In this document: piece after piece, positions 1-64,000 of the stretch
Position numbering within the stretch: the first letter of the stretch is position 1
How the letters are laid out: every line of letters begins with the position of its first letter
Virus record (IMG/VR): IMGVR_UViG_3300001335_000125
Coordinates: 1 to 64,000 of that record
Source: a virus
Taxonomy: Duplodnaviria > Caudoviricetes
Strand: one strand, 5' to 3'
Length of the DNA: 64,000 nucleotides
Position numbers and translations under genes: made by a program
Notes under the pieces: generated by a model
What the model was told of the DNA's origin: nothing
The model's input: only the letters and a program-made list of their open reading frames with translations
Databases searched by the model: none

Positions 1-140
1 GATATTGTAGATAATTCTTATACAAGTAGAGTTAAACCTGATAAGAGGTTAGATGATTATGAGATTTAAGATATACATAAGAGATTATTCTACATCTGCA
101 GAAAATTGGATTAGATGGAAATAATTAAGGAGGTGAATAT

Positions 141-233
141 ATGCCAGATAGAGATGGAAAAGGACCAAGAAAAAGAAGTCCAAGACCAAGTAAACCAAAA
201 GGTGGACGGAAAAGAGGAAATTGTGATGAATAA
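141..233 (+). CDS. 30-aa basic microprotein (DUF5320-like MPxxDGxGP...G.C pattern); not in ORF track
   Basis: AGGAGGTGA site just upstream; MPDRDGKGPRKRSPRPSKPKGGRKRGNCDE; stop overlaps next ATG (TAATG). Confidence 0.55.
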   Translation: MPDRDGKGPRKRSPRPSKPKGGRKRGNCDE

Positions 234-424
234 TGAAGAAACAATTTAAAGGATATCTATATAATAGATTAGAAGAACTTGGCAACGAAACATTCAATCA
301 TATTGGATGTGAATCAGACGGAGATGACTTTGGTGACTTTATGCAATCATTTGTTCCTAAATTAGGAATGAGAAAGAAAGTAATAATAACTGTTGAGATT
401 ATAGATGAAAATGAAATGTCCTAA
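233..424 (+). CDS. hypothetical protein
   Basis: 63-aa ORF coupled to upstream stop. Confidence 0.65.
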   Translation: MKKQFKGYLYNRLEELGNETFNHIGCESDGDDFGDFMQSFVPKLGMRKKVIITVEIIDENEMS

Positions 425-512
425 GTGTTGTCAACCAATGGAAGTTCTAGTTGAAGGTGCTAATAGAAATATGTGGGAATGTAAAAAATGTAATATTACA
501 GTGTGGATTTAA
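411..512 (+). CDS. 33-aa Zn-ribbon microprotein; not in ORF track
   Basis: MKCPKCCQPM...WECKKCNITVWI, two CxxC motifs. Confidence 0.6.
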   Translation: MKCPKCCQPMEVLVEGANRNMWECKKCNITVWI

Positions 513-513
513 T

Positions 514-714
514 ATGGGTGATAAAGTAATCATAAGATGTAGTGAATGCAATTATGAATGGAATCAAGAACCAGACAGTCTATCTAAAATAGATTGGATT
601 TGTCCTAAGTGTAATAAGGATGATAAGACTTGGATAGTATCTTACGAACCAGAAGATAAAGAGTTTTATAATAGAGAAGTAAAGACTGGGCGTGGTGGAG
701 CTTTTCATGCCTAA
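514..714 (+). CDS. Zn-ribbon protein
   Basis: CSEC...CPKC; ATG at 514 preferred over the track's TTG at 451, which overlaps the 411-512 ORF. Confidence 0.65.
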   Translation: MGDKVIIRCSECNYEWNQEPDSLSKIDWICPKCNKDDKTWIVSYEPEDKEFYNREVKTGRGGAFHA

Positions 715-778
715 TGGTTATAATATTACAGATATTATATATGTCATGTAGAAAAATGTTATTAGGAGAATTTTAAAG

Positions 779-1462
779 ATGAACACAACACAAATATTTG
801 GAATAGGAATATTTATTTCTCTTTTGCTTAGTATAAGTCTTGCAGGAGCATATCTTGGTGGATATATGCAAGGAGAAGAAGGGAATCAAGGAATTATAGG
901 TCCTGTTGGACCTCAAGGTGAAAAAGGTATTTCAGGAAATTCACCAGAATATGAATGGAATGAAACATGTATACGATTTATGAATCCAGATGGTACTTGG
1001 GGGGAATGGATTGATTTGTTAGGTCCAGAGGGTCCTCAGGGAAATACTGGTCCTAGAGGAGCAACTGGAGCATCAGGATCTGATGGTGAAGATGGAGAAG
1101 ATGGGATTGATTTAGAGCCAAATGAAGCCCCAATAATAACTTTCAATACATCTGAGAGTTACGTTGAAGGATGTAGATGGAATGATGATTTCTGGTTTAT
1201 TCTTAACTTTAGTGTAGAAGATCCAGAATCGGATTATATGGAAGTTAGATTATGGTATAAATATGATGATCCTTTAGATGATTGGAACTATTGTGATATT
1301 TGGCCATATGAACAGAACAATACATTTAGGTTCACAAAAGAATTTAATGGCAATCATTATTGGGGTAATTATTCTATTGAGTGGCTTATTCAAGTTCAAG
1401 ATGGAGAGAATCTTGTATATCAACCAGTACCTGTTACTCTAAAAAAAGAAATATGTAGTTAA
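779..1462 (+). CDS. membrane-anchored collagen-like protein with beta-rich C-terminal domain
   Basis: N-terminal hydrophobic helix; two Gly-X-Y runs (7 and 9 triplets). Confidence 0.8.
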   Translation: MNTTQIFGIGIFISLLLSISLAGAYLGGYMQGEEGNQGIIGPVGPQGEKGISGNSPEYEWNETCIRFMNPDGTWGEWIDLLGPEGPQGNTGPRGATGASGSDGEDGEDGIDLEPNEAPIITFNTSESYVEGCRWNDDFWFILNFSVEDPESDYMEVRLWYKYDDPLDDWNYCDIWPYEQNNTFRFTKEFNGNHYWGNYSIEWLIQVQDGENLVYQPVPVTLKKEICS

Positions 1463-1515
1463 TAATACCCACTGTATATCTGTAGAATATTAATAATACA
1501 AAAGGAGGTGAATAA

Positions 1516-1839
1516 ATGGCAAATGGACGTGTAAAAGATGATACTCCCAAAGAAGAGTCTATAGAAAGAGCATGGGCAAGTAACGATAAACTTGTCTTTG
1601 ATGAAAGAACTGCTCATAGTAATCGAACTGCAGTTATTGCTGAAGATGCCCTAGAAGAATCTGTAAATTTTACAAAGCAAATTCATAATGAATATCTGAA
1701 GAGAGAACAACATGCTACAGAGAACAATCGCTTTACTCTAGACTATCTTTACGGAGTTTATCCATTAGAGAGTCTTGGAACCTCAGCAATTGGTAATCTT
1801 CTAAAACAAATTGTCAAAGAAGAAATGAGTAATGAATAA
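1516..1839 (+). CDS. hypothetical protein
   Basis: AAAGGAGGTGA ribosome site; 107-aa ORF. Confidence 0.75.
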   Translation: MANGRVKDDTPKEESIERAWASNDKLVFDERTAHSNRTAVIAEDALEESVNFTKQIHNEYLKREQHATENNRFTLDYLYGVYPLESLGTSAIGNLLKQIVKEEMSNE

Positions 1840-1845
1840 ATGTGA

Positions 1846-1862
1846 GTGGGGTATTCCCCTAC
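1846..1862 (+). terminator. GC hairpin followed by T-rich tract, possible terminator
   Basis: GTGGGG-TATT-CCCC(T)AC then TATACTTTTCTTT, intergenic. Confidence 0.4.
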
Positions 1863-1880
1863 TATACTTTTCTTTAGGAG

Positions 1881-2624
1881 ATGATAATATCTATGAAGAA
1901 TATATCAGAACTAACACATGAAGATTTGAAAGATATCAAATTAATAGTATTAGACGTTGATGGTGTTGTTGTACCTCGGGGATCAATGATAGAGCAAGAC
2001 GGTAATAGAACAACATTCGAAACGAAGAAAGTAAGATCTTCTGAAATAGATTATATTAAAGATTTATATGATACAGGATTTAAGATTAACATTAGCTCAG
2101 GTAGAAGTTTATTTATGCTTCATACTATGTTCCGAAGCATTCTTCCCTACGTTTCTATTACTTATGAGAATGGTAGTGCTACTTGGTTGAATGGTAAGAT
2201 AACACAACATGTTAATACATTCAATGAATTGGTAGATGTGAGGGATGAACTATCAAAAGTAACAGATAAACGTATAAAGGGATGGGAACCAAAAGAATTT
2301 ATTATTACTATTCACTGTACAAGTGAAGTTCCAGAAATAGAGAAAATAGTATCTAAGTACAAGGATATTAACATACTCTGGAATGGAGAAGCATATGATA
2401 TTATGCACAAATCACAATCTAAAGCCAATGGAATAACATATCTTTTAAAGATGGCAAATCTAAAAAGAGAGAATGTTATTGCTATTGGTGATAATTATAA
2501 TGATAAGGAAATGTTAGAAGCAGTTGGATTAGCAATCTCAGCAGATTGTGATAGAGTTGGTGGAGATTATTATGTACCTATGCCTGCTGGGGTGATGATG
2601 TGGAAAATACTTCAAGAGAAATAA
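1881..2624 (+). CDS. HAD-superfamily (Cof/IIB-like) phosphatase
   Basis: DVDGV motif I, SSGR motif II, K..G and GDNYND motifs. Confidence 0.85.
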   Translation: MIISMKNISELTHEDLKDIKLIVLDVDGVVVPRGSMIEQDGNRTTFETKKVRSSEIDYIKDLYDTGFKINISSGRSLFMLHTMFRSILPYVSITYENGSATWLNGKITQHVNTFNELVDVRDELSKVTDKRIKGWEPKEFIITIHCTSEVPEIEKIVSKYKDINILWNGEAYDIMHKSQSKANGITYLLKMANLKRENVIAIGDNYNDKEMLEAVGLAISADCDRVGGDYYVPMPAGVMMWKILQEK

Positions 2625-2625
2625 G

Positions 2626-2784
2626 ATGTATTATAGCATCTATGCAATATTTGTATTGATGATATCCCTCATAATGATGTGGATATACCATACTATAATC
2701 TATATGCTATCTTATAAGATGATGTTTCAGAGTATTGAAAAGTTTTATATGATTAATAAGGTGAAAGAATACGACAATGTGTAG
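2626..2784 (+). CDS. 52-aa hydrophobic (membrane) microprotein; not in ORF track
   Basis: MYYSIYAIFVLMISLIMMWIY..., starts 1 nt after the HAD stop. Confidence 0.5.
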   Translation: MYYSIYAIFVLMISLIMMWIYHTIIYMLSYKMMFQSIEKFYMINKVKEYDNV

Positions 2785-2947
2785 ATGTTGTGATAAACCA
2801 GCAACTGTTTGTTGGTACCAAGATTCAGAAATATGGCATCTATGTGCCCAATGTTATGCCGAAATATCCCAAAATATGTACAATTGGCATAAAGACCCGA
2901 GACCCCCCTCGAATTATCGCTCAGGAGCCACGGAAACGGCCCTCTGA
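2777..2947 (+). CDS. 56-aa Cys-rich Zn-finger microprotein; not in ORF track
   Basis: MCRCCDKPA...HLCAQC; its 3' end runs through dispersed repeat copy 1. Confidence 0.5.
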   Translation: MCRCCDKPATVCWYQDSEIWHLCAQCYAEISQNMYNWHKDPRPPSNYRSGATETAL

Positions 2948-2953
2948 GCTCGA
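2903..2953 (+). repeat. dispersed GC-rich element, copy 1
   Basis: CCCCCCTCGAATTATCGCTCAGGAGCCACGGAAACGGCCCTCTGAGCTCGA matches copies at 26678, 26788 and 43618 (minus). Confidence 0.85.
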
Positions 2954-3031
2954 TGGAGATTTTCTGAATGGTATGGGTAGGGGTATAATTGCTCTCTCCG
3001 AGAAGAGTAATTTTGCCATTCAACAGAGGGC

Positions 3032-3037
3032 TTTAAA
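3032..3037 (+). promoter_or_regulatory. putative archaeal-type TATA box
   Basis: TTTAAA ending 24 nt before the ATG at 3062. Confidence 0.35.
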
Positions 3038-3061
3038 ATCAATATTTTGAAATGGGTATAA

Positions 3062-3193
3062 ATGACATCTAAAAAAGCAGAAAAGATAGTATGCAGATAT
3101 GGTATTTGCCCAGAATGTGGTAGGTATGAGTGTATACTCGTTTCGGGAAATAGATGTTTAAGATGTCTGTTAGGGGATAGAAAAGATGAATGA
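3062..3193 (+). CDS. 43-aa Zn-finger microprotein; not in ORF track
   Basis: CPECG...CLRC. Confidence 0.6.
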   Translation: MTSKKAEKIVCRYGICPECGRYECILVSGNRCLRCLLGDRKDE

Positions 3194-3389
3194 TGATTGG
3201 TTAAATAAAAGAATAGTAATAATTAAAGATATGGAAAATATACCTAAAGGTTCAATAGGAACAGTCACTGGAGATTTACCTGAACATGGATTTGCAGTGT
3301 GGTTTGATGAGGGATGTACAGAACTTAATCCACCGTGGGTTAATTTTGACTATACATCTAAAGAAGAATATTTTAAAGTGATAGAATGA
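3186..3389 (+). CDS. small SH3-like beta-barrel hypothetical protein
   Basis: RIVII...PKGSIGTVT...VWFD pattern; overlaps neighbouring genes. Confidence 0.6.
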   Translation: MNDDWLNKRIVIIKDMENIPKGSIGTVTGDLPEHGFAVWFDEGCTELNPPWVNFDYTSKEEYFKVIE

Positions 3390-3670
3390 GTGATGATTGG
3401 AGTTTAAAAGACAAACAATATAAATATGATTACCATCCAGGGCTTTTTAGTTCAGCAGTTCTTGATAAGAATGGTAATGAACTGGAACCATTTGGTGTAA
3501 ATCTATATACTGGAGACTCTATAGACATCTTAAGAAAGAAACTTATAGAAGATGTATTAAAGATTCAGGACGATTTAGCTAAAGAAGGAATATTATATCA
3601 TCTAGATACAGATGATTTTCAAAACAGGATTATCAGTTCTATTAATAAAAGATTTGGTGTTGAAGAGTGA
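3386..3670 (+). CDS. hypothetical protein
   Basis: ATGA-coupled 94-aa ORF. Confidence 0.7.
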   Translation: MSDDWSLKDKQYKYDYHPGLFSSAVLDKNGNELEPFGVNLYTGDSIDILRKKLIEDVLKIQDDLAKEGILYHLDTDDFQNRIISSINKRFGVEE

Positions 3671-3924
3671 GAACACTAAAATATATTAGACATCCAAGTA
3701 TTATGATTGGAGATGGGGATGAAGATAACGACGATACTGCGGTTGATATTGAAGATTTAAAGGATGCTGCAAGGGAATGGATAGACAAAATGAATAATGG
3801 ATACTGTTATTGTCATGAAGAGAACCATATGAATGAATGGAAAGACTATAATGAATGTGTTATGGGTAATAACATAGTTATATCTTGGATAAAGAACTTC
3901 TTTAATCTAGAGGACGAAGAATGA
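3667..3924 (+). CDS. hypothetical protein
   Basis: GTGA-coupled 85-aa ORF. Confidence 0.65.
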   Translation: MRTLKYIRHPSIMIGDGDEDNDDTAVDIEDLKDAAREWIDKMNNGYCYCHEENHMNEWKDYNECVMGNNIVISWIKNFFNLEDEE

Positions 3925-4037
3925 TCTGCCCTCAGTGTGGAAAAAACATCTATCCATATAATCAAGTAATGAATGGAGAGAGAATAAAAGTAATACAATG
4001 TGAATGTGGCTATATGAAGATATTGGAGTATGAATAA
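3921..4037 (+). CDS. 38-aa Zn-ribbon microprotein; not in ORF track
   Basis: MICPQCG...QCECG; ATGA-coupled to upstream gene. Confidence 0.6.
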   Translation: MICPQCGKNIYPYNQVMNGERIKVIQCECGYMKILEYE

Positions 4038-4479
4038 GATGAGATTTGAGATAGTAAGAGATGATAGTAGAAAGTTTCCTAAAGATGATATACATTTACC
4101 AGAAATACAAACAGAAGGTTCATGTGGATATGACATCTACACAAATGAAGAAAAAATATTAGAACCCAGTCAACAACATCTATTCTGGACGGATGTTAAG
4201 GTAAAGTTAAATAAAGATGAATTTCTAATGATGGTTCCTAGGTCATCTATTGGAGTTAAATATAATCTTATGCTAGCAAATAGTGTTGGTATAATAGATC
4301 AGTCATATTATGAGAATTCTGACAATGATGGAAATATAGGAATATGTCTTTATAATTATGGTAATGTTCCTGTGAAAGTAGAAAAGGGTATGAGAGTAGC
4401 ACAGGGAATTGTAATGAAATATGTAATAAGTACAGTTGACTTACACAAACCTAGAGTTGGTGGTTTTGGAAGTACCTAG
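4030..4479 (+). CDS. dut: trimeric dUTPase
   Basis: GYDI, PRSS, GIIDQSY, AQG and C-terminal RVGGFGST motifs. Confidence 0.95.
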   Translation: MNKMRFEIVRDDSRKFPKDDIHLPEIQTEGSCGYDIYTNEEKILEPSQQHLFWTDVKVKLNKDEFLMMVPRSSIGVKYNLMLANSVGIIDQSYYENSDNDGNIGICLYNYGNVPVKVEKGMRVAQGIVMKYVISTVDLHKPRVGGFGST

Positions 4480-4630
4480 GAAGGATTTATATATGGAAAA
4501 TGAAATAGATGATGTTCCATTATTTTATATAGATGGAACTAATATAATAATATTATTGTTAATAGGTTTAATAACCTTTGCTATGATTTTTGGATGGATA
4601 TTAACCGGATGGTAAAATAGATAATGAAAG

Positions 4631-4972
4631 ATGAAAAATAAAGAGTATATAAATTACATAATGGATGTTGTAGAAAAGAAATCCATATCTAGTCTTAATA
4701 TGTTTGAACATGCTGGAATACGATATATGACTAATGGAAAAATGATATATAAACTAAAATTACCAAAATATACTATTAATATTGGTGCATTTGGAGATTG
4801 GAGTGTTCATAATGATTTATTTAAAGATGAAGAGTATTTTTATCACATCTTAAAACCATCTTTTACCCAAAAGAGAAAAATGAAGAAGATATGGAAGAAT
4901 GTAGATACTTATATGTTAAGTAAACGGAATGAGAAAGACATGAGAATTAAATCAAGAATAATGGAGATATAG
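4631..4972 (+). CDS. hypothetical protein
   Basis: 113-aa ORF in operon orientation. Confidence 0.65.
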   Translation: MKNKEYINYIMDVVEKKSISSLNMFEHAGIRYMTNGKMIYKLKLPKYTINIGAFGDWSVHNDLFKDEEYFYHILKPSFTQKRKMKKIWKNVDTYMLSKRNEKDMRIKSRIMEI

Positions 4973-4973
4973 A

Positions 4974-5900
4974 ATGTTAATAATTTGTTGGGATAGTTTA
5001 AGATTAGATGCAATAGAACCTTTCAAAGGAATACTTGGTGAGGAGTCTTGGAATGATATACCATCTATTGATGGGTTTACAGGACCAATATTACCTAGTG
5101 TAGTCTGTGGAAGTACACCTGAAAAGTTAGGAGTACCAAGAGATGATAGTGCATTTTGGAGTGGAATAAATCCAAAGAACATTGAAGATACTATCTTTGA
5201 CCACTTTGATGATTACATAACAATATCTAGACTCATAGGACCTCAGACAATGCCACATACCAAGTTAGTGCCATCACGAAGAGGTAAGTTGAAATTTATG
5301 CCACCAATCAAATTTAACGCTCAATCAAATTGGGATATAGATATCTGGAGATACTTTGGTAATAAATGGAGTATGTCATCTGATTACTGGGTAGATATGA
5401 TATTCTTCTGGACCTTTATCACACATGGGAATTTCTCATGTTATGATAGTCTTGGAGCAGTGGAGTCTCCAGAGATAAAGAACGGTGGATTAGTAATGAG
5501 AAGATTACAGAAACAGGATCCACAAGCACTAAGAGATTTATATATGATGGGAGTCTATAATGGATCAGAGACTCTTAAAGGATTAAATGAGATAAGTGGT
5601 GGTAAAGAACTAATAGTATGTTTCTCAGATCATAATGAATGTCTTAATGAAACAATGAATGGACAGTTAATGCCACCTGGACATTATAAAGATATGCATA
5701 AGATACCTGGATTGGAGAGAGTTCCGATATGGGTAAACAGGCCAAACGTAGAGTTTCCAGAGAATATGACGCAATCTGACATAAAAGATTGGATAGTAAA
5801 ACTAAGAGATGAATATGAAGATAATGATGAAGAGTACCAAGAGTTTAAACGTAAGAAGTTAGAGATGAAAAATGGTAATAAGAAAGAAGAAAAGAAGTAA
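4974..5900 (+). CDS. alkaline phosphatase/sulfatase-superfamily protein
   Basis: N-terminal IICWDSLRLD, TGPILPSVVCG (TxPxxxSxxxG) and C-terminal VCFSDHNE. Confidence 0.7.
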   Translation: MLIICWDSLRLDAIEPFKGILGEESWNDIPSIDGFTGPILPSVVCGSTPEKLGVPRDDSAFWSGINPKNIEDTIFDHFDDYITISRLIGPQTMPHTKLVPSRRGKLKFMPPIKFNAQSNWDIDIWRYFGNKWSMSSDYWVDMIFFWTFITHGNFSCYDSLGAVESPEIKNGGLVMRRLQKQDPQALRDLYMMGVYNGSETLKGLNEISGGKELIVCFSDHNECLNETMNGQLMPPGHYKDMHKIPGLERVPIWVNRPNVEFPENMTQSDIKDWIVKLRDEYEDNDEEYQEFKRKKLEMKNGNKKEEKK

Positions 5901-6270
5901 ATATCAGTGCCAGTATTGTGAATACAAGTGTAAAGATATGAACATCTTAAAACATCACGAAGTCACAATACATGGATATCATAGGGATGCTCCGTTCAGA
6001 AAGAAAGTCTACTACCAGAAAAAGTTATCACCCCCAAAAGATATGAGAGAAGTTCCTGGAACAATGAAATCTAAGGATGGTTTTGATGTTCCTATCATCT
6101 ATAAATGGAATCAAACTGCAGAGATGTATGATATCTATACAGATATTGGTGGTAAAAGATTGAAAGCAATCTATAGTGATGATATAGCTATGTATAAGGT
6201 TCCTGATTGGAGTGGGGCTAAAGCGGAGATGATTAAGTATGAAGAGAACCTTCGAGAATCCGATGAATAG
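5872..6270 (+). CDS. C2H2 zinc-finger protein
   Basis: C-x2-C-x12-H-x4-H (CQYC...HEVTIH). Confidence 0.7.
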   Translation: MVIRKKKRSKYQCQYCEYKCKDMNILKHHEVTIHGYHRDAPFRKKVYYQKKLSPPKDMREVPGTMKSKDGFDVPIIYKWNQTAEMYDIYTDIGGKRLKAIYSDDIAMYKVPDWSGAKAEMIKYEENLRESDE

Positions 6271-6772
6271 TCTATTACCAAAACCTAGGGTTGTAGATTG
6301 GGATGAGCTATTTATGACAATGACATTCCTTGTTGCAGCTAAGAGTAAGGATGCATTTACACATGTTGGTGCTGTAATAGTAGATGAGAATAATATTGTA
6401 AGAAGTCTTGGGTATAATGGATTTCCACGAGGATTAGAAGATGATAATGAAGAACGACAGAAACATCCTGAGAAGTATTTCTGGATGGTTCACTCAGAGC
6501 AGAACGCAATCTATAATGCTAAGACTGATTTAACTGGATGTAGAATGTATACAAATGGAATTCCATGTGCTGACTGTGCAAAAGCAATAATACAATCTGG
6601 TATTAAAGAAGTTATTGTACATAAACAATGGAGTGAAACCAATAATAAGTGGGAAGAAAGTTGTAAAAGAACTGTTGAGATGTTTGATGAGGTTGGTGTA
6701 CGTCTTAGATTTTATGATGGAGATATATTAAGGATACAAGGATGGAAAGACGGTAAAGTCTATACCATCTAG
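6263..6772 (+). CDS. dCMP deaminase
   Basis: WDELFM, GYNGFP, HSE and PCADC Zn motifs; ATG at 6263 preferred. Confidence 0.93.
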   Translation: MNSLLPKPRVVDWDELFMTMTFLVAAKSKDAFTHVGAVIVDENNIVRSLGYNGFPRGLEDDNEERQKHPEKYFWMVHSEQNAIYNAKTDLTGCRMYTNGIPCADCAKAIIQSGIKEVIVHKQWSETNNKWEESCKRTVEMFDEVGVRLRFYDGDILRIQGWKDGKVYTI

Positions 6773-6780
6773 AGGATATT

Positions 6781-6969
6781 ATGTTAGATGAATATAAAAG
6801 ATATCTATTAAGAGCATTATTTGAAATAGATTATGTATTGGAAGATATGGAATTTGATAATCTAAAAGGAAGAGAGTATCATAAATTAAAAGAAATTAAG
6901 AAAGAGATATTAAAATTAGATGATACTTTATCTAAGTCCTATAAAATTGAATGTGAGAAGTGGAAATAG
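6781..6969 (+). CDS. hypothetical protein
   Basis: 62-aa ORF with GAGG upstream. Confidence 0.6.
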   Translation: MLDEYKRYLLRALFEIDYVLEDMEFDNLKGREYHKLKEIKKEILKLDDTLSKSYKIECEKWK

Positions 6970-6971
6970 AT

Positions 6972-7130
6972 ATGGACAAAAATGGTATCTTATATATACT
7001 AGATAATTTGTTGGATGATGTTTATACAGGAGAAGATAACTATCCTAATTGGGATTTATATATTAAATCAAATTGGGAATCTATGTATGAAAATATAGTT
7101 AAAATAAAAGAATATATCAATGAAATCTAA
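6972..7130 (+). CDS. hypothetical 52-aa protein; not in ORF track
   Basis: fills the gap between 6969 and 7120 in operon orientation. Confidence 0.5.
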   Translation: MDKNGILYILDNLLDDVYTGEDNYPNWDLYIKSNWESMYENIVKIKEYINEI

Positions 7131-7950
7131 CTCTTCATTTATATGTTGGCAATATAAAGTAAAATTAGATAGATTAAAGGAAGATTTACAACAACTTCCC
7201 TTTGATATAAATAACATATCAATTAACGATATTAAATTTTCATACGAATCAAAGGAATTTACATATAAAGAAATTAAGGACTTTATAGAAAGATATGAAT
7301 GGTTAGGTAAAATTAGTTTATATCCATCTCATATATTTACTGCTAGATATAAAGAAATCATATGTGGAGTAGTTATTATGGACGTTCCATATTCACCTAC
7401 ATTTAATATAGAAAGACTAATTAGTAGAGGAGCATCAGCATCTTGGGCACCTCACAACTTATCTAGTAAATTAATTATGTTTTCAATAAAGTGGATGGTA
7501 TCTCACACTCAATTTAGGCAGTTTTCTGCATACTGTGATCCAGAAGCAAATGAGTTAGGAACAATATATCAAGCATGTAATTTCTATTATCTCGGAAATA
7601 AATTTGGATCTAAATATAAGTATATAACTCCGGAAGGAAATGAAGTATCAGATAGATATTTTAGAAATAGAAGTGTATATAAACGCTTAGCAATAGATAA
7701 TGGAATAGAGTGGAATATGAATTGGCAAGATAGAAGTAGTATCATCTTTAAAAATATTCCTGATGATATAGAATTAAAGTTAAGAGAGTTATCTAATGAA
7801 TATAAAAAGAGAAGTGAAAAGATTGAACAACCTCTTAAACATAAGTATATATATGTATTAGGAAGTAATAAAGGAGAAACTAAGAAACTACGTAAAGATT
7901 TTCTTAATACACACAAAATATATCCATACCCAAAAATAAGAGGGATATAA
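7120..7950 (+). CDS. Mom-like GNAT-fold DNA modification protein
   Basis: AYCDPEANELGTIYQACNFYYLG matches the Mom-family ADP..G..G.IYQA.NF.Y.G motif; also HNLSSKLI. Confidence 0.8.
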   Translation: MKSNSSFICWQYKVKLDRLKEDLQQLPFDINNISINDIKFSYESKEFTYKEIKDFIERYEWLGKISLYPSHIFTARYKEIICGVVIMDVPYSPTFNIERLISRGASASWAPHNLSSKLIMFSIKWMVSHTQFRQFSAYCDPEANELGTIYQACNFYYLGNKFGSKYKYITPEGNEVSDRYFRNRSVYKRLAIDNGIEWNMNWQDRSSIIFKNIPDDIELKLRELSNEYKKRSEKIEQPLKHKYIYVLGSNKGETKKLRKDFLNTHKIYPYPKIRGI

Positions 7951-8564
7951 TGAGTGTAGGTCATACTCCAAAATCTCATAAAGAGAAAAGAGAAAAACAA
8001 AAAGATAATATAGATAAATATCATCATCCAGAAGAAAAGATGAAACAATTAGATAACTACCATAAATATATATTAGGAAAAGATATTCTAGAAGTATTCG
8101 GTGGTCAAGGAAATCTTACAAAATACTATGAATCTGCATTAGATACTAAAGGGAGTGTTACTTCGCTAACAAAAGAGACAACTGGGGATAGTTTTGACTA
8201 CATCTACAAACTAAGAGGAGAACGTAAGAAATATGGAGTGATAGATATAGATTCATATGGATATCCTGATAAATTCTTTCCGGTAGTATTTGAGATGATG
8301 AAAGATGAGTGTCTATTAGTATTTACATTTCCTGTAGTAGGAGTTAACTGTTTGAACGGAATAACAGAACAACACTTTATCAACTTCTGGAGAAGTAATA
8401 GACCAACAATAGGGGATGTTACTGGAGTATTAACAGACTTTGCATTAAGAAATTGGTATCTTATAAGTTTATTAGATGTTGTGAAGATAGATAGGATATG
8501 GAGATTTGTCTTCTTATGTAAAAGACAAAAAGCAACAGAATTATGTAATACGAGAAATCAATAA
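7950..8564 (+). CDS. class I SAM-dependent methyltransferase-fold protein
   Basis: ILEVFGGQG (motif I) and IDIDSYGYP (DxDPYG-like). Confidence 0.7.
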   Translation: MSVGHTPKSHKEKREKQKDNIDKYHHPEEKMKQLDNYHKYILGKDILEVFGGQGNLTKYYESALDTKGSVTSLTKETTGDSFDYIYKLRGERKKYGVIDIDSYGYPDKFFPVVFEMMKDECLLVFTFPVVGVNCLNGITEQHFINFWRSNRPTIGDVTGVLTDFALRNWYLISLLDVVKIDRIWRFVFLCKRQKATELCNTRNQ

Positions 8565-9199
8565 TGAATAAAGAGATTAGAGAAATAGGTTTAGAAAAGG
8601 AGTTATTTCTTTTACGAGGAGAAGAGATAATGGAGCCTAGTAAGTTTGGATTTCCACATGATGAATTCCAATTCCTTGTAGAAATTAGAAGTTTACCAAG
8701 TGATAGATTATATCCAGTATATACAACAATTCAACAAGAAGAGTTACAATATAAGTTACGTGCCAATAAGTTTGGTATGGTATTAGATGATACTCCAAAT
8801 AGAACAGTTACAAAGGATTGGGTAGATGATTTATGGAATAAATACAATCTACATAGATTTAATGATTGTGATTATACTAAGAACATCTATAAAAACAACA
8901 AGTCATCACATCATCTTGGAGTATTAGATACAGGACATCCAGATACAAAGAAACTTACTGCAGGTATGCATGTACACTTCTCATCTAGAGATATCAATAC
9001 TGGGGAGGTTATAGATTTACCTATAGAAGATATTGCTAGTCAAATGGATGAGATATATTCTGTGTTAATAGAGGATTCTGGTAGAATTAAAGGGGAAATA
9101 GAACAGAAGCAACATGGTTGGGAATATCGTTCATTACCAGCAAATGCAGATGTATATGATGTGCTAAAGACATCCTTTAAGATACTGAGAGAATCATAA
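8564..9199 (+). CDS. COOH-NH2 ligase (phiEco32-like type 2 / glutamate-cysteine-ligase-like amidoligase)
   Basis: IGLEKELFL, LVEIR, AGMHVHF and HGWEYRSL motifs. Confidence 0.75.
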   Translation: MNKEIREIGLEKELFLLRGEEIMEPSKFGFPHDEFQFLVEIRSLPSDRLYPVYTTIQQEELQYKLRANKFGMVLDDTPNRTVTKDWVDDLWNKYNLHRFNDCDYTKNIYKNNKSSHHLGVLDTGHPDTKKLTAGMHVHFSSRDINTGEVIDLPIEDIASQMDEIYSVLIEDSGRIKGEIEQKQHGWEYRSLPANADVYDVLKTSFKILRES

Positions 9200-9741
9200 T
9201 GAATTATATTGTGTCTGGGTTGGAAAGGTCAGGAACATCTTTAATGATGCAAATATTAGACTGTGCTGGATTTCCTATAGCATGTGATAATGAAAGAAAA
9301 CCAGATATTAATAACCCAGAGGGATATTATGAGTTATATAATGGTAGAATAATAGATAGACTTGATGATATAGATGTTAGGTGTTATGATGAGAAAGTAA
9401 TTAAAATAACATCATATGGAATTAAGAAATTAAACTCAAATATAAATTATAAAATTATATATATGATACGGAATTTAGATGAGGTATATCAATCACAAAA
9501 TAAGATGATGGATATTAAGAAATCTAATAAGAAAAACACAATTGAATTATTAGATAAGATTAATAAAGGGACATTGAATTATATGTTAAGAAGTTCCAAT
9601 ATAGATTTTATAGTTGTCAATTATAATAATCTTTTAAAGTTTCCGTATAGGGAGTTAAAACGAATATCCACTTTCTTAAATAGAGATATAACACAAGGAG
9701 AAGTGGTAATAAAACCAAGTCTATGGAGAAATCGTAAATGA
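9199..9741 (+). CDS. sulfotransferase-family P-loop protein
   Basis: SGLERSGTSLMMQIL (PAPS-binding loop), GYYE, IYMIRN, YNNLL. Confidence 0.8.
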   Translation: MNYIVSGLERSGTSLMMQILDCAGFPIACDNERKPDINNPEGYYELYNGRIIDRLDDIDVRCYDEKVIKITSYGIKKLNSNINYKIIYMIRNLDEVYQSQNKMMDIKKSNKKNTIELLDKINKGTLNYMLRSSNIDFIVVNYNNLLKFPYRELKRISTFLNRDITQGEVVIKPSLWRNRK

Positions 9742-9929
9742 AGGATACTAAAGAAGTAAAAGAGATGTGTGAACAACATTGGAGTTATGTAAAGGGAATT
9801 CTTATTATGCATGGAGAAGACCTTAATGTTATAGATAAGATTGGATGGCACTATATTCAGGCAATGATGCATGGATATAAGCATGCTGTTCAAGACATGG
9901 ACACTGACAAAATGATCTATGTTGAATAA
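9738..9929 (+). CDS. hypothetical protein (HW.Y...HY...HG.KH pattern)
   Basis: ATGA-coupled 63-aa His-rich ORF. Confidence 0.65.
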   Translation: MKDTKEVKEMCEQHWSYVKGILIMHGEDLNVIDKIGWHYIQAMMHGYKHAVQDMDTDKMIYVE

Positions 9930-9940
9930 AGAGGATAGAG

Positions 9941-10195
9941 ATGACAACCGTTCTAGAGAAATTAAAAGAGTTGAAAGAAGAGTACGATGAGAGGATGGAG
10001 AAAATAGATAAGATTCTAGAAAATGCAGAAAAGGCAACTAATAGTATGGACAAAGCTATGAAACAAATGGAGAGTTCATTTATCGTATTAAAAGCTAAGA
10101 TAGAGAAATTGGATAGAGACTACGAATCTATGAAAGCATCTATGACCGAGTTAAAGAATAATAGATGGTTGAAATTATTTGGGGTGGATTTATGA
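9941..10195 (+). CDS. coiled-coil protein
   Basis: heptad-like K/E/L/M composition. Confidence 0.65.
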   Translation: MTTVLEKLKELKEEYDERMEKIDKILENAEKATNSMDKAMKQMESSFIVLKAKIEKLDRDYESMKASMTELKNNRWLKLFGVDL

Positions 10196-10410
10196 ATGGA
10201 TATACCAATATAAAAATACCAGTTGGGTTATACAATAGATATAAAGATATGATGATTAACACAGAATACAAAACTGTTGAAGACTATATGTTATATGTTT
10301 TAAGAGAAGAGGTAGCGAAGTATAACATGGTTGAAGATGGTTATGAATTAACAGAAGATGAAGAAGAGGCTATTAAGGTAAGATTAAGAGCACTTGGTTA
10401 TTTGGATTAG
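10192..10410 (+). CDS. archaeal-type CopG/ribbon-helix-helix protein
   Basis: IKIPVGLY...TVEDYMLYVLRE...EEEAIKVRLRALGYL; GGGGTGGA site before ATG 10192. Confidence 0.75.
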   Translation: MNGYTNIKIPVGLYNRYKDMMINTEYKTVEDYMLYVLREEVAKYNMVEDGYELTEDEEEAIKVRLRALGYLD

Positions 10411-10415
10411 ATATT

Positions 10416-10733
10416 ATGAAAACAATATTTGTATATGGCATCTTACAGAAACATCATAGTGCATTAGACTTTGGTATGACAGACGATATGTATAGAGGAG
10501 AAGCAACAATATCATCTTTTAAAAGAGAAAGTCTTGTACATATTAGTAAGACAGAAATTCCCAATAGTAAGGTACATGGAGAACTATGGGAAGTTCCGGA
10601 TGATATTGAAGAACACATATATCAGTTTGAAGCACAGTTTGGATATGAAAGAGTAAGTCTAATAGTTGAGGATGCTAATGGAGAGTATGTAAATGCAATC
10701 TTATATTTGGTGGATTGGAAAGATGAAACATAG
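10416..10733 (+). CDS. gamma-glutamylcyclotransferase (GGCT/AIG2-like)
   Basis: IFVYGIL, VHGELWEV, FE..FGYER. Confidence 0.8.
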   Translation: MKTIFVYGILQKHHSALDFGMTDDMYRGEATISSFKRESLVHISKTEIPNSKVHGELWEVPDDIEEHIYQFEAQFGYERVSLIVEDANGEYVNAILYLVDWKDET

Positions 10734-11319
10734 AATATTTATATATGATTTATTGATGAGAGGTGGATGTCCTGAAGAAGGAGGTCTAAAAGACAATGAC
10801 TATATAGGAACAGGATGTTTATATGGATATAAACGAGAGGGAGTATATTGGATAATTAAAACAGATAATCCAACAGCAATGACAATTGGTGATATATATG
10901 AAGTGGATGATGAAACATATAACAAGGTATCATCTTATTATAGCAGATTTGGATATCATCCAATCACTGAAAACATACCAACTCTAAAAGATTTAGATAA
11001 AGGAACTGATTGTGAATGTACATTATTTGTTAAGGAGGATAAGAAAATGATAAGTAAAAATGAAATGGCAATATTTGGAAGTAGTGACCCGTTTGAATGG
11101 CTAAAGGAAAGTTTTGATATATTGAATAGCGAGTTTAGGGATCTGTATACAAAGAACTCTGATATTATACACTTTAAGACAACTAATATAGAAGACTTTA
11201 AAGCAGAGATTGAACAGTATATGAAGGATAATCCTAATGCGAAGGTGTATGCATCCGGATTCATAATGTCAACAGAAAATCCAGAGAACAATAAATCCTT
11301 TAAGATAAGGAAAGAATAA
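10723..11319 (+). CDS. degenerate GGCT-like domain fused in frame to a hypothetical domain
   Basis: IFIYDLL...GDIYEVD; internal AAGGAGG plus in-frame ATG at 11047. Confidence 0.6.
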   Translation: MKHRIFIYDLLMRGGCPEEGGLKDNDYIGTGCLYGYKREGVYWIIKTDNPTAMTIGDIYEVDDETYNKVSSYYSRFGYHPITENIPTLKDLDKGTDCECTLFVKEDKKMISKNEMAIFGSSDPFEWLKESFDILNSEFRDLYTKNSDIIHFKTTNIEDFKAEIEQYMKDNPNAKVYASGFIMSTENPENNKSFKIRKE

Positions 11320-11320
11320 G

Positions 11321-11551
11321 ATGGGTTTTTGGGATGACGAAGCAACATCCGATACAACATATTTAAGAGCAAGATATTATTGCGTTGTATGTGAAAAGTT
11401 TTTTGAATTGTCACCTATTGCTCCATTAAGATGTCCTACTTGTTTTACTGATGCTAGGAATATTATAGGTCCTATACCTGCAAAGGAATATGATTTAAAT
11501 AAATTAATTCGAGAAAATAAAAGGAAATATGGACATGCACAAAGAAGATAA
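11321..11551 (+). CDS. Zn-ribbon protein (Rpo12/RPB12-like spacing)
   Basis: YYCVVCEKFFELSPIAPLRCPTC. Confidence 0.6.
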   Translation: MGFWDDEATSDTTYLRARYYCVVCEKFFELSPIAPLRCPTCFTDARNIIGPIPAKEYDLNKLIRENKRKYGHAQRR

Positions 11552-11771
11552 TGTGGAGATATATGGTGAACAAGGATGTGCTAGATGTTTACAAGTGAAG
11601 AAACTTATAGAAAAAAGAAATATACCCTATGAATACATAAAGATTGAAGATTTAGAATACCCTGACCATATAATAGATTTAATAACATTAAATAATAATG
11701 ATTTATATCCTCTAATTATGTATAAGGGAGAAATTGTAAGTTTAAAAGATGTATTAAGTATGAGGAAATAA
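11529..11771 (+). CDS. glutaredoxin/NrdH-like protein
   Basis: IYGEQGCARC, YP.IM; directly upstream of nrdD. Confidence 0.85.
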   Translation: MDMHKEDNVEIYGEQGCARCLQVKKLIEKRNIPYEYIKIEDLEYPDHIIDLITLNNNDLYPLIMYKGEIVSLKDVLSMRK

Positions 11772-11772
11772 A

Positions 11773-14700
11773 ATGTATTTACCTGTTTCATATGACCAAG
11801 AATTTGACGATTTATTTATGTATCTTAAAGGAAAATATCCCAAAAAATTATTTGACTTAGATGGGATCGGTGATCAACTAGATTTAAGTAAATTTAGTAA
11901 AGAGTTCTTTTCATCAAAAACAACTGCAGATATAAGTGTAGATGATAATGCAAATGTTGACGATATAAGTGTCATTGCATATGTAAAGGAATTACCAAAG
12001 CCATTCTTTAGGATAAATAGTTACTATATGTTATGGAAAGAATTAAGAAGATTATATGGAAAGGGAATTGCTAATGATATTGTAGATATGCAATTAAGTG
12101 GAGACATATATATAAATGATTTTCATGGATTAGGTTCCGGAATTTCTTATTGTTTCAATTATTCTACATATGATATTATGATGGAAGGTCTTCCTATGAT
12201 AAACAAGATAACATCCACTGCACCAAATCATTTGTACTCTTTCAAATCTCAGATAGAACAATTCACTATTATAGCAGCTAATAGCACTCTAGGAGCAACA
12301 GGATTAGCTGATTTGTTAATAATTATGTCATATTATGTAAAGAAAATATTAGATACAAAAGAGGATGCTCATTTTAAATTTAAGACTGATGAAGATGCAT
12401 GGACATATATAAAGGAGAACCTCGTATCTCTGATATATACTCTTAATCAACCAACAAGAGGTAATCAATGCTTAAGTGATGATACAAAAATATTAACTGA
12501 AAATGGGTGGAAGTCATACAACGAAATAATGCTCGGAGATAATATATATACAATGAATCTAAATAACAATAGATTAGAGTCTAAGAAAGTATTAAATATG
12601 TTCATTAAAGATTATGAAGGAGAAATGTATAATCTTAAAAATAGAATACAAGATCAACTGATCTCTCCTGAGCATAAGGTTGTTAGAAAAGTGTTTAATA
12701 CTAAAGATAACTATGTACTAGAACCAATAGAAGATGTATATAAACTAAAATCTCCACAAATAATTCCTATAGGATGTGACAACGATGAACCAGATTATGA
12801 TATAACTGATAATGAATTAAGATTAGTTTCATGGATTGTATCAGAAGGATCTGTAAGTAAAGATTATAGACTTACAATAAGTCAATCAAAAATAGAGAAT
12901 CCTAATTACTACTATGAAATTAAAGAATTATTAAACACTTTAAATTATACTTATTCAGAGTTAGTTGTGAAGACTGGACTAGGAAATGATACTAATATAT
13001 TTAGATTAATAAAGTCTGATTCACTAAAAATAATTAAGGAATTATTTGACAATAAAGGGATTAAATTTATTCCTGATTGGATAGGAAAACTATCACAAAG
13101 ACAAGCAAGAATATTTTTAGATACATATTTACAAGCAGATGGAAATATATCATCAAATACCATTGTTACCACAGTTCCTGAAGTTTTAGATAATCTTGAA
13201 ATATTGTGTGTAAAGGCAGGATATGGGTTTTCATCAAAACCAAAAAATATTGAACATAACAAACTATCTAAAAAACCACAATATCAGATAAGAATATTAA
13301 AACATAGGGATACGTATATTCAGAAGATAGAAAAAGTAAATTATAATGGTAAGATATGGTGTCCAACAACAGTTAATGGAACTGTTATAGCTAAGAGAAA
13401 TGGAAAGGTGTTTATTACTGGAAATAGTTGTTTTACTAATGTATCTATATATGATAATGCATTCTTAGATCATCTTATACCTGACTATCTTTTCCCGGAT
13501 GGTAGTACCCCAGATAAAGATATCATTAAAAAATTACAAGAACTATTGTTAGTAGTTCTCAATGAAGAGTTAAAAAGAACACCAATAACTTTTCCTATCG
13601 TAACTGCTTGTTTCTCGATAGATAAGGAAAATAATATACAAGACGAGGAGTTTGCTAGATTTATAGCAAAATATAATAAAGAGTATGGGTTTATTAATAT
13701 ATATTGTGGAACGTCTAGTACTTTATCATCTTGTTGTTTTCATCCAGATACTCCAATACTTGCAAAATCATCAAATGGGGTTAAATGGATGTCCTTTAAA
13801 GATTATCATGCCCTAAATTGGGAAAAAGATAAGAAGAATACAACTATATTTCATAACGGAAGTTGGTGTAAAGGCAACTCATTAAAATTACCGTATGGTA
13901 GAAAGTTATATAATATACAGACTTCCAATAATAAAGAAATATTAGTGACAGATGATCATATTCATCCAACAATAGAAGGAGATAAGCCTACTACAGAACT
14001 TACAGAGAATGATTATTTGTTATTTAATAGCCTACCACTAAATACATTTCCAGAAAAGGACATGAAATTAACTTATGAACAAGGATATCTTATAGGACTC
14101 TATTTAGGAGATGGTTCAAAATATAAGAATGTAAAATATGAGTCTTATACAAATACGCTCTCAATGGGATTAAATGACTATGATATTATTCCTATAGTGA
14201 GAAAAGCACTAGATGATTGGGGAATAACAACACAGATTCGTGCTAATGAAGTCGATTATAATGTTCTTTCTATACAAGTATGCTCTAAAGTTTTGTTTGA
14301 TATAATAAATGAATGGGTATACGGAAACTATGCTCATACTAAAGAGCTTAACATGCAATGTATAATTCAATCACTAAAATTTAGAGAGGGAATATTAGAT
14401 GGATGGTATAAATCGGATGGGGGAAACTCCAATAGGATATATACAACTTCAAAGAAACTATCAGAATGTGGAGAACTATTAATAACATCAATAGGAAAAC
14501 AATCCATAATTAATATAGAGGATAGAACCAATGAAAAAATTGTTATAAGAGGAGAAGTATATAACAGAAACTATCCAAGTATATGTGTAAGGTGGTATGA
14601 TTCTAAGAATAAACGAAGTATGTCAGGAGTATATAAAGTTAAAAACAACTCGATATACTATAAAATTAAGTCAATAAAGAAACTAGATGAAATTCAAGAT

Positions 14701-15672
14701 GAGGTGTATTGTTTTGAAATGAAAAATGAAGAGGAACCATACTTTACATTACCTAACGGAATAATTACTCATAACTGTAGGTTGAGATCTGATACAAATA
14801 ATGAGTATTTCAACTCATTTGGTTCGGGTTCATCTAAGATAGGGTCCCTTGGAGTTGTTACTATTAATCTACCACGACTAGCAATTAAATATAAATATGA
14901 TGAAGAGAAATTCTTTTCTAAATTAAGAGATATGGTTAAGGTATGTTCTCAAGTTAACAATGTTAAAAGAAAATTAGTTCAGAAGAGAATAGATAATGGA
15001 AATCATCCATTATACTCTTTAGGATTCATTAGTCTTGGTACTCAGTACTCTACCGTTGGATTGAATGGTCTTAATGAAGCAGTTAATATATTAGGATATG
15101 ATTTACTGGATGAGAAAGGACAGTCTGTAGCAGTAAATATAATGAATACTATTAATGATGAGAATGATAAGTATCAAAAACAATACAACTCTCCTCATAA
15201 TTGTGAGCAAGTTCCTGGAGAAAGTTTGTCTGTGAAATTAGCAGATAAGGATAAATTATTAAAATACCAAGATACATATGATATATACTCAAATCAATTT
15301 ATACCTTTGACAACTAATTCAGACATGTTAGATAGAATATACCTACAGGGTAAATTTGATAAACATTTCTCTGGAGGATCTATCTGTCATATTAATGTAG
15401 AGAGTAAAGTAGATAATGAAGACTATATAGTAGAACTTATAAAATCTAGTGCAAAGATGGGAGTTATTTATTTTGCATTAAATTACAATCTACAAAGATG
15501 TGTTAATGGACATCTTACAGTTGGTACTAAAGATAAATGCTCTGTATGTAATGGAGATATAGTAGATAATTATACAAGAGTGGTCGGTTTCTTAACAAAT
15601 ACTAAGAATTGGAACAAAACTCGCAGAGAAGTAGATTATCCAAATAGAAAATGGTATAGTGAAGTGGAATAA
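11773..15672 (+). CDS. nrdD: anaerobic (class III) ribonucleotide reductase with two inteins
   Basis: spliced motifs RGNQ/SCFTN and SSC/CRL; C-terminal CVNGH...CSVC and YTRVVGFL glycyl-radical motif; predicted spliced length 633 aa. Confidence 0.95.
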   Translation: MYLPVSYDQEFDDLFMYLKGKYPKKLFDLDGIGDQLDLSKFSKEFFSSKTTADISVDDNANVDDISVIAYVKELPKPFFRINSYYMLWKELRRLYGKGIANDIVDMQLSGDIYINDFHGLGSGISYCFNYSTYDIMMEGLPMINKITSTAPNHLYSFKSQIEQFTIIAANSTLGATGLADLLIIMSYYVKKILDTKEDAHFKFKTDEDAWTYIKENLVSLIYTLNQPTRGNQCLSDDTKILTENGWKSYNEIMLGDNIYTMNLNNNRLESKKVLNMFIKDYEGEMYNLKNRIQDQLISPEHKVVRKVFNTKDNYVLEPIEDVYKLKSPQIIPIGCDNDEPDYDITDNELRLVSWIVSEGSVSKDYRLTISQSKIENPNYYYEIKELLNTLNYTYSELVVKTGLGNDTNIFRLIKSDSLKIIKELFDNKGIKFIPDWIGKLSQRQARIFLDTYLQADGNISSNTIVTTVPEVLDNLEILCVKAGYGFSSKPKNIEHNKLSKKPQYQIRILKHRDTYIQKIEKVNYNGKIWCPTTVNGTVIAKRNGKVFITGNSCFTNVSIYDNAFLDHLIPDYLFPDGSTPDKDIIKKLQELLLVVLNEELKRTPITFPIVTACFSIDKENNIQDEEFARFIAKYNKEYGFINIYCGTSSTLSSCCFHPDTPILAKSSNGVKWMSFKDYHALNWEKDKKNTTIFHNGSWCKGNSLKLPYGRKLYNIQTSNNKEILVTDDHIHPTIEGDKPTTELTENDYLLFNSLPLNTFPEKDMKLTYEQGYLIGLYLGDGSKYKNVKYESYTNTLSMGLNDYDIIPIVRKALDDWGITTQIRANEVDYNVLSIQVCSKVLFDIINEWVYGNYAHTKELNMQCIIQSLKFREGILDGWYKSDGGNSNRIYTTSKKLSECGELLITSIGKQSIINIEDRTNEKIVIRGEVYNRNYPSICVRWYDSKNKRSMSGVYKVKNNSIYYKIKSIKKLDEIQDEVYCFEMKNEEEPYFTLPNGIITHNCRLRSDTNNEYFNSFGSGSSKIGSLGVVTINLPRLAIKYKYDEEKFFSKLRDMVKVCSQVNNVKRKLVQKRIDNGNHPLYSLGFISLGTQYSTVGLNGLNEAVNILGYDLLDEKGQSVAVNIMNTINDENDKYQKQYNSPHNCEQVPGESLSVKLADKDKLLKYQDTYDIYSNQFIPLTTNSDMLDRIYLQGKFDKHFSGGSICHINVESKVDNEDYIVELIKSSAKMGVIYFALNYNLQRCVNGHLTVGTKDKCSVCNGDIVDNYTRVVGFLTNTKNWNKTRREVDYPNRKWYSEVE
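12469..13425 (+). mobile_element. intein 1 of NrdD (319 aa, LAGLIDADG-type)
   Basis: starts CLSDDTKILTENGWK, block B ISPEHKV, VSEGS and QADG motifs, ends ITGN followed by Ser. Confidence 0.92.
13735..14775 (+). mobile_element. intein 2 of NrdD (347 aa, LAGLIDADG-type)
   Basis: starts CFHPDTPIL, VTDDH, YLGDG and KSDG motifs, ends ITHN followed by Cys. Confidence 0.93.
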
Positions 15673-16133
15673 TGATAAGAATAGCTTCAACACAATATTC
15701 TATTAATACCCAGTCATTTGAATTATATTTTTCTGGGTGTAAAGCAAATCCACACTGTGAAGATTGCCATAATCCAGAGCTATGGAGTTTTAATGTTGGG
15801 AAGGAATATACTCCAGAATTAAGGAACCGTCTTTTGAGAAAGATAAATGGATTTAATACCCTTATAGATAATATAAGTTTATTGGGTGGAGATCCAATGG
15901 ATCAAGATTTAGACGAACTTATATCTCTTATAGATGATTTTGAGAGTTGTAAAAAGAAAGTATGGTTATTTACTAGATTCGAATTAGATGAAATACCAGA
16001 TAAAATAAAATCTAAGGTAGATTTTATAAAGACAGGAAGATATCTACCCAGAGATAAATCAAATCATGTTGAATATGGAGTTGTATTAGCATCAGCTAAT
16101 CAGCATGTCTATAAACGAGGTAAAGACTTTTGA
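15672..16133 (+). CDS. nrdG: anaerobic RNR activase (radical SAM)
   Basis: GCKANPHCEDCHN, LLGGDP, KTGRY, SANQ; adjacent to nrdD. Confidence 0.9.
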   Translation: MIRIASTQYSINTQSFELYFSGCKANPHCEDCHNPELWSFNVGKEYTPELRNRLLRKINGFNTLIDNISLLGGDPMDQDLDELISLIDDFESCKKKVWLFTRFELDEIPDKIKSKVDFIKTGRYLPRDKSNHVEYGVVLASANQHVYKRGKDF

Positions 16134-16387
16134 CCAAACAAAAGATAGTAGAAGAAGAGATAACCGAAGAAGAAATAGACGAAGAAAATGAAGAAGAAGA
16201 AGAGGAAGATGAATATGAAGAAGTATCTGGATGTCCAAGACAAGTACATCTTGTTAATGGAATGAATCAAGTGATGCTATCTTCCCATGATCCAACAGAA
16301 ACAATGGACTTTCTTTCAGATAGAGCAATAACACTTCTTACTATGATGCGAGAAGAGCTAAAACTTATGGATGATGGATGTGAATAA
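16130..16387 (+). CDS. acidic hypothetical protein
   Basis: poly-Glu N-terminus; TTGA-coupled. Confidence 0.6.
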   Translation: MTKQKIVEEEITEEEIDEENEEEEEEDEYEEVSGCPRQVHLVNGMNQVMLSSHDPTETMDFLSDRAITLLTMMREELKLMDDGCE

Positions 16388-16389
16388 TA

Positions 16390-16590
16390 ATGTGGAAATA
16401 TATAGAAGGAGCTACTAAGTCTGATATTATAGATGAATTGAATAAGATAGAAAAGACTCACAACATCTTAGACTATTCATTTGCTATAGATAGATTTAGA
16501 ATAGCTATTCTTCTACGTATTGAAGAAAAAAGATTGGAGGAATCAATAAATGAACTCAATGGAGAAAGCACTGTTAATATTGAAAGCTAA
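16390..16590 (+). CDS. hypothetical protein
   Basis: 66-aa ORF in operon. Confidence 0.55.
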   Translation: MWKYIEGATKSDIIDELNKIEKTHNILDYSFAIDRFRIAILLRIEEKRLEESINELNGESTVNIES

Positions 16591-16762
16591 ATTCTCAGAT
16601 GATGAAGACCTTAAAAACCAAATCGATGCTATTATACAATTAAAGAGACCAGAGATATTGTTAAATAATGCTGAACAAAGTAAATTCCATGAATACGCAA
16701 CGGACTGGTATAATAGAGGATGGATTATCTATAATAAAGTATCGGAAGGAACAGAGGAATAA
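16550..16762 (+). CDS. hypothetical protein
   Basis: GGAGG upstream; 70-aa ORF. Confidence 0.6.
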   Translation: MNSMEKALLILKAKFSDDEDLKNQIDAIIQLKRPEILLNNAEQSKFHEYATDWYNRGWIIYNKVSEGTEE

Positions 16763-16764
16763 AT

Positions 16765-16986
16765 ATGGCTAATGGAGGACAGACACTATCAGCAATCCTT
16801 AGAGACTCCCCAAAGAAAAAAGAGAAAAAGGTATTAGAGATAGATGAGGAGAAAGCTAGATTAATACACAATGACCTAGAGAAACTATGGAATGAAATAG
16901 TGAATTCAGATGATACAAAGAAACTCTATGGGAAATATATGTCTATTATAGAACGGTTTAAAGAGGATATTCTCAATGACCGATGA
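16765..16986 (+). CDS. hypothetical protein
   Basis: GAGG upstream; 73-aa ORF. Confidence 0.6.
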   Translation: MANGGQTLSAILRDSPKKKEKKVLEIDEEKARLIHNDLEKLWNEIVNSDDTKKLYGKYMSIIERFKEDILNDR

Positions 16987-17356
16987 TATAGATGATATCT
17001 TTGATATGATGGATAGGGTGTTTGGGAGAACACCCAGACATTCTTATACACGACAAAAGCACATTAGTCCTGATAACTATGAAAGATTGATGGATGATGA
17101 CAATCTTTATTATACATTTGAATTAAGACAGTTTGATAAGGATGATGTTGGAGTAGAATATATAAAGAGCAAATCATCTATGGATACCCACGGAACTATT
17201 AAGATTGTATTGAATGATGATACATATTCTCCAATGAATCTTAGATTACCGTATCCAATAGAAGATGATAAGATGAAAGTAACATTTAGAAATGGTATAT
17301 TAGATATAATGTGTCCGTTAGATAAAGAGAGTATGAAAAAGTTAGAAATAGATTAG
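16976..17356 (+). CDS. small heat-shock protein (Hsp20-like)
   Basis: DDIFDMMDRVF N-terminus; LPYPIEDDKMKVTFRNGILDI alpha-crystallin-like motif. Confidence 0.75.
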   Translation: MTDDIDDIFDMMDRVFGRTPRHSYTRQKHISPDNYERLMDDDNLYYTFELRQFDKDDVGVEYIKSKSSMDTHGTIKIVLNDDTYSPMNLRLPYPIEDDKMKVTFRNGILDIMCPLDKESMKKLEID

Positions 17357-17365
17357 GAGTATAAT

Positions 17366-18055
17366 ATGGATTGGGTTATTCTAGCAGCAGGAGAAGGAAT
17401 GAGGTTACGACCCCTAACATACAACAAACCAAAATGTATGATAAAATTAAATGGTAAGAGTATTATTCATCATAATATTGATATCATTCTATCCATGGAT
17501 AAGAATGCTAGAATAATTATTGTCTCTGGATATAAATCGGATGTGTTGTATAAACACTGTAGGGGATATCCAGGAAAAAAGATATATAAACAACAAGCAA
17601 TACGAAATGGTACTTCTAATGCTATCTATATAGCAAAGGACATAGTAGATGATAGATTCATGGTTGTTTCTGGGGATACATGGATAAATAAAGATGATAT
17701 GAAATTGTTGATGAAACATCCAAATAGTTTATTGTATTTTGAAAGAGAAGATAAATTAAACCAGTTCGGTACTATTGAGATGAAGAAAAATAAAATATTA
17801 AGAATTAATGAGAAAGAAACGAATCCAATATCTAATAAGGTAAATACAGGATTATATCATTTTACAAGAGACATCTTTAAAGCAATAGAACGAACTGAGA
17901 TTGATAAGAGATTTAATGAGAAGATAATAACAAATAGTATTAATAGATATATTAAAGATGGAGGTGTGTTCTATGGATACCCTGCCAAAGATATGTTAGA
18001 GGTTACAGATCCGAAAGATGTAGATGAAGTTGAGAGGATATTAGATGGTAGATAA
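17366..18055 (+). CDS. sugar-phosphate nucleotidyltransferase
   Basis: ILAAGEGMRLRPLT...KPK, VSGD, VNTGLY. Confidence 0.92.
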   Translation: MDWVILAAGEGMRLRPLTYNKPKCMIKLNGKSIIHHNIDIILSMDKNARIIIVSGYKSDVLYKHCRGYPGKKIYKQQAIRNGTSNAIYIAKDIVDDRFMVVSGDTWINKDDMKLLMKHPNSLLYFEREDKLNQFGTIEMKKNKILRINEKETNPISNKVNTGLYHFTRDIFKAIERTEIDKRFNEKIITNSINRYIKDGGVFYGYPAKDMLEVTDPKDVDEVERILDGR

Positions 18056-18959
18056 AAAAACAATTATAATCACTGGAGTATCAGGATTTATAGGTAGACA
18101 CCTATGTAAAAGATTACATAACGAGTATAATATTATAGGATATGATAAAGTTTCTCCACACAAAGACTTTATTAAATATATCGATAGATTCATCTTAAAA
18201 GATATTACAGATGAATTATTGCATCATCAGGATGTCTATGCAGTTATACATCTAGCAGCAAAAGCAGGAGTAAGAGAAAGTCAAACCCAATATGAGCAAT
18301 ATGTTAAGGATAATATATTAGGTACTAAAAATGTATTAGATGCATGTGTACAGTGGTGGAAACCAAAAAAGATACTATTGGCATCGTCCTCTTCAGTATA
18401 TGGAGATAGGAAAACACCAGGAAGAGAAACGGATATTCCTAATCCAAAATCTCTATATGCTGCATCAAAGTTAGCAATGGAAGATATATCTAAAGTATAT
18501 AAGAATACTGGGATGATTAAAGATGATGTATGTAATATGAGAATATTCACTGTATATGGACCACATCAGAGAGAATCATTAGCAATACATAAGTTTATAG
18601 ATGCGGCATTAAAGGATGAGGAAATTACAGTATACGGTACTGGGGAGCAGAGTAGAGACTTTACCTTCATAGAAGACCTGTGTTTTACCATAGAGCTGTT
18701 GTTGAGAAAACAACATCTACCAGATAAACTCAATGTTGGGTTTGGTAGTACAATAACAGTTAATGAGATACTGGATATCATATCATCTGAGTTAAATAAG
18801 AATCTAAAAATAAAGTATGAACCAATGAATATGTTTGATGTTATGACTACCAAATCAGATACTAGATTATTTAATAGGGTATTACCTGGACACAAGCCAG
18901 AATTTAGTATACGACAAGGTATTATAAAACAGATAGAAGAAAGGAAGAAACATCTATGA
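18045..18959 (+). CDS. NAD-dependent nucleotide-sugar epimerase/dehydratase (extended SDR)
   Basis: TGVSGFIG, HLAAKAGVR, SSSSVYG, YAASK, RDFT. Confidence 0.92.
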   Translation: MVDKKTIIITGVSGFIGRHLCKRLHNEYNIIGYDKVSPHKDFIKYIDRFILKDITDELLHHQDVYAVIHLAAKAGVRESQTQYEQYVKDNILGTKNVLDACVQWWKPKKILLASSSSVYGDRKTPGRETDIPNPKSLYAASKLAMEDISKVYKNTGMIKDDVCNMRIFTVYGPHQRESLAIHKFIDAALKDEEITVYGTGEQSRDFTFIEDLCFTIELLLRKQHLPDKLNVGFGSTITVNEILDIISSELNKNLKIKYEPMNMFDVMTTKSDTRLFNRVLPGHKPEFSIRQGIIKQIEERKKHL

Positions 18960-19846
18960 ATTATGACATAACAATATCATTTGATAAAGCATCTTATTTA
19001 AATCCAGAGATTTATATGTTAATAGATTCCCTAAAGGACAATATATCAAATAACACAATTTTACATGTAGTCACAAATAGAAATAAAAATGACCCAATAA
19101 GAAAATATATTAAAGAAAACATTCCTAGTAAATTCTATTTTAAATCTCCCCCTCAAACATTACAATCACGATGTAAGATGATTCTCAATGCATTTCAGAT
19201 AAAGAGTGATAAGGACTGGATATTGAAAATAGATGTAGATAACCTTTCATTAAATAAACTAGACTTTGATTTAGATGAAGAAAAAGATATATACATACAA
19301 CCAGAAAATAGAAGAATTATATTAGATGATAATGTAGAAGAAAGAATTTGGAGAATAATATATAAAAATCTTGGGGTTGAACTACCAAAAACTCGTATAC
19401 CGTCTATAGAAGGTAAAGAAATGATGATGCCCCTATACAACACAGGAACAATATTAATTAACAAAAAACTTATTAGTGTCATAAATAATGAGTGGATTCC
19501 AATGACAGAAATATGTGAAAGATGGATTCATATGGGAATACATCCAAATGAATTTGCAATGACTGCTCTAATGAAAAAACATAATATGAATATTGGAATA
19601 CTCCCAGAAATATATAATTGGAATCCTATTGCACATTTTAGAGATGGAGAATTTCCATCAACGAAATTAATAGCCCAAGCAAAAACTCCAGATAATATAA
19701 AATTATTACATTATCATAAACCTAAGTGGTTACAGCATCTAATGACATATAATGAAGAGATAAATACAATAGTTAGTAATAGTCAAGTTCATATTCCAGA
19801 TAAATGGTGGGATTTGAGTAACCAAACATTTCAGGAGAAACTATGA
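18956..19846 (+). CDS. GT-A glycosyltransferase (GT8-like)
   Basis: IDVD, YNTG, YNW and LLHYH motifs. Confidence 0.7.
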   Translation: MNYDITISFDKASYLNPEIYMLIDSLKDNISNNTILHVVTNRNKNDPIRKYIKENIPSKFYFKSPPQTLQSRCKMILNAFQIKSDKDWILKIDVDNLSLNKLDFDLDEEKDIYIQPENRRIILDDNVEERIWRIIYKNLGVELPKTRIPSIEGKEMMMPLYNTGTILINKKLISVINNEWIPMTEICERWIHMGIHPNEFAMTALMKKHNMNIGILPEIYNWNPIAHFRDGEFPSTKLIAQAKTPDNIKLLHYHKPKWLQHLMTYNEEINTIVSNSQVHIPDKWWDLSNQTFQEKL

Positions 19847-20736
19847 ATATAGGTTATTTTAATGCTCAAGGATTTAATGGAATAGAATATTGGTTTCAAC
19901 TAGAGCAGGATGAACTAAGAAGAAGAGGACATAATGTGAGAACATTTTATTTGAAAGGACCACAACCAACAAAAGAAGATATTGAATGGATGGACTTTGC
20001 TCATTTTCACTTTGCACATGTTGCAGATAGATATAAGAGGTTGGGAGTTCCATTTTGTGTAAGTCCTCATACCAATGATATATTTCCTGATAGTGGTAAA
20101 AGATTAAAGAAAGTTAGTAATCATCCAAAATGTAAGTTTGTTACTTATCAATCACAATATCATCTAAAACACTTTTTTGAATGGGGAATAAAACCACCAC
20201 TTGTACATCTTCCGATGTGCTGTAGAACTGAACTATTTACTAGAGAGAAATCCAAAGGTGATAGAATGATATGTGGTGGTAGATTAATACCCCGTAAAGG
20301 TCTAGATAGAATAATGCATCTAGGCAATCTTATAGTATTTGGAGATGGACCATTAGAAAATGAACTTAAAGCAATGAACTCCACCAATACATTCTATGGA
20401 AGAGTAGATGGTAAAGAGTTAAAAGAGTTATTTGAAAAGTCGTATGTATATCTATTTCCAAATAGAATAGTTAATGATGGTAATAGAGATGGTATCCCTA
20501 ATACAGTGAAAGAGGCGTTGCTTATGGAATTATATGTAATATCATCTCCAGTAGCTGGATTACCAGAAGTGGATACTGTCATCTTAAATGAAGATTGGAG
20601 TAAAGAAGGAATACAAAGAATATTGGATACTATATCAATAGAGCCTAATAAGAAAGGAAGACAACACATCTTAGATAACTTTAGTCCAAAAGTGTGCATA
20701 GATAAACTAGAGAAAGCTATCGGAGAATATTTATGA
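19843..20736 (+). CDS. GT-B glycosyltransferase (GT4-like)
   Basis: GRLIPRKG, GDGPL, DGIPNTVKEAL. Confidence 0.85.
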   Translation: MNIGYFNAQGFNGIEYWFQLEQDELRRRGHNVRTFYLKGPQPTKEDIEWMDFAHFHFAHVADRYKRLGVPFCVSPHTNDIFPDSGKRLKKVSNHPKCKFVTYQSQYHLKHFFEWGIKPPLVHLPMCCRTELFTREKSKGDRMICGGRLIPRKGLDRIMHLGNLIVFGDGPLENELKAMNSTNTFYGRVDGKELKELFEKSYVYLFPNRIVNDGNRDGIPNTVKEALLMELYVISSPVAGLPEVDTVILNEDWSKEGIQRILDTISIEPNKKGRQHILDNFSPKVCIDKLEKAIGEYL

Positions 20737-20804
20737 ATGTAGCAGTTTTAGCTAGAGGTAAAAGTTTAATTAATGTAGATAAATTTGATAATCAACGAAT
20801 CTGA
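20733..20804 (+). pseudogene. truncated 5' end of a gene (MNVAVLARGKSL...) cut off by the ALS fragment
   Basis: ATGA-coupled start; 23 codons then a stop inside ALS-like sequence. Confidence 0.5.
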
Positions 20805-22071
20805 TTTTATAATCGCAGTTGGTGTACGACTTGGGTTAAGACAAATTGGTCATTATCATGAGAAATTTGCACCAAATGCATATCTAGTTCGTGCAGATAT
20901 TGACCAAAGTGAACTAGCTCGTACAATTAAATCTGATGAAGAGAAAGTCTTAATAGATGCTAATGATTTTTTGCAACGTTTAATGGAGGAGGATATTCCT
21001 GATTATTCTGATTGGGCTGAGAAGTGTTTTAAACTTAGAGATTTTTTAGATGGATATGATGATGTAATTGGGAATCTAGCTTTGAAAAAAATATCTTCTA
21101 TGCTACCTGAAAACCCAATTGTTGCAGTTGATGTAGGACAGCATCAATGTTGGAGTGCTCAGTCATTAACTTTGAAAGGAGATAAAGGAAGAATACTAAT
21201 AAGCGGAGGGTATGGTTCTATGGGATGTGCATTGCCATATGCAATTGGTGCTTCAATATCTCAAAATTATTGCAAAGTATTTTGTGTGACAGGTGACGGT
21301 GGTTTGCAAATGAATATTCAAGAGCTGGAGACTATTATAAGAGAGAATATACCCGTGAAAATTCTTGTCATCAATAATCATGTACTAGGTAAGATTAGTG
21401 AAGTACAAGAAAAATCTTATAACTCAGCATTTGCCCAAACTACAGAATCTAGTGGATTTTCAGTACCAGATTTTAAAAAGATTGCAATTGCTTATGGAAT
21501 TAAATGGTTTGCATCTGCTTGGGATATACCAAGTCAAGAATTCTTAGATAAATATGATTTAGAATATAATAAGATTGCATCCGCTATGATAACTAACCTC
21601 CCCTTTATACTTTCTGTAGCTAAGAAAAGAAAACTTACATTTATATCTACAGGAATGACTACCTACAATGATATTGATAATGCAATTAAAATATTTGAAG
21701 AAGAAAATTGTCCTTATGTTCTTATGTATTGTGTATCCATTTACCCAACTCCAAACGAATTACTAAACCTATCAATGATAAATACATTAAGAGAGAAGTA
21801 TAATTGTGAAGTAGGATACTCTTGTCATCATAAAAGTATACTTCCTGCAGCATTATCTGTTATGTATGGAGTTAAATATATAGAAAAACACATAACACTA
21901 GATAGAACAATGTACGGGTCCGACCAATCTGCATCTATAGAGCCAAAAGGGATGTTGATGTTAAGAGGATATGTAGATACGGCATTAGAATCTATTGGTG
22001 ATGGAATTAAAACAAATGTGAAAGGAGAAGACAAAATAGCAAATAAATTGAGGTATTGGAAAAATGAATAA
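20785..22071 (+). pseudogene. chimera: internal thiamine-PP enzyme (acetolactate synthase-like) fragment fused to the C-terminal two-thirds of a NeuB-type nonulosonate synthase
   Basis: DVGQHQ, GSMG, GDGGLQMNIQEL...NN (ThDP motif), then WFASAWD, KIAS, ISTGM, EKHITLDR..GSDQSAS (NeuB); both parts lack N-termini. Confidence 0.8.
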
Positions 22072-22459
22072 AATATTCGATGAACTTGTTACTTTATTTA
22101 ATAATAGCAAAGGAGAAATTGTAAAAAAATATTGGGGATTTGAGTATATCCCTACAAATAATAATAATTATTGTTTAAAAGGACTAGTATTTTATAAAGG
22201 TCAAGAGATACCTAATCATTATCATAAAGTAAAAACAGAGTCTTGGTATTGTGTATCTGGAAAACTTAAATGTTTATTGGCAGATAAAGAATTTTTTATT
22301 TTACCTGGAGATGTAATAGATATATTGGATGTAGAAGTCCCTCATAAATTATGGGCAATTGAAGATTCTATTATATTTGAAGTGTCAACCCATCATTCTG
22401 ATTCTGATACTATACGATTAGATAATCCAGGAGAAAAGTATGAATCTAAACGGACTTAG
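22064..22459 (+). CDS. cupin (sugar isomerase-like)
   Basis: KYWG.E, HYH..K.E and H.L.A...S..FEVST motifs. Confidence 0.8.
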   Translation: MNKIFDELVTLFNNSKGEIVKKYWGFEYIPTNNNNYCLKGLVFYKGQEIPNHYHKVKTESWYCVSGKLKCLLADKEFFILPGDVIDILDVEVPHKLWAIEDSIIFEVSTHHSDSDTIRLDNPGEKYESKRT

Positions 22460-23240
22460 TACAGTAAATATAGAATTAACATCTAGATGTAATAAAAATT
22501 GTTGGATGTGTGGTAGACGTAAAATTGATAAAGAATATCCAGAAATAGCAATGAATTATGGAGATATGGATTTTAATTTATTAAAAAAACTCTCAAAACA
22601 AATACCAGAAGATATTGTAATTCAATTCCATGATAATGGAGAACCAACTTTATATCCTAAATTAGGGGATGCTCTTAAACTATTTAGTAATAATATAAGA
22701 AATTTTGATACCAATGGAAAATTATTATTAGAAAAATCTAATGAGATTATTGGTAATCTAGAAACATTAACAATTTCTGTATTCGAAAGAGATCCAGAGG
22801 GAGACGAACAATATAATATTGTAAAAGAATTCTTAAAAATTAAAGGAGATAGAAAACCACATCTTATTTATAGATTATTAGGAGATGTAAGTGATTCAGA
22901 AAGATGGTATGAATTGCCTGGAGTAGTAGCAACTAGAATATTACATCATCCTTTAGGGAATTATAAATATAAAAAAAGAAATCCTACGGTTCCAGAAATA
23001 GGAATCTGCTTAGATTTATTAAGTCATTTAGTTATAGATAAGGATGGAAATGTTTTTCCTTGTGTTAGATTTGATCCTGAGAAAAAACAATGTATTGGAA
23101 ATATAAATGAAATGACATTAACAGATATATGGAATGGAGAGAAAAGAAAAACAATGATACTCGGTCATCTAAAAGGAGATAGAAGTAAGTTCCCAATATG
23201 TAAAGACTGCCAATATTGGGGAGTTCCTACAGGAATATGA
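22440..23240 (+). CDS. radical SAM / SPASM protein
   Basis: CNKNCWMC, GEP, DTNG; C-terminal C...PC...IGN...CKDC. Confidence 0.88.
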   Translation: MNLNGLSTVNIELTSRCNKNCWMCGRRKIDKEYPEIAMNYGDMDFNLLKKLSKQIPEDIVIQFHDNGEPTLYPKLGDALKLFSNNIRNFDTNGKLLLEKSNEIIGNLETLTISVFERDPEGDEQYNIVKEFLKIKGDRKPHLIYRLLGDVSDSERWYELPGVVATRILHHPLGNYKYKKRNPTVPEIGICLDLLSHLVIDKDGNVFPCVRFDPEKKQCIGNINEMTLTDIWNGEKRKTMILGHLKGDRSKFPICKDCQYWGVPTGI

Positions 23241-23569
23241 AAAAAGTAGATAAAAGTTGGGGATATGAAGAGTGGTATGTAAATAATGATATGTATTGTT
23301 GTAAACATTTACATTTAAATAAAGGTTATATGTGTAGTATTCATTATCATAAAGAAAAGGACGAGACATTTTATATATTAAAAGGTAAAGTTAAAATGGA
23401 ATTATTTGGCGAAACAAGGATAATGAAAGAAGGAGATTCACTTAGACTTAATCCATATACATTACATAGATTTATAGGATTAGAAGATTCTATTATATTA
23501 GAGGTATCAACTACTCATAAAGACTATGATAGTTATAGAGTTGTCGTTGGAGGAAAATCTAACATTTAA
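23237..23569 (+). CDS. cupin (second paralog)
   Basis: KSWGYE, HYH..K.E, HRF, LEVST; ATG at 23237. Confidence 0.8.
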   Translation: MKKVDKSWGYEEWYVNNDMYCCKHLHLNKGYMCSIHYHKEKDETFYILKGKVKMELFGETRIMKEGDSLRLNPYTLHRFIGLEDSIILEVSTTHKDYDSYRVVVGGKSNI

Positions 23570-23606
23570 GAGGAATGAATATGAATAAATTCATTAAATT
23601 GGAGAA

Positions 23607-24686
23607 ATGATTATGAATCCTAAGATTAGTATTATTTTACCTACTGCAACAAAACAATCAGATATCGAATTAAAATTAAATCAAATTAAAGAAGGAATAA
23701 AAAACACAAATGACACTATATTTAACGATGAATTTATTAATTTATGTAATGAGATAGTATTACCTGTAGAACACTTTTTAGAAATTACATTATTGGCATT
23801 AAGAAAACAAATATTCAAAGAGTTTGAACTAATTATTGTACATAAATATCCAGAAGATGCATTAGATATAGTTAAAAAATATCCTGACATTAAAGTTAAA
23901 TTAATTAAAGAAAAGGATTCTGTATGGCATAAATATAAAAGACCCACTCATAGTGGATCTATTAATACAGGATTTATATATGCAGATGGAGAACTATTAA
24001 TAAGATTAGATGATTTTGAGTTCTTTAATGAATTCTATCTACAAGAAATGTGGAATACATGGAAACAAAAGAAAAGTTATATTACATCTAAAGTAGTAAG
24101 GAGAATTAAGTATGATAAAGATAAATATGATGAACCTCGTAATATTGAATATATTGGCAATAAAATAAAAGTTATTAATAATGGATGGTATGGTGTTGAA
24201 AAACCTATTAGTACAAATAAAGAGATAAGTAAACATATGACTTGGGGACATTCATCATCCGTTTCTCTTAGAGATATACTTAAGATTAATGGTCACGATG
24301 AAGTATTTGATGGCAATATAGATGGTAATGATATGGAACTTGGTTATCGCTTATATTATTCAAGTCGACATAAAAGATATGTGAGTGATAATTGGGTTTA
24401 TGAATTGGACTGTTCAACTTCTAATAAAGGGAAAACAAAGTTTAGAGATGATATATATCTTAGAAATATAGTTAATCCTATTAGTGAATACAATTTCCCT
24501 AGACATATTGTTGCTAATAAATACAAACCTAAAGAATCAGAATTGAAAGAGTATGAAACTTATCATAAAAAAATGTATGGAGAATTAAATCCAAATTGGA
24601 AGAAATTTATGGAATCTCCAATGTATGATCTTAAAGAAGAGAGAAGAAAAAAGGTTTTAGGTAAGTTAATATATACAAATATATAA
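23607..24686 (+). CDS. GT2-like glycosyltransferase
   Basis: ISIILPT, INTG, IRLDD, INGHDE..DG.D. Confidence 0.75.
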   Translation: MIMNPKISIILPTATKQSDIELKLNQIKEGIKNTNDTIFNDEFINLCNEIVLPVEHFLEITLLALRKQIFKEFELIIVHKYPEDALDIVKKYPDIKVKLIKEKDSVWHKYKRPTHSGSINTGFIYADGELLIRLDDFEFFNEFYLQEMWNTWKQKKSYITSKVVRRIKYDKDKYDEPRNIEYIGNKIKVINNGWYGVEKPISTNKEISKHMTWGHSSSVSLRDILKINGHDEVFDGNIDGNDMELGYRLYYSSRHKRYVSDNWVYELDCSTSNKGKTKFRDDIYLRNIVNPISEYNFPRHIVANKYKPKESELKEYETYHKKMYGELNPNWKKFMESPMYDLKEERRKKVLGKLIYTNI

Positions 24687-24739
24687 TATATTGAAAATAT
24701 GTCAAAATACATAGAATGAGTTATAGGAGTTGAATAATT

Positions 24740-25306
24740 ATGTGGACTAAAGAAACATTAGAAGAATTTTTATTAGATAAACAAAACCGCTCCGTAGATG
24801 TTGAAGAATATTTACTTATGATTAATTATATAAATATACTAAAACCAACAACCATTATTGATATTGGTACATTTATGGGGACATCTGGTTATATACTTGG
24901 TAAGTCTTGTCCAAGTATTAAAAAGATATACTCTATCGATAATATAAACTCTCCTGAATACTTTGAAAAGGACGATGCTACTAAAGCTGACCATGGTAAA
25001 TATCTACCAAATGATGCGGTGTTTCTTAAGGAGGGATATGAAAATGGAGTGTTAGAACAGATAGTAAATAACAATCCTAATTGCTTTGTGTTCTGGGATG
25101 CCGGGAAGAATCCTATTAAAGTTACAAGACAACTTGAACTATCAAAACAATTAGGTATTAAACATTTAGCAGTGCATGATACTGGATTAAAAAAAGTTAA
25201 TAAAGTTATTGAGAGAATTAATAGATTTGGTTGGTACAAAACAGTGTTAGAAGACATAACTAGTTGCCCCAAGAAAGGAGTAACTATTATGGAGTTAGTT
25301 GAATGA
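24740..25306 (+). CDS. class I SAM-dependent methyltransferase
   Basis: IIDIGTFMGTS, YSID, FWDA, HDT. Confidence 0.75.
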   Translation: MWTKETLEEFLLDKQNRSVDVEEYLLMINYINILKPTTIIDIGTFMGTSGYILGKSCPSIKKIYSIDNINSPEYFEKDDATKADHGKYLPNDAVFLKEGYENGVLEQIVNNNPNCFVFWDAGKNPIKVTRQLELSKQLGIKHLAVHDTGLKKVNKVIERINRFGWYKTVLEDITSCPKKGVTIMELVE

Positions 25307-25794
25307 GAAAAGAAAGTGAATTAGAAAAAATAGCAAAAACCATTACAAAAATAGATGATAAACTATATATATCTGGTAGTATTAGTGATTATAATGAATT
25401 AGAAAGACTGGGTATTAATAAAGTTATAAACTGCAGAGCTGAATGTCATGATGATATTTATGAACTTAGTAGAAGAGGAATTGGTTATTATTGGATTCCA
25501 GTAAATGATTTTGAAGCTCCACGATTTGACCAGTTTGATGCAGTTGAAGATATTCTACGTAATGGAACTTCATTTGATAAAATACTAATTCATTGTGCTA
25601 TCGGATTAGGAAGAGCAATTATTATATCTTCTATTTATATGATATATCATAAAGGGTGTACTATAGATGAGGCTTTAGAATGGTTAGGACATGAAAGAGG
25701 TATATTGTTCCCAACAAAAGAACAGAAAACAAAATTAGAAAAATATATAAAGTATGTTAATAATGGTAGAAAACTAAAAGAAATAAAAGATTGA
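25303..25794 (+). CDS. dual-specificity / PTP-like phosphatase
   Basis: IHCAIGLGRA (CX5R); WPD-loop-like PVNDFEAP. Confidence 0.85.
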   Translation: MRKESELEKIAKTITKIDDKLYISGSISDYNELERLGINKVINCRAECHDDIYELSRRGIGYYWIPVNDFEAPRFDQFDAVEDILRNGTSFDKILIHCAIGLGRAIIISSIYMIYHKGCTIDEALEWLGHERGILFPTKEQKTKLEKYIKYVNNGRKLKEIKD

Positions 25795-25802
25795 GGAATA
25801 TA

Positions 25803-26660
25803 ATGGTTAGTATAGGAATTATAGGATATGGAATGGTAGGTAGAGCAATTCATTCTGGATTTGCCAAACAATGTGATTTTAGAATATATGATATAGATGA
25901 TACTATCTCTGAGAATACCTTTGAAGAAGTATCTATAGATAGTGACTATATCTTTGTATGTGTACCAACACCAATGAAGTCTACAGGACAATTTGACTCG
26001 TCTATCTTAGACTATACAATAGATAAGTTAAATGAATATGTAAAAGATACTGATAAGATAGTTATTATAAAGTCTACATGTCTACCAGGAACAACAAAAG
26101 GATACCAAGAAAAATATCCTAATAGCCATATAGTCTTTAGTCCAGAATTTCTTACAGTAAGAAGTGCTAGGTTAGATTTTATCAATCCATCTAGAATAAT
26201 CTTTGGACTCGATCAAAAAAATTATGAGAGAAATCAGTGGGAGATGAATGTTTTATATGAGTTATATCATCCTAGATTTCCATCTTACAATCTACACTTT
26301 ACAGATGCTACTACTGCTGAATTAGTGAAGTATGTATCTAATTGTTTCTTTGCCACTAAAGTATCATTCTTTAACGAGATGAAACAAATATCAGATGCAT
26401 TAGGAGTTAGTTATCCTAGACTATTGAAATATGTTTTAAAAGATGGTAGAATCGGTAATAGTCACTGGGAAGTTCCTGGTCATGATATGTTACATGGATT
26501 TGGGGGCCAGTGCTTTCCCAAGGATTTGAATGCATTAATACATCTAGAAAAAGAGTTAGGTATAAATCCTACTATGTTGGATGCGGTTTGGAAGAAAAAT
26601 CTAGAGGTTAGAGAAAAAAGGGACTGGGAAGAAAATAAAAGTGCTTTTACGAGTGATTAA
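25803..26660 (+). CDS. UDP-glucose/GDP-mannose dehydrogenase family (short form)
   Basis: GYGMVG, CVPTP, KST..PG, PEFL, AE..KY..N, GFGGQCFPKD. Confidence 0.9.
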   Translation: MVSIGIIGYGMVGRAIHSGFAKQCDFRIYDIDDTISENTFEEVSIDSDYIFVCVPTPMKSTGQFDSSILDYTIDKLNEYVKDTDKIVIIKSTCLPGTTKGYQEKYPNSHIVFSPEFLTVRSARLDFINPSRIIFGLDQKNYERNQWEMNVLYELYHPRFPSYNLHFTDATTAELVKYVSNCFFATKVSFFNEMKQISDALGVSYPRLLKYVLKDGRIGNSHWEVPGHDMLHGFGGQCFPKDLNALIHLEKELGINPTMLDAVWKKNLEVREKRDWEENKSAFTSD

Positions 26661-26677
26661 TGGGGGTTAGGATACCC

Positions 26678-26720
26678 CGAAATTATCGCTGAGGATCCAC
26701 GGAAACGGGTCTAGAATCGA
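26678..26720 (+). repeat. dispersed GC-rich element, copy 2
   Basis: 36/43 nt identical to the reverse complement of 43618-43660. Confidence 0.9.
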
Positions 26721-26736
26721 CGCGGAGGTATTACCA

Positions 26737-26768
26737 ATACATATATGTATCCCCTTTCATTTTAGGGG
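26737..26768. terminator. 14-bp palindrome plus GC hairpin at the convergence of the two gene blocks
   Basis: ATACATATATGTAT (perfect palindrome), then CCCCT-N8-AGGGG followed by TTTTCTTT. Confidence 0.55.
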
Positions 26769-26787
26769 TTTTCTTTATATACTAAAT

Positions 26788-26826
26788 CAAATTTTCGTCG
26801 AGGAAGGCCGGAAACGACCCTCTAAG
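26788..26826 (+). repeat. dispersed GC-rich element, copy 4 (most diverged)
   Basis: AAATTTTCGTCGAGGAAGGCCGGAAACGACCCTCT. Confidence 0.7.
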
Positions 26827-26845
26827 GCAAAAACTATTTTTAATA

Positions 26846-27187
26846 CTACCTTTTTCCACCAAAATATGCTATTGCATGCCCTTTTTCGATAAGTTCTTGG
26901 TTGATATTAATATCATCTAAAAATATCTCAACAAGGTATCTTCCATACTTTTCTTGTTTGTATGTTTTGACCCTTACTGTCTTATTTAGGACTCTTTCAC
27001 GTAGATAGTCACGGGCTAGATATCCTCTTCTTTTCTCATCTAAATCTTTTGTTCTAATTTCAGGGGTATCTATACCATACAATCTACATTTTAATTTGAT
27101 ATGTACACTACATCCAAGATCAAATAGAATATTACAAGTATCACCATCATAAATTGATAATACTTCTGCATAATATTCATATACCAT
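26846..27187 (-). CDS. thermonuclease (SNase) family nuclease
   Basis: YDGDT, RLYGIDTPE, KYGRYL, L...G.A. Confidence 0.92.
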   Translation of the reverse strand: MVYEYYAEVLSIYDGDTCNILFDLGCSVHIKLKCRLYGIDTPEIRTKDLDEKRRGYLARDYLRERVLNKTVRVKTYKQEKYGRYLVEIFLDDININQELIEKGHAIAYFGGKR

Positions 27188-27723
27188 TATAATTCAGAAC
27201 TCCCAGAAACATATCCCTCAAGTTTAATATGTATCCAATCAGTGTAACTTACTGGGTGGGTAGTAATATTTTTTACATAGATGATAGTATCATTTCTCAT
27301 CTTATAAAGGGTGCTCGTATTTGTTCCTTGCCACTCATCACTAAATGTATCGTAAGATGTATATCTATTTGGTACTATACGTAATGTGTTGTTACCTTCC
27401 CATGTTTGGTCATACATATGAGGCCGTCCTAATATCTGATATAATTCTCCTGCTGCTCCCGGAACTATATTGTTTAAGATGGTGTTAAGTTCTGAGTCTG
27501 ATACCCACGTTTCTATTGTTACGGAGAAGTCATCTACTGACCATCTTGAACACCAACAATCTATATAGTCTGTTCCTGTGAGTGAGTCGTAGTAGATAAG
27601 CAAATCGCCATCTACAGAAACCCAATTGGTATTTAACTCACCAAATGTAATTCCTTCGTCACTGTCAAAGTAGTAGGGAAAACTAAAGTGAGATGCATTA
27701 GGATGTGTATCAAAAGCAGACAT
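27187..27723 (-). CDS. putative tail-tip protein, nearly stand-alone copy of the shared CWCSRW...PGAAGEL module
   Basis: clear similarity to the C-termini of 29375-30742 and 31526-32515. Confidence 0.65.
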   Translation of the reverse strand: MSAFDTHPNASHFSFPYYFDSDEGITFGELNTNWVSVDGDLLIYYDSLTGTDYIDCWCSRWSVDDFSVTIETWVSDSELNTILNNIVPGAAGELYQILGRPHMYDQTWEGNNTLRIVPNRYTSYDTFSDEWQGTNTSTLYKMRNDTIIYVKNITTHPVSYTDWIHIKLEGYVSGSSEL

Positions 27724-27751
27724 TTAATAGCACCTTATTTATACTCTACCA

Positions 27752-28441
27752 TTATTGTATTGGATAAAGATTCCAGTAAGTAGCATTTCCACTTCTACAA
27801 TAATAGGAATTAGATGAATCCAACACTCCCCAAATAAAACTTTTTTTATCAACAGAATAAAGCATTGTATTATCACTATTATACTGACCTTGTTTCCAAC
27901 TCCATCCTAACGAATTACCTACAGGAAGATTAAATGATGTTAATTGAGTAGAAGATCCTGAAGTAAGTGTTACATATAATTCTGGTCGCCATCCAGTAGT
28001 TCCATCACTACCTCCACTTAATGGATTTTGACTAGAAAAATTTCCTCCTGGAGTAGTTGCGGAGTAATCAGCATCATAAAACCAATAATGAATCAAGGAG
28101 TTAGACATATTATAAAAATATACTTTTTTATCAACCTCATTTCCCCAAAATGCAATATAATAATTCTCATTTTTACTTATTGAAGATGGACCAAATGCTC
28201 CACTTGCCCAGACGAATCCTCCATCTCCTACTATTTCTTCACTCTGTGCCACTAGATTACGATCAGAGTCGTATACTGCTCCCCTAACACGTTGTCCAGA
28301 CTGAAAGATTCCTGTAGCATACCAATAAAAATATTTTAAAGTTCCATTACAGTCAGAAGTTGCAGATATATATCTTATTCTATCTTGAAGGGTAGAAGAT
28401 GTTGTACTTGTAGTATTTTGTCCAATTATACATTCTGTCAT
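27752..28441 (-). CDS. putative virion beta-sandwich protein
   Basis: Ser/Thr/Gly/aromatic-rich; ATG at 28441 preferred over the track's TTG. Confidence 0.6.
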   Translation of the reverse strand: MTECIIGQNTTSTTSSTLQDRIRYISATSDCNGTLKYFYWYATGIFQSGQRVRGAVYDSDRNLVAQSEEIVGDGGFVWASGAFGPSSISKNENYYIAFWGNEVDKKVYFYNMSNSLIHYWFYDADYSATTPGGNFSSQNPLSGGSDGTTGWRPELYVTLTSGSSTQLTSFNLPVGNSLGWSWKQGQYNSDNTMLYSVDKKSFIWGVLDSSNSYYCRSGNATYWNLYPIQ

Positions 28442-28449
28442 ATTATCAC

Positions 28450-29229
28450 TTAGGTTGAGACTCCTATTTGAATCCACTCATATGAAGAACCATTATAAAC
28501 TGATATCCATACCCACGTACCATTTGCATTTCCTGATGTTCTTATTATCTCACCAGCATGATTTGCTGCAGTTGGTTTAGATGTATATAATCTAGATATT
28601 AATTGGGTACCCGATATCTGACTACTTATTGTTGGGGTACCATAGAAGTTACCTCCTATTATTGTACCACCACTTATCTTAGATGATGATATATAACTTA
28701 AATTATAGATACCTTTACTATTCCAATCTTTATTAGCATTAATAGTTAAGTCCGATAAGTTACCAGCAGAGCCGACTTGTGAAGATATAATTATTGTATT
28801 CAATCCTGAATAGACATAAGTAGTACCTTGTCCTGAAAAGTATATATTGTTACTACCATCAGTAGAAATTTCTTCATTATCTGGATACACAACTGGTGTA
28901 AATCCTGTCCCTCCTCCAGCAGGTTCAGCCCAAGTACCATCAGATCTAAGATAATTAGTAGTTCCCCCTCCTAACTTAGGAAGAAGACCATGTCTACCTG
29001 TAGTAGCATTTAAATCAGTATTATCATCTGGAGTAGCAAAATCATCTAATTTAGTGGATGTTGTTGCTGCACCTACATCAGCAGCAGTTACTGAATGAGG
29101 ATTAGAAGTATTAGCAATATGACTATGGACATTACTACTTATACCACCTTCTATGATGTATGTAACCATATTATTCCATTCATCATATGTTATGGTTGAC
29201 CCACTTTCTGCAGTTTCGTACCATGTAAT
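28450..29229 (-). CDS. tail fiber/spike-like protein; 5' end probably at ATT 29229
   Basis: HIANTSNPH fiber-like motif; 20 codons upstream of ATG 29169 align with the N-terminus of 50591-51880. Confidence 0.6.
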   Translation of the reverse strand: MTWYETAESGSTITYDEWNNMVTYIIEGGISSNVHSHIANTSNPHSVTAADVGAATTSTKLDDFATPDDNTDLNATTGRHGLLPKLGGGTTNYLRSDGTWAEPAGGGTGFTPVVYPDNEEISTDGSNNIYFSGQGTTYVYSGLNTIIISSQVGSAGNLSDLTINANKDWNSKGIYNLSYISSSKISGGTIIGGNFYGTPTISSQISGTQLISRLYTSKPTAANHAGEIIRTSGNANGTWVWISVYNGSSYEWIQIGVST

Positions 29230-29378
29230 TAGATTTTATCCTCTAAACTACATTGGTTGTTATGTAATTTTCTATGACATTTTTTACACAAAGTGATTCC
29301 ATTATTAATATTCCATAATTCATCACACAAAAGGGAGGCTTCTCTTGTCTCTATATGATATTTAGTTAATTTATTCAT
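29229..29378 (-). pseudogene. HNH endonuclease C-terminal remnant (49 aa); not in ORF track
   Basis: CDELWNINNGITLCKKCHRKLH vs CDELWDINNGVTLCRSCHLKLH in 30879-31529. Confidence 0.7.
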
Positions 29379-30742
29379 AATACCGAACCACTTATGTATC
29401 CCTCTATTTTTACAGCCAAATATCCTGATGCTCCAGCAATTGGAGATGTGGAGATATTTTTTACATAGATAATCTTATCATTACGCATCTTATATAATGT
29501 AGATGTTGAATTATCATTACTTGCTATTCTGAGTGTATTTTTTCCTTCCCAGGTTTGATCATAAAAGGTTGGGCTACCTAATATTTGGTAGAGTTCTCCT
29601 GCTGCTCCGGGGGTTATATTATCTCTCAGTGTTTTCAGTTGAGATTTTGTAAGCCACGTTTCTATTATTGTATCAAAATTATCTACATTCCATCTTGAAC
29701 ACCAACAACATATATAGTTGGGTGCTGATAAAGAACTATTATAATAGATAAGTAAATCTTTATCACAGGTTATTGCTGGTGCAGTTATAAATTCTATAGA
29801 TTCACTAGCCCAATCTTCACCAGCATCCCAACCATTACTTGATACATACGCCGTATAATAATACTGAGTAGATGGTGTAAATGGTGTAGTATCTCCATCA
29901 ACAGGTAAAGTTACTGACCATCCCCCGTCGGTATCATATTTTAATAATTTAGATGAAGAGTAATGCCAAGATGATTTTGTTGTACCACCATCTGTATTAC
30001 CATAGTAGATTTGGGTATTACCCGACCCTTTAGTTAATATAGCCGTTACGGTTGCTGTTGTATTGCCAGAGGATGTACATCCATTATAAGTTGTTATAAC
30101 TAAATCTGGGCCTGTAGTGTAGTTCCATGTAGCAGACACAGTAACAAATCTTTGTTCTACTGGAGAATTAAATTTTATTACTTGTCCATCAGTAGATCCA
30201 TCTATGATATACCCACCATTACAACTATTCTGGTCAGTAGTTTCAGCCGCTCCAAATAGTATTCCAGGAGAATCTATAGTAAGCGATACAGGTTCCCCAT
30301 GTCCTATTGATGCAACTATCAAATTCTCTGAATTAGTAGGTGTTACAGTTGTTGATATTGAAGTTCCATACACATGATGAGTTTGTATATCATTAGGAGC
30401 AGTTTGAGCTACATCATAAAAATCTGCTGACTTAGCTGCTGCCCATTCTCCATTAGTTCCAAAAGTTATCTCCACATCATTAGTTCCTGTATCTGGATTT
30501 AATAAATAATATAATTCCGATGTAGTTGCATAACCAATATCGTGTATAGTTTGTGATACAAGTGTCATAGAAGTGCCATTATATTTCACTCCTTGAACAT
30601 AACTTGCATCATTAGACCCCTCAACAGAAATAGAAACAACTAACAATCTATTTGAATTAGTACTAACATCATGACTAAATGTTACTACTTCAGATGGGAA
30701 ATTCCATGAATCTCCACCATCATCATGAAAACTAACACTCAT
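29375..30742 (-). CDS. virion protein: beta-rich N-terminal domains plus shared C-terminal module
   Basis: NRLLVVSISVEG...VKYNG pattern; C-terminal CWCSRW...PGAAGEL module. Confidence 0.7.
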   Translation of the reverse strand: MSVSFHDDGGDSWNFPSEVVTFSHDVSTNSNRLLVVSISVEGSNDASYVQGVKYNGTSMTLVSQTIHDIGYATTSELYYLLNPDTGTNDVEITFGTNGEWAAAKSADFYDVAQTAPNDIQTHHVYGTSISTTVTPTNSENLIVASIGHGEPVSLTIDSPGILFGAAETTDQNSCNGGYIIDGSTDGQVIKFNSPVEQRFVTVSATWNYTTGPDLVITTYNGCTSSGNTTATVTAILTKGSGNTQIYYGNTDGGTTKSSWHYSSSKLLKYDTDGGWSVTLPVDGDTTPFTPSTQYYYTAYVSSNGWDAGEDWASESIEFITAPAITCDKDLLIYYNSSLSAPNYICCWCSRWNVDNFDTIIETWLTKSQLKTLRDNITPGAAGELYQILGSPTFYDQTWEGKNTLRIASNDNSTSTLYKMRNDKIIYVKNISTSPIAGASGYLAVKIEGYISGSVL

Positions 30743-30882
30743 TGGGTATCAAGCCCCAATCCTTCTTTAGAGTGTATTAATGCTCTAGATACATTAAGTT
30801 GTTCTGCAATTTCGTTTTGTGAAAGCAAGTTTCCTAAATATAATGAAACGAGTAATTCTCTTTCTATTGGTATTTTTTTCAT
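30739..30882 (-). pseudogene. HTH N-terminal remnant of an endonuclease (47 aa); not in ORF track
   Basis: LYLGNLLSQNEIAEQLNVSRALI; ATGA-coupled at both ends. Confidence 0.55.
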
Positions 30883-31529
30883 AATCTTAATCCTTCTATC
30901 TGTCCTTTATGTAATTTAAGATGACAAGATCTACATAAAGTTACTCCATTGTTAATATCCCATAACTCATCACAGTAATAAATATCTTCTAAGGAAAGAA
31001 TATTATTCTTATTCAATATTTCGATAAATGAATTAATATGATGTACATTTAGAAGGTTACCGTTCTTACCACATATTTGGCAAGTATAATTATCTCTTCT
31101 AAATACTAAATCCCTCCAATTCATATATAAATTTGTTTTTCTTATACTCTCATGTAAATTAGAAACTCCACCATTCCATCCACTAGCATCTCTTCCATGT
31201 GGAATTCTATTATCCACTATGTGATTCTTTCCTTTATTCCAAGGTACCTGTCCAATTAAATAATCTCTATTAATAAGTTTACATGACTCCGATTTACTCC
31301 TTATTGGTATTTTATATCTCTTGAGATTTCTTATAATTGTATGATGGTTTGTGTTATATATTTCAGAAATTTTATCTTTTTTGCTGAGAAGACTCCTTCC
31401 GAAAGGGAGGGGTAGTTGACGTATATTACTACACTCTACACTACAAAATATATGATTATTTGTTTTATTAGACAGGTAATCGTAAAATATTTTACCACAT
31501 TCCTCACAAATAAATTTTAATTTACTCAT
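30879..31529 (-). CDS. free-standing HNH endonuclease with N-terminal Zn finger
   Basis: CEEC...FCSVEC; RDNYTCQICG, VHHI, NGVTLCRSCH. Confidence 0.88.
   Translation of the reverse strand: MSKLKFICEECGKIFYDYLSNKTNNHIFCSVECSNIRQLPLPFGRSLLSKKDKISEIYNTNHHTIIRNLKRYKIPIRSKSESCKLINRDYLIGQVPWNKGKNHIVDNRIPHGRDASGWNGGVSNLHESIRKTNLYMNWRDLVFRRDNYTCQICGKNGNLLNVHHINSFIEILNKNNILSLEDIYYCDELWDINNGVTLCRSCHLKLHKGQIEGLRL
31384..31420 (-). mobile_element. IS200/IS605 (IscB omegaRNA/HEARO 5' end)-like hairpin remnant
   Basis: GTCAACTACCCCTCCCTTTCGGAAGGAGTCTTCTCAG, a GC-rich island inside an AT-rich ORF. Confidence 0.5.
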
Positions 31530-32515
31530 AACTCACTTAACTCTATTCCTTCAATTTTCACAGAGTATAAATCTTTGTTTAAAAAGCTATCCGATATTGA
31601 CTTTACTCCAATAGTCACACTTTCTCTTAAAGACGATAATCCGTAACCAGATAGACATTCAATTTTTAATGAGTTAGATGAAGAGTATGTTGTATCAATA
31701 TAATATGGTTGTCCAAGTACTTTAAATAACTCGGCTACAGCACCCGGTACAACATTTCTAAATAAAAAATTCCTATCACATGGACTCATAAAAGTTTCTA
31801 TAGTATGGTCATAGTTCCCACAATCCCATCTAGTATTCCAACACCTAATGTCTCTTGTTGTCCACACGGCTCCACTTATATATGCATGTTTTCCTATAGT
31901 TCCATAATCTTTAACATAATCAGGTTTTTCTGCACCATTAAATTTCCAATGAAATGTAGGAGATAAATCTAATCCATTGTATACTTGTTCTATTTGAGTA
32001 TCAGTTAAACACGTACCACTGAATATTTGAACATCACATATATCTCCTGTATATTCAAAAGCAAATGCAGCACATCCATATGCCCCAATATAAAGAGGAT
32101 ATGCAACAGATCCTATAGCATAAGTTGGAGTGGATTCTGTTATATCTGTTCCATTAATAATTACATCCAGACTAGTTCCTACATCAAATCTCATAGCTAT
32201 ATGCGACCAAACATTTAGTGGTATTGCATTGTCTGACGTAACAGAAGATGTATTTCCACCAGTCTTTACTGCACTATATACTTTTCTATTACTATCTAAT
32301 CCAAGGAAGTAATTATAAGATGATACATTAGTACCATTACATACAACCCCTTCTGATTCTGTTGTAGTAGGTCTTATCCAAGCAGTTACTGTTAAAGCAG
32401 TTTGAGAATAGAAAGATGTATCTGTACTACTAGATACATAAGAATTTTCTGCATTATATGTTAGAGATCGTTGTGGAACCTTTATCTTCATTGAACCTTT
32501 ATTAGTTACACTCAT
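31526..32515 (-). CDS. LamG/concanavalin-like domain virion protein with shared C-terminal module
   Basis: LTVTAWIRP, WSHIA, LYIG, GDICDVQIF...QIEQVY; C-terminal VPGAVAEL..LGQP module. Confidence 0.8.
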   Translation of the reverse strand: MSVTNKGSMKIKVPQRSLTYNAENSYVSSSTDTSFYSQTALTVTAWIRPTTTESEGVVCNGTNVSSYNYFLGLDSNRKVYSAVKTGGNTSSVTSDNAIPLNVWSHIAMRFDVGTSLDVIINGTDITESTPTYAIGSVAYPLYIGAYGCAAFAFEYTGDICDVQIFSGTCLTDTQIEQVYNGLDLSPTFHWKFNGAEKPDYVKDYGTIGKHAYISGAVWTTRDIRCWNTRWDCGNYDHTIETFMSPCDRNFLFRNVVPGAVAELFKVLGQPYYIDTTYSSSNSLKIECLSGYGLSSLRESVTIGVKSISDSFLNKDLYSVKIEGIELSEL

Positions 32516-32796
32516 AAAATTTCCTTACTCTTATCTACAAGTCCCTCTTTAGATGTTATAGTTTTATCACAATTAATCTCTCCTTTTACTTCTAGTGGAG
32601 AATCAATCTTTACATTACCAGATATATAAATACTACCATCTATTTGTATCTTAAAGATGCTTTTAGGAGATTTTATTTGCCAAGTACCTTGACCTGTTGA
32701 TTCAATATATGTTGAAGTATCTCCTAGATATATACGTTCTACCTTCATATAAGGTATTTTACTCTTTTCTGCTAATTTCTCTGTATATCTACTCAT
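32512..32796 (-). CDS. hypothetical virion-region protein
   Basis: ATGA-coupled 94-aa ORF. Confidence 0.6.
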   Translation of the reverse strand: MSRYTEKLAEKSKIPYMKVERIYLGDTSTYIESTGQGTWQIKSPKSIFKIQIDGSIYISGNVKIDSPLEVKGEINCDKTITSKEGLVDKSKEIL

Positions 32797-35700
32797 TTTG
32801 ATTGTTTATACTCCAATTCAGAAACTTTCTTGGCTAAATCAAAAGTATGACGTCCATATACAATTTCTGTAGTAAATCCCTTTTTATCTATTCGTTGTGT
32901 ATACTCTTTAATATCAAACTTCTCATCTATACCAAAGTTTGTAAGATTTGCTGAGAACATATATTCATTTGACATGTCTGTACGTCCTGTTATTACGAAT
33001 TTACCCTTCTTTGGAACTTCTGTCATTCCAGATACTTCTAAGTCTGCTCGTGCTTGTGCACGTTCAAGAGTTGTTATTGTGCTATCATTTATCTTCTTAA
33101 AGTGTCTACCATACAAATCTATAGATTCTTGGTTAGTTGCTGTTGCTTGTATTTCTCCTTGTGTCCATCCTAGTTGGAACCTCATATTACCATCTGGAAC
33201 TTCGGAAGGATAAGTTACATTAGACGACCATTTAACTCCACCATCCCAAGAATAAGAAATCTTACCATCATATTCAGAATTAGGATCATAAAAATAAGAC
33301 CAAAACTTTTGAGAAGAAGTTACGATTATATTAATCTCATCTGCATATAAGTTAGCATGTCCAGTGTAATCATCATTAACTCTAAATCTTATATCTATCA
33401 AATTATATGAAGAAATATCTGACTTATCTAAGGTACCAAAAGTTATATAAGATCCTTCTGGGCGATAATAATATCCAAACGATGTCCAAGAATCTGTACC
33501 AGTCGGTCTCCAATATACCCATACTCTAGCATCGTCATCTACTACGTTAACTCCTTCTACATACAGACTAGTTAGACCATCCCATACAGGAATGTTATAT
33601 GCATATATATAAGCATTGGCAGTTCCAGCATAATTAAGAGATCCGAATCTAATTTCATTAGTTTCAAGTAATTCAACGTGACTAGAAGAAGCATCCCACT
33701 CATCTAATGTCTGGTTGAAATCTCCTGATACTACTTCATAATCTTCATCAGATGGAGAAGAGGAATGTTCAAATATCATCCAATAAGAATCACCAGTAGT
33801 TAATCCAGATAATTTTGGACTAGTATATGTTTGCCAATTAGAATAATTTGGAGCATAAGGTAAATCATTATCAGTGAATCCTATATCATCAGACCACTCT
33901 ATTTTAGAACCTGATTTTGGTATACCTCCTCCTTGAGTTGTTTCAACAGTGCAAGTAACAGAATCTATATTAGGAAATTTCACATTTCCAGAACCATTTC
34001 CTAAATAATTACTACTAGGTTGTATACAATACATAATAACAAGATTAGATCCAGGATTAGATATTAATGTAGAAGTATTTTTAGTTAATTTATCCCAATT
34101 AGCCCCACCATCTAAAGATCCAGAATATGTTATATAATTTCCATACGTTTCAGTTACATCTAATTTAATATAATAATATGTCAATAATCCTAAGTCATAA
34201 TTAATTGATTTAGCAGTCCCAGCATAAAATCCCTCATTTGGAATTGTTATTGCTCTTAAATCATAATGTAATAACTTTCCAGGACCACCAGCACAATTAT
34301 CTAAATTATTAAAATAGGATTGGATACCTTGCGTTCCACTATAGTATACATCTACATTAAATTTATAATATCCATCAACATTAGGACTACCACCATGTGC
34401 ACCTAACCAAAGATTACTTTTTTCATTCATTCTTGTAGTCCAAGTTGATGTATTAGATGACAATCTAATCCAAAAATCATCTATCATTCCATCTCTTTGT
34501 AGGTCATATTTAAGTTTTACTCCACAGACAGTTAATGGTTTGTCAGTAAATATACAACTATCAACAAAATCAACAGGTTTATAAATATTATCAACTAATG
34601 CGTATGTCCCAGTATTATTATCAAACATATAAGATGGATTGCTATCCCAGTCGCTATCATTTATTAGTGTATCGCTACCATCAACATCTCTTAATACTAA
34701 ACCACTTATCATTAAAGCTGTTGCAGCAATATCACTATCAAAATTGTCTTCCCATCCTTCAGTTATTCTAAGACCATTTATAGAATTGGAAGATAGTTTA
34801 GTTTCATCACTAAAGTCATCTGTAAACACGACTTGATCCAATCCACCACTATCATCAGAAATAGTTACTGTAGCAGAATCTATTCTTGGAGTAAAATAAC
34901 CATTAGATGAGAATTTATATTTAATATATGAACCTGCTGAAGATTCACTTCCAAAGTCTACCCAAGAACCATCTGTCATAGTTTTCCAAGTAGTTCCGCC
35001 ATCATTCGTACCAGAGATATAAATTCGTTGGCTAGATACTACTCCTTCTAAATCGACTCTCATGTATTGTGTATCGTGTGTATAAGAATTAGATGAAGCA
35101 TATCCTGTATCTGTCTTGAACTCTAACAAATCAAAAGTCATCCAACATTTACTTGTAGTTCCTCCTCCGTCATCAACCCATATAGTATAATATCCATCAT
35201 ATTGACATTTATTGTGATCAGTAGCAGTTGCTATTTGTTCTATCCATACATTAGTATTAAAATCCCAATTTCCACCTAAAACAAGACAAACAAATTCATC
35301 ACTGTTAACTCTTACTTGTCTCGGATAGTAATATACCCAATCCCCAACTTTACATGTTCCTGATGTATATGCTTGACTTATATCAGGCTTACCATCAGAA
35401 CCACTCGGACAAATATAATATATTCCATTACGAGTAATAAATCCTCTGGTTCTAAATCTATGAAAACATCCATCGACATGAGATTTATGTCCAAACTCCC
35501 ACTTTTTAGCACTGTGAGTTCCGCCAGCTTTACTCGGCCAAGATGCACGACAAGATGAAACTACAGATAACATCAAGAAATTATCTGTTGGTTCCAAATT
35601 AGTAGTTGTTGATAAATAATCTTCATTAGTAAAATCATCCTCAAAAACAACCATTTCTGTGTTTTCCCATATCTCAAACAATAATTCACTAGGAGCATCG

Positions 35701-36488
35701 TCTCCAGTACTTCTATTTAGATATAATCTAACAGCAGATAATACTGGATCTTCTGCATTAAATCTTTGAGCTATTAGTACTCCAGATGGAAATATTTTGG
35801 ATGAAGTAGCCTTTGGAGATACTGTTGTTTTGACAGAATAATCACTACCTCCTAATACAAGTACATCATTAACTATATCTTCATCGGACTCTTCTATAGG
35901 ATCCATTTCTATAATATTAGATTCTGTAACTGTAAAAGATGATGTAGTATTTGTATTCTTATAGTAATGTAATTCACCATTATTAACATAGAAACTATAA
36001 CCATCTATATTAGTTAATTCTATAAGGGCATCCCCTACAGTAAGATTTGATAAATCTAAATCGTTAGTTAAATCTTCACCTGCGTCCATATCGAATTGGT
36101 AAGCAGTAATATTTTCACAATAAGATGATACTAAACTAGATGCTATATAGAGAGTAGTTCCTGAGTAGAGTGCATATTCATCTGTATGATATCTCCATAA
36201 ATCATATGTCTCTCCTATAAGTTGATAACGAGTAAGTGCTTTTCCTTTATTTATAGTTTGTTCTCGGCTAGATATATATCCAGAGAATTGTTGAGTATTA
36301 TTTATTGTAACTAATACTGTATCATTAATATTATGTTGAGTTGCTACATCATAAAGTTCTATAAATCCAGATTGATAGTATTCATTGTCTGAATTAGATA
36401 CTTCTAACATAGATAAATTATCACCTTTTGTATAGGTGGTTGCATCAATTTCACCCGAATTTATATAGATACTAAATGTTGTTGCCAT
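32793..36488 (-). CDS. baseplate hub/Tal-like protein with large inserted beta domains
   Basis: position right after the tape measure; N-terminal FSGYI...DALIEL...FYV...NDVLVLG and C-terminal SIDLYG...AQARA hub pattern. Confidence 0.75.
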   Translation of the reverse strand: MATTFSIYINSGEIDATTYTKGDNLSMLEVSNSDNEYYQSGFIELYDVATQHNINDTVLVTINNTQQFSGYISSREQTINKGKALTRYQLIGETYDLWRYHTDEYALYSGTTLYIASSLVSSYCENITAYQFDMDAGEDLTNDLDLSNLTVGDALIELTNIDGYSFYVNNGELHYYKNTNTTSSFTVTESNIIEMDPIEESDEDIVNDVLVLGGSDYSVKTTVSPKATSSKIFPSGVLIAQRFNAEDPVLSAVRLYLNRSTGDDAPSELLFEIWENTEMVVFEDDFTNEDYLSTTTNLEPTDNFLMLSVVSSCRASWPSKAGGTHSAKKWEFGHKSHVDGCFHRFRTRGFITRNGIYYICPSGSDGKPDISQAYTSGTCKVGDWVYYYPRQVRVNSDEFVCLVLGGNWDFNTNVWIEQIATATDHNKCQYDGYYTIWVDDGGGTTSKCWMTFDLLEFKTDTGYASSNSYTHDTQYMRVDLEGVVSSQRIYISGTNDGGTTWKTMTDGSWVDFGSESSAGSYIKYKFSSNGYFTPRIDSATVTISDDSGGLDQVVFTDDFSDETKLSSNSINGLRITEGWEDNFDSDIAATALMISGLVLRDVDGSDTLINDSDWDSNPSYMFDNNTGTYALVDNIYKPVDFVDSCIFTDKPLTVCGVKLKYDLQRDGMIDDFWIRLSSNTSTWTTRMNEKSNLWLGAHGGSPNVDGYYKFNVDVYYSGTQGIQSYFNNLDNCAGGPGKLLHYDLRAITIPNEGFYAGTAKSINYDLGLLTYYYIKLDVTETYGNYITYSGSLDGGANWDKLTKNTSTLISNPGSNLVIMYCIQPSSNYLGNGSGNVKFPNIDSVTCTVETTQGGGIPKSGSKIEWSDDIGFTDNDLPYAPNYSNWQTYTSPKLSGLTTGDSYWMIFEHSSSPSDEDYEVVSGDFNQTLDEWDASSSHVELLETNEIRFGSLNYAGTANAYIYAYNIPVWDGLTSLYVEGVNVVDDDARVWVYWRPTGTDSWTSFGYYYRPEGSYITFGTLDKSDISSYNLIDIRFRVNDDYTGHANLYADEINIIVTSSQKFWSYFYDPNSEYDGKISYSWDGGVKWSSNVTYPSEVPDGNMRFQLGWTQGEIQATATNQESIDLYGRHFKKINDSTITTLERAQARADLEVSGMTEVPKKGKFVITGRTDMSNEYMFSANLTNFGIDEKFDIKEYTQRIDKKGFTTEIVYGRHTFDLAKKVSELEYKQSK

Positions 36489-36496
36489 TAATTACC

Positions 36497-39400
36497 TCAT
36501 CTAGATGAACTACGATATTTGTATTTCAAACTTTTAGCCAGTTCTTCTGTGTTGTTGGCTTGAACATATACAGGACCTAATACATTGTAATTCTCATTAT
36601 AATTTTCTTCATTAGCTATTTGTTGTTGACCACCACCAGTAAATAGTGCTCCCTGTTGGAACATTAAGTCTGGATAATACTCTGGAATGATATGTTTAAG
36701 AAGTTGTTCACCATATTTTCTATTTGAACCCTCTAGAGGAATAATTGCCTCTGCTCCAGCCTCACCAAACATTCCAAGAGTTGGTGATGAATATATTCCT
36801 CCTTGTGCATTTTGACGTACAGTTACAGATACTCTTATATTTCTTACTTTCTTTGCAAATGTATCTGCAGCACTAATAACTTTTTGAAATAGAAGAATTC
36901 CTCCTACCTTTGCCGAAGTTGCAAGGAACGTTCCTGAATCACTAATAGAGGTTGATACGGATGATGTATTAGAGTAAAATTCAATTCCTGCAGAATCAAC
37001 TAATCCTTTAAATGCAGAACTAGCTTCTGATAATGTTCCTGACATCATACTAACTGCATCCGTGCTTCCTTGTATAAATGATAAGATTGCATTATTAAAA
37101 TCATTAGCATCTACATAGATATTTACATTAACTACTTTACCACCTTGCCTTATATCTGCAGATGCTCCTAATGCTCCGGTACCTCCTTCTTCAGTTGTTG
37201 TAGATGTTACTGGTACCGAGATACCCATACGTGGAGTATATACAGGCTCTTCACCAATTTCTCCACCAGATATTCCAGTTAAAATACCTTCTATGTTATC
37301 TTTTAAGATTGTATAGATGTCTTTAAGAGTAGATAGCATATCATCAAATAATGTGGATTTATTAAGACCAGTCTCTCCATTATCTCCTATTCCTACTACT
37401 CCCCCTTCAGCCATCATTGCTAAGTCTGGGAAGTAGCGGGGTATTATTTGTTGTAAGATGTTCTTACCATATTTGCGGTTAGAGCCTTCTAGAGGTATGA
37501 CAGCTTCAGCACCATCCTCACCAATAATCGCTTGTTGAGGACTGGTTGTTATTCCTCCTTTTGCTTTCGGAATATAATTCTCATCTCCGTATTGAATATG
37601 ACCAAATAATCCAGGAAATATATCAGCGAATGATTGTTGTAAATTATCCCAAAATGATGGGGTACTGGATGCTTTATTATTAAAATATGTTTCTATCTCT
37701 AGTATAACCTTAGTTCTTTCTTCAGCTGGTAATTTATCAATTTCATCCCACAAGTCTTCAAGTGACTTCTTTGCATTATCAGAAGCAGTTATTGCTGCGG
37801 AAGTATCAAATGTAAATGTATGGGTGTTTGTAATCCAATCATATACGTTTCCAAGAAGTCCCGGTTTAAAAAACTTAGCTAATTGTGGATTATCTGCTGT
37901 TGGAAATCCAGCCTCTGATAAACTAGTTTCTAGCTCTGCGTTGATGTCTTCTATCGTTCCTATTGCTTCTGATGCAGATAAATCAAATCCATACTCTTGC
38001 GATAATAATGTTATTAACTCATCTAATTTACTTATTAATCCATCTTCTCCGCCCAATGACTCTGTTAGGGTTCCTATTTTAGTAGCAACCTCATCTAATC
38101 CAGTTGTATCTCGTATATCTGATAGATTAGTTCCTACACTAGATAGCACATCATCTAATGTACCTAGATTAGACATATCTGGTAATGCTAAGATGTTCTC
38201 AAGTGACATTCCTTTTTTAATATCAACACCAAATCTTGACGCTGCAGTTGTTATAAGAGTTGCTGCTATAATTTGTTGTGCTGTAAAATCTTCAACTTGA
38301 TCTTTTCCCTCTCCATACATAGTATTAAGAAAGTCAAGATTTGATGCATACATTGAAATAACACTATTAACTTCTGGAATGTTTGCTCTAAGATTTCTTA
38401 ATGCAAGATTAGTATCCCATACCTCTTCTGCTCCATATACAACCAAATCAATTATTTGTGCATCTTGTAATCCATTTTGACTCCAACTATCAATAACATT
38501 ATCTAATATTTGTAATGTTGATATTGCATCAGTATCTCCCTCTACTCCTAAATTTATTAATAATTCTGGAGTTAATTCTAATTCATCTCCTATAAGATTA
38601 CTAACTACATTCTGAATATTTAAGTCCTCTATACTGGATAAATCTGGTGGTAGAAATCCAGGAAACTCTAATGTTGGAGCATGTATATCCCATAATGAAG
38701 TAAATAAAGGAACTAAGTCAGTATATGTTGATTTTAATTCATCTTCTATATCTTCCTTTACTAATAATTCAACGTTTATTTCTAGGGGAAGTGATTCTAC
38801 ATCTGTCCATGCAGCCATTATCTTTTCTGGTAATGTTTCAAATGCTTCCATTGCTTCGACAATTGGCTCTACAATACCTTCAAATGCATCTGTATTTACT
38901 TCAAACATATATTCCTTTTCAGCAAAATCAGCTAATATATGTAATTCCGAAGAATCTAAAGATGGTATATTTAGACTTCCAAAAGCAATATCAAATGCAG
39001 TTGCAGCATCAACCCCTTCGTCTCTAAGCTCTTTATAATATTCCTGTGCCTCTTCTACTCTTTTACGTTCATTTTCTGATAAATCATCCATAACATTAAA
39101 ATATGCAATGCGTGATTTAAACAACTCTGCCTCAGCAATCTTCATCTCCTTATAACCATCGATTATTTCATCATTAACTAATCCATATTCTGCTAATGCT
39201 TGGAATAACTCATCTAATCTCTTTGGTTGTTCTTGTCTTAGTTTATATAACTTCTCCTCAGCTTCAAGAAGTTTAAGCATTTGTTCCCATAAATCCTTGG
39301 TATTTGCTTCAAACATCTCTGTCCAGTTTGCTTCTACATTTAAAAGATGTGCATGACGAGCCCTTAACTCAGCAAGCTCTTCTTGTTGACTAATTATAAG

Positions 39401-42400
39401 TTGATTGGTCTCATAAATGTCCTGTGCAACATTTAGTCTTTTCTTTTCTACACTTGATAAATCACTCATACTTGTAGTATATGTTTTAGTCTTTTCATCT
39501 AAATCAGTAACCAAGTCACTATTCTCTATTTGTAACTCCATATATCTCCTATTAAGTGATTCATAATTCTCTAATGCAATGGATGCTTCTTCAGAGGTAT
39601 CTCCATATTGTCTCTGTGCAATAAGATATTCATTCAATGCATTATTCACTTCATCTAGTGTCTTAACTTGATTTTCTCTATTTTGATTAAGTTTATACTC
39701 TGCTTCGTCCATATCAATATATGCAATAATAGATTTATCTAGGGATTCACTTGTACTCTTTAACCAATTTATAATTCCTTGTCCAGTCTCTAAGAATTTA
39801 GTTCTATTATCAGCAATATCCTTTTCTATTTCACCTAAACGTTTCATTGCACTAGAGTACTCTTCTGCTGATTCAACTCCCTTAACTTGCATCTTAACAA
39901 TATCCTCTGTAATTCTAACTCTCTGTACTTCTAAATTTGATATGTCTGTAAGTGTTTTTCTATAAGATACTAATTCCCTAGCTCGTTGTCTATCTAATGC
40001 AAGTTCCTCCCTTGATATTCCTATAAATTGTTTAAATGATTCAAATGCATTACCAACTGCTTTTGTTATTCCATCCCAGTTTTCCATAATTGCAGTTAAT
40101 GCAAACATTGCTGCTCCAACTCCTATACTAACTAAAGCAATCTTTAGTGCCTTTGCTGCAACAGTGGCAGCTTTCATTGAAATAGTAGATCCTGTTATAC
40201 TTAGTGTCATTCCTTGAATTCCCAAAGCTAGGGTGTTGGTTAATCCTGTACTGGTTTTAACAATTAAATTCCACACTTTCATTATCTTCCCAGAGATTTT
40301 CGTTGCTATACCATGTGTAACTGTTGCTAGAGTACTGGCTATTGTAGCGAGGGTGTGTTTTCTAGTTACTGTTGTTTGTCCTACTGTTGCTACAGTGCTC
40401 AGATTTTTATTAATTACATCTTTTGCTTGTACATTACTATGAATACTTAATGCTCCTGTCTCTGTTTGGATAGTAGAAACATTTGCTAGTCTTAGTGCTT
40501 GGTCAATTTCTGTATTTTTAAATCCAGCTCGTCTCATACGATTTGCAGTAACTTGGGATGCTATGTTATGAGTCATTGCTTCGTTCTCTATTTCCATTGC
40601 TGCAGCAGTACCTAAATATGTTTTAATTTCTTCCTTACGTAAGGCTTGTCCAAACATTAATTGGGCGGTCTGTATCTTAGATACTGCTATTTCTTTTATC
40701 TTAGCACCAATTAAATCTAATATTGATCTGTGTTCATTCATTGCATACATTGCTGCTACCCGGTGTGCTATAGATAATACAGTAAGTGCTCCAATAATGA
40801 AATAGATTGGACCTCTTAGTCCTTCAAATGATTCTGCAATTATAGTTAAAGGTAATGCAAATAATAAAAGACTTGAAAGGGTTCCGTGTAATGTAGTTTT
40901 AAGTGTAGTTAGTCCGATACTTGCTGCTGCACTATCATATCCTAATTTCCTCATAGCTAATCCTGTTGCTGCTAGTGCTATAGAAAATGAGGCGAATGCA
41001 GGTACTACTGCAAATATAGATGATATAAATGGATTAATAATAACTACCAGTCCTTTGAGACCATCTCCAATAAATCCAATTCCTCCGTAGAGTGATTTCA
41101 TAGATGGTACTACTTCTTGAGTAATTGTAGATGCAAACCAATGAAGAGCAGGAATAATAGCATCTCTAAGAGATAGTGCTGCTTCTTCCATTTGATTACC
41201 CATAAGTTTAAGCTGACTATTCATAGTGGATAATTGTTTCTCTGCTATGGATTCTGTTAGTCCTCCTGTAAGTTCGAGTTGATTACGTGCTCTAGCAATA
41301 GCATCAACCTCATCTATAAGAATAAGTGCTGCTGCTGCAGTACGAGCACGGAAGAATGTTGCTGCATCGGCTGCATCAAATTGTGCAGCACGTAACTTAT
41401 AAAATATATCAGTAAGACTATTTGCATAGGGATTAATATCTGATAATGACAGTCCCATCTTATCAAGAACTTCTGTAGAGTCATCAGTTGGTTTAAGTAA
41501 TTTAGTATAAATCATATTGAGACGTTGACCTGCCTGTCCTGCCTCCAATCCTCTATCATAAAGAACTCCTAAGGTTGCATTAAGTTCATTAAAGTCTTGA
41601 CCTAATTCCCCAGCAATAGAACCAACATATTTATAGGACTCCACTAACTTATCAAGTGTGGCATAAGATGATGTAATAGTTCCCATAAACGAATCTACAA
41701 GTGCTTCTGTATCTTCTGTTTGTAGACCAAATTGCTTCATTGCTTTAGTTACAGCTTGGAATGCAGTATCTAATTCAGAGTTAGTTGCTGCTGCATAATT
41801 AATAATTGGTATTAAATCTTCAAAATCTTTCTTAACAACATCTATACCAGCCGATGCTAAGTTATATAATGCTGATGCTGCAATATTTGCACTATATCTG
41901 GTTTTCTCTCCTATTTCACTAGAGAGATTCATGATAGATTTTACTGCATCATCAAAAGATGCTCCGAGATAACCAGCCACCGAAGCAGTCTCATATGCAG
42001 ATTTCTCAAAATCTATAATGGCAGATATCATACTTGAGAATGCTTGACGAACTGTCATAACTAATTGAACACCAATACTGAATGTTATGTAGTGAATTAT
42101 CTTCTGTGCCATAGATGAAAAGTCTAATAGACCCATAATACCCATCTTATGTGCATCTCTAATATTTATCATAGATTTTACTGTTCCATCTGCCATCATC
42201 TTTAGATTTTGTTCGTAGGCTATTCTTGCATCAGTTGAACCAGCAACAAATTCATTAAATGATTTCTTATAAAAACCTACCTGTTGCTCTACATTTTTAG
42301 CGGATGGTGCTCCAGAAGGAGTCTCTCCTTTAGCCCCGCCTGCGGGTTGTGTTTGTACCTTTACAGGAGTTCCTAGAGTTTCTTGCATCTTAGTCTTAAG

Positions 42401-43516
42401 TTTACCTAATTCACCAGCAAAGTGAGCTTCATCAAAGTGTAGTTTAATTGGTGGTATATTCTCTACCATCTTTTTAAGATCTGATACAGCTGGTTTCTGG
42501 GTCTCTTTTGTTGCTTTGGTTGTTTTTGGTGTTGCATCTATCTCAGTTGCTGGTTTGATATTAAGATTTTGTAAAGCTTGTTGTTGAGCACCTGCAGTGC
42601 CCTGAGCCAATTGTGTGATAGTGTCATATGTTTGTCTTGCAAATCCTAAGATGTTTTTATAGACTTTATCAGCAGTGGATTGAATTTGTAATAGAGCTTG
42701 TTGTTGTGGGGATGTAGTTTCTTTCGTTGTCTTTTCTGTAGTTTTTGATTTTTCCTTAGTTGACTTATTAGTGGTCTTTTGATCTTTATCCTTTAGAGTT
42801 TCAATTTCTTTTAATCTTTGTCTCAAATATTTAGTATCATAGTCCTTTGATAATTCTTTGGATATTCCTGGAGCCTTTCCTAAAGTAACCTCCTTAGCCA
42901 TCATTTCTTGTTTTAGCTGAACACCATCTTTTATAAGTCTATTCATTTCTTGTTGTTGTTTCTCTGTGTATTTTAGTTCTCCATCTTTTCCTTTCTTAAT
43001 TTTATTAAATAAATCCTTTTGGGCTTTTTCATTTGTATTAATATCTTTTTGTAATTCTTTTTTTGTTCTTGGACTCTCTAACCACTTTAATTTTAATTGT
43101 TTATCATTATACTCTTCATTAAGTGCACTCATCTCAGATTGACTAGATTTGATTTGAGAGAGTTGTTTTTTGGAATTTCTTTTAGATGTCTTTAGTGCTT
43201 TATCACCAGCACTAGCTAATTTAGTATCGGATATTTTAGCAAGTTGTTCCATAGATGTTGATACAGAATCAACTACTGACTGTGCTTGGGTTGCTATAGA
43301 TTTTAGAGCCTTATTTATATTTATCGATGCATCATTAATAGATTGTGTGAGGGTATTTAGAGAACCCTTGAAATCTCCACCAGCTATATCTATCTTTAAA
43401 GACTTACTTAGTGATTTTTGTATTTCACCTTTTATCTCTTCTAAATCCGATTTAAGTAAATCTTTGTGGGCTCGAAATTGAACCGAAATGCTACCGACAT
43501 TCATATCATTTGCCAT
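36497..43516 (-). CDS. tail tape measure protein (TP901-like core)
   Basis: ~2340 aa, Ala/Leu-rich helical; FE...ETASVAG, LYNLASAG, L...G...GQAG..L; ATG 43516 has GGAG upstream. Confidence 0.93.
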   Translation of the reverse strand: MANDMNVGSISVQFRAHKDLLKSDLEEIKGEIQKSLSKSLKIDIAGGDFKGSLNTLTQSINDASININKALKSIATQAQSVVDSVSTSMEQLAKISDTKLASAGDKALKTSKRNSKKQLSQIKSSQSEMSALNEEYNDKQLKLKWLESPRTKKELQKDINTNEKAQKDLFNKIKKGKDGELKYTEKQQQEMNRLIKDGVQLKQEMMAKEVTLGKAPGISKELSKDYDTKYLRQRLKEIETLKDKDQKTTNKSTKEKSKTTEKTTKETTSPQQQALLQIQSTADKVYKNILGFARQTYDTITQLAQGTAGAQQQALQNLNIKPATEIDATPKTTKATKETQKPAVSDLKKMVENIPPIKLHFDEAHFAGELGKLKTKMQETLGTPVKVQTQPAGGAKGETPSGAPSAKNVEQQVGFYKKSFNEFVAGSTDARIAYEQNLKMMADGTVKSMINIRDAHKMGIMGLLDFSSMAQKIIHYITFSIGVQLVMTVRQAFSSMISAIIDFEKSAYETASVAGYLGASFDDAVKSIMNLSSEIGEKTRYSANIAASALYNLASAGIDVVKKDFEDLIPIINYAAATNSELDTAFQAVTKAMKQFGLQTEDTEALVDSFMGTITSSYATLDKLVESYKYVGSIAGELGQDFNELNATLGVLYDRGLEAGQAGQRLNMIYTKLLKPTDDSTEVLDKMGLSLSDINPYANSLTDIFYKLRAAQFDAADAATFFRARTAAAALILIDEVDAIARARNQLELTGGLTESIAEKQLSTMNSQLKLMGNQMEEAALSLRDAIIPALHWFASTITQEVVPSMKSLYGGIGFIGDGLKGLVVIINPFISSIFAVVPAFASFSIALAATGLAMRKLGYDSAAASIGLTTLKTTLHGTLSSLLLFALPLTIIAESFEGLRGPIYFIIGALTVLSIAHRVAAMYAMNEHRSILDLIGAKIKEIAVSKIQTAQLMFGQALRKEEIKTYLGTAAAMEIENEAMTHNIASQVTANRMRRAGFKNTEIDQALRLANVSTIQTETGALSIHSNVQAKDVINKNLSTVATVGQTTVTRKHTLATIASTLATVTHGIATKISGKIMKVWNLIVKTSTGLTNTLALGIQGMTLSITGSTISMKAATVAAKALKIALVSIGVGAAMFALTAIMENWDGITKAVGNAFESFKQFIGISREELALDRQRARELVSYRKTLTDISNLEVQRVRITEDIVKMQVKGVESAEEYSSAMKRLGEIEKDIADNRTKFLETGQGIINWLKSTSESLDKSIIAYIDMDEAEYKLNQNRENQVKTLDEVNNALNEYLIAQRQYGDTSEEASIALENYESLNRRYMELQIENSDLVTDLDEKTKTYTTSMSDLSSVEKKRLNVAQDIYETNQLIISQQEELAELRARHAHLLNVEANWTEMFEANTKDLWEQMLKLLEAEEKLYKLRQEQPKRLDELFQALAEYGLVNDEIIDGYKEMKIAEAELFKSRIAYFNVMDDLSENERKRVEEAQEYYKELRDEGVDAATAFDIAFGSLNIPSLDSSELHILADFAEKEYMFEVNTDAFEGIVEPIVEAMEAFETLPEKIMAAWTDVESLPLEINVELLVKEDIEDELKSTYTDLVPLFTSLWDIHAPTLEFPGFLPPDLSSIEDLNIQNVVSNLIGDELELTPELLINLGVEGDTDAISTLQILDNVIDSWSQNGLQDAQIIDLVVYGAEEVWDTNLALRNLRANIPEVNSVISMYASNLDFLNTMYGEGKDQVEDFTAQQIIAATLITTAASRFGVDIKKGMSLENILALPDMSNLGTLDDVLSSVGTNLSDIRDTTGLDEVATKIGTLTESLGGEDGLISKLDELITLLSQEYGFDLSASEAIGTIEDINAELETSLSEAGFPTADNPQLAKFFKPGLLGNVYDWITNTHTFTFDTSAAITASDNAKKSLEDLWDEIDKLPAEERTKVILEIETYFNNKASSTPSFWDNLQQSFADIFPGLFGHIQYGDENYIPKAKGGITTSPQQAIIGEDGAEAVIPLEGSNRKYGKNILQQIIPRYFPDLAMMAEGGVVGIGDNGETGLNKSTLFDDMLSTLKDIYTILKDNIEGILTGISGGEIGEEPVYTPRMGISVPVTSTTTEEGGTGALGASADIRQGGKVVNVNIYVDANDFNNAILSFIQGSTDAVSMMSGTLSEASSAFKGLVDSAGIEFYSNTSSVSTSISDSGTFLATSAKVGGILLFQKVISAADTFAKKVRNIRVSVTVRQNAQGGIYSSPTLGMFGEAGAEAIIPLEGSNRKYGEQLLKHIIPEYYPDLMFQQGALFTGGGQQQIANEENYNENYNVLGPVYVQANNTEELAKSLKYKYRSSSR

Positions 43517-43542
43517 GGTTTGCTCCAATTTCTAATTTTGCA

Positions 43543-43548
43543 TTTAAA
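43543..43548 (-). promoter_or_regulatory. putative TATA box of the tape-measure operon
   Basis: TTTAAA ending 26 nt before ATG 43516. Confidence 0.35.
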
Positions 43549-43577
43549 GGGGTCATACGTGCGATCTGACGAGGGTA

Positions 43578-43601
43578 CCCCTTACCCCTTACCCTTACCC
43601 C
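43578..43601 (-). other. G-quadruplex-forming tract
   Basis: GGGG-TAA-GGG-TAA-GGGG-TAA-GGGG on the minus strand. Confidence 0.7.
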
Positions 43602-43617
43602 TCGGAAAGTATTACTT

Positions 43618-43660
43618 TCGATTCTAGGGTCGTTTCCGTGGATCCTCGTGCATAATTTCG
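43618..43660 (-). repeat. dispersed GC-rich element, copy 3
   Basis: CGAAATTATGCACGAGGATCCACGGAAACGACCCTAGAATCGA (minus strand). Confidence 0.9.
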
Positions 43661-43716
43661 AAGGGGTCTTGATACTTTTCACAGAATTTAAGAAAAATGA
43701 GGAAATAGGGGTAATT

Positions 43717-44034
43717 TTATCCATTTTCGTATATAATATTTATAGCTTTACGTTGGATAATATTTTTGTATCCATAAGACCCACCAAGATTATGCATTCC
43801 CTTCCAGACAACTACATACAAACCTAATGGATCTGTAGATGCTGTTTCAAAGTAATATGAATATTCACCAGTACCATCCCTAGTTGTGGATGCATCCTGT
43901 ACTAGATAAGTACCATCAGGTTTAATAACATCTACAAAAGCTTTGTTACCAGAGGGATCTGTGAGTACATCGTCCATCTTAAAATCAACATTAGTCTTAA
44001 TTGTATTTTGTCTCTCAAAATTTTCTAGTGTCAT
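43717..44034 (-). CDS. Ig-like / BppU N-terminal-like virion protein
   Basis: LTDP...VIKPDG...TG.YSYYF...GLY.V.W pattern. Confidence 0.6.
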   Translation of the reverse strand: MTLENFERQNTIKTNVDFKMDDVLTDPSGNKAFVDVIKPDGTYLVQDASTTRDGTGEYSYYFETASTDPLGLYVVVWKGMHNLGGSYGYKNIIQRKAINIIYENG

Positions 44035-44072
44035 ATTGATTTATTTCCTTTATAATACATAGATAACATATT

Positions 44073-45848
44073 CTAATCAGCAGCATCAAATATATCAGTT
44101 ATCGTAAATAAATTAGAGTTAGTTATAGAAATACCATACAAATTAGAATTTGATATAGATATGCTATATAAATTATAGAAGTAGGACTTGCAATAATCAA
44201 TCCATATCTTTCTAAATAACCACACATCAAATAGATTAGATATCTCCGTAGAACCAGAAGATTGCAATACAGTATCTATATTTAACGACTTAGATAGTTT
44301 AAATAAGATGTATGTATCAAATAGAGAACTTGTAGTTACTTCTCCATATGTCAGAAAGATATCAAAGAGATACGTTGAGGTTATTCCTATTTTTTGTAGA
44401 ATAGCATCTAATAAAAGTGTCTTTTGTTTTGTTGGGGATGTTATTATAGTATCTATAGATAGTGTATTGGAGTTTACCAGTGATAGAATAGTATCTATTA
44501 GTTCAGTCTTTTCTATAGATAAAGTAGATGATATCAAATCTATTTGTTGAGTAACTGTCATTGCTGGATGTTGTGCTATTAAATCAAATATATATTGCTT
44601 TGGTATATTTATTTTGGATGTAAGAGTATCGAATAGATAATCCAAAGATATTGTTTGACTAAGTATAGTATTATATTCTTCCGTTTCATATAGAGTTTGC
44701 TCTAATATAGTATCTATTAACTCTTGATTTGACTGTAATTTCTCTAAGATGGTATCTATAGATAAAGTCTGTTCTTGGAGAAGAGTAATAAAGGTATCAA
44801 ATAACATTATTACTGACACTTCTGCACCAGAAAGAATGGTATCTAATGTTAAATGTTTAGTATTTATTCCTTCTAAGATGATATCCGACAAAATATCAAT
44901 GGTTGGTATAGTTCCACTTGTAAGATAAATATCAAATAAATGTGTGATAATTAAATCTTGTTGAAGTATTGCGTCTATAAATTGAGATTTAATAGATGAG
45001 TGTAATAAAAGAGTATCAAATTGATATTTATTAATTATGGCTCTTTCAAGAATGATATTAAAAAGGTAATGTGTTGATATTGGTTTTTTAAGAATAGTGT
45101 CAAATAATTGCTCTTGAGTTATATCTAATCTTGCTAAGATAGTATCTATTGATTGATTTTGGATAGATATTGCATCTAGAATTGTATCTATAAACATATT
45201 AATTTCTGGTGAACCAATTAATTGAAGATATGTATCAAACAATAATCCACTAGATTTGTATCCTTCTAATAAGGTATCTATTTGTTGTTCTGACATACCT
45301 AGTCTAGATAGGATGGTATCTATATTCATATCACTCGAGAGAGTTATAGATAGAATTATATCTATTAAATAATATGAAGCAAGTTGTTTTTCCAATAGAG
45401 CATCAAAATATTGTTGTTCTAGATTTGACCTTGATAGAAATGTATTTATATTTATATCAGTAGTATTAATAAGTTTTTCTAAGATAGTATCTAGATATAA
45501 TTTCTTATCTACTCCAAACTTTTCTAGGAGGGTATCTATTTGCATATCTGATTTAGCATATTCATTAGATATAATAGTGTCGAATAAAGTATCTACTTCG
45601 CTATCTACATATTCTGTTATTATATCAAAAAGTATTTCTTTGGATTCTCTATCAGATTCAAGAATAGTATCTATAAGATTGCTTACCTCTATTTCTCCAC
45701 CTTTAAGAAATGTATCTATAGATATTTGATTTGTTTGTATCCCTTCTAAGATTGTATCTACAAGAATTCTCTTAAATAATTTATTAAAGTAAGAATAATT
45801 AAATCTTGCTTCAGAAAAGATAGCACTTTTATAGTTATCTTCTGGCAT
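44073..45848 (-). CDS. tandem-repeat protein, ~36 repeats of 14-16 aa (consensus [IFL]-D-T-I-L)
   Basis: repeats counted by hand in the translation. Confidence 0.8.
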   Translation of the reverse strand: MPEDNYKSAIFSEARFNYSYFNKLFKRILVDTILEGIQTNQISIDTFLKGGEIEVSNLIDTILESDRESKEILFDIITEYVDSEVDTLFDTIISNEYAKSDMQIDTLLEKFGVDKKLYLDTILEKLINTTDININTFLSRSNLEQQYFDALLEKQLASYYLIDIILSITLSSDMNIDTILSRLGMSEQQIDTLLEGYKSSGLLFDTYLQLIGSPEINMFIDTILDAISIQNQSIDTILARLDITQEQLFDTILKKPISTHYLFNIILERAIINKYQFDTLLLHSSIKSQFIDAILQQDLIITHLFDIYLTSGTIPTIDILSDIILEGINTKHLTLDTILSGAEVSVIMLFDTFITLLQEQTLSIDTILEKLQSNQELIDTILEQTLYETEEYNTILSQTISLDYLFDTLTSKINIPKQYIFDLIAQHPAMTVTQQIDLISSTLSIEKTELIDTILSLVNSNTLSIDTIITSPTKQKTLLLDAILQKIGITSTYLFDIFLTYGEVTTSSLFDTYILFKLSKSLNIDTVLQSSGSTEISNLFDVWLFRKIWIDYCKSYFYNLYSISISNSNLYGISITNSNLFTITDIFDAAD

Positions 45849-46436
45849 CTAACAACACTTACTCCTTAATCTTACTTCATTACCATAATTAGTTTGGCTC
45901 ATATAGAGTTCATTCCCATAGTTAGTTGAACTAATAGATATTTCTCCTGGACTATTACAATCTTCTTCTATTGGGTTGTAACTTACCTCTATTTGAACCA
46001 TAGAGCACTCTACATTATCTCCTGAAATCACCGAACTTATAACAACATCCAAATTGCTTATATCTGTCCATTCCCAACATCCTTCACCAGGTCCACTACT
46101 ATCTTGTGTTATATCGTATACAGTTGTCCAAGCACCGGTTTCGGAAGTAGCAATGTATGGAGATGAAATTATACCCAGATTTGAACCATCAAAATATGGT
46201 CTAAATGTAACTCTTCCAGGAATAAAGAAATATCTTAGGTAAGCTCTTATTCCAACAGTCAATATGTCTCCAATTTGACTATCATAATTGTTACCTATCA
46301 ATGTTTCCATATTTCCGTTTGTATTGGAAACTGCATGGTTACCTAAGTCTCCATCTACCATCCTTGAATAAGAAGTCCAATGACTTTTACTTGAAGGATC
46401 TAAAGACGTATAATGTAAATATAAATTCTCAGTCAT
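45849..46436 (-). CDS. putative virion protein
   Basis: 195-aa beta-rich ORF in the tail region. Confidence 0.6.
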   Translation of the reverse strand: MTENLYLHYTSLDPSSKSHWTSYSRMVDGDLGNHAVSNTNGNMETLIGNNYDSQIGDILTVGIRAYLRYFFIPGRVTFRPYFDGSNLGIISSPYIATSETGAWTTVYDITQDSSGPGEGCWEWTDISNLDVVISSVISGDNVECSMVQIEVSYNPIEEDCNSPGEISISSTNYGNELYMSQTNYGNEVRLRSKCC

Positions 46437-46438
46437 AT

Positions 46439-46783
46439 TTAATCACCTAGATTCATATCACTTTTAGAAAGACAATACATTATTAACCCATTAGTACTAG
46501 CAAGATAAGATAGATAATTCAATTTAATTAATATTGGAGTATCTTTGAGTTCTTCTCTCTTTTCATCACAAAGATATGCTTTGCATCCAAGACATTTAGT
46601 TGTGCATCCAGTATTAGAGTGATATTTACATTCTACTCCACCTGGATAACAACATTTATAATTGTAAGGACAATCCTTACATATTTCACTCTCTTTGAAT
46701 AACTTATCTAATTCTTCATAGAGAAAATCATATAAGAAAGATTTTTGTTCGTTAGTTAGATTCATATGATGAATATACACCAA
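46439..46783 (-). CDS. Cys-rich hypothetical protein (metal-cluster-like)
   Basis: CKDC...KCC...C...GC..KC.GC...LC. Confidence 0.6.
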   Translation of the reverse strand: MVYIHHMNLTNEQKSFLYDFLYEELDKLFKESEICKDCPYNYKCCYPGGVECKYHSNTGCTTKCLGCKAYLCDEKREELKDTPILIKLNYLSYLASTNGLIMYCLSKSDMNLGD

Positions 46784-48962
46784 CCTGTATCATAGCTGTT
46801 CCATATCTATATCCCGCTCCCATCTCAGGAGTAGTAGTGTTACCAGAGTACATAAATCTTATTTCTATATAATCACCAGCATCCGATGATGCTAATGGAT
46901 TTCCTTGTTGTAATGTTGCTGAAGATGTTTTATAGATTGTATCTGCTCCATATAAAGGAAGTGATGATCCTGCTAAAACTTCTACATATAAATCACCTAT
47001 GCCCGTTCCACCAGATCCACATGCATTTGCTTGGTATATATACGCCTTCTTTCCAGTTGGACACTTAAACCTACCTAAATTAATATTCTGATTTGCAGAT
47101 AACATAATATTAGCAATAGAATAAGTCATTGGAGCAATTCCCCTAAATACTTGAGATGAAATTCCATTACTACTAGATACTCCATAAGTATATAAAGTTC
47201 TCCATCTTTTAGATAATGACCCCAAGTCATCTGTATTATCAGTATCCGATATAATGCTTGTATTTATTGATACCGTTCCTAAATTATTCAGATTATTTGT
47301 AGCCACACCTAAATCTAATATAACTTCTGAACAACTTCTACCTTCAATAGTATTTGAATCTGTAAACTTAGCAAAGTCACTTTTTACTGGAGTTCCAGAA
47401 GTATCTACAGTACCTGTATTTGTAGTCCAACCAGAATCATTATTAAAATCTGATAATGTCCACTCACTAACTAACTTTCTCTTTTGTACACCATTATCTA
47501 AATATACTATTTCATCTTCTGAACCAACTATATCACTAGTTCCGTCTGTTAATTCTGTCAAATCTACATTAAATGTAGTTCCATCTAAATCTAATAAAGA
47601 ACCTGCAGTATAAGTAGTATTTGTATAATTACCAGTATGAATATTAGTATCACCTTGATCTACTGTCCAGTCTATATGTTTATTTGATTGTCCGGAATGT
47701 CCCCAAAATGCCACATTCAAATTATGACCAACGGATTGACCAACAGATGATGGATATGCAAGATAACTACCAGATACAGAATTAGTCCAGTTATATGCTG
47801 ATTTTGTTTGAGATGATATTATTGTATAACCAGCAACATCCAATGAAACTCCGGTAGAACCACTAACACCAATAGAGCCTTCAAATGCTTCAAATCCAGT
47901 TCCAGCAGTTAGAGTAGTCCAATTAGTTGGAGTATCAGATATTGCATTAATATCTGTTCTTAAGTTACTAGAAATACTATCAAGAAGAGAACGATTAATA
48001 TTACTACTTCCTGCATAATTGTCATTTAAATCTGCTATTGCTGCTGTAGATACATCACTCCAAGCAACCTCATGGGGGTTATTTGTATTACTACTATGAC
48101 CAACATATTCAAGATATTGATTATGTCCTAATGAAGAAGGATAGTATTCAGAACCATCTAAAACATCCTGTTTACCATCTATTTTACTATCTAAATTAGT
48201 TGATATCTGATAAAGATTAACCCCTGACGCTGAATACCAATTCCAAATAGACTGCCCAGATGTTTTTAAGAAGAAGTTACTAGATACTGTATCTCCTGTT
48301 AATCCACCTACTGCACCAATCTTTGTATCTAATGCACCAGATACAATTTGAATATAGTCATATATTTGGTCTGCTGTTGATAGATGGGTAGTATCTCCTG
48401 CATTTGGTGTAGCGGTATCTACTGCAATAGTTGCTGCACCACCAAATACTTGTCTATCTGAAGTTACGGTTATTGGTGCTGTTGCAGATAATGTTCCTTT
48501 ACTTTCACCAATATCCGTTAAATCAATACTATGAGGATTTCCAGTTGTAGTATCAGCATGTGTTTTTCCTGATTTTGCATTAGATGATATAGTTGTTCCA
48601 CCAAGTGCAACTTCTACATCACTTGTAGAATCGTATTTGGCATCTAATTTAGTCTTAAGCTGTGCAGACGCAGCATAATCTGTAACACTTATTTCATTAG
48701 TGGAGAATGTGATTCCTAATCCAGCAGTTGCATTAGTTTCAGTTAAATCTAATTTATCAGCAGTTATTTGTTGATCATTTATAGATATATATGACTCACC
48801 AGTTAAAGTGACCCTTGGATGTGCTAATGCTCCAGATGCTGATAACTTATTACTCGAATTAAGATACCAATTATATACTGTACCAAAATTATCACTAGAT
48901 GCATACCAATTTGATAACTTCTGAGATGAGTTATCATACCAAGTATCTAATATATTAACCAT
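46752..48962 (-). CDS. tail fiber-like protein, 3' part of a frameshift-broken gene
   Basis: fiber-like motifs (GNPH, HSSNTNNPH, YTAGSLLDLDGTTF); the frame is open 12 codons upstream of the ATG and matches a repeat in 49246-49929. Confidence 0.7.
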   Translation of the reverse strand: MVNILDTWYDNSSQKLSNWYASSDNFGTVYNWYLNSSNKLSASGALAHPRVTLTGESYISINDQQITADKLDLTETNATAGLGITFSTNEISVTDYAASAQLKTKLDAKYDSTSDVEVALGGTTISSNAKSGKTHADTTTGNPHSIDLTDIGESKGTLSATAPITVTSDRQVFGGAATIAVDTATPNAGDTTHLSTADQIYDYIQIVSGALDTKIGAVGGLTGDTVSSNFFLKTSGQSIWNWYSASGVNLYQISTNLDSKIDGKQDVLDGSEYYPSSLGHNQYLEYVGHSSNTNNPHEVAWSDVSTAAIADLNDNYAGSSNINRSLLDSISSNLRTDINAISDTPTNWTTLTAGTGFEAFEGSIGVSGSTGVSLDVAGYTIISSQTKSAYNWTNSVSGSYLAYPSSVGQSVGHNLNVAFWGHSGQSNKHIDWTVDQGDTNIHTGNYTNTTYTAGSLLDLDGTTFNVDLTELTDGTSDIVGSEDEIVYLDNGVQKRKLVSEWTLSDFNNDSGWTTNTGTVDTSGTPVKSDFAKFTDSNTIEGRSCSEVILDLGVATNNLNNLGTVSINTSIISDTDNTDDLGSLSKRWRTLYTYGVSSSNGISSQVFRGIAPMTYSIANIMLSANQNINLGRFKCPTGKKAYIYQANACGSGGTGIGDLYVEVLAGSSLPLYGADTIYKTSSATLQQGNPLASSDAGDYIEIRFMYSGNTTTPEMGAGYRYGTAMIQVGVYSSYESN

Positions 48963-48998
48963 ACTAGATACTGTGATATATCCGGTTGCACCAGACCA

Positions 48999-49258
48999 TC
49001 ACCATGAGAATGAGTTGCTAATGCAAATACTCCAGTTGATGCTGATATATAAGCACTATGATACTTTGAACCAGATATTAATAGATGTTGTTGAGCTAGA
49101 GTTCCAGAAATGTTATGAATACTTAAATTGTTTTTATGTGATTGGAAAGCTCCAGAGCCTGCATAGTCATCATCAATAGATGATTTTGTAAAATGAATAG
49201 AGGAGTCTCCTATGTGAGAAGTGACTGAGTCACTTAAGGAATTTCCTAATGAAGATGT
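48999..49258 (-). pseudogene. middle, out-of-frame coding segment of the fiber gene; not in ORF track
   Basis: TSSLGNS...SAYISASTGVFALATHSH matches SKAYISTSTGVFALSTHSH in 49246-49929. Confidence 0.75.
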
Positions 49259-49929
49259 AAATCATCTTTAGCACCAGTTTCAACATCTGCCCAAACTACA
49301 TTATGTGGATTATCTTCATTTATTATATGACTATGAAATGCTCCCGAGTTAGCATAATTATCATTGAGAGCAGAAGTTAAATCATCTTCACTAGAATATG
49401 TTTCTGAGTAGAGTGCTATAGATGCACTAGCATATGCATTAGATAACTTAGATGAAGAGTTTGAATACCAATTTAGTAAAGTATTTACATTACTTGATAC
49501 TGATATATATTCCGATGCTCCTGACCATAATCCGAATTCATCGTGAGAATGGGTAGACAAAGCAAATACTCCTGTAGATGTTGATATGTATGCTTTTGAG
49601 TATTTATTAGATGAATTACTATACCATATATTTAATGCATGAACTAATGATGAAACTGGATAAAACTCAGATGCTCCTGACCATGCTACATCCGTTGTTG
49701 AAGTTTCTGCCCATGTTAATTTATCTGTAGAGTCTTTATACTGTAAAAAGTATCCATCACTTGGTGAATTGGATATCTTAAGTTGATATTCTTGGAGAGA
49801 GTTTCCGGAAATGGTACTAGATGGTAAATATCCACCTGCTCCACTTGCACCTATAACTTGATCCGCATCTACCATCCCAACAAAACCATCACTTTTAGGA
49901 GAAATCTTAGATATTAGTTCTATAGGCAT
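49246..49929 (-). CDS. tail fiber-like protein, 5' part of the frameshift-broken gene
   Basis: repeated WSGASE and NWYSNSS.K motifs; ends abruptly at DDLHLH*. Confidence 0.7.
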   Translation of the reverse strand: MPIELISKISPKSDGFVGMVDADQVIGASGAGGYLPSSTISGNSLQEYQLKISNSPSDGYFLQYKDSTDKLTWAETSTTDVAWSGASEFYPVSSLVHALNIWYSNSSNKYSKAYISTSTGVFALSTHSHDEFGLWSGASEYISVSSNVNTLLNWYSNSSSKLSNAYASASIALYSETYSSEDDLTSALNDNYANSGAFHSHIINEDNPHNVVWADVETGAKDDLHLH

Positions 49930-50594
49930 AAGTCATTACCTCCATTCTTTTGGTATTTGTAAATGTCAGTAAGATGTTGGAATATCTCTTCTAATGAGTG
50001 TGTATATTTTAATCTATTACACTTGTCACAACAAGGAATACAGTTCTCTTTAATATATCCAATTTCATTATTCAATCTATCAATTCCAGTATATTTATTA
50101 CCATTTGTATATTTGCCACATATATAACACGGTTTAGAAGTTATATTATCAAATTCTTTTATTGTTAATCTAAATTCTTTTCCCCTTTTTTTGGCACTGG
50201 ACTTGCAATGACTATACCTAAATGATAAATCAAACTCAATATTATCATATTTATTATGATAATTCTGGGATGCAATTTCATTACAGCACTCTTTACACTC
50301 TGTACACAATCCATCATGTTTTGATTTATTTTTATAAAACTTATCCAACGATAAAATCCGTCCACATCTCCAACACTTTCTTTTAGTTCTGTCTTTATTA
50401 TATGTTGTAGTTACTTCTTTTAGACATCCACAACTTTTTGTACGCCCCATTGTTAGACTGCATAATCTAACTGTAATTATATTTCCACAATCACAAATAC
50501 AATCAAATGCTCTACGGTTAAACTTATCATAATTTTCCTTTAATATAGTCAATTTACCAAACCTATCCCCTTTATTAACTATTAATTTATTCAT
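49920..50594 (-). CDS. free-standing His-Me finger (HNH-like) endonuclease
   Basis: GDRFGKLTI...CICDCG...TKSCGC N-terminal module; GIDRLNNEIGYIKENCIPCCDKCN. Confidence 0.82.
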   Translation of the reverse strand: MNKLIVNKGDRFGKLTILKENYDKFNRRAFDCICDCGNIITVRLCSLTMGRTKSCGCLKEVTTTYNKDRTKRKCWRCGRILSLDKFYKNKSKHDGLCTECKECCNEIASQNYHNKYDNIEFDLSFRYSHCKSSAKKRGKEFRLTIKEFDNITSKPCYICGKYTNGNKYTGIDRLNNEIGYIKENCIPCCDKCNRLKYTHSLEEIFQHLTDIYKYQKNGGNDLCL

Positions 50595-51880
50595 GTTGTA
50601 GTCACCACCGTAGAACCCAGATTAGAGTTCTCACTACGCCATACATAATAATCTTCACTAAATCCATTAGCATTAGTTACAGATACTGTTTCTGGAGATT
50701 CAAAGCCCCCCTCAAAGCCTCCAACCCAAAACGTAACCGTTCCTAATCTAACAGGAAATGCAAATAACATATATTCCCCAGCACCCGTTGTGATAGCACT
50801 CCATGTTTGTGTATTATCATTAGTTATAGTTGAAGTTGATAATCCCTCTACATCAGCCTCCGAGAAACTGGATGTTGTAGTTGTCTTTCCATAATATAAA
50901 TAGTTTCTAAGACTTACATCAGTTCTGAATGTATAATTTCCTAGGTTTGCTATTGTAGATGCAAATACTTTATAATTTTCTGTAAATCCTGCAGAGTTTG
51001 TTAAAGAAACTGTTTCTGGAGCATTCATTGCAACAACAAAACCATTAAAATCAAAGTCACAGTCTCCATCATCTTCATAATCATTACCATAATCAAGTGT
51101 TGTATAGGATGCTGGATATGCAAAAACTAGATACTCTCCAGCACCAACATTTATAGAACCCCAACTTTGAGTAGTATCATTAGATATGGTGCTTCCAGCA
51201 AGTGATTCAACATCCGCCTCTGAGAAACTTGAACCTTTATTTAATTTACCATAATAGATATAATTTCTGAAATAGATGGATGTTTCTGTAGTTGAATCTG
51301 TATCGGTAGCACAATTAGCACTTAATCTAAATCTAAGATATTGGTCTTTAGATGCAGGATAGTTGATATCTCCTTCATCGTTAGTACCAGTTGTATAGGT
51401 AGATGCAGTCATAGAACCAACTTTTGAGTATGCACCACCATTATTAGACATCTGTACCCAAGCACCATCTGGTGGACCATTATTATAAGTTGCAGAGAAT
51501 GTTATTGTACTATCAGACTTCCATACTCCAGTACCTATTAATTGAGTTGTAGATTCTCCATCACTAAAAGATTCTATGGAAAATTCAAATGTAGTGTTAT
51601 ATGCTGCTGGTACCCAATTAGATCCATTCCATTTTAATACCTCATCTCTTGCTGGAGTATCGGATACGGTATCAACATCATTAAGTTTATTTATAGATGC
51701 TGTAGTAGATATATAAATATTATTAAGCCAATTAGTTAATTGTGAAGAAGGAAAATGGATATTTTTATTTGATGAATGAGAAAAATAGTTGCCACTTACC
51801 CATTCTATAGTATTAGCCATATTAGTGAATTCTGTAGCATCTATCAAGTCATTAGGTAATTTTGAATCTTGCCATGACAT
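50591..51880 (-). CDS. virion fiber/spike-like protein with an internal domain duplication
   Basis: VLKWNGSNWVP; two copies of RNY.YYGK...FSEADVE...GAGEY..FA.P...PETVS.TN..GF.E.Y. Confidence 0.75.
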   Translation of the reverse strand: MSWQDSKLPNDLIDATEFTNMANTIEWVSGNYFSHSSNKNIHFPSSQLTNWLNNIYISTTASINKLNDVDTVSDTPARDEVLKWNGSNWVPAAYNTTFEFSIESFSDGESTTQLIGTGVWKSDSTITFSATYNNGPPDGAWVQMSNNGGAYSKVGSMTASTYTTGTNDEGDINYPASKDQYLRFRLSANCATDTDSTTETSIYFRNYIYYGKLNKGSSFSEADVESLAGSTISNDTTQSWGSINVGAGEYLVFAYPASYTTLDYGNDYEDDGDCDFDFNGFVVAMNAPETVSLTNSAGFTENYKVFASTIANLGNYTFRTDVSLRNYLYYGKTTTTSSFSEADVEGLSTSTITNDNTQTWSAITTGAGEYMLFAFPVRLGTVTFWVGGFEGGFESPETVSVTNANGFSEDYYVWRSENSNLGSTVVTTT

Positions 51881-52002
51881 CTTTATAGTCCTTATATTAA
51901 TTACTTATAATTATTTAAAATACATTTAACGAAAAGATATTATAATACATTTCCAAGAGTTTATTGAAATAAAAACTGTAACGTCTATTCATTAGATTTG
52001 TA

Positions 52003-52614
52003 TTATATTATCTCCGAATCTCCAGTCTCTTTAATATTTAAAAGAAACTTTGAGTTTCTACCGGATATCGTTTCTTGATACCCGATTATGTAGTCGATCC
52101 ATCGTTTCTCACGAGAAGATCTATTAGATGTTATACGATTTCTCTGTAGATGTCCTTTACATACTGGACATAATCCATTGGAGGTTTGTTCAAAGTCATA
52201 CTTCTTATCGCATCTATTACAATAGAAGTAGTCATGAGATTTACAATTTGGGCATATTGGAGATGGATATTGTGAATGAAATTCCATAGATGAGTTATAC
52301 TGAAATTCTGTGTTACAATCTTTACAGAAATGAAATTCTTCTGTTTGAATGAAGTTCTGACGATAATAGATTAGTCTTCTATCATCTATGAGATTAAGTG
52401 TGAAGGTTGGAAGAAAAGATACTGATTTAACATGTATCTTATCTTTATTAATTTCTTTCTCCTCTTCATATGTGAAGGGAGTTAATACAAATTTTATTAA
52501 TTTATCTTGATTAATTTTATTAAATGAATTTGGTTGTCCTTGAGTATATTGATGAAGTTCAGTTCCATCATTATAATAGCAAATCCATTTATATACTATA
52601 GGTCTTATATTCAT
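52003..52614 (-). CDS. hypothetical protein with inserted double Zn ribbon
   Basis: CKDC, CPNC, CNRC, CPVC. Confidence 0.7.
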   Translation of the reverse strand: MNIRPIVYKWICYYNDGTELHQYTQGQPNSFNKINQDKLIKFVLTPFTYEEEKEINKDKIHVKSVSFLPTFTLNLIDDRRLIYYRQNFIQTEEFHFCKDCNTEFQYNSSMEFHSQYPSPICPNCKSHDYFYCNRCDKKYDFEQTSNGLCPVCKGHLQRNRITSNRSSREKRWIDYIIGYQETISGRNSKFLLNIKETGDSEII

Positions 52615-52689
52615 AGAAATCTCCTAATGGGATGTTTACATCACTGTATCGTCCATTTTATTGGATAGATACTCCAGAAAGTTTCACAT

Positions 52690-53649
52690 TTAGAAATTAA
52701 CAATCCTATTACATAAATCTTCATCTGACATTTGTTTCATATCCGATTCCCATATAACAAGAGTCTTAAATCCATATTTTCCATAGTGATCTGATTTTGT
52801 CTTAATATCTTCCTCTTTATGCCAATAGTTACCAAACAACTCAATTAGTTTCTTTTCTCCATTACAATTTACAAAATCTGGGTTCTTTCCATCTATCCAA
52901 AACTTAAAATCACCAGTATACTTGTATGGAAGATTATATTTCTTACATATATCAATTACCCGTTGTTCTATACTCGTTGGATTATTTGAATTTGAAACTA
53001 TTGAACTAAAGAACTTATCTTTTGATACTTTCATCCATTCCCAAGGTTTCATTCCTTTATTCCACCCAGCAATTAGACAAGTATTTTCGTGAGTTCTGTG
53101 GTATTCTCTTGCACCTTCGTTCATTTTTTGTAGGATTATTGAATCATCCTTCATCATTTTTATTCTGGACTCTTTAAGATGTTGTTTGTGCTTATTTGTA
53201 AGTCCGTGAGTTCGATAAGAATGAGGTCGTTTGAGTTTTATATTTCTACACTTATCACCAACAGATAAATCAGTTCTGTCTAGTATTTCTGCTATTTCTT
53301 TGTAATATAATCCTTCGTAGAAAAGAAAAAGTAATGAAGAAAGATTTTCATCTGTCCACATAACATCATTTTTGTGGAGACCTAATCGATTTGCTTTGAT
53401 ACATATTGCTTCTTTATCTCTATTTATTTTGGATAGTATGTACTCCCATGGTTTTGTTGAATATACTCTTCTTAGGATTTCTAATTCTTTGTTAGTCCAT
53501 TCACATCCTTTAGATAGATTTAATTTATTTGCCTTTATATAAATTGAGTATTCTGTCCTATTTAATAGAGCTGATATCTCATTTATTGGAAGAATTTGAT
53601 AGTTTTCTTTTAGTGTTTCTACTTCCTCATCAGACCACAATTTACTCAT
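52690..53649 (-). CDS. Vsr/DUF559-like PD-(D/E)XK endonuclease with three N-terminal W(T/S)..E...L helical repeats
   Basis: WSDEEVETL, WTNKELEIL, WTDENLSSL; PDFV...IELFGNYWH...GFKTLVIWE. Confidence 0.78.
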   Translation of the reverse strand: MSKLWSDEEVETLKENYQILPINEISALLNRTEYSIYIKANKLNLSKGCEWTNKELEILRRVYSTKPWEYILSKINRDKEAICIKANRLGLHKNDVMWTDENLSSLLFLFYEGLYYKEIAEILDRTDLSVGDKCRNIKLKRPHSYRTHGLTNKHKQHLKESRIKMMKDDSIILQKMNEGAREYHRTHENTCLIAGWNKGMKPWEWMKVSKDKFFSSIVSNSNNPTSIEQRVIDICKKYNLPYKYTGDFKFWIDGKNPDFVNCNGEKKLIELFGNYWHKEEDIKTKSDHYGKYGFKTLVIWESDMKQMSDEDLCNRIVNF

Positions 53650-53655
53650 ATAAAA

Positions 53656-54342
53656 TTATGCCTCCGAAAATGTCCATGTTGCAGTTTTATCTTCTTTATT
53701 TCCCGCAGTAGCTCCACTACCAACTAACACTTGAGTTACTATACAATAGGTTCTTCCAGTTGTTGCACCTAATGCTTGACCAGATTGTACCATATATGCA
53801 TTTTCTAGACTATCAAAGTGTGTTATAGATACCATACCACCTGATGCTGGACTTGCTGCTCCAAGATAGAAAGCATGACCATTTGTTGCTGTAGAAATTC
53901 TATATCCACAAACACCCTCTGTACCTTCTGCTAAATCATAATTTCCTGAAGGAAATCCTTGTGTTAATATTTTTGCATTTGCAACAGTTGCAGATGATAT
54001 TCCTATATAGAGTCCAGGACCGATACCTGCTCCTGCCCATCCTGCTCCTGCTAGAGACCAGTCTGAATTAGGACTAGTTGTCCATGTTTGATAATACTTA
54101 ACATCTTTGATATATGTATCTGGTGCAACGGTACAATTAAGACAATGAGTTACCCAATAAGAGCCACTAATACCATTTCCTACCGTTGGTATTGGAATAG
54201 GATATGTAGTTAATGAACTGTCATATTGATCTGATGTCATATATCGAGTACCAGATTTACTTGCTACTGCATTAGAATCTCTAGTGTGAAATGTCCCTGG
54301 TTCTGCTCCAGTAAGTTGTTCGATTACTATTGTTGCAACCAA
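53656..54342 (-). CDS. putative virion structural protein
   Basis: TTG start with AGGTGA upstream; Gly/Ser/Thr-rich; follows the tail chaperone. Confidence 0.65.
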   Translation of the reverse strand: MVATIVIEQLTGAEPGTFHTRDSNAVASKSGTRYMTSDQYDSSLTTYPIPIPTVGNGISGSYWVTHCLNCTVAPDTYIKDVKYYQTWTTSPNSDWSLAGAGWAGAGIGPGLYIGISSATVANAKILTQGFPSGNYDLAEGTEGVCGYRISTATNGHAFYLGAASPASGGMVSITHFDSLENAYMVQSGQALGATTGRTYCIVTQVLVGSGATAGNKEDKTATWTFSEA

Positions 54343-54384
54343 TTATAATTCACCTATCCCTAAAATATAACATAAATACATACA

Positions 54385-54585
54385 TTAATGTCTACGTCTT
54401 GCTTTTGCTTTACGTTCTGCGTCTTTGTGTGCTTTTGCTTCTTGTTCCAATTTATGTATTATCATCCGTTCCATAAAAGATATACCTTCTCGGTTTCTTC
54501 TACGGGCGTATCCTAATTCATCTGGTGTACAAGATAGTAATTTACACACTTCGAACTCTAGATATCCTAATCCCGACTCAACGAA
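54385..54585 (-). CDS. +1-frame extension of the tail assembly chaperone (GT-type product); not in ORF track
   Basis: 66 open codons FVESGLGYLEFEVCKLLSCTPDELG...ARRRH*, entered at TCC TTT CGT TGA. Confidence 0.8.
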   Translation of the reverse strand, partial: FVESGLGYLEFEVCKLLSCTPDELGYARRRNREGISFMERMIIHKLEQEAKAHKDAERKAKARRRH

Positions 54586-55051
54586 AGGATTTTAAGTCTT
54601 CTTCAGGAACTTTATTACCAGATTGGAAAGATAATATAAGTTCTGATATGAAGTTTTGTAATGTTTCGAATGAGACTTTAGACTTCCAGAATTCTTCATC
54701 TAGATGTTTATCAACAGACAATTCAGCAGCAATCTTATTTAAATCACCATATACTTCTAGAAGTCTTTTATTAGACTCCTCAGCATTGGATGATTCGAGA
54801 TTACTTGCTTCAATAGACAGTTTTAGAATCTTCAGAAACTCCTCCTGATTCGGCTTTTTAGCTAGAACTGCTCTCCTTGTATCAGGGGAGGTGTTAAAAG
54901 AAACTTTAAGGAAATCTTCATTAAAGTCTCTTTCTAGAAGCTCTCGAGTAGCTATTTGACGAGCAAAGTCCTCGTCTTTCTTAGACTTACCATCATCAAT
55001 CTTCTTTCTGAGGTTATCCATTTTTTCTTTTGGGGTTTTCTCTTCGGCCAT
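54578..55051 (-). CDS. tail assembly chaperone
   Basis: directly follows the tail tube genes; charged helical protein; overlapping downstream frame. Confidence 0.8.
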   Translation of the reverse strand: MAEEKTPKEKMDNLRKKIDDGKSKKDEDFARQIATRELLERDFNEDFLKVSFNTSPDTRRAVLAKKPNQEEFLKILKLSIEASNLESSNAEESNKRLLEVYGDLNKIAAELSVDKHLDEEFWKSKVSFETLQNFISELILSFQSGNKVPEEDLKSFR

Positions 55052-55085
55052 TTTTTAACACCTCAATATTACATTATATTTTTAT

Positions 55086-55544
55086 TTAACAGTTTGATAT
55101 ATACTTTCCACCATGAGATCCATCACCATCTGTAATGGTTATCTGATATGGAGTCATCACAGAATAATCAACACTACCTTCAGTAATTGTATCTGCATCA
55201 CCAATGGATATATCAAATCCAGTGACAGCACAAGATACTAAATAGAAATGTAGTGAATTTGAACCACAGCTACCAGAAATTCTTACACGATTACCATTAA
55301 TTAATGCACCAATCAGGTAGTTACTACCATCTATTTTACAGTGGGTTAAGGATCCTTCTGCTGAAACTGACCCGCCGACTCGATAGTTTCCAGTCTCTCC
55401 AACTAATTCCTGTTCAACTACACCCTTATCGAATGTAAGACTGAAATCAGAAATAGCAAAGACACTATCCTCTACTGCAGTCGTTCCTGAGTATATAAAG
55501 ATTGCTGCATCTTTACCTGTATAGGTTGTTGGTGTTCCTGCCAT
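55086..55544 (-). CDS. tail tube protein paralog 2
   Basis: SDFSLTFDKGVVEQELVGE...EGS...SIGDADTITE; position in the tail operon. Confidence 0.78.
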   Translation of the reverse strand: MAGTPTTYTGKDAAIFIYSGTTAVEDSVFAISDFSLTFDKGVVEQELVGETGNYRVGGSVSAEGSLTHCKIDGSNYLIGALINGNRVRISGSCGSNSLHFYLVSCAVTGFDISIGDADTITEGSVDYSVMTPYQITITDGDGSHGGKYISNC

Positions 55545-55558
55545 ATTTTCTTACCTCC

Positions 55559-56026
55559 TTAATCCTCCATATGACCAGTGTCTAAAGTAATGGTGACTTG
55601 ACTTGGATGCATAACAACCCAATCAATGGATGCTTCTGTGATTGTATCTGCATCTCCGAGTGATATATCATATCCTGTAATTGCACAAGATCTAAAGTAC
55701 CAACTTATTCCCGTTTCAGAGTTTCCGGTATTTCCTGAGATAGTTATATATTTATATGAATCTCCACCAAACATATTGTCTAATGCTTCATCTGCTCCAG
55801 ATGCTGCAAATTTACAACATGTATAAGAGCCTTCTACTGATAGACTACCAAATGTAAAGTAGTTACCAATTTCTCCAACAAGCTCTTGTTCAACAACCCC
55901 TTTATCGAATGTGATACTAAAATCAGATATTCCATAAAGTGAGTGAGTTGACATAGTTCCTGTTGCAGCTCCTGCAGCATGAGATTTTATTGCAATGTCT
56001 GCACTTGAACCTGTTACTGTTGCCAT
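55559..56026 (-). CDS. tail tube protein paralog 1
   Basis: SDFSITFDKGVVEQELVGE...EGS...SLGDADTITE; follows the terminator gene. Confidence 0.78.
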   Translation of the reverse strand: MATVTGSSADIAIKSHAAGAATGTMSTHSLYGISDFSITFDKGVVEQELVGEIGNYFTFGSLSVEGSYTCCKFAASGADEALDNMFGGDSYKYITISGNTGNSETGISWYFRSCAITGYDISLGDADTITEASIDWVVMHPSQVTITLDTGHMED

Positions 56027-56062
56027 ATTATTATCACCAAATTTTTAACACATTTACATACA

Positions 56063-56476
56063 TTAATCATCGGAAATATGCCGATAATTCCAAACCTGTG
56101 TTTTATTATAACACTCTAAATCAGTTAGATAGTTATCATTATCACTTATCTTTCGATACCATCCATTATATATAAGTGCTTTATCAATTATATCTCCTAT
56201 TTTTTGGGATGATAACATTGTCCATCTATGAAATATATCTATCTGTATACTTGTTTCTTCCTGTCTTATACGTGAACCCGCTACAGATGTTCCATATCCA
56301 AGAAATCCCCACGAATTGCCTCCACCTTGATGAATTGTTATAGATGGTGTATAGAGGGTGTCTGTTTCGTATCCAACACGAATATATGATGCAGGTACAT
56401 AAGATAGTAAGTCACTGTCATTTGTTAAAAGATGACGAGTTGAGGAATATGCTACATAACTCATATTTTTGACCAT
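56063..56476 (-). CDS. tail terminator-like protein
   Basis: P.ITI...IQIDIF pattern; synteny. Confidence 0.7.
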   Translation of the reverse strand: MVKNMSYVAYSSTRHLLTNDSDLLSYVPASYIRVGYETDTLYTPSITIHQGGGNSWGFLGYGTSVAGSRIRQEETSIQIDIFHRWTMLSSQKIGDIIDKALIYNGWYRKISDNDNYLTDLECYNKTQVWNYRHISDD

Positions 56477-56961
56477 CCTTTAAGATAAGCATCTTTATAT
56501 AGTTCTCTTAGAGTCTTTTTTATATAATTATTCTGTATAGACTCCGATACAAAATGTTTTGGATGTTGACCACGAACACTCATTGCTGTCATATCAAATC
56601 CTGCATATTTAAATTTTAAGACCGATGCATATTTAGGTTCTATTGGTGTTGCTTCTAGAGTACCATATTCAACTGCTTGTGCATGAGGAGAAAAGTTATA
56701 AAGGGTCTTCACTAGTATATTACTATCTCCTACTACCGGATTATCTTTGTCCCAATTGTTAAAGATACTATCATTAGGTCTATCTTCACTAACTCCATAT
56801 AGCTTTGCCTTTAATACTACATCGGCCAATTTAATAAACTCTTCTGCTGACTTATCTAATGCAATTGAAACATGTGGAGTCATAGTAGAATTTATTCTTC
56901 GTATCTTTTTCATTACTTTATTAAGAGAAGATTTATCTAAAGAGTACTCTAAAGAAATCAT
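56461..56961 (-). CDS. HK97 gp10-like tail completion protein
   Basis: PHAQAVEYGT...V.GQ.PKHF; synteny. Confidence 0.75.
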   Translation of the reverse strand: MISLEYSLDKSSLNKVMKKIRRINSTMTPHVSIALDKSAEEFIKLADVVLKAKLYGVSEDRPNDSIFNNWDKDNPVVGDSNILVKTLYNFSPHAQAVEYGTLEATPIEPKYASVLKFKYAGFDMTAMSVRGQHPKHFVSESIQNNYIKKTLRELYKDAYLKGWSKI

Positions 56962-56962
56962 T

Positions 56963-57280
56963 CTATAACTCCTTTACTAAACACTCTATATGATGTCCTG
57001 ATGAATCATAATATCTTTGTCTTACTAGGTAGTATGTTGAACCATATTTAATCCTACTTCCTAGAGTTATTGCTGCTCCAGACTTAACAAAAACACGATA
57101 TAATATATCTTGATAGTCTCCACCAAGTTCTCTCTTTTCCTCAAGGGTTATTGGATCAAATCTACAAGGAGTTTCTGTAGATGAATATGACCACGTTTCT
57201 TTAGTTTCTCCAAACTCATTTGTTATTTCAGTTGCAGTACCTATATAGCAGGTGTGAATTAATAAACTATCATAACTCAT
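56963..57280 (-). CDS. head closure (SPP1 gp16-like) protein
   Basis: NEFGE...W...PCRF...I..G.RI.Y...Y.V...H.E; synteny. Confidence 0.75.
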   Translation of the reverse strand: MSYDSLLIHTCYIGTATEITNEFGETKETWSYSSTETPCRFDPITLEEKRELGGDYQDILYRVFVKSGAAITLGSRIKYGSTYYLVRQRYYDSSGHHIECLVKEL

Positions 57281-57286
57281 AATTTA

Positions 57287-57526
57287 TCACATACCATGTA
57301 TTTGTTTGTGACATGATTCACATAAAGTTATAAGATTGTTAGTATTGTGAGAGCCACCGCGACCAACTGGAATTATATGATGACAATGTGGATGAGTTAA
57401 ATGAGTTCTGCCACACATTTGGCATGTATAGTTATCTCTCTTAAACACATACCAACGAATTCTATTCCAATTCTTTGGGTATCTCTCATCTTCAAATCCG
57501 TCTGGTCTTCTTGGTCTTCTATACAT
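57287..57526 (-). CDS. small HNH endonuclease
   Basis: KRDNYTCQMCG, HCHHI, NLITLCESCH. Confidence 0.9.
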   Translation of the reverse strand: MYRRPRRPDGFEDERYPKNWNRIRWYVFKRDNYTCQMCGRTHLTHPHCHHIIPVGRGGSHNTNNLITLCESCHKQIHGM

Positions 57527-57528
57527 AA

Positions 57529-57951
57529 CTAGTCATTCGCTTTTCGGACAATATATTCCGAAGGTGATTGCATTTTCTCTAACATTTCAATAGCCATCCG
57601 ATGCCATGTCTTAGTTATGATAAAGGGAGAAGATTGAATATCAAGTCCTCTTGAGATTGGTTCTGCTAACGTATAGCTATATGAACCTAATTTTTCTGAA
57701 CTAAGAGTATAATATTTTCTGGCTAGTGTTGGAGTACATATAAGATTGGAAATAACAAGAAGGAGAACCGGTATCTTAGCAGTTGCTGGAACAGATCCTC
57801 CATCAAAGTACCTATACTTAAGATACGTTTCAACAGACTCTATTTTTAACAGGATCTCTTGTTTGGTAACGTCGTCATATTCTAATGGTGGTGTAACAAA
57901 TGTACGAATATCATTTTCTGTTAAACCAGTTAATGGTGTATAGTCAGCCAT
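57529..57951 (-). CDS. head-tail connector (adaptor) protein
   Basis: SEKLGSYSYT motif; synteny. Confidence 0.75.
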   Translation of the reverse strand: MADYTPLTGLTENDIRTFVTPPLEYDDVTKQEILLKIESVETYLKYRYFDGGSVPATAKIPVLLLVISNLICTPTLARKYYTLSSEKLGSYSYTLAEPISRGLDIQSSPFIITKTWHRMAIEMLEKMQSPSEYIVRKAND

Positions 57952-57952
57952 A

Positions 57953-58207
57953 TTAGTCTCCTATTCGATTATCATAATCCCTAACATCTAACCTCTTCTT
58001 TGGACGAACAGTAGTATTAATAGGATATGGATATTGTTTTATCTCAAAGTTATCGTTGTCGGTGTCTCCGCCACCAATATCTATTGAGTCACAATCATAT
58101 CTACTAATATCATCCGATGTATATTTTGTTCTATCTTCTCTTATCTTATTTCTCTTATCTTGAAATGTCTTTGTCATCCACTCTTCATCGCCGAGTCCTG
58201 TTAACAT
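57953..58207 (-). CDS. hypothetical protein
   Basis: 84-aa ORF in operon. Confidence 0.6.
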   Translation of the reverse strand: MLTGLGDEEWMTKTFQDKRNKIREDRTKYTSDDISRYDCDSIDIGGGDTDNDNFEIKQYPYPINTTVRPKKRLDVRDYDNRIGD

Positions 58208-58215
58208 AAATCTAC

Positions 58216-58461
58216 CTACAACACTTCTCTAAATAAAGGTATATAATAGGATGTTCCACCATTATCATTTACTTTCCACCATGCTATTGCACTTGGTGCT
58301 GGTAAGAATTTTTGTTCACATGATAATGCTCCACCAGAAACTCCTGTCCAAGATGCTACGTCAAAGTTTGTAGCATCATCATCAATGTATAATCCTCTTC
58401 CACCAGATTCAAACCTCAATTTCTCAACTGAGACAACTGGTATTCTTGTTCCTTGTGCCAT
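58216..58461 (-). CDS. hypothetical protein following the major capsid gene
   Basis: AGGAG upstream; 81 aa. Confidence 0.65.
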   Translation of the reverse strand: MAQGTRIPVVSVEKLRFESGGRGLYIDDDATNFDVASWTGVSGGALSCEQKFLPAPSAIAWWKVNDNGGTSYYIPLFREVL

Positions 58462-58512
58462 ATTCTAATTCTCCTTTTACGGAACACATTAATAAAAAAA
58501 ATAAAAATGGCC

Positions 58513-59487
58513 TTACTTGGCCAAAATAAGGTTGTTTGCGTTTGCTTGAATTGTTCCAGTACCATATCTCATTGTACAGGAAATACCTTTCAAGTCATGA
58601 ATTGGATCATCATATTGTTCAACAGTCAAATCCCGTCTCATTGCAAGATAGGTAGATGCCTTTGAATCAATAACCAGTCCATAATAGTGATTTGCACTAT
58701 CAGTTGCATCCCAATATTTTGAAGTTGAACCAGTTGTTACCGTACAGGTATATGGTGTCATATTCATAATCTTAGGTATTTGTCCAGTTGTAAGAGGACC
58801 GGTGGTTCCAGCAAAGGCTGCATATGCAAGATTTGAATCTTGTAAGAGATATCCTTCTGCAGTTGGATGGAAAATCATCTTATCAGGCATATAGTTTGCA
58901 GCAGCAACTGCCGCTCTTGAACGTGCCAAATCAGATATTGAAATGTGTGCATCTGCAGGTTCGACTTCCGTAGTTCCTGCATCTGTCAGAATCTCAAGAA
59001 GAACATCACGGTTAAGTTTGTTCTCCATTCTCATACCAGCTTTTTGAAGTTCAAGGTTCACGATATCAAAGAGACTGTCTTCGATTAACTCATTGGTGAT
59101 GAGTGGTCGAGTACCAGTTTTCTTGATAACGATATCCTCCTTACTATATACTTGGGTATCAATTGGAACATTTGAACCTTCTGCAAGATCTTCTGCATAG
59201 GTTCCAGTTTCTCCCTTTACAACCCTTACTGAATAGGAATCTGTTCGAATGATTGGAACAATTTCCCTAAGACATTTCCAAGGTTCAGCACCTTCTGAAA
59301 TAGTGTTGTAGACTTCTTCTTGTAGAAGATTTGCTTGTTGTCTTGAATCTGATTGAAGTAATTCCTTCACATCTTTACCAAGGATTTTTTCTGTGGAATC
59401 CTTTCCAAGAAGTTCGCTTCTCTCAACATTTCCAGCATATGCTATTTCTAAAAGTTTTGTTAATTTATTACTCATGTTTATATCCAT
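58513..59487 (-). CDS. HK97-fold major capsid protein
   Basis: AEGSNVP (E-loop), KTG...ITNELIEDS..DI...L (spine helix), DLTVEQ...MRYG. Confidence 0.9.
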   Translation of the reverse strand: MDINMSNKLTKLLEIAYAGNVERSELLGKDSTEKILGKDVKELLQSDSRQQANLLQEEVYNTISEGAEPWKCLREIVPIIRTDSYSVRVVKGETGTYAEDLAEGSNVPIDTQVYSKEDIVIKKTGTRPLITNELIEDSLFDIVNLELQKAGMRMENKLNRDVLLEILTDAGTTEVEPADAHISISDLARSRAAVAAANYMPDKMIFHPTAEGYLLQDSNLAYAAFAGTTGPLTTGQIPKIMNMTPYTCTVTTGSTSKYWDATDSANHYYGLVIDSKASTYLAMRRDLTVEQYDDPIHDLKGISCTMRYGTGTIQANANNLILAK

Positions 59488-59512
59488 ACTTTTTTAACAG
59501 TTTACATACTAT

Positions 59513-59911
59513 TTAAAGATTGTATCCATGTCCGAGAATTAATATTTCGCCATCTCCATAGTTAGAGGTGGCTGAGTTTGTTATGATTGCACCACTATTG
59601 TAAGTGGCAGAGTCAGACACATAACCTCCAGCGATAACACCAACTTTGGTGCCTGCTGTTAATATTGATGAACTAGATAATTTACATTTTACAATGTTAC
59701 CTACACTATAGATAATAATGTCTTGACCATTGACTTTATTATACCCAGCAATGCCAAACATAATTTTATCGTTTGTGGTTGGTACTTTTACAGTATATTC
59801 ATCAACAAGGTATACTGCTTGTCCTTTATAGATACTACCAGATGCAGTATAGGTAAAACCTCCTGCGGGAGGTTGTATTATTACATCTTTACTAACTTCT
59901 ACAAAGGTCAT
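59513..59911 (-). CDS. capsid decoration/cement protein (DUF2190-like), paralog 4
   Basis: ASGSIYKGQAV...GIA...G..V. Confidence 0.72.
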   Translation of the reverse strand: MTFVEVSKDVIIQPPAGGFTYTASGSIYKGQAVYLVDEYTVKVPTTNDKIMFGIAGYNKVNGQDIIIYSVGNIVKCKLSSSSILTAGTKVGVIAGGYVSDSATYNSGAIITNSATSNYGDGEILILGHGYNL

Positions 59912-60297
59912 ATCAGTAAAACCTTACCTATTTTATTTGTTGTTGCAGTTTCAAAGGTATCTATAGATATTGCCATAGGACGTTCAGATGAGCATCTACT
60001 TGCTGACACAAATCCATTACTACTTGCATAGAGAAGTTCTCCAGGAGTTATTGACTCTGGGGATGTTGCGATTGCAAGGTTTCCTATTAAATAGATTGTG
60101 CATTCGTCTCCATGGAGAGTGTAGTGGTCATTTATTCCAATACCATCACTACCAACAATAGTTGATGCAACAGTGTTGTCTGCTATTATTCTAACAGATT
60201 GACCACGATTCAGATTGCCACTAGCAGTAAAAAGGAAACCGAAGGTTCCTTCTTGATAGATTGTATCGTTTGTTAAATCTGAATTATCCCATGACAT
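59908..60297 (-). CDS. capsid decoration/cement protein, paralog 3
   Basis: ASGNLNRGQSV...GI...I.PG..LY. Confidence 0.72.
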   Translation of the reverse strand: MSWDNSDLTNDTIYQEGTFGFLFTASGNLNRGQSVRIIADNTVASTIVGSDGIGINDHYTLHGDECTIYLIGNLAIATSPESITPGELLYASSNGFVSASRCSSERPMAISIDTFETATTNKIGKVLLI

Positions 60298-60308
60298 AGA
60301 CTATAACC

Positions 60309-60725
60309 TTATTTTAGCAGAACTTTAATAAATCCGTCTGCACCGCCACTGTCACTTAATGCTATTGCAGCACCGCTCATTGCAATTTCTTCAGCAGCAC
60401 CATCAGTACAATCGTCCCAATCACCATCTGCAGCAACATATAACCAATCTCCAACAGAAACGGAGTCGTTTGATCTTGTCCAACATACTGCACCACAAGT
60501 GTAGACAGATATTGGGTTTCCAATTGTAGCTCCAATTGCTGCAATTCCTAAAGCTCTCTTATCCGCCCCAGTATTTCCGGGCATTACATAAGTTTGAGCA
60601 GATGCTCCAATTGTAGCTAGAGTAACTCCTTGACCTGCATAGATCGTTCCTGATGCCACACAATTAATTTTGTTCTCTTTACCTTGAATACAGATATCTC
60701 TATCCGTTATAGCTGTCCATGCCAT
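60309..60725 (-). CDS. capsid decoration/cement protein, paralog 2
   Basis: ASGTIYAGQGV...LGIA...VGDWLY. Confidence 0.72.
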   Translation of the reverse strand: MAWTAITDRDICIQGKENKINCVASGTIYAGQGVTLATIGASAQTYVMPGNTGADKRALGIAAIGATIGNPISVYTCGAVCWTRSNDSVSVGDWLYVAADGDWDDCTDGAAEEIAMSGAAIALSDSGGADGFIKVLLK

Positions 60726-60749
60726 AATAATTCTTCCTAATTTTATACA

Positions 60750-61154
60750 TTAATATAACATTACAGAGCATACATAATTTACTCCACTTGAACCTAATGT
60801 TGATTGTTCTAGAGTTATTCCGACAACCTTTTTAGAGTTACCTTTTGTAGATGTTAGAAGACCATCGTCTGTTGCATAAAGCAATGTGGATGGATTATAA
60901 GATGAATCTACACAACATCTTACAATGTTTCCTTTGGTAAATACCCCAATTCTTCTTTCGCTTGTTGAATTTATAGATGCTATACCAATGGCATCACATT
61001 CATTAGCTGATGAGGTAGTTACTTTAACAGTCTTGGTATCACTAACATAAACTGCTTGCCCAGCGTATATCGTTTCTCCTGCAATAAAATTAAATGCGTG
61101 ATATCCATCCATATAGATGATATCATCCGTTACATCTGTAGTATACCAAGTCAT
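60750..61154 (-). CDS. capsid decoration/cement protein, paralog 1
   Basis: AGETIYAGQAV...IGIA...LLY. Confidence 0.72.
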   Translation of the reverse strand: MTWYTTDVTDDIIYMDGYHAFNFIAGETIYAGQAVYVSDTKTVKVTTSSANECDAIGIASINSTSERRIGVFTKGNIVRCCVDSSYNPSTLLYATDDGLLTSTKGNSKKVVGITLEQSTLGSSGVNYVCSVMLY

Positions 61155-61161
61155 AAATTAT

Positions 61162-63627
61162 CTACTCGTCTTTGTAGATTGTTCCAGGACGTATTGGATC
61201 TCTCTTGAGTTTTGACTTAAATGACTTGTCTTTTATTTGATCTTTTACTTCTGGTACTTTATCAACTTTTGCTTTTGGCTTTTCTGCCTTTTCTAAGACT
61301 TCTATTCTCTTAGATAAAGCACTTATTTCATCATCTTTTGATTTTAGGGCTATTTCTAACTCGTCATTCTCTTTAGATGATTCAAATCCTTTAATAAGTT
61401 GCTCTATGGTAGATTTAAGCTCTTCAAAGTCTTTCTTTGTGGCATATGAATCTTCTTGTTCGGATTTCTCTTCTATAGTCTCTTCTGCCTTTTCTTCAAT
61501 TGGTTCTTCGACTTCTAGAGACTCTTCTGACTTTTCTTCCATTAGCTCATCTTCTTCCTCTTCTTCTTCTTCCTCTTCCTCCTCTTCGTCCATTGGAGGT
61601 TCTGCTTTGAGGGTATCTAATGTGCCTTTGATGGCTTCGATTTCTTGAACAAGACTATTTATAATAGTTTTCATATCCATCTCTGAGTCCTCTGCTTTTT
61701 CTTCAGTAGGTGTCTCATCTTCTGGTTCTTCGGATTTTTCTTCAGTGCAATCTTTACACTCTTCCTTAGTAACCTCCGATTTTTCTTCTACTGATTGTGG
61801 CTCTTCTTGTTCTTCGGACTTCTTAACACTTTTTCTTGCCATACTTTGTTCCCTTTCTTTATCACATATATCACATGATTTTGATATGACTATAAACCCA
61901 GATTTCTCGTTTATTGGTTTGTCGCAATTATGAACAGAAATTAATGTTCCATTATATGAATTATCATCTTTAACTTCCAAATTCATAACTGTTCCATCAT
62001 ATCTAAATCTTTCTACAGACTTTATTGGTATATATACATAATCATTATCCCATTTTTCTAGGTGGTTCTCCTTTTTTGGATGTATTAATTCTTCACCCAA
62101 TAGATTTCTTAGTGATGATTTCTCTAATCCAAGTGCCCATCCTTCTTGAACATGACATTTTCTTCCATCAATTGTGTGTATTCCTTCTTCTCTAGTTTTA
62201 TACAATCCAACGAGAATACCAAACCTTAATAGAATTTCTTGGATAGACTTTAATAAATCCTTTGATACCGATGTGAACTTGTCACCACGGAAATAACCAA
62301 TTAATAATTCTTTCTGAAATTCTAGTGGAAGACTATGAACCCATCTAGGAAAATATTTTTGTCCATACGTATATGGTTGTTTTTTGAACTGTTTAAGAAA
62401 ATGATATGTTGCTTTGTCTCCAAAATCTATGTCAAATGTGTTTGTTTTTGTTTCTTTTTTATATGGTTTTCTTTTAATATTATTATGTATTATTCCTAGA
62501 ATATCATCAATATTTCTTTGTTCATGTTTTCCTGGATGTAGAATTATATGTCTGTTGTGTTCATTTTTACTTAAATTACCTTCTGCAATCCAATATCCAA
62601 CAAACCTCCAAAAGTTTTTATCTAGTAATTGTTCCTTTTTTAATCCACCATTTTTATAGTTTCGAATTGATATCCATTCTTCATTCCATAAACTAAGAAT
62701 TTCGTCATCATTCATTACCTTTTTATTAATTGGATATGCTAATAAATGTTCTGTTGGATTAATCTCTCCTGCTGGAATCCATTCACGAGAAAACTCTAAT
62801 GGTTTGTATTCACACTCCCTCTTACAATTTGGCGTACAGGGTGTATTTTTCCATGATGGATATTTTTTACACATATTATATTTAGAAACTAAAACTCTAT
62901 GATTTGGAGTTAATCTAAAATTATCAACAGTAAACCGTGGAGAAATGGATATCATATCTCCATGATACTCTCTGTTATATATTTTAGTTATTGGTTTATA
63001 ATTTCCCTCGTGCGTTTTAACTAAATCTCCTATTTTAAGACTTGATATTGGTTTACTGGATGAGTCACAAGTTATTAGTTGGTCTGGCGGAACGCATATC
63101 GAAATCTCAAATACATTCATTTTATCTATTACAGTAACACATTTTTCAGCATTGCATTCTTCGTGATCTAATAAAACTTCTGCAGCGATTGAGAAACCTG
63201 TTATTTCTTTAGATAATATACGATCCCACATATCATTAGCGATTTCTAAGTCATTTCTAATAGATGCTACTATGTATAATCCTTTGTCATCTACATGGGT
63301 TTTTAAGTCTCCCCATGACTCCAATACTTTACCAATTTGAATATTATTATGAGTAATCATAAGATTTGCATAATCTGCATTTTTAAGGAGAGTTTGAATT
63401 CCATTCTCTAATGTAGATTTAGGAATGAGTTGATTCTCCCTATCAACTTCTATAACGGATGCATACCCTGCTATGATTCTATCCGATGATTTATCGGCTT
63501 TTTCAATAATTCCTAGATTTCCATTAATAGATACAGGAACATGTGTATAGTTATCTTTCTTTTCAGAGTTATAAGAAATTTCTACATTAACTCCGGTTTC
63601 TGGGTCAGTAAATTTAACTCGTTTCAT
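61162..63627 (-). CDS. HK97-type prohead protease with intein, fused to an acidic coiled-coil scaffold domain
   Basis: IAGYAS...D, ITHNN, DDKGL, GFSI, EISI/CDKPIN after splicing; C-terminal Glu-rich and coiled-coil tail. Confidence 0.9.
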   Translation of the reverse strand: MKRVKFTDPETGVNVEISYNSEKKDNYTHVPVSINGNLGIIEKADKSSDRIIAGYASVIEVDRENQLIPKSTLENGIQTLLKNADYANLMITHNNIQIGKVLESWGDLKTHVDDKGLYIVASIRNDLEIANDMWDRILSKEITGFSIAAEVLLDHEECNAEKCVTVIDKMNVFEISICVPPDQLITCDSSSKPISSLKIGDLVKTHEGNYKPITKIYNREYHGDMISISPRFTVDNFRLTPNHRVLVSKYNMCKKYPSWKNTPCTPNCKRECEYKPLEFSREWIPAGEINPTEHLLAYPINKKVMNDDEILSLWNEEWISIRNYKNGGLKKEQLLDKNFWRFVGYWIAEGNLSKNEHNRHIILHPGKHEQRNIDDILGIIHNNIKRKPYKKETKTNTFDIDFGDKATYHFLKQFKKQPYTYGQKYFPRWVHSLPLEFQKELLIGYFRGDKFTSVSKDLLKSIQEILLRFGILVGLYKTREEGIHTIDGRKCHVQEGWALGLEKSSLRNLLGEELIHPKKENHLEKWDNDYVYIPIKSVERFRYDGTVMNLEVKDDNSYNGTLISVHNCDKPINEKSGFIVISKSCDICDKEREQSMARKSVKKSEEQEEPQSVEEKSEVTKEECKDCTEEKSEEPEDETPTEEKAEDSEMDMKTIINSLVQEIEAIKGTLDTLKAEPPMDEEEEEEEEEEEEDELMEEKSEESLEVEEPIEEKAEETIEEKSEQEDSYATKKDFEELKSTIEQLIKGFESSKENDELEIALKSKDDEISALSKRIEVLEKAEKPKAKVDKVPEVKDQIKDKSFKSKLKRDPIRPGTIYKDE
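61927..63096 (-). mobile_element. intein in the prohead protease (390 aa, LAGLIDADG-type)
   Basis: starts CVPPDQLIT, LTPNHRV block B, IAEGN and FRGD motifs, VMNLEV block F, ends SVHN followed by Cys. Confidence 0.92.
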
Positions 63628-63631
63628 ATTA

Positions 63632-63904
63632 TCACAATATTGATGCTGTTATCCAACCTATAACAACAATTAGCATAGAAGTACCACCAGCAATTTCTGC
63701 AGTCTTAATATCACGTTTTCTGTTGTCAGAACGTATTTGAGAAATCTCTTTCTGCAGAGTTTCTTTTGTTGACTTTATTTCGACTTTCATTTCTTTAAGT
63801 TCACAAGTTATATCCTTAAGTGCTTGTACTGTCTGACCTCTCCACTCTGCATACTCCATCCATCTGCTAAAATCGTTATCCATTTCTCTCTCCACTTTAA
63901 ACAT
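63632..63904 (-). CDS. coiled-coil protein with C-terminal membrane anchor
   Basis: heptad pattern, then GGTSMLIVVIGWITASIL. Confidence 0.65.
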   Translation of the reverse strand: MFKVEREMDNDFSRWMEYAEWRGQTVQALKDITCELKEMKVEIKSTKETLQKEISQIRSDNRKRDIKTAEIAGGTSMLIVVIGWITASIL

Positions 63905-64000
63905 TATTGGGGTACAAATATCTCTATGGCACCAGAAGTACCATTATATATGAGTGGTACACATATAATAAGATATTTTGTCCCCTTTTTGGATTCATAG

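Follow-up and report, generated by a model that had tools for sequence, protein, structure and literature searches.

Background

Among described systems, the closest to the sequence reported here are the intergenic repeats of HF2 (Haloferacalesvirus). The class I repeats are 58 bp long, with variable positions separating their conserved blocks. A TATA box and a start site lie within them, their position is kept across the genus, and they drive expression of a reporter gene (PMC8707807). The HF2 repeats were identified as promoters by means of reporter assay and primer extension (PMC8707807). A second comparison is offered by the PeSLs of T4-type phages, to which a TATA-plus-inverted-repeat motif of HGTV-1 has been likened (PMC3950731). 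At replication origins, the ORB and mini-ORB sites of Pyrococcus have invariant TTCC and GAA cores that are 4 nt apart (PMC1904270).

The window analysed here is a stretch of 64,000 nt, positions 1 to 64,000 of the 73.9-kb virus record IMGVR_UViG_3300001335_000125 (64% complete). It contains four copies of an element, designated E, which forms one arm of a larger intergenic unit. The class I and II repeats of HF2 are similar to E in that they occur in archaeal tailed viruses, are about 55–58 bp long, lie only between genes and number a handful per genome. Both have a block structure and are associated with TATA-like sequences, both are kept in sequence and position among relatives, and some copies of each face "backwards", with possible counter-transcripts. 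There is, however, no sequence homology between them. In HF2, the TATA box and start site are inside the repeat, whereas the A/T-rich stretch of E is too degenerate for a good TATA box and the TATA-like box lies in a second, inverted arm about 95 nt downstream, which is far by the standard of known archaeal regulators. The HF2 promoters were assayed, whereas the putative promoter role of the E cassette is read from its sequence. We know of no HF2 counterpart of the composite palindromic unit, its G-rich centre, or the T run.

PeSLs resemble the unit in being composite motifs with terminator-like and promoter-like parts, repeated at gene boundaries (PMC2839356, PMC4122927, PMC3950731), and perhaps in being linked to insertion, deletion, and replacement differences between related genomes. 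They differ from it in being bacterial sigma-70 early promoters with a true stem-loop that occur by the dozen, whereas E units occur in 1–5 copies and have no conserved stem. Of the PeSL-type features, the unit has a T run following E and a right arm with a TATA-like box; a conserved stem is unsupported.

Results and discussion

Copies of the element in the window

The pattern AGG-N5-CGGAAACG-N2-YCT had exactly four matches in the window (Table 1), and not one match occurred in 100 dinucleotide shuffles. No further copy was found in the other 9.9 kb of the record. AATTWT lay upstream of all four copies at a constant spacing of 5 nt, and the G+C content of the copies was 49–58%, versus 32% for the window. 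The copies at 26678 and 43618 were the best pair, identical at 36 of 43 nt including a 17-nt exact block; the remaining pairs were identical at 26–30 of 43 nt. A layout was common to the copies at 2903 and 43618, in which the element is followed by a G-rich tract, by TTTAAA about 90–100 nt on, and by an ATG 27–32 nt later; the TATA-like box of these two copies lies within a block common to other members of the family.

The first-pass annotation of this DNA had described four GC-rich copies of a conserved element, each preceded by AATT(A/T)T, a pair sharing 36/43 nt with a 17-nt exact block, and the layout of G-tract, TTTAAA and ATG in two copies, all of which agree with the present data. Its numbering is consistent once "copy 3" is read as the minus-strand copy and "copy 4" as the copy at 26788; copies are numbered here by position. 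It had also given the length as about 43 nt, which was too short: E is about 55 nt long and is one arm of a larger unit.

All four copies lie between ORFs, with copy 1 extending into the end of the preceding ORF (Table 1). A coding origin of the conservation was rejected because no reading frame is common to the copies: stop codons fall at differing places and the frames differ between copies. An ORF of 72 aa (43506-43724) and one of 86 aa (2790-3050) merely run across the non-coding units.

Architecture of the composite unit

E is the left arm of a composite unit of 130–190 nt. Ahead of E lies a C-rich block; behind it come a short T run, a G-rich centre, and a right arm, which is E-like but inverted and degenerate. 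Block coordinates, as read off the numbered sequence, are listed in Table 1. Within E, the order is an A/T-rich stretch, a GAGGAT box, 8–10 variable nt, and a CCCTCT box. Across the family, the two boxes are kept and the CGGAAACG core between them is less conserved than any other part. In 16 of 26 aligned copies, four or more consecutive T stand directly 3′ of E. The right arm often bears a TTTAAA TATA-like box in place of the GAGGAT box, 25–35 nt before the next start codon.

Table 1 Pattern matches, unit parts and adjoining features in the window
Feature	Position	Strand	Remarks
Pattern match, copy 1	2923-2943	+	
Pattern match, copy 2	26692-26712	+	
Pattern match, copy 3	26801-26821	+	
Pattern match, copy 4	43626-43646	-	
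Unit 1, C-rich left block	2894..2908	+	Equivalent GGATACCC-like block before E in most family members
E copy 1	2907..2955	+	Pattern match; model match, E-value 1e-10; overlaps 3′ end (last ~14 codons) of 56-aa zinc-ribbon ORF 2777-2947
Unit 1, G-rich centre	2970..2986	+	G-tract of the first-pass annotation; matches conserved family centre GGTA...GGGT
Unit 1, right arm	3015..3049	+	Degenerate inverted E-like block; compared with right arms of other members
Unit 1, TATA-like box	3031-3039	+	Followed by ATG of 43-aa zinc-ribbon gene at 3062
Unit 2, left block	26662..26679	+	Small, G/C hairpin-like; directly after stop of UDP-glucose dehydrogenase-like gene at 26660
E copy 2	26676..26723	+	Pattern and model matches
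Unit 2, right arm	26746..26769	+	Decayed, TATA-like box lost; compared with right arm of copy 4
E copy 3 with T run	26787..26841	+	Best family-model match, E-value 8e-13
SNase-like gene	26846-27187	-	3′ end 9 nt from E copy 3
E copy 4	43608..43662	-	56 nt past stop of 105-aa gene (43717-44034)
Unit 4, G-rich centre	43578..43601	-	Four GGGGTAA-like repeats (expanded)
Unit 4, right arm	43530..43572	-	TATA-like box 43542-43550; tape-measure ATG at 43516

In a regex scan, the G-rich centre of unit 4 was the only canonical G-quadruplex motif of the window, and the right arm of this unit was collinear with those of virus records G006, G007, and L024. The right arms of copies 2 and 3 are decayed, and both copies face the 3′ end of a convergent gene. 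The downstream consensus block was also considered as a repeated promoter, and no repetition of it was found within the window.

Distribution in related viruses

Models built from sequence only detected E in 12 of 34, then in 15 of 43, capsid-related virus records, with 1–5 copies per record. The positive records are spread across the whole capsid-protein tree, and an origin of the family restricted to one clade was therefore rejected; many of the negative records are fragments. Exact-pattern scans of viral and metagenome collections gave matches almost wholly within this virus group. The undescribed cis element proposed in the first-pass annotation thus has further copies in related viral genomes. 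Two relatives of 138–155 kb, each 87% complete, had no copy, and the cassette is therefore dispensable. A search for close relatives by means of the 591-aa neighbour protein found none.

All copies inspected in the relatives lie between ORFs. Approximately two-thirds of the copies are 16–80 nt past the stop codon of a co-oriented gene, and approximately one-third are antisense to both neighbouring genes (G012, G006 at 69.3 kb, and G008). Copy 2 and the copy at the tail-module end of G007 had about 81% nucleotide identity, with capsid proteins only 43% identical; copy 4 was 74% identical to its counterpart in G033, with adjoining 105-aa proteins 53% identical. E evolves more slowly than the genes next to it.

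The cassette is carried by a clade of archaeal tailed viruses that are uncultured, AT-rich, and rich in inteins. The archaeal assignment is made because the nearest named capsids are those of haloarchaeal tailed viruses (about 25% identity), inteins are many, and TATA-like boxes lie about 27 nt before start codons. When genome contigs were scanned for the capsid, only two metagenome bins were found, labelled Saccharibacteria and Thermoplasmatales; one of them had a weak element match (E-value 0.15), the matched sequence being the same as that of virus record G015; the second bin had none.

Position of the units among relatives

The unit upstream of the tape-measure gene has positional orthologues in the window, G033, G006, and G007. 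An alignment of the spacer that separates the 105-aa gene from the tape-measure gene showed collinearity among the window, G006, and G007, and with G033 up to the end of its contig. The capsid proteins of these viruses are only 43–57% identical; collinearity at this level of divergence points to long vertical inheritance under constraint. A copy at the end of the tail module is common to the window, G001, G007, and L127; it is sense to the tail genes in the three relatives and antisense in the window. Genes beside this copy vary, with an SNase gene present or absent and the right-hand neighbours differing, and no pair of genomes was close enough for break points to be located.

At three orthologous sites, some genomes have the unit and others lack it. 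Between the 105-aa and tape-measure genes, the window has 200 nt and G001 has 60 nt; L024 has no E in the spacer before its tape-measure gene; and approximately 155 nt at 1.5 kb of G012 are absent from L074. The flanks at these sites are about 70% identical, which is too diverged for junctions or duplications to be defined.

RNA folding

The first-pass annotation had proposed that the core folds as an AGG/YCT stem with an internal loop and CG-GAAA-CG. This fold was not supported. With the proposed partners, 83.1% of the cells were paired, versus 81.0% with shuffled partners, and covariation was 0.216 versus 0.188; 52–53 of 500 shuffles scored as high as the proposed fold. RNAalifold gave no consensus pairs, whether run on 7 sequences or on 26. 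The four cores of the window had fold z-scores of −2.0, +0.5, +1.3, and −0.9, and whole units scored from −0.5 to +0.5. Complementarity of left and right arms was no better within units than between units (permutation p = 0.89). A closing helix formed by the two flanks, C-rich and G-rich, was rejected, as there was no covariation and good pairing was present only in window copies 1 and 4. The Rfam scan suggested by the annotation gave no match at gathering score in the window, nor at an E-value ≤1 in 8 loci. The conservation of E resides in sequence blocks and not in pairing.

These results make it rather improbable that E works as an RNA, either as a small ncRNA or as a cis element in a polycistronic mRNA (a processing site, a 3′-end stabiliser, or an intrinsic terminator hairpin), for which the RNase III sites between the genes of T7 serve as a comparison. 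Such a role would be consistent with the position of most copies, shortly past the stop codon of an upstream gene in the same orientation, and with the sense-strand T run after E. G-U cells exceeded A-C cells by 19 to 7 in the proposed helices, a weak hint of sense-strand pairing; the inner 2-bp pair had some two-sided changes (6 cells); and some members fold well (z −2.8 in G001, and −3 to −4 in units with two intact arms). The copies antisense to their neighbours argue against an RNA role, as do the fold statistics given above.

Alternative explanations

The unit may instead be mobile, as a non-autonomous element of the MITE type: imperfectly palindromic over about 130–190 bp, with long inverted arms, it would spread from one intergenic site to another, and any regulatory effect would be a by-product. 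Bacterial small palindromic intergenic repeats or MITEs, such as Correia elements, ERIC/IRU, and REP/BIME, resemble the unit in size and imperfect palindromy, in lying between genes in either orientation, in carrying promoter- or terminator-like pieces, and in presence/absence polymorphism. Mobility would account for the three filled or empty sites and for units in both orientations relative to neighbouring genes, and it is consistent with the inverted arms, E and E′, that are clear in G017, L025, and L128, with several copies at contig ends, and with likeness within genomes (the same core in all four window copies, an unusual core shared in G012). The arms are degenerate outside these three records, and conservation extends beyond the arms. 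Unlike the bacterial elements, the unit has few, divergent copies in a viral carrier, with no sharp termini found and no clear terminal inverted repeat boundary or target-site duplication definable in the diverged flanks. No partner transposase was seen. Identity among the copies of one genome is only 60–84%, unlike that of recently active MITEs, and near-identical copies were not found in the window, where copies agree at 26–36 of 43 nt. The collinear tape-measure unit and the slower evolution of E relative to neighbouring genes also argue against this explanation, and we consider it doubtful.

An ORB-like replication-origin site, or a recombination or packaging site, is very unlikely. The first-pass annotation had noted a resemblance to the ORB core, and copies 2 and 4 do carry a TCCACGGAAAC stretch that is mini-ORB-like (TCC...GAAAC-like), with G-rich tracts nearby; in some units, inverted arms flank a centre that contains A/T and a G-rich tract, loosely recalling an ORB-DUE-ORB arrangement, and copies 2/3 are in inverted orientation to copy 4, with the distal tail genes between them. 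The likeness, however, is limited to those two copies, and the TTCC/GAA core and its spacing are not matched: the window copies have ATCC, AGCC, or AGGC at a spacing of 3 nt, one nt short, and most family members lack the motif. Whereas ORB sites are clustered by the initiator gene, each genome has 2–5 scattered copies, some of which separate tightly linked genes for structural proteins; those of the window stand at 2.9, 26.7, and 43.6 kb among structural or metabolic genes. The window of this incomplete record showed no orc1/cdc6 gene, and cumulative GC skew turns where two gene blocks converge, as from gene orientation alone. Even harder to credit are the readings of E as a lone mimic of a CRISPR repeat, serving as an RNA decoy of the anti-CRISPR type, or as a fragment of an att site or tRNA. 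A length of 37–45 nt is repeat-like, and the 3′ end of copy 4 resembles what we take to be the 8-nt handle end of some archaeal repeats. That end is present in only 2–3 copies, however; three collection-wide pattern scans (viral and metagenome) found no CRISPR arrays, with a single match per contig, and no tRNA gene or tRNA-like match was present at any copy. In a record classed as a provirus in IMG/VR, viral genes run on past the copy.

A candidate transcription-control cassette

We tentatively favour, at a little below an even chance, the reading of E as the best-conserved module of a lineage-specific, intergenic transcription-control cassette, which would bind a protein at the DNA level. 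We infer protein binding, promoter activity, and terminator activity as follows. The right arm would provide the promoter of the gene that follows, such as the tape-measure gene. E with its T run, at the end of the preceding transcription unit, would be the site for a sequence-specific protein, viral or host, and the bound protein may act as an operator-binding factor, at an upstream activating site, or as a roadblock or terminator. Of the options in the first-pass annotation, the late-promoter enhancer is in keeping with the arrangement seen at the 2903 and 43618 copies. At copies 2 and 3, the right arms are decayed and the neighbouring gene is convergent; therefore, no single promoter or terminator role suits every copy. 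Over evolutionary time, copies of the cassette would arise, decay, flip, and vanish, and through such gain and loss it would behave like the promoter-terminator cassettes of T4-type phages.

A further-reaching proposal, which we regard as unlikely, is that the unit is a mobile regulatory cassette of archaeal viruses: an imperfect palindrome with a TATA promoter arm and a protein-site arm that would move, flip, and be homogenised from one intergenic site to another, and so rewire late-gene transcription. Its 8–10-nt core would co-evolve with the carrier genome and serve as a specificity code for a virus-encoded factor.

Conclusions

As it stands, the E cassette adds a new lineage to an ordinary kind of feature, the virus-specific intergenic repeat. 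Next to nothing is known about the organisation of transcription in uncultured archaeal tailed viruses, and a recognisable, conserved cassette provides a handle for studies of their promoters, terminators, and regulators, and can be used as a lineage marker. If the variable core is a specificity determinant, or if the cassette is mobile, the idea of a "mobile regulatory cassette" from T4-type phages would extend to archaeal viruses.

A conserved intergenic element in four copies

The pattern AGG-N5-CGGAAACG-N2-YCT, described in the first-pass annotation, occurred exactly four times, with 0 occurrences expected by chance, and was found nowhere else in the whole record. The AATTWT at a fixed distance ahead of the copies, the best-pair identity of 36/43 with a 17-nt exact block, and the layout common to the copies at 2903 and 43618 (element, G-tract, TTTAAA, ATG) were likewise borne out. 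A three-frame comparison of the window copies showed no common reading frame, so that coding does not account for the conservation.

A degenerate pattern scan of IMG/VR returned one true homologue, on the 144.5-kb contig G001, the capsid protein of which is 57% identical to that of the window. Capsid alignment search yielded 73 related viral loci. With 8 copies as input, a sequence-only covariance model detected the element (E) in 12 of 34 records, and a model from 26 copies detected it in 15 of 43, with 1–5 copies each (4 in the window genome and in the related records G012 and G017, 5 in G004 and G006). The 26-copy model found no copy in two 87%-complete records of 138–155 kb. Element-positive records were spread across the entire capsid tree, and stricter pattern scans of viral and metagenome collections matched almost only this virus group, always with one match per contig. 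The E family is real and conserved. The genes on either side are less well conserved than E: copy 2 and the copy in the related record G007, for instance, share approximately 81% of nucleotides, compared with 43% identity between the capsid proteins.

Anatomy of the element and the composite unit

As read from the 26-sequence alignment (A4), E spans approximately 55 nt: an A/T-rich stretch that is degenerate, a GAGGAT(T/C)(G/C) box that is nearly invariant, 8–10 variable nt, and a CCCTCT-type box; a short T run follows a few bases past E in 16 of the 26 copies. The CGGAAACG core of the first-pass pattern proved to be the variable part of E in this alignment. It is present in the window, G001, G007, and locus L127 of a capsid-related virus, and other genomes carry different cores at that place, some of them A/T-rich.

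A longer collinear unit, of which E is just the left arm, is ordered as C-rich block, E, T run, G-rich centre, and right arm, the last being an inverted E-like copy more degenerate than E. Many right arms have a TTTAAA-type box in place of the GAGGAT box; the TTTAAA noted at copies 1 and 4 is this right-arm box and lies 27–32 nt ahead of the next ATG. The G-tracts of the first-pass annotation correspond to the G-rich centre. At copy 4, the four-repeat tract lies on the coding strand, approximately 60 nt before the tape-measure ATG, and is a locally expanded form of a conserved block, since relatives hold a shorter GGTA...GGGT tract at this position. The unit is most clearly palindromic in the inverted pairs of G017 (see table).

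Gene organization and position of the copies

The IMG/VR record is 73.9 kb in length and estimated to be 64% complete; the window is its first 64 kb and is AT-rich (G+C ~32%). Genes lie on the plus strand up to 26.66 kb and on the minus strand from 26.85 kb onward, the latter forming a tailed-virus structural module. The closest named capsid proteins are those of haloarchaeal tailed viruses, with approximately 25% identity, and the window therefore probably derives from an uncultured archaeal tailed virus. The intein load across the window and locus L014 is unusually high. Inteins interrupt the genes for NrdD (intein plus LAGLIDADG domains), an 821-aa head-protease-like protein (Hint domain), and the portal (LAGLIDADG insert), as well as that for a 1360-aa protein encoded in the final 10 kb of the record (three Hint/intein regions).

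Coordinates of the features discussed
Feature	Record	Position	Strand	Remark
Element copy 1	window	2903	+	
Element copy 2	window	26678	+	
Element copy 3	window	26788	+	
Element copy 4	window	43618	-	
Zinc-ribbon ORF, 56 aa	window	2777-2947	+	flanks copy 1
Zinc-ribbon ORF, 43 aa	window	3062-3193	+	flanks copy 1
Intein-rich regions	window	11773-15672, 61162-63627		
Intein-rich regions	L014	1636-4020, 4323-8405		
SNase-like (staphylococcal-nuclease-like) gene	window	26846-27187	-	closes tail module, adjoins copy 3
Tape-measure protein, 2343 aa	window	36497-43528	-	(-) block
72-aa ORF	window	43506-43724		probably no real gene
Four GGGGTAA-like repeats	window	43578-43601	-	only canonical G-quadruplex motif in the 64-kb window
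HK97-like capsid protein	window	58513-59487	-	(-) block
Tail-tip proteins	window		-	within structural module
Head-to-head inverted element pairs, ~26 nt apart	G017	1579-1687, 18362-18489		two separate loci (L139, L101)

In the window, G006, and G007, the spacer between a 105-aa gene and the tape-measure gene contains a collinear unit, which G033 shares up to the end of its contig; capsid identities of these three relatives to the window are only 43–57%. In G001 a 60-nt A/T-rich spacer takes the place of the unit, and at this spacer in locus L024 the G-rich and promoter-like part is kept and E is absent. The tape-measure ORF as listed starts with TTG at 43528; the ATG at 43516, with a GGAG-like site ahead, is more likely the true start. 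The 72-aa ORF, which is probably no real gene, only spans the non-coding unit.

A second conserved site lies where the tail module ends, and is occupied in the window, G001, G007, and L127. Both window copies there are antisense to the tail genes and sense to the opposite gene block, that of sugar metabolism. Homologues of the SNase-like gene adjoin the element in G007 and L127; G001 has none at the corresponding place. G012 and locus L074 constitute a third filled/empty site pair. Approximately two-thirds of the inspected copies lie 16–80 nt past the stop codon of a co-oriented gene; about one-third are antisense to both neighbours, typically 18–37 nt from a start codon.

The 56-aa zinc-ribbon ORF overlaps copy 1 by approximately 14 codons, and copies in G006 and G008 are also flanked by small Cys-rich ORFs. 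Such ORFs could encode candidate binding proteins, or their proximity could be a coincidence in genomes rich in them.

Possible exchange of the core between copies

Region 69.27–69.33 kb of G006 and region 103.27–103.32 kb of G004 (loci L099 and L108) have flanks 98–100% identical, whereas in the middle of E ~20 nt are unrelated in sequence, the G004 version being A/T-rich and TATA-like. Copies within one genome tend to share core features: all four window copies have the same core, and the G012 copies have an unusual core in common. The core difference and the within-genome sharing both point to gene conversion among the copies or to co-evolution with a genome-specific factor.

Recognition as RNA or DNA

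All structural tests for an RNA fold were negative or weak. RNAalifold gave no pairs on 7 or on 26 sequences, and Rfam gave nothing even at an E-value ≤ 1. In the hairpin proposed earlier, 83.1% of cells were paired versus 81.0% with shuffled partners, and the pairs hardly vary, so that this fold found no support. Core-fold z-scores of the four window copies were -2.0, +0.5, +1.3, and -0.9, and those of whole units in the window ranged from -0.5 to +0.5; strongly negative values (-3 to -4) were obtained only in relatives with both inverted arms intact. Complementarity of the C-rich left block to the G-rich centre was no better within than between units (p = 0.89). An excess of G-U over A-C cells (19 to 7) in the proposed helices hints weakly at the sense strand and may equally reflect stronger conservation of the 5′ box. 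We consider it improbable that E acts as RNA. Conserved sequence blocks, occurrence in both orientations, and the lack of a conserved fold favour recognition of E as double-stranded DNA.

Possible role of the unit

The closest tested precedent is the intergenic repeats of halovirus HF2. Its class I repeats, 58 bp long, are built of conserved blocks separated by variable positions and include the TATA box and the start site; their location is preserved across the genus, and reporter assays have shown them to be promoters (PMC8707807). In HGTV-1, a TATA-plus-inverted-repeat motif has been compared with PeSL cassettes (PMC3950731), which are promoter/terminator cassettes of T4-type phages (PMC2839356). 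Drawing on these precedents, we tentatively regard the unit as a lineage-specific transcription-control cassette, a reading we hold at slightly less than even chance. The right arm would supply a promoter where the downstream gene needs one, E and the T run would mark where the preceding unit ends, and E would most likely bind a sequence-specific protein. E has stayed intact in window copies 2 and 3 despite the decay of their promoter arm, an indication that it serves a function by itself.

A MITE-like nature of the unit is unlikely, and would be compatible with such a cassette. The resemblance to ORB noted earlier does not extend to the defining ORB motif (PMC1904270), and that reading is very improbable; no support was found for a CRISPR-mimic or an att site. 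The E family itself is undescribed; virus-specific intergenic regulatory repeats are known, as a kind, from tailed viruses of both archaea and bacteria.

Follow-up and report, generated by a model that had tools for sequence, protein, structure and literature searches.

Gene content and layout

The window, a 64,000-nucleotide stretch of viral DNA (IMGVR_UViG_3300001335_000125:1-64000), carries a compact block of genes, all on the plus strand and all where the first-pass annotation had placed them, that runs from a Mom-like protein through a predicted carboxylate-amine ligase and a sulfotransferase to two genes related to gamma-glutamyl cyclotransferases (GGCTs; Table 1). From 7120 to 9929 the genes are co-directional and overlap by 1-4 nt, as had been claimed: a single nucleotide is shared at 7950 (TAATG), 8564, and 9199, and four are shared at 9738-9741. 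No terminator-like sites were found in 6700-11900, and genes for glutaredoxin and NrdD/NrdG lie just downstream of the block. It is fairly probable that the block is co-transcribed yet an evolutionary mosaic of accessory genes, set in the early, nucleotide-metabolism part of the genome of an uncultured tailed virus. The host of this virus is probably archaeal. A gene-neighbourhood survey of about 100 related contigs, comprising 74 ligase lineages, provides the comparisons below; the nearest relative (L020) is collinear with the window, at 76-90% amino acid identity.

Table 1. Features of the block and one upstream neighbour, with the basis of each assignment
Feature	Position	Strand	Basis
Alkaline-phosphatase/sulfatase-superfamily-like protein, 308 aa	4974-5900	+	ESM-Atlas feature matches
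Mom-like GNAT (DNA adenine aminoacyl-transferase type), 276 aa	7120-7950	+	PF25680, phrog_1384
Trm1-like methyltransferase-fold protein (MT204), 204 aa	7950-8564	+	Weak PF02005 match, ESM-Atlas lead
Minimal glutamine-synthetase-fold carboxylate-amine (COOH-NH2) ligase, 211 aa	8564-9199	+	Fold, motifs, distant relatives
PAPS-type sulfotransferase, archaeal family, 180 aa	9199-9741	+	Pfam, fold, motifs
63-aa ORF	9738-9929	+	No family match
84-aa coiled-coil ORF	9941-10195	+	Sub-threshold coiled-coil-type matches only
81-aa ORF, annotated at first as an RHH regulator	10165-10410	+	No family match
GGACT/AIG2-type gamma-glutamyl(amine) cyclotransferase (GGCT1), 105 aa	10416-10733	+	PF06094, phrog_2520
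Diverged GGCT-like N-terminal domain fused to a C-terminal domain of ~80 aa	10693-11319	+	Sub-cut-off PF06094 match, GGCT1 paralogy

Upstream of the ligase, the first-pass annotation had named a Mom protein and a methyltransferase. The Mom assignment stands: the protein matches PF25680 (1.1e-10, 42 bits, cut-off 27.1) as well as phrog_1384, and keeps equivalents of H58, R111, S124, D149, and Y159 of phage Mu Mom, with Glu in the R151 column (essential residues as given in PMC13219725). The methyltransferase assignment is more tentative, being suggested by a weak match of MT204 to PF02005 (Trm1; E 0.012) and by a language-model lead, in that the clusters neighbouring it in ESM-Atlas are viral and one of these is 75% PF02005. 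MT204 is translationally coupled to the ligase; it is also directly upstream in L020 (88% identity), and 2.4 kb away in another lineage (L075). Downstream, neither the supposed RHH regulator nor the 63-aa ORF has a match in Pfam, PHROGs, or NCBIfam; L020 keeps both (71% and 78%, respectively), while the coiled-coil gene is absent there. The 308-aa protein likewise has no match in Pfam, PHROG, or NCBIfam, and its ESM-Atlas feature matches to Sulfatase/Phosphodiest clusters (0.91-0.94) are taken as a lead only. Its gene is a recurrent neighbour of both ligase and sulfotransferase, lying <4 kb from the ligase in eight lineages and <10 kb from the sulfotransferase in three of five other viral contigs.

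The predicted ligase and the GGCT-like genes

The ligase contains all three of the motifs by which it was recognized (GLEKE, GMHVHF, and EYRSL), and the fold assigned to it at first pass is upheld by its AF2 model (pLDDT 95.6) and by structural matches to glutamine synthetases (GS), glutamate-cysteine ligases (GCL), and PafA. In a VIA-align comparison with the PDB, ranks 1-19 are all GS, GCL, YbdK, PafA, or Dop structures (Z 7.0-11.5, 144-185 residues aligned, rmsd 2.9-4.2), and the next match has a Z of 5.2. Foldseek against the PDB returns GS chains (prob 0.9-0.98), and in BFVD the best viral matches are annotated as COOH.NH2 ligases, led by the ligase-type 2 protein of Salinivibrio phage CW02 (E 2.2e-6, TM 0.66). 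Residues G9, E11, E13, D33, E40, G134, H136, D162, R174, K182, G185, E187, Y188, R189, and P192 are invariant in both family alignments, and R42, H138, and E180 nearly so; those of active-site type (E11, E13, E40, H136, K182, E187, and R189) do not vary among 52 relatives with identities as low as ~21%. This conserved acidic/His/Arg set may be the counterpart of the metal- and ATP-binding residues of GS, and the activity predicted from sequence and model is the ATP-dependent joining of a carboxylate to an amine.

The family to which the ligase belongs is large and mostly viral, with 77 clusters at 90% identity and 456 representatives at 50%, and is without a Pfam model of its own. Membership in PF14395 (phiEco32-like COOH-NH2 ligase type 2) was considered and rejected, there being no HMM match above the gathering score: PF14395 has no match to the window ligase at E<=0.1 and none in the whole record at E<=10, and it matches only 5 of 40 close relatives, all at E>=0.028. 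Among distant relatives, 8 of 52 match PF14395 (best E 4.3e-7), and the A2 profile of the ligase family scores 13.8 bits against phiEco32 gp86. Through these distant relatives and its predicted fold, the ligase can be tied to the phiEco32-type COOH-NH2 ligases.

Two GGCT genes had been claimed downstream, and one of them holds. GGCT1 scores above the PF06094 cut-off of 22.8 (8.8e-9, 36.4 bits) and keeps both the YGxL motif (as VYGIL) and the catalytic Glu (in GELWEV). It starts 1.2 kb downstream of the ligase end on the same strand, and a GGACT gene is likewise downstream in L020 and in two distant complete viral genomes (L012 and L016) with ligases 25% identical to that of the window, 0.8-1.5 kb away and on the same strand in those two. 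The L020 orthologue of GGCT1 is 55% identical and occupies the same position but has Asp at the catalytic Glu column. GGCT1 is likely to be the counter-enzyme of the ligase. The second gene falls under the same PF06094 cut-off (E 0.013, 16.5 bits) and is degenerate at both signature positions, with YDLL where YGxL is expected and Asp in the column of the catalytic Glu. Its GGCT likeness is confined to the N-terminal half. With 28% identity to GGCT1 over 78 residues it is a paralogue of that gene and so shares the fold family, but its activity is doubtful. In L020, L056/L057, and L102, the C-terminal domain (residues ~119-197) is encoded on its own by a small gene downstream of the ligase.

Gene neighbourhoods and alternative readings

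The sulfotransferase named at first pass is confirmed by Pfam and by fold. It matches PF13469 (3.8e-9, 37.6 bits, cut-off 27) and PF00685 (2.5e-7, 30.8 bits, cut-off 22), and its AF2 model (pLDDT 90.3) has TPST2, Teg12, CurM-ST, and 3-OST as best Foldseek matches (E from 6.7e-5); there are 38 matches at E<=1e-3, and among those listed the best and most of the others are sulfotransferases, while a few are P-loop kinases. Both the 5'-PSB and the 3'-PB motif are present. The 5'-PSB loop (S6-G7-x-E9-R10-S11-G12-T13-S14) together with R91 and S99 is invariant in 36 homologues. Homologues with 41-54% identity come from Aciduliprofundum, Thermoplasmatales, and Asgard archaea, where they stand in ATP-sulfurylase-DHH-ST-APS kinase operons, a link that is a useful clue to both host and function. 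No PAPS-synthesis partner was found in the window; in one relative (L003), the sulfotransferase comes with a viral APS kinase and a small nucleotidyltransferase.

The first-pass annotation joined glutamyl ligation and removal, sulfation, and adenine acylation in one pathway, so that Mom, MT204, ligase, sulfotransferase, and GGCTs would together carry out a single hypermodification of DNA, glycan, or virion protein. Such a reading is tempting, given the co-directional, overlapping, and terminator-free layout and the conserved residues, from which all of the enzymes look catalytically competent. It does not survive the neighbourhood survey, which was the check that had been proposed for it and which found no shared occurrence of the genes in relatives. 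Collinear though it is, L020 has no Mom, no sulfotransferase, and no second GGCT domain. Mom is present in 1 of the 74 ligase lineages, that of the window genome, and absent from L020 and all 73 others; its closest relative at the DNA level, in Vibrio phage 501E54-1, stands by itself, and Mu Mom acts alone with Gly-tRNA-Gly, a single enzyme that needs no partner (PMC13219725). We judge the Mom-like gene on these three grounds to be an independent insertion, its distribution unlinked to the ligase. The sulfotransferase is present in six of the 74 lineages at offsets from the ligase that vary from -0.9 to +7.9 kb (including +4.3), adjoins the ligase directly only in the window genome, and, in a reverse survey of five other viral contigs with the gene, has no ligase within 10 kb in four; the conserved partners of its family are PAPS-synthesis genes. 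Because of these variable positions, the mostly ligase-free viral contigs, and the archaeal sulfate-activation operon context, we judge it also to be an independent insertion, outside the ligase system. Counting against independence, and for a shared pathway, the sulfotransferase is found <1 kb from the ligase in two differing arrangements, that of the window and a second gene order in L001/L033/L036/L037. A locally evolved functional combination, invisible to comparative data, could also lie behind the 1-nt overlaps that couple Mom, MT204, ligase, and sulfotransferase so tightly in the window genome. Overall, a single pathway is very unlikely.

Which genes do accompany the ligase bears on what it might act upon. 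A GGCT or GGACT gene is near it in only 4 of 74 lineages, two of them distant (and in 2 of the 20 lineages with >=3 kb on both sides of the ligase), which makes the pairing facultative. The commonest neighbours over the 74 lineages are the RNR large subunit (10, adjacent in 3) and dCMP deaminase (8, adjacent in 3), followed by ThyX and dUTPase (5 each). Together with the glutaredoxin and NrdD/NrdG genes of the window, these neighbours could place the ligase in a viral nucleotide-metabolism or redox module, making a small gamma-glutamyl compound (such as a gamma-Glu-Cys-like thiol to serve glutaredoxin and RNR) or glutamylating a cofactor or nucleotide, with GGCT serving in salvage or turnover; the structural neighbours include GCLs and YbdK at Z 9-11. 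These are tied with GS, however, so that the fold does not pick the substrate, a shared early accessory region may by itself explain the neighbours, and the sulfotransferase and the AlkP-like gene in the same region have no obvious nucleotide role; this reading is unlikely. Alternatively, ligase, sulfotransferase, and AlkP-like protein might work for the glycosylation machinery of the virus itself and decorate a virion or host-surface glycan through sugar-acid amidation, sulfation, and phospho-group transfer. Archaeal surface glycans can be sulfated, the complete 79-kb virus L005/L009 has its ligase homologue (40% identity) within a tight cluster of glycosyltransferase, methyltransferase, and epimerase genes, six lineages have GT4-type genes 1.6-3.7 kb upstream of the ligase, and sugar-nucleotide genes flank it in L019 and L021. 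The glycosyltransferase association is nevertheless seen in a minority of lineages, the window ligase sits among nucleotide-metabolism genes, the GGCT partner is left unexplained, and we know of no GS-fold sugar-acid amidoligase; we consider glycan decoration quite unlikely.

Interpretation and comparison with known systems

The sole sub-unit with comparative support is MT204, the ligase, two small ORFs, and GGCT, a core that L020 retains, and the explanation that we favour as a whole, and hold to be moderately probable, is a mosaic accessory run in which a ligase/GGCT core has been joined by separate acquisitions of sulfotransferase and Mom. Judging from its fold and conserved Glu, His, and Arg residues, the ligase would bind ATP and a divalent metal, make an acyl-phosphate from a carboxylate, and couple it to an amine. 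The carboxylate would most probably be of gamma-glutamyl type, a specificity to which only the fold relatives and the GGCT neighbour point. By the known chemistry of its family, the GGACT-type enzyme would take off the gamma-glutamyl group as 5-oxoproline, freeing the amine. With one enzyme coupling and the other removing the group, the pair may write and erase, or make and recycle, a gamma-glutamyl amide on some target. It would represent the phiEco32-type viral COOH-NH2 ligase/GGCT systems reduced to a minimum, with ATP-grasp and amidotransferase dispensed with. The sulfotransferase would be a separately acquired archaeal-type PAPS enzyme, and Mom, likewise acquired on its own, a DNA adenine modifier sufficient in itself; neither would be a step of the ligase pathway.

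The comparative data remove an unsupported super-pathway, and show that in this virus genome the tight translational coupling of genes was no sign of a common pathway, Mom and the archaeal-type sulfotransferase being modular insertions. The analysis also defines a much smaller and very widespread ligase subfamily. Its model is of high confidence, its set of conserved active-site residues is clear, and it occurs without ATP-grasp and amidotransferase partners, so that it offers biochemistry a simple entry point. What is new is the ligase and GGCT pair without those partners, a variant of already known, uncharacterised viral systems. The first-pass annotation had seen neither partner, and this is borne out in L020 as well as in the window: GATase_6 (PF13522), Amidoligase_2 (PF12224), ATP-grasp_4 (PF13535), PF14395, and APS kinase have no match in the 73.9-kb record, which is ~64% complete, so that ATP-grasp or GATase genes could sit in the remaining part. 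The ATP-grasp of phiEco32 itself has no Pfam match, so the absence of profile matches here is limited evidence. It is possible, though doubtful, that this ~205-aa GS-fold family (at least 456 clusters at 50% identity) is a regular resident of viral nucleotide-metabolism modules beside RNR, dCMP deaminase, and ThyX, making an undescribed gamma-glutamyl-type conjugate (of a thiol, cofactor, nucleotide, or small protein tag) that is needed in replication and turned over by GGCT-like genes. In a weaker variant, the virus would have a second module, devoted to sulfation and separate from the first, made up of the archaeal-type sulfotransferase and the recurrent AlkP-like protein.

The window Mom shares PF25680 with phage Mu Mom (PMC13219725) at 26% identity but has a longer insertion, and no com-like gene accompanies it in the window. 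The archaeal operon sulfotransferases (for example, that of Aciduliprofundum boonei, L108; ~185 aa) show their likeness over the full length and have the same PAPS-binding motifs, but stand with PAPS-synthesis genes, of which none was found as a partner of the window enzyme. GGCT1 shares YGxL and the catalytic Glu with GGACT/AIG2-like proteins such as phiEco32 gp77 but is short (105 aa). For the ligase, the match to GS, GCL, YbdK (GCS2), PafA, and Dop extends over the whole window protein (Z 11.5 for human GS, 2ojw; 11.0 for YbdK, 1tt4; 9-10 for GCLs; 8.2-8.4 for PafA/Dop) and includes the ExE, HxH, and ExR-type conserved residues, but it covers the beta-grasp-less catalytic core only, ~160-185 aligned residues of 350-730-aa targets at 8-17% identity, the window ligase being without the GS N-terminal domain and oligomerisation elements. 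Prediction of the viral COOH-NH2 ligase/GGCT systems goes back to 2009, and they are not known to have been assigned a substrate since. Systems of the phiEco32 type combine PF14395 and PF12224 (Amidoligase_2) with GGACT, ATP-grasp, and a class-II amidotransferase (Iyer et al., 2009, Mol BioSyst 5:1636, cited in PMC2938197 and PMC10580990), and in the phiEco32 genome itself we find GGACT, ATP-grasp, GATase_6, Amidoligase_2, and PF14395. The window ligase differs from the phiEco32-type enzymes in its length (211 aa versus 268-428 aa), in matching neither PF14395 nor PF12224, and in that no ATP-grasp or amidotransferase was found in its record. The two have in common a GS-fold ligase with the same conserved core and a GGACT gene nearby, neither ligase having been functionally characterised by experiment, and both types coexist as paralogues in L012 and L016.

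Gene order and the GGCT-like genes

The window belongs to a 73,890-bp IMG/VR record that is ~64% complete and has ~31% GC, from a virus with a capsid gene of HK97-type. On its + strand, from ~4 kb to 16 kb, runs a series of early and metabolic genes that includes the block discussed here.

Features of the early and metabolic gene series
Feature	Position	Strand	Remark
dUTPase	4030-4479	+	
308-aa protein	4974-5900	+	
dCMP deaminase	6239-6772	+	
Mom-like protein (Mom)	7120-7950	+	above Pfam curated cut-off
MT204, 204-aa methyltransferase-fold protein	7950-8564	+	
Ligase, 211 aa	8564-9199	+	predicted fold
Sulfotransferase (ST), 180 aa	9199-9741	+	above Pfam curated cut-off
63-aa ORF	9738-9929	+	
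84-aa coiled coil	9941-10195	+	
81-aa ORF	10165-10410	+	
GGCT1	10416-10733	+	above Pfam curated cut-off
208-aa GGCT-like fusion protein	10693-11319	+	
76-aa zinc-ribbon-like ORF	downstream of the 208-aa fusion gene	+	
Glutaredoxin-like ORF	after the zinc-ribbon-like ORF	+	L020 has a homologue that matches PF00462
NrdD with intein	11773-15672	+	followed by NrdG

The first-pass annotation described these genes correctly for the most part. Its Mom, sulfotransferase, and GGCT1 calls agree with the Pfam assignments, and the short overlaps that it reported measure 1, 1, 1, and 4 nt, joining Mom, MT204, the ligase, ST, and the 63-aa ORF in succession. No terminator-like sites were found in 6700-11900, and a sigma-70 promoter scan gave no enrichment, the sigma-70 model being probably inapplicable to this virus. 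The 81-aa ORF that had been labeled an RHH regulator has no family match in Pfam, PHROGs, or NCBIfam. Two GGCT genes had also been claimed: GGCT1 stands, and the second is a diverged paralogue of it (28% identity, both signature positions altered), a degenerate GGCT domain fused to a C-terminal domain of ~80 aa, which L020 (the closest collinear relative of the window), L056/L057, and L102 encode as a gene of its own. The joining of this domain to a GGCT duplicate that has degenerated may be a Rosetta-stone link. As a separate small gene, it lies 3' of the ligase at L020:3469-3705, L056:10100-10384, and L102:568-927.

Fold and family of the ligase

The ligase has no match in Pfam, PHROGs, or NCBIfam, nor by tblastn against 50,697 phage records, and a search of PDB sequences with A1, the narrower of two ligase-family alignment profiles, returned chance RXR matches only. 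Its family is large: clustering at 90% identity gives 77 groups, and at 50% identity (E<=1e-3) there are 456 representatives. Structure prediction upholds the proposed ligase fold: in an exhaustive comparison with the AF2 model built from 40 homologues (pLDDT 95.6, pTM 0.91), ranks 1-19 are all filled by ligases of the glutamine synthetase type, namely glutamine synthetases, glutamate-cysteine ligases, YbdK, and PafA/Dop (Z 7.0-11.5), past which the score falls to Z 5.2, and Foldseek is concordant. Among predicted viral structures, the best two matches are annotated as COOH.NH2 ligases (E 2.2e-6 and 2.4e-4), and PF14395 is reached by 8 of 52 distant family members (best E 4.3e-7). Down to ~21% identity, E11, E13, E40, H136, K182, E187, and R189 are invariant and R42, H138, and E180 nearly so, a pattern as expected for an active carboxylate-amine ligase, in which these positions would correspond to glutamine synthetase residues.

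Neighbourhoods of the ligase, sulfotransferase, and Mom genes

We gathered 96 loci with a ligase homologue using A1 (the broader profile, A2, was too divergent for that search), equivalent to 74 lineages at 95% identity, 20 of which extend >=3 kb to either side of the ligase. L020 is collinear with the window, its proteins 76-90% identical, and encodes in order the 308-aa gene, a 132-aa gene, dCMP deaminase, a 62-aa ORF, MT204, the ligase, the 63-aa ORF, the 81-aa ORF, GGCT1, the C-terminal domain as its own gene, the zinc ribbon, glutaredoxin, and NrdD. Mom, ST, the coiled-coil gene, and the second GGCT domain are absent from this locus, which marks them as inserted into a backbone that is otherwise conserved. 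The survey also speaks against the earlier proposal that the whole block forms one pathway: Mom adjoins the ligase in the window only (1 of 74 lineages), MT204 was found in 3, and ST in 6, at offsets that shift from ~-0.8 to -0.9 kb (three lineages) to +0.6, +4.3, and +7.9 kb. The most frequent neighbours are RNR (10 lineages), dCMP deaminase, the 308-aa protein, and a ~334-aa protein (8 each), the zinc-ribbon ORF (7), GT4 glycosyltransferases (6), and ThyX and dUTPase (5 each). In the reverse survey, a scan of viral contigs with the ST profile A4, a ligase lies <=10 kb from ST in one of five other contigs, ST is directly upstream of RNR in two, and the 308-aa protein is nearby in three. A single-pathway reading of the block is, on gene content and order, not supported.

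The sulfotransferase fold itself was confirmed, since the ST model (pLDDT 90.3) matches tyrosylprotein, glycopeptide, CurM, and heparan-sulfate sulfotransferases and its PAPS-binding loops are invariant. Homologues with 41-54% identity abound in cellular archaea, among them Aciduliprofundum boonei, Thermoplasmatales, and Thor- and Heimdallarchaeia. A. boonei and a Thermoplasmatales MAG carry the gene in an operon of ATP-sulfurylase, DHH phosphoesterase, sulfotransferase, and APS kinase, with a sulfate symporter directly after it in A. boonei and divergent and upstream in the MAG. In the viral relative L003, genes for a viral APS kinase and for a small HIGH-type nucleotidyltransferase come before ST. 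From the archaeal operons and the L003 context it follows that PAPS-supply genes are the natural partners of ST; none was found in the window's record.

Several side observations concern these loci. The ~185-aa ST family members of the conserved archaeal operon (L108:3943-10643, A. boonei; L109:3928-7094) are 45-46% identical to that of the window, and the nucleotidyltransferase of L003 (116 aa) has faint ATP-sulfurylase similarity. In three viral lineages (L003:11416-14344, L115:10001-12076, and L116:10001-12078), the next gene after ST encodes a class I/II-type RNR large subunit. After the A. boonei symporter come a 211-aa unannotated protein, rejected as a ligase homologue (hhalign probability 0.2), and a 510-aa Phosphodiest protein. 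The latter was rejected as a homologue of the 308-aa protein, BLASTP giving no significant similarity and the N-terminal metal-site motif alone being alike. The 308-aa protein has no family match; by language-model comparison it resembles clusters of sulfatases, phosphoethanolamine transferases, and type-I phosphodiesterases, and its N-terminal motif ICWDSLRLD is AlkP-like. Examples of the ~334-aa protein are L022:6145-7173, L007:1940-2860, and L010:5662-6621; in one member, a faint similarity to the large subunit of archaeo-eukaryotic primase (PF04104, E 0.008) hints weakly at an archaeal host. MT204 has a predicted Trm1-like methyltransferase fold with motifs LEVFGGQG and DIDSYGYP, falls in virus-only clusters, one of them 75% PF02005, and is translationally coupled to both Mom and the ligase in the window but in L020 to the ligase alone. 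At L081:5014-10201 (JAEAMF010000117.1, 150,656 bp), a ligase homologue of 46% identity lies between C25 (gingipain-type) peptidase and CarboxypepD_reg-domain genes, which may be a cellular or prophage setting for the family.

Possible function and comparison with known systems

Fold, conserved residues, and neighbourhood patterns are the level of direct demonstration here. The ligase would use ATP to activate a carboxylate as an acyl-phosphate, which would then form an amide with an amine. The product is most likely a gamma-glutamyl-type linkage, because the nearest folds all act on the glutamate gamma-carboxyl and a gamma-glutamyl(amine) cyclotransferase recurs as partner; this GGCT partner would free the amine and release 5-oxoproline. 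Context suggests two alternative roles: a part in a nucleotide and redox module, given the RNR, glutaredoxin, and ThyX neighbours, or glycan decoration, given a ligase homologue (40% identity, gene ends overlapping) set inside a glycosyltransferase cluster in L005/L009. The cluster, in a 79,309-bp virus with direct terminal repeats (L005:1-16618), holds 4 or 5 glycosyltransferases, 3 methyltransferases, a hexapeptide-repeat protein, and an SDR epimerase.

Amidation of the Mom product can be rejected as a general function of the ligase, because 73 of the 74 lineages have no Mom nearby. Acting alone, Mu Mom moves glycine from Gly-tRNA-Gly onto N6 of adenine, and the product then rearranges on the base (PMC13219725). 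Of the six Mom residues that this paper names, the window's protein retains five (H58, R111, S124, D149, and Y159 in Mu numbering). Its sole DNA relative among GenBank phages is a stand-alone gene of Vibrio phage 501E54-1. The position of the essential Mu R151 is Glu in the window's protein and Thr in this homologue.

Ligase and GGACT are paired again in distant parts of the ligase family. In the close family, a GGCT domain is near the ligase in the window and L020 only, and a GGACT profile run over ~95 ligase loci found no additional GGACT. L012 and L016, both complete viral genomes, encode a ligase ~25% identical to that of the window; 0.8-1.5 kb downstream of it, in the same orientation, lies a GGACT gene, and a PF14395 paralogue comes after that. 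Just upstream of the ligase homologue in L016 (68.8 kb), and overlapping it, is a gene for a 172-aa MIB_HERC2-like protein (9427-9945; PF06701 E 7e-8, 32.6 bits, just under the 33.5-bit cut-off). The phiEco32 proteins gave a weak match to gp86 with A2 and no convincing match with A1; gp85 (205 aa) was ruled out as a homologue in profile comparison. Where phiEco32 has GGACT, an ATP-grasp enzyme, GATase_6, Amidoligase_2, and PF14395 all inside 8 kb, the window's record, which is incomplete, has no match to GATase_6, ATP-grasp_4, Amidoligase_2, or PF14395, in keeping with the earlier remark that its ligase has a GGCT but neither an ATP-grasp enzyme nor an amidotransferase. The recurrence of ligase and GGACT in L012, L016, and phiEco32 matches, as far as sequence comparison goes, the association of phage COOH-NH2 ligases with GGCT described where PMC2938197 and PMC10580990 cite Iyer et al. 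(2009). The item of note is a minimal, widespread, uncharacterised viral subfamily of amide ligases with the glutamine synthetase fold, in the window paired with GGCT, and this pair belongs to a kind already known yet unsolved.

Follow-up and report, generated by a model that had tools for sequence, protein, structure and literature searches.

The gene for a 157-aa candidate tail assembly chaperone in an uncultured tailed virus (Duplodnaviria; Caudoviricetes; IMG/VR record IMGVR_UViG_3300001335_000125) very probably carries a programmed +1 ribosomal frameshift site, UUU_CGU, close to its 3' end. Judged from the comparison of homologous loci, such a shift is the best explanation for the conserved frame that follows the gene, and it would yield a fusion of the chaperone (G) with a T-like extension. 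The stretch of DNA that was analysed, hereafter the window, comprises 64,000 nucleotides and belongs to an IMG/VR viral contig of 73,890 bp, for which the GC content is 32% and completeness is estimated at 64%. All genes in the region around 54578..55051 are located on the minus strand, and the elements associated with the putative shift are the following:

54578..55051, minus strand: G-like ORF of 157 aa in the 0 frame, candidate tail assembly chaperone (from the ORF list)
54592..54594, minus strand: TAA closing the +1 frame 5' of the site (from frame reading)
54581..54589, minus strand: putative shift site UCC_UUU_CGU, composed of TCC (54589-87), TTT (54586-84), and CGT (54583-81) (from conservation across distinct loci)
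54578..54580, minus strand: 0-frame stop TGA, the end of the short product (from frame reading)
54385..54585, minus strand: T-like extension of 66 codons plus TAA in the +1 frame, with a peptide conserved from codon 1

The 157-aa ORF closes on the minus strand with AAA (54592-90) TCC TTT CGT TGA (54580-78), which is the ending that a first-pass annotation, made from the letters of the window, had reported. The same annotation had described a -1 frame that closes early, and this frame indeed meets a stop four codons beyond the TGA. The 66-codon +1 frame opens after an upstream TAA (54594-92), also as described, and in the window genome only, this TAA confines the shift window to four codons. 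After this TAA, the +1 frame gives N P F V E S G L G Y ... and ends with a TAA at 54387-85, so that the extension comprises 66 codons when the Phe codon TTC is counted as the first. The earliest ATG in the extension of the window is codon 38, in line with the earlier statement that no ATG precedes this codon; a GTG at codon 13 had been omitted there. When translated in silico with one base skipped, the fusion measures 221 aa. The stretch is present without any indel in two public assemblies, and the aligned public contigs, which derive from a strain 95-99% alike, show substitutions only.

Thirty homologues of the 157-aa protein were identified in a large protein collection, with identities of 41-100% and lengths that all fell within 141-170 aa. 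Their C-terminal S-F-R was nearly invariant, while the residues just before it were variable, a pattern that is unusual for a protein end and that speaks for a nucleotide-level constraint. The DNA of 11 homologues was combined with 63 loci from an alignment-based scan of IMG/VR and four loci from GTDB genomes, and the removal of duplicates left 53 distinct loci, the proteins of which share 37-97% identity with the 157-aa protein of the window. A single-protein scan of IMG/VR with the 157-aa protein had returned no match, in contrast to the alignment-based scan, and a tblastn search of the fusion against 50,697 isolate phage records returned no match.

An alignment of homologous loci, with attention to TTT_CGN and an open +1 frame, had been suggested as a check of the first-pass reading, and its outcome was clear. 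TTT was present in all 53 distinct loci, as was TTT_C, and the codon after TTT was CGT in 52 of the 53 and CCT in the remaining one (L010). TTTCGT was the sole run of six nucleotides conserved at 98% or more in the 90 nt examined. The codon preceding TTT was TCC in 35 loci, AAA in 11, ACC in five, AAG in one, and AAC in one; from the UCC_UUU_CGU motif claimed at first, UUU_CGU was thus retained, while UCC proved to be the commonest codon at its position and not an obligatory one. The +1 frame was open for 61-82 codons in every locus, and the extension was located in the +1 frame throughout, while the -1 frame closed within 2-29 codons. Upstream of the site, the +1 frame was open for 2-20 codons in the relatives, and the upstream TAA of the window was not conserved. 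The 0-frame stop directly followed CGT in 37 loci and was situated one codon further on in eight, two codons further on in seven, and seven codons further on in one. The stop is displaced in 16 of the 53 loci, all of which keep the +1 peptide from the site onward; it therefore falls outside the conserved signal, which corrects the helper role that the first-pass annotation had assigned to it. According to these alignments, neither the stop before the site nor the stop after it belongs to the signal. The arrangement of site and frames was identical in all 53 distinct loci, which come from many samples, and, on this comparison, it exceeds what chance would produce. The conservation of TTTCGT would be partly forced, however, if F-R in the 0 frame and F-V in the +1 frame were both under selection at the protein level.

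The peptide encoded in the +1 frame has a consensus from its first residues, F-V-(E/K/N)-S-G-x-G-x-L-E-x-x-x-C in the alignment of the extensions. In codons 3-12, the mean pairwise amino acid identity was 0.62 in the +1 frame versus 0.28 and 0.31 in the other frames. Mismatch rates in the extension were 0.40, 0.22, and 0.58 at codon positions 1, 2, and 3, respectively, following the order third > first > second. Codon 4 encodes Ser in 51 of the 53 loci, as AGY in 30 and as TCN in 21, and Gly7, Glu10, and Cys14 of the extension are invariant, with Gly7 encoded by all four of its codons. The switching of Ser4 between AGY and TCN and the use of four Gly7 codons, together with the invariant Glu10 and Cys14, are explained only by selection at the protein level. 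As read from these substitution patterns, the +1 frame is shown to be under amino-acid-level selection starting at the site.

Such selection could also act on a separate small protein, produced from a start of its own or by termination-reinitiation after the G stop, a reading that we consider highly improbable. It would fit the stand-alone ORFs of 37-85 aa that are called at the T position in many metagenomes, the GTG at T codon 13 in the window, and the +1-frame ATG found just 5' of the motif in the haloarchaeal viruses HFTV1 and HRTV-4. However, the called starts are scattered over many different positions of the T profile, the residues ahead of any start are conserved at the amino acid level, including the invariant G7 and E10, and codon 13 is not preceded by a conserved SD-like element. 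Translation of the downstream frame from its own start had been named in the first-pass annotation as a point to be checked, and no conserved start was found: in the 51 complete frames, the first ATG, GTG, or TTG of the extension was situated anywhere in codons 2-42, 25 of the frames had none in the first 14 codons, and seven had none at all. An in-frame G-T fusion was sought among proteins of 121-387 aa and in 51 clusters matching the T profile (drawn from 1.8 billion representatives), and none was found in either set. The second ORF thus has no conserved start of its own, and the comparison indicates that it would be translated as an out-of-frame extension of the G C-terminus. That the arrangement lacks function, whether through gene decay or as an artefact of sequencing or assembly, has a next to negligible probability and is refuted by the comparative data. 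The window does come from a metagenomic contig; however, the same layout recurs in the distinct sequences from many samples, purifying selection is seen in both frames, and an independent assembly shows no indel.

The frame could also change one codon later, by a +1 shift in which the P site holds tRNA-Arg and the A site the stop codon, as in prfB or Ty3, which would join the frames as ...SFR-ESGLGY. Stops are classic +1 stimulators, the stop adjoins CGT in 37 of the 53 loci, and L004 aligns equally well under this model. It nevertheless has very little probability in our view, and we rejected it on the displacement of the stop by 1-7 codons in 16 of the 53 loci combined with the conservation of the +1 peptide from TTT_CGT. 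Past CGT, the 0 frame reads R-R-K-stop in L011, R-E-stop in L004, and R-K-V-R-D-R-P-A-stop in L027/L029, and in all of these the +1 residues V-E/K-S-(G/N) are conserved while the 0-frame residues are not, which places the frame change at or before CGT. With a shift at stops located one, two, or seven codons past CGT, this conserved start of T would be replaced, and in L027/L029 the residues G-I-G-Q-L-E would be lost altogether. Moreover, tRNA-Arg would be unable to re-pair on GUU, and the invariance of TTT would be left without a reason. Two further routes, both very unlikely, would lead to the same frame: the ribosome could move back by two bases, or the polymerase could slip and leave the mRNA with bases missing or added. 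Since -2 and +1 lead to the same frame, the frames alone cannot tell them apart, and the length of the joined CDS of the halovirus HSTV-2 fits either direction. On the other hand, the triplet two bases back from UUU is CCU (or AAU), which offers no pairing with tRNA-Phe. As for slippage, the T run has only three bases, far fewer than known transcriptional slippage sites, and no length heterogeneity was observed among the DNA assemblies.

With a +1 shift at UUU_CGU as the preferred reading, a small fraction of the ribosomes translating the 157-aa chaperone gene would slip forward by one base at this site. The P-site peptidyl-tRNA-Phe would leave UUU and re-pair with UUC, a better match for its GAA anticodon, and the ribosome would then read GUU GAG UCG ..., appending a T-like domain of 65 residues. 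The product would be the 221-aa G-T fusion with the junction ...LKSF-VESGLGY..., made beside a major 157-aa form, and a +1 slip at UUU predicts the tryptic junction peptide SFVESGLGYLEFEVCK. In the alignments, UUU is the sole invariant codon that would allow a tRNA to re-pair one base forward (UUU to UUC). The movement of tRNA-Phe from UUU to UUC on UUU_CGU and the two products of 157 and 221 aa had been put forward in the first-pass annotation, and the comparison of loci supports them. The occurrence of shifting at the site, its efficiency, the roles of tRNA-Phe and CGU, and the binding partners of the products are what we infer.

No further element of a shift signal was recognized around the site. 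A search for conserved RNA structure 3' of the site with RNAalifold in 11 loci gave no conserved pairs, and the single-sequence fold of the window site (z = +0.88) supported no structure. Upstream of the site, GAGGAG-like strings were present in some loci, and no SD-like element was conserved. Nor is in-frame TTT_CGT avoided in the rest of the genome, with three occurrences observed versus 2.6 expected, and this lack of genome-wide avoidance suggests that the motif alone is weak or depends on its context. CGT accounts for 91 of the 758 Arg codons in the viral genome (12%), which makes it uncommon and not very rare, with AGA as the dominant codon. CGC, which is common in haloarchaea, is the equivalent codon in haloviruses. 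On these codon frequencies, a slowly decoded, 'hungry' A-site codon is a possible rather than an established contributor to the shift.

The assignment of the G/T pair to the tail chaperones rests on good but indirect evidence and is somewhat less certain than the frameshift itself. Three genes of the tail module are relevant to it:

55559..56026, minus strand: tail tube protein paralogue A, 155 aa (from a structure model and Foldseek)
55086..55544, minus strand: tail tube protein paralogue B, 152 aa, directly 5' of G (from a motif shared with paralogue A)
36497..43528, minus strand: tape measure protein, 2343 aa (from matches to phrog_1533 and to a further set of more than 12 tape measure families, lowest E 3.8e-44)

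The G gene directly follows the two tail tube paralogues. The model of paralogue A had a pLDDT of 71, and its top Foldseek matches were tail tubes, namely that of SPP1 (6yeg, E 3e-3), the DSR2-bound tube (probability 0.99), and T5 pb6, with Hcp found as well; some members of the paralogue A family match the tail proteins of phrog_290/365. Paralogues A and B have the motif ISDFSLTFDKGVVEQELVGE in common, and paralogue B is conserved in all loci of the alignment. A profile of the tube proteins searched against PDB sequences gave chance-level matches only. The tape measure gene is situated 11 kb downstream of G/T, with approximately 11 ORFs between them, three of which match endonuclease families, two weakly. 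On the 5' side of the tube genes, a tail completion protein, a head-tail adaptor, a capsid protein, and scaffold proteins are encoded. A large ORF on the same side is split by an intein, for which only LAGLIDADG and Hint matches were obtained.

For the G protein itself, searches against Pfam and PHROGs gave no match. Its model had a pLDDT of 74.7, and the top Foldseek match was the HK97 tail assembly chaperone (2ob9), far from significant at E 0.67. A direct comparison with 2ob9 gave an rmsd of 4.6 A over 100 aligned residues and a VIA Z of 5.3, a Z tied with those of other helical proteins. The named Atlas clusters nearest to G were mostly TAC families, with scores of 0.83-0.88 that lie below significance and serve as leads only. 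The T part matched phrog_9001, annotated as 'tail assembly chaperone', in seven of 11 members (best E 6.8e-4). When the T domain was modelled in a complex with paralogues A and B, the score was 0.00 in a run without controls, which speaks neither for nor against an interaction. By analogy with gpG and gpGT of phage lambda, the two forms would cooperate in tail assembly; in the same analogy, G would be the partner of the tape measure protein, and tail tube subunits would be brought in by T. The window shares with lambda a putative chaperone pair located downstream of the tail tube gene and an extension that lacks its own start (Xu, Hendrix and Duda 2004; PMC5009743). The two differ in the shift, which in lambda is -1 on the heptamer G_GGA_AAG and in the window would be +1 on UUU_CGU, and in the tape measure gene, which is adjacent in lambda and 11 kb away in the window, where G is without a Pfam or PHROG match.

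When compared to archaeal tailed viruses, the closest counterparts of this layout were found among haloviruses. In the HF1 group, a +1 shift is needed between the two chaperone CDS, and TTT-CGC lies inside a perfectly conserved 15-bp stretch that was likened to the TTT_CGN of amalgaviruses and PA-X; this shift is a proposal, the authors themselves stressing that experimental proof is missing (Dyall-Smith et al. 2020, PMC7230728). The HF1 group (Hafunaviridae) resembles the window clade in the placement of a chaperone CDS pair behind the tail tube gene, in the +1 relation of the two CDS, and in the lack of a conventional slippery heptamer. It differs in that its members are haloarchaeal myoviruses with a GC content of about 65%, use CGC, and have a stop seven codons past the site, whereas the present clade is uncultured, has a GC content of 32%, and uses CGT. 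The expression of the HSTV-2 chaperone has been called 'very likely +1' (Atkins et al. 2016, PMC5009743). In this virus, AAG TCC TTT CGC (K-S-F-R) is situated eight codons before the stop, and the +1 frame is open for 99 codons beyond the stop; in contrast to the window, the tape measure gene is adjacent to the pair. Comparison of the G and T alignments with G and T of HSTV-2 by hhalign gave probabilities below 1% and E values of 0.11-0.17, that is, no detectable homology.

A further example concerns HFTV1, HRTV-4, and HRTV-29 (Haloferuviridae), in which ...D-G-F-R-K forms the end of the gene that follows the tail tube gene, with an in-frame GGG_TTT_CGC_AAA, while the +1 frame encodes a conserved peptide of 48-59 aa that starts with F-A-K-S/T. 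The layout is the same as in the window clade, with the difference that HFTV1 and HRTV-4 bear the +1-frame ATG mentioned above. The hhalign comparison of window-clade G and T with the Haloferuviridae proteins was not significant (E 0.09-0.18), and no paper discussing a frameshift in Haloferuviridae chaperone genes was found in the library searched. Shared descent and convergence are both possible explanations for the site in the window clade and in the haloviruses.

The nine nucleotides UCC_UUU_CGU are those of the influenza A PA-X site, and UUU_Ynn is shift-prone (PMC5009743). Changing UCC to AAA at the PA-X site lowers shifting by 40-70% and does not abolish it; no stimulator is evident there, and the level of shifting is very low (PMC5009743). 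The window and 35 of the 53 loci are identical to PA-X over these nine nucleotides, and the +1 direction and the lack of a downstream stimulatory structure are likewise shared. For the UUU_CGN sites of PA-X and the amalgaviruses (Firth et al. 2012; Nibert et al. 2016, via PMC5009743 and PMC7230728), re-pairing of tRNA-Phe from UUU to UUC is expected, as it would be here. Those systems differ from the window in that they involve eukaryotic ribosomes, RNA viruses, and a CGU codon that is rare in the host, whereas the products in the window would be structural assembly factors. The resemblance to PA-X is one of mechanism and not of descent.

An archaeal host is plausible for the window virus. The first-pass annotation had called the virus probably archaeal, which is more than the data convey: the best matches of the capsid protein are haloarchaeal tailed viruses at approximately 25% identity, followed by large Bacillus phages, and the nearest isolate relatives by capsid are the Haloferuviridae HFTV1, HRTV-4, and HRTV-29. 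The four matches in the genome collection were located in MAGs labelled Saccharibacteria, Desulfatibacillum, Actinomycetota, and Planctomycetota. We rejected these four unrelated bacterial phyla as hosts and read the matches as mis-binned viral contigs. No tRNA genes were found in the window, and the contig as a whole gave no match to rRNA. The stretch occurs in public runs from freshwater, aquatic, and sediment metagenomes, each of which is a DNA data set.

The first-pass annotation had pointed to the PA-X signal in a probably archaeal DNA virus. As a +1 shift of this kind had already been proposed for the HF1 group (PMC7230728; see also PMC5009743), a claim of novelty for it would be set too high. 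The site described here would be a new and, on comparative grounds, very well supported example of a kind proposed for archaeal viruses in 2020, and not a first. What is added is a large and compositionally different clade (32% GC) with the same signal and with much deeper comparative support, exceeding that available to date for any other +1 site in a chaperone of tailed viruses; in this clade the surroundings drift and TTTCGT persists. Only one programmed frameshift has been demonstrated experimentally in Archaea, the -1 shift of fucA1, and no +1 shift has been proven (2021 review, PMC8211752). Together with the halovirus cases, the present loci suggest that UUU_CGN constitutes a minimal +1 signal on very different ribosomes. 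A broader reading is that the UUU_CGN +1 shift represents the ancestral, lineage-wide route to the long chaperone in archaeal tailed viruses, comprising the Hafunaviridae, the Haloferuviridae, and the 32% GC clade, which would then be archaeal, and that it works on archaeal ribosomes for the same reason as in PA-X. We offer this reading tentatively, as possible rather than probable. If true, it would imply a near-universal, structure-independent +1 signal and give experimenters a first conserved +1 recoding site to work on in Archaea. HFTV1 with Haloferax and HF2 with Halorubrum are cultured systems in which the signal could be tested. In GenBank, HRTV-29 is annotated with a -1 shift, although conservation among the three Haloferuviridae lies in a different frame; this annotation, along with the calling of the extension as assorted small ORFs in metagenomes, indicates that annotation pipelines miss this class of genes.

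At the end of the gene that follows the tail tube gene, the three Haloferuviridae siphoviruses HFTV1, HRTV-4 and HRTV-29 carry an in-frame GGG_TTT_CGC_AAA, and a +1-frame peptide (FAKS..GLEYAL..D.T.KT..E.H) is conserved among them. The positions in the loci of these viruses are:

L080:9162-9306, HFTV1
L082:3973-4138, HRTV-4
L083:11863-12040, HRTV-29

Existing annotation treats HFTV1 gp36/gp37 and HRTV-4 genes 64/65 as separate hypothetical proteins and assigns a -1 shift to HRTV-29 gp63, the frame entered by that -1 shift showing no conservation across the three viruses. At TTT_CGC, a +1 shift seems the likelier event.

In the whole 73.9-kb contig containing the window (G000:C1), in-frame TTT_CGT was also detected in two other genes, both located beyond the window:

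65636-68020, minus strand, gene with the context GGA_TTT_CGT_GGG
72937-73491, minus strand, gene with the context GAT_TTT_CGT_AAT

In one relative, TTT_CGT is replaced by TTT_CCT (L010:1357-1362), where the 0 frame reads S-F-P-stop and the +1 frame reads F-L-K-S-G... This is probably a natural variant retaining only UUU_C, though possibly a sequencing error, since its source is a single 1.5-kb contig. Four other relatives, on genome collection contigs (L076-L079), bear the MAG labels Saccharibacteria, Desulfatibacillum, Actinomycetota and Planctomycetota; these placements look like binning artefacts, and the labels should not be taken as hosts. One of the four, QNBZ01000001 (26,938 bp), agrees with an IMG/VR viral contig in both length and match coordinates, so the two are probably a single record.

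Two adjacent tail tube paralogues in the window share the motif ISDFSLTFDKGVVEQELVGE:

55086-55544, minus strand, tail tube paralogue
55559-56026, minus strand, tail tube paralogue

Both are retained in every related locus, so the tube may consist of two proteins, or one paralogue may have another tail role. The chaperone pair is separated by 11 kb (43529-54384) from the tape measure gene, and the interval includes ORFs with endonuclease-family matches and repeat-containing fibre-like ORFs. The tape measure gene and these ORFs lie at:

36497-43528, minus strand, tape measure gene (2343 aa)
49246-49929, repeat-containing fibre-like ORF
49920-50594, ORF with endonuclease VII/HNH matches
50591-51880, repeat-containing fibre-like ORF
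52690-53649, ORF with only weak HNH and transcription-regulator matches

A further small HNH gene, flanked by head and neck genes, is situated at 57287-57526.
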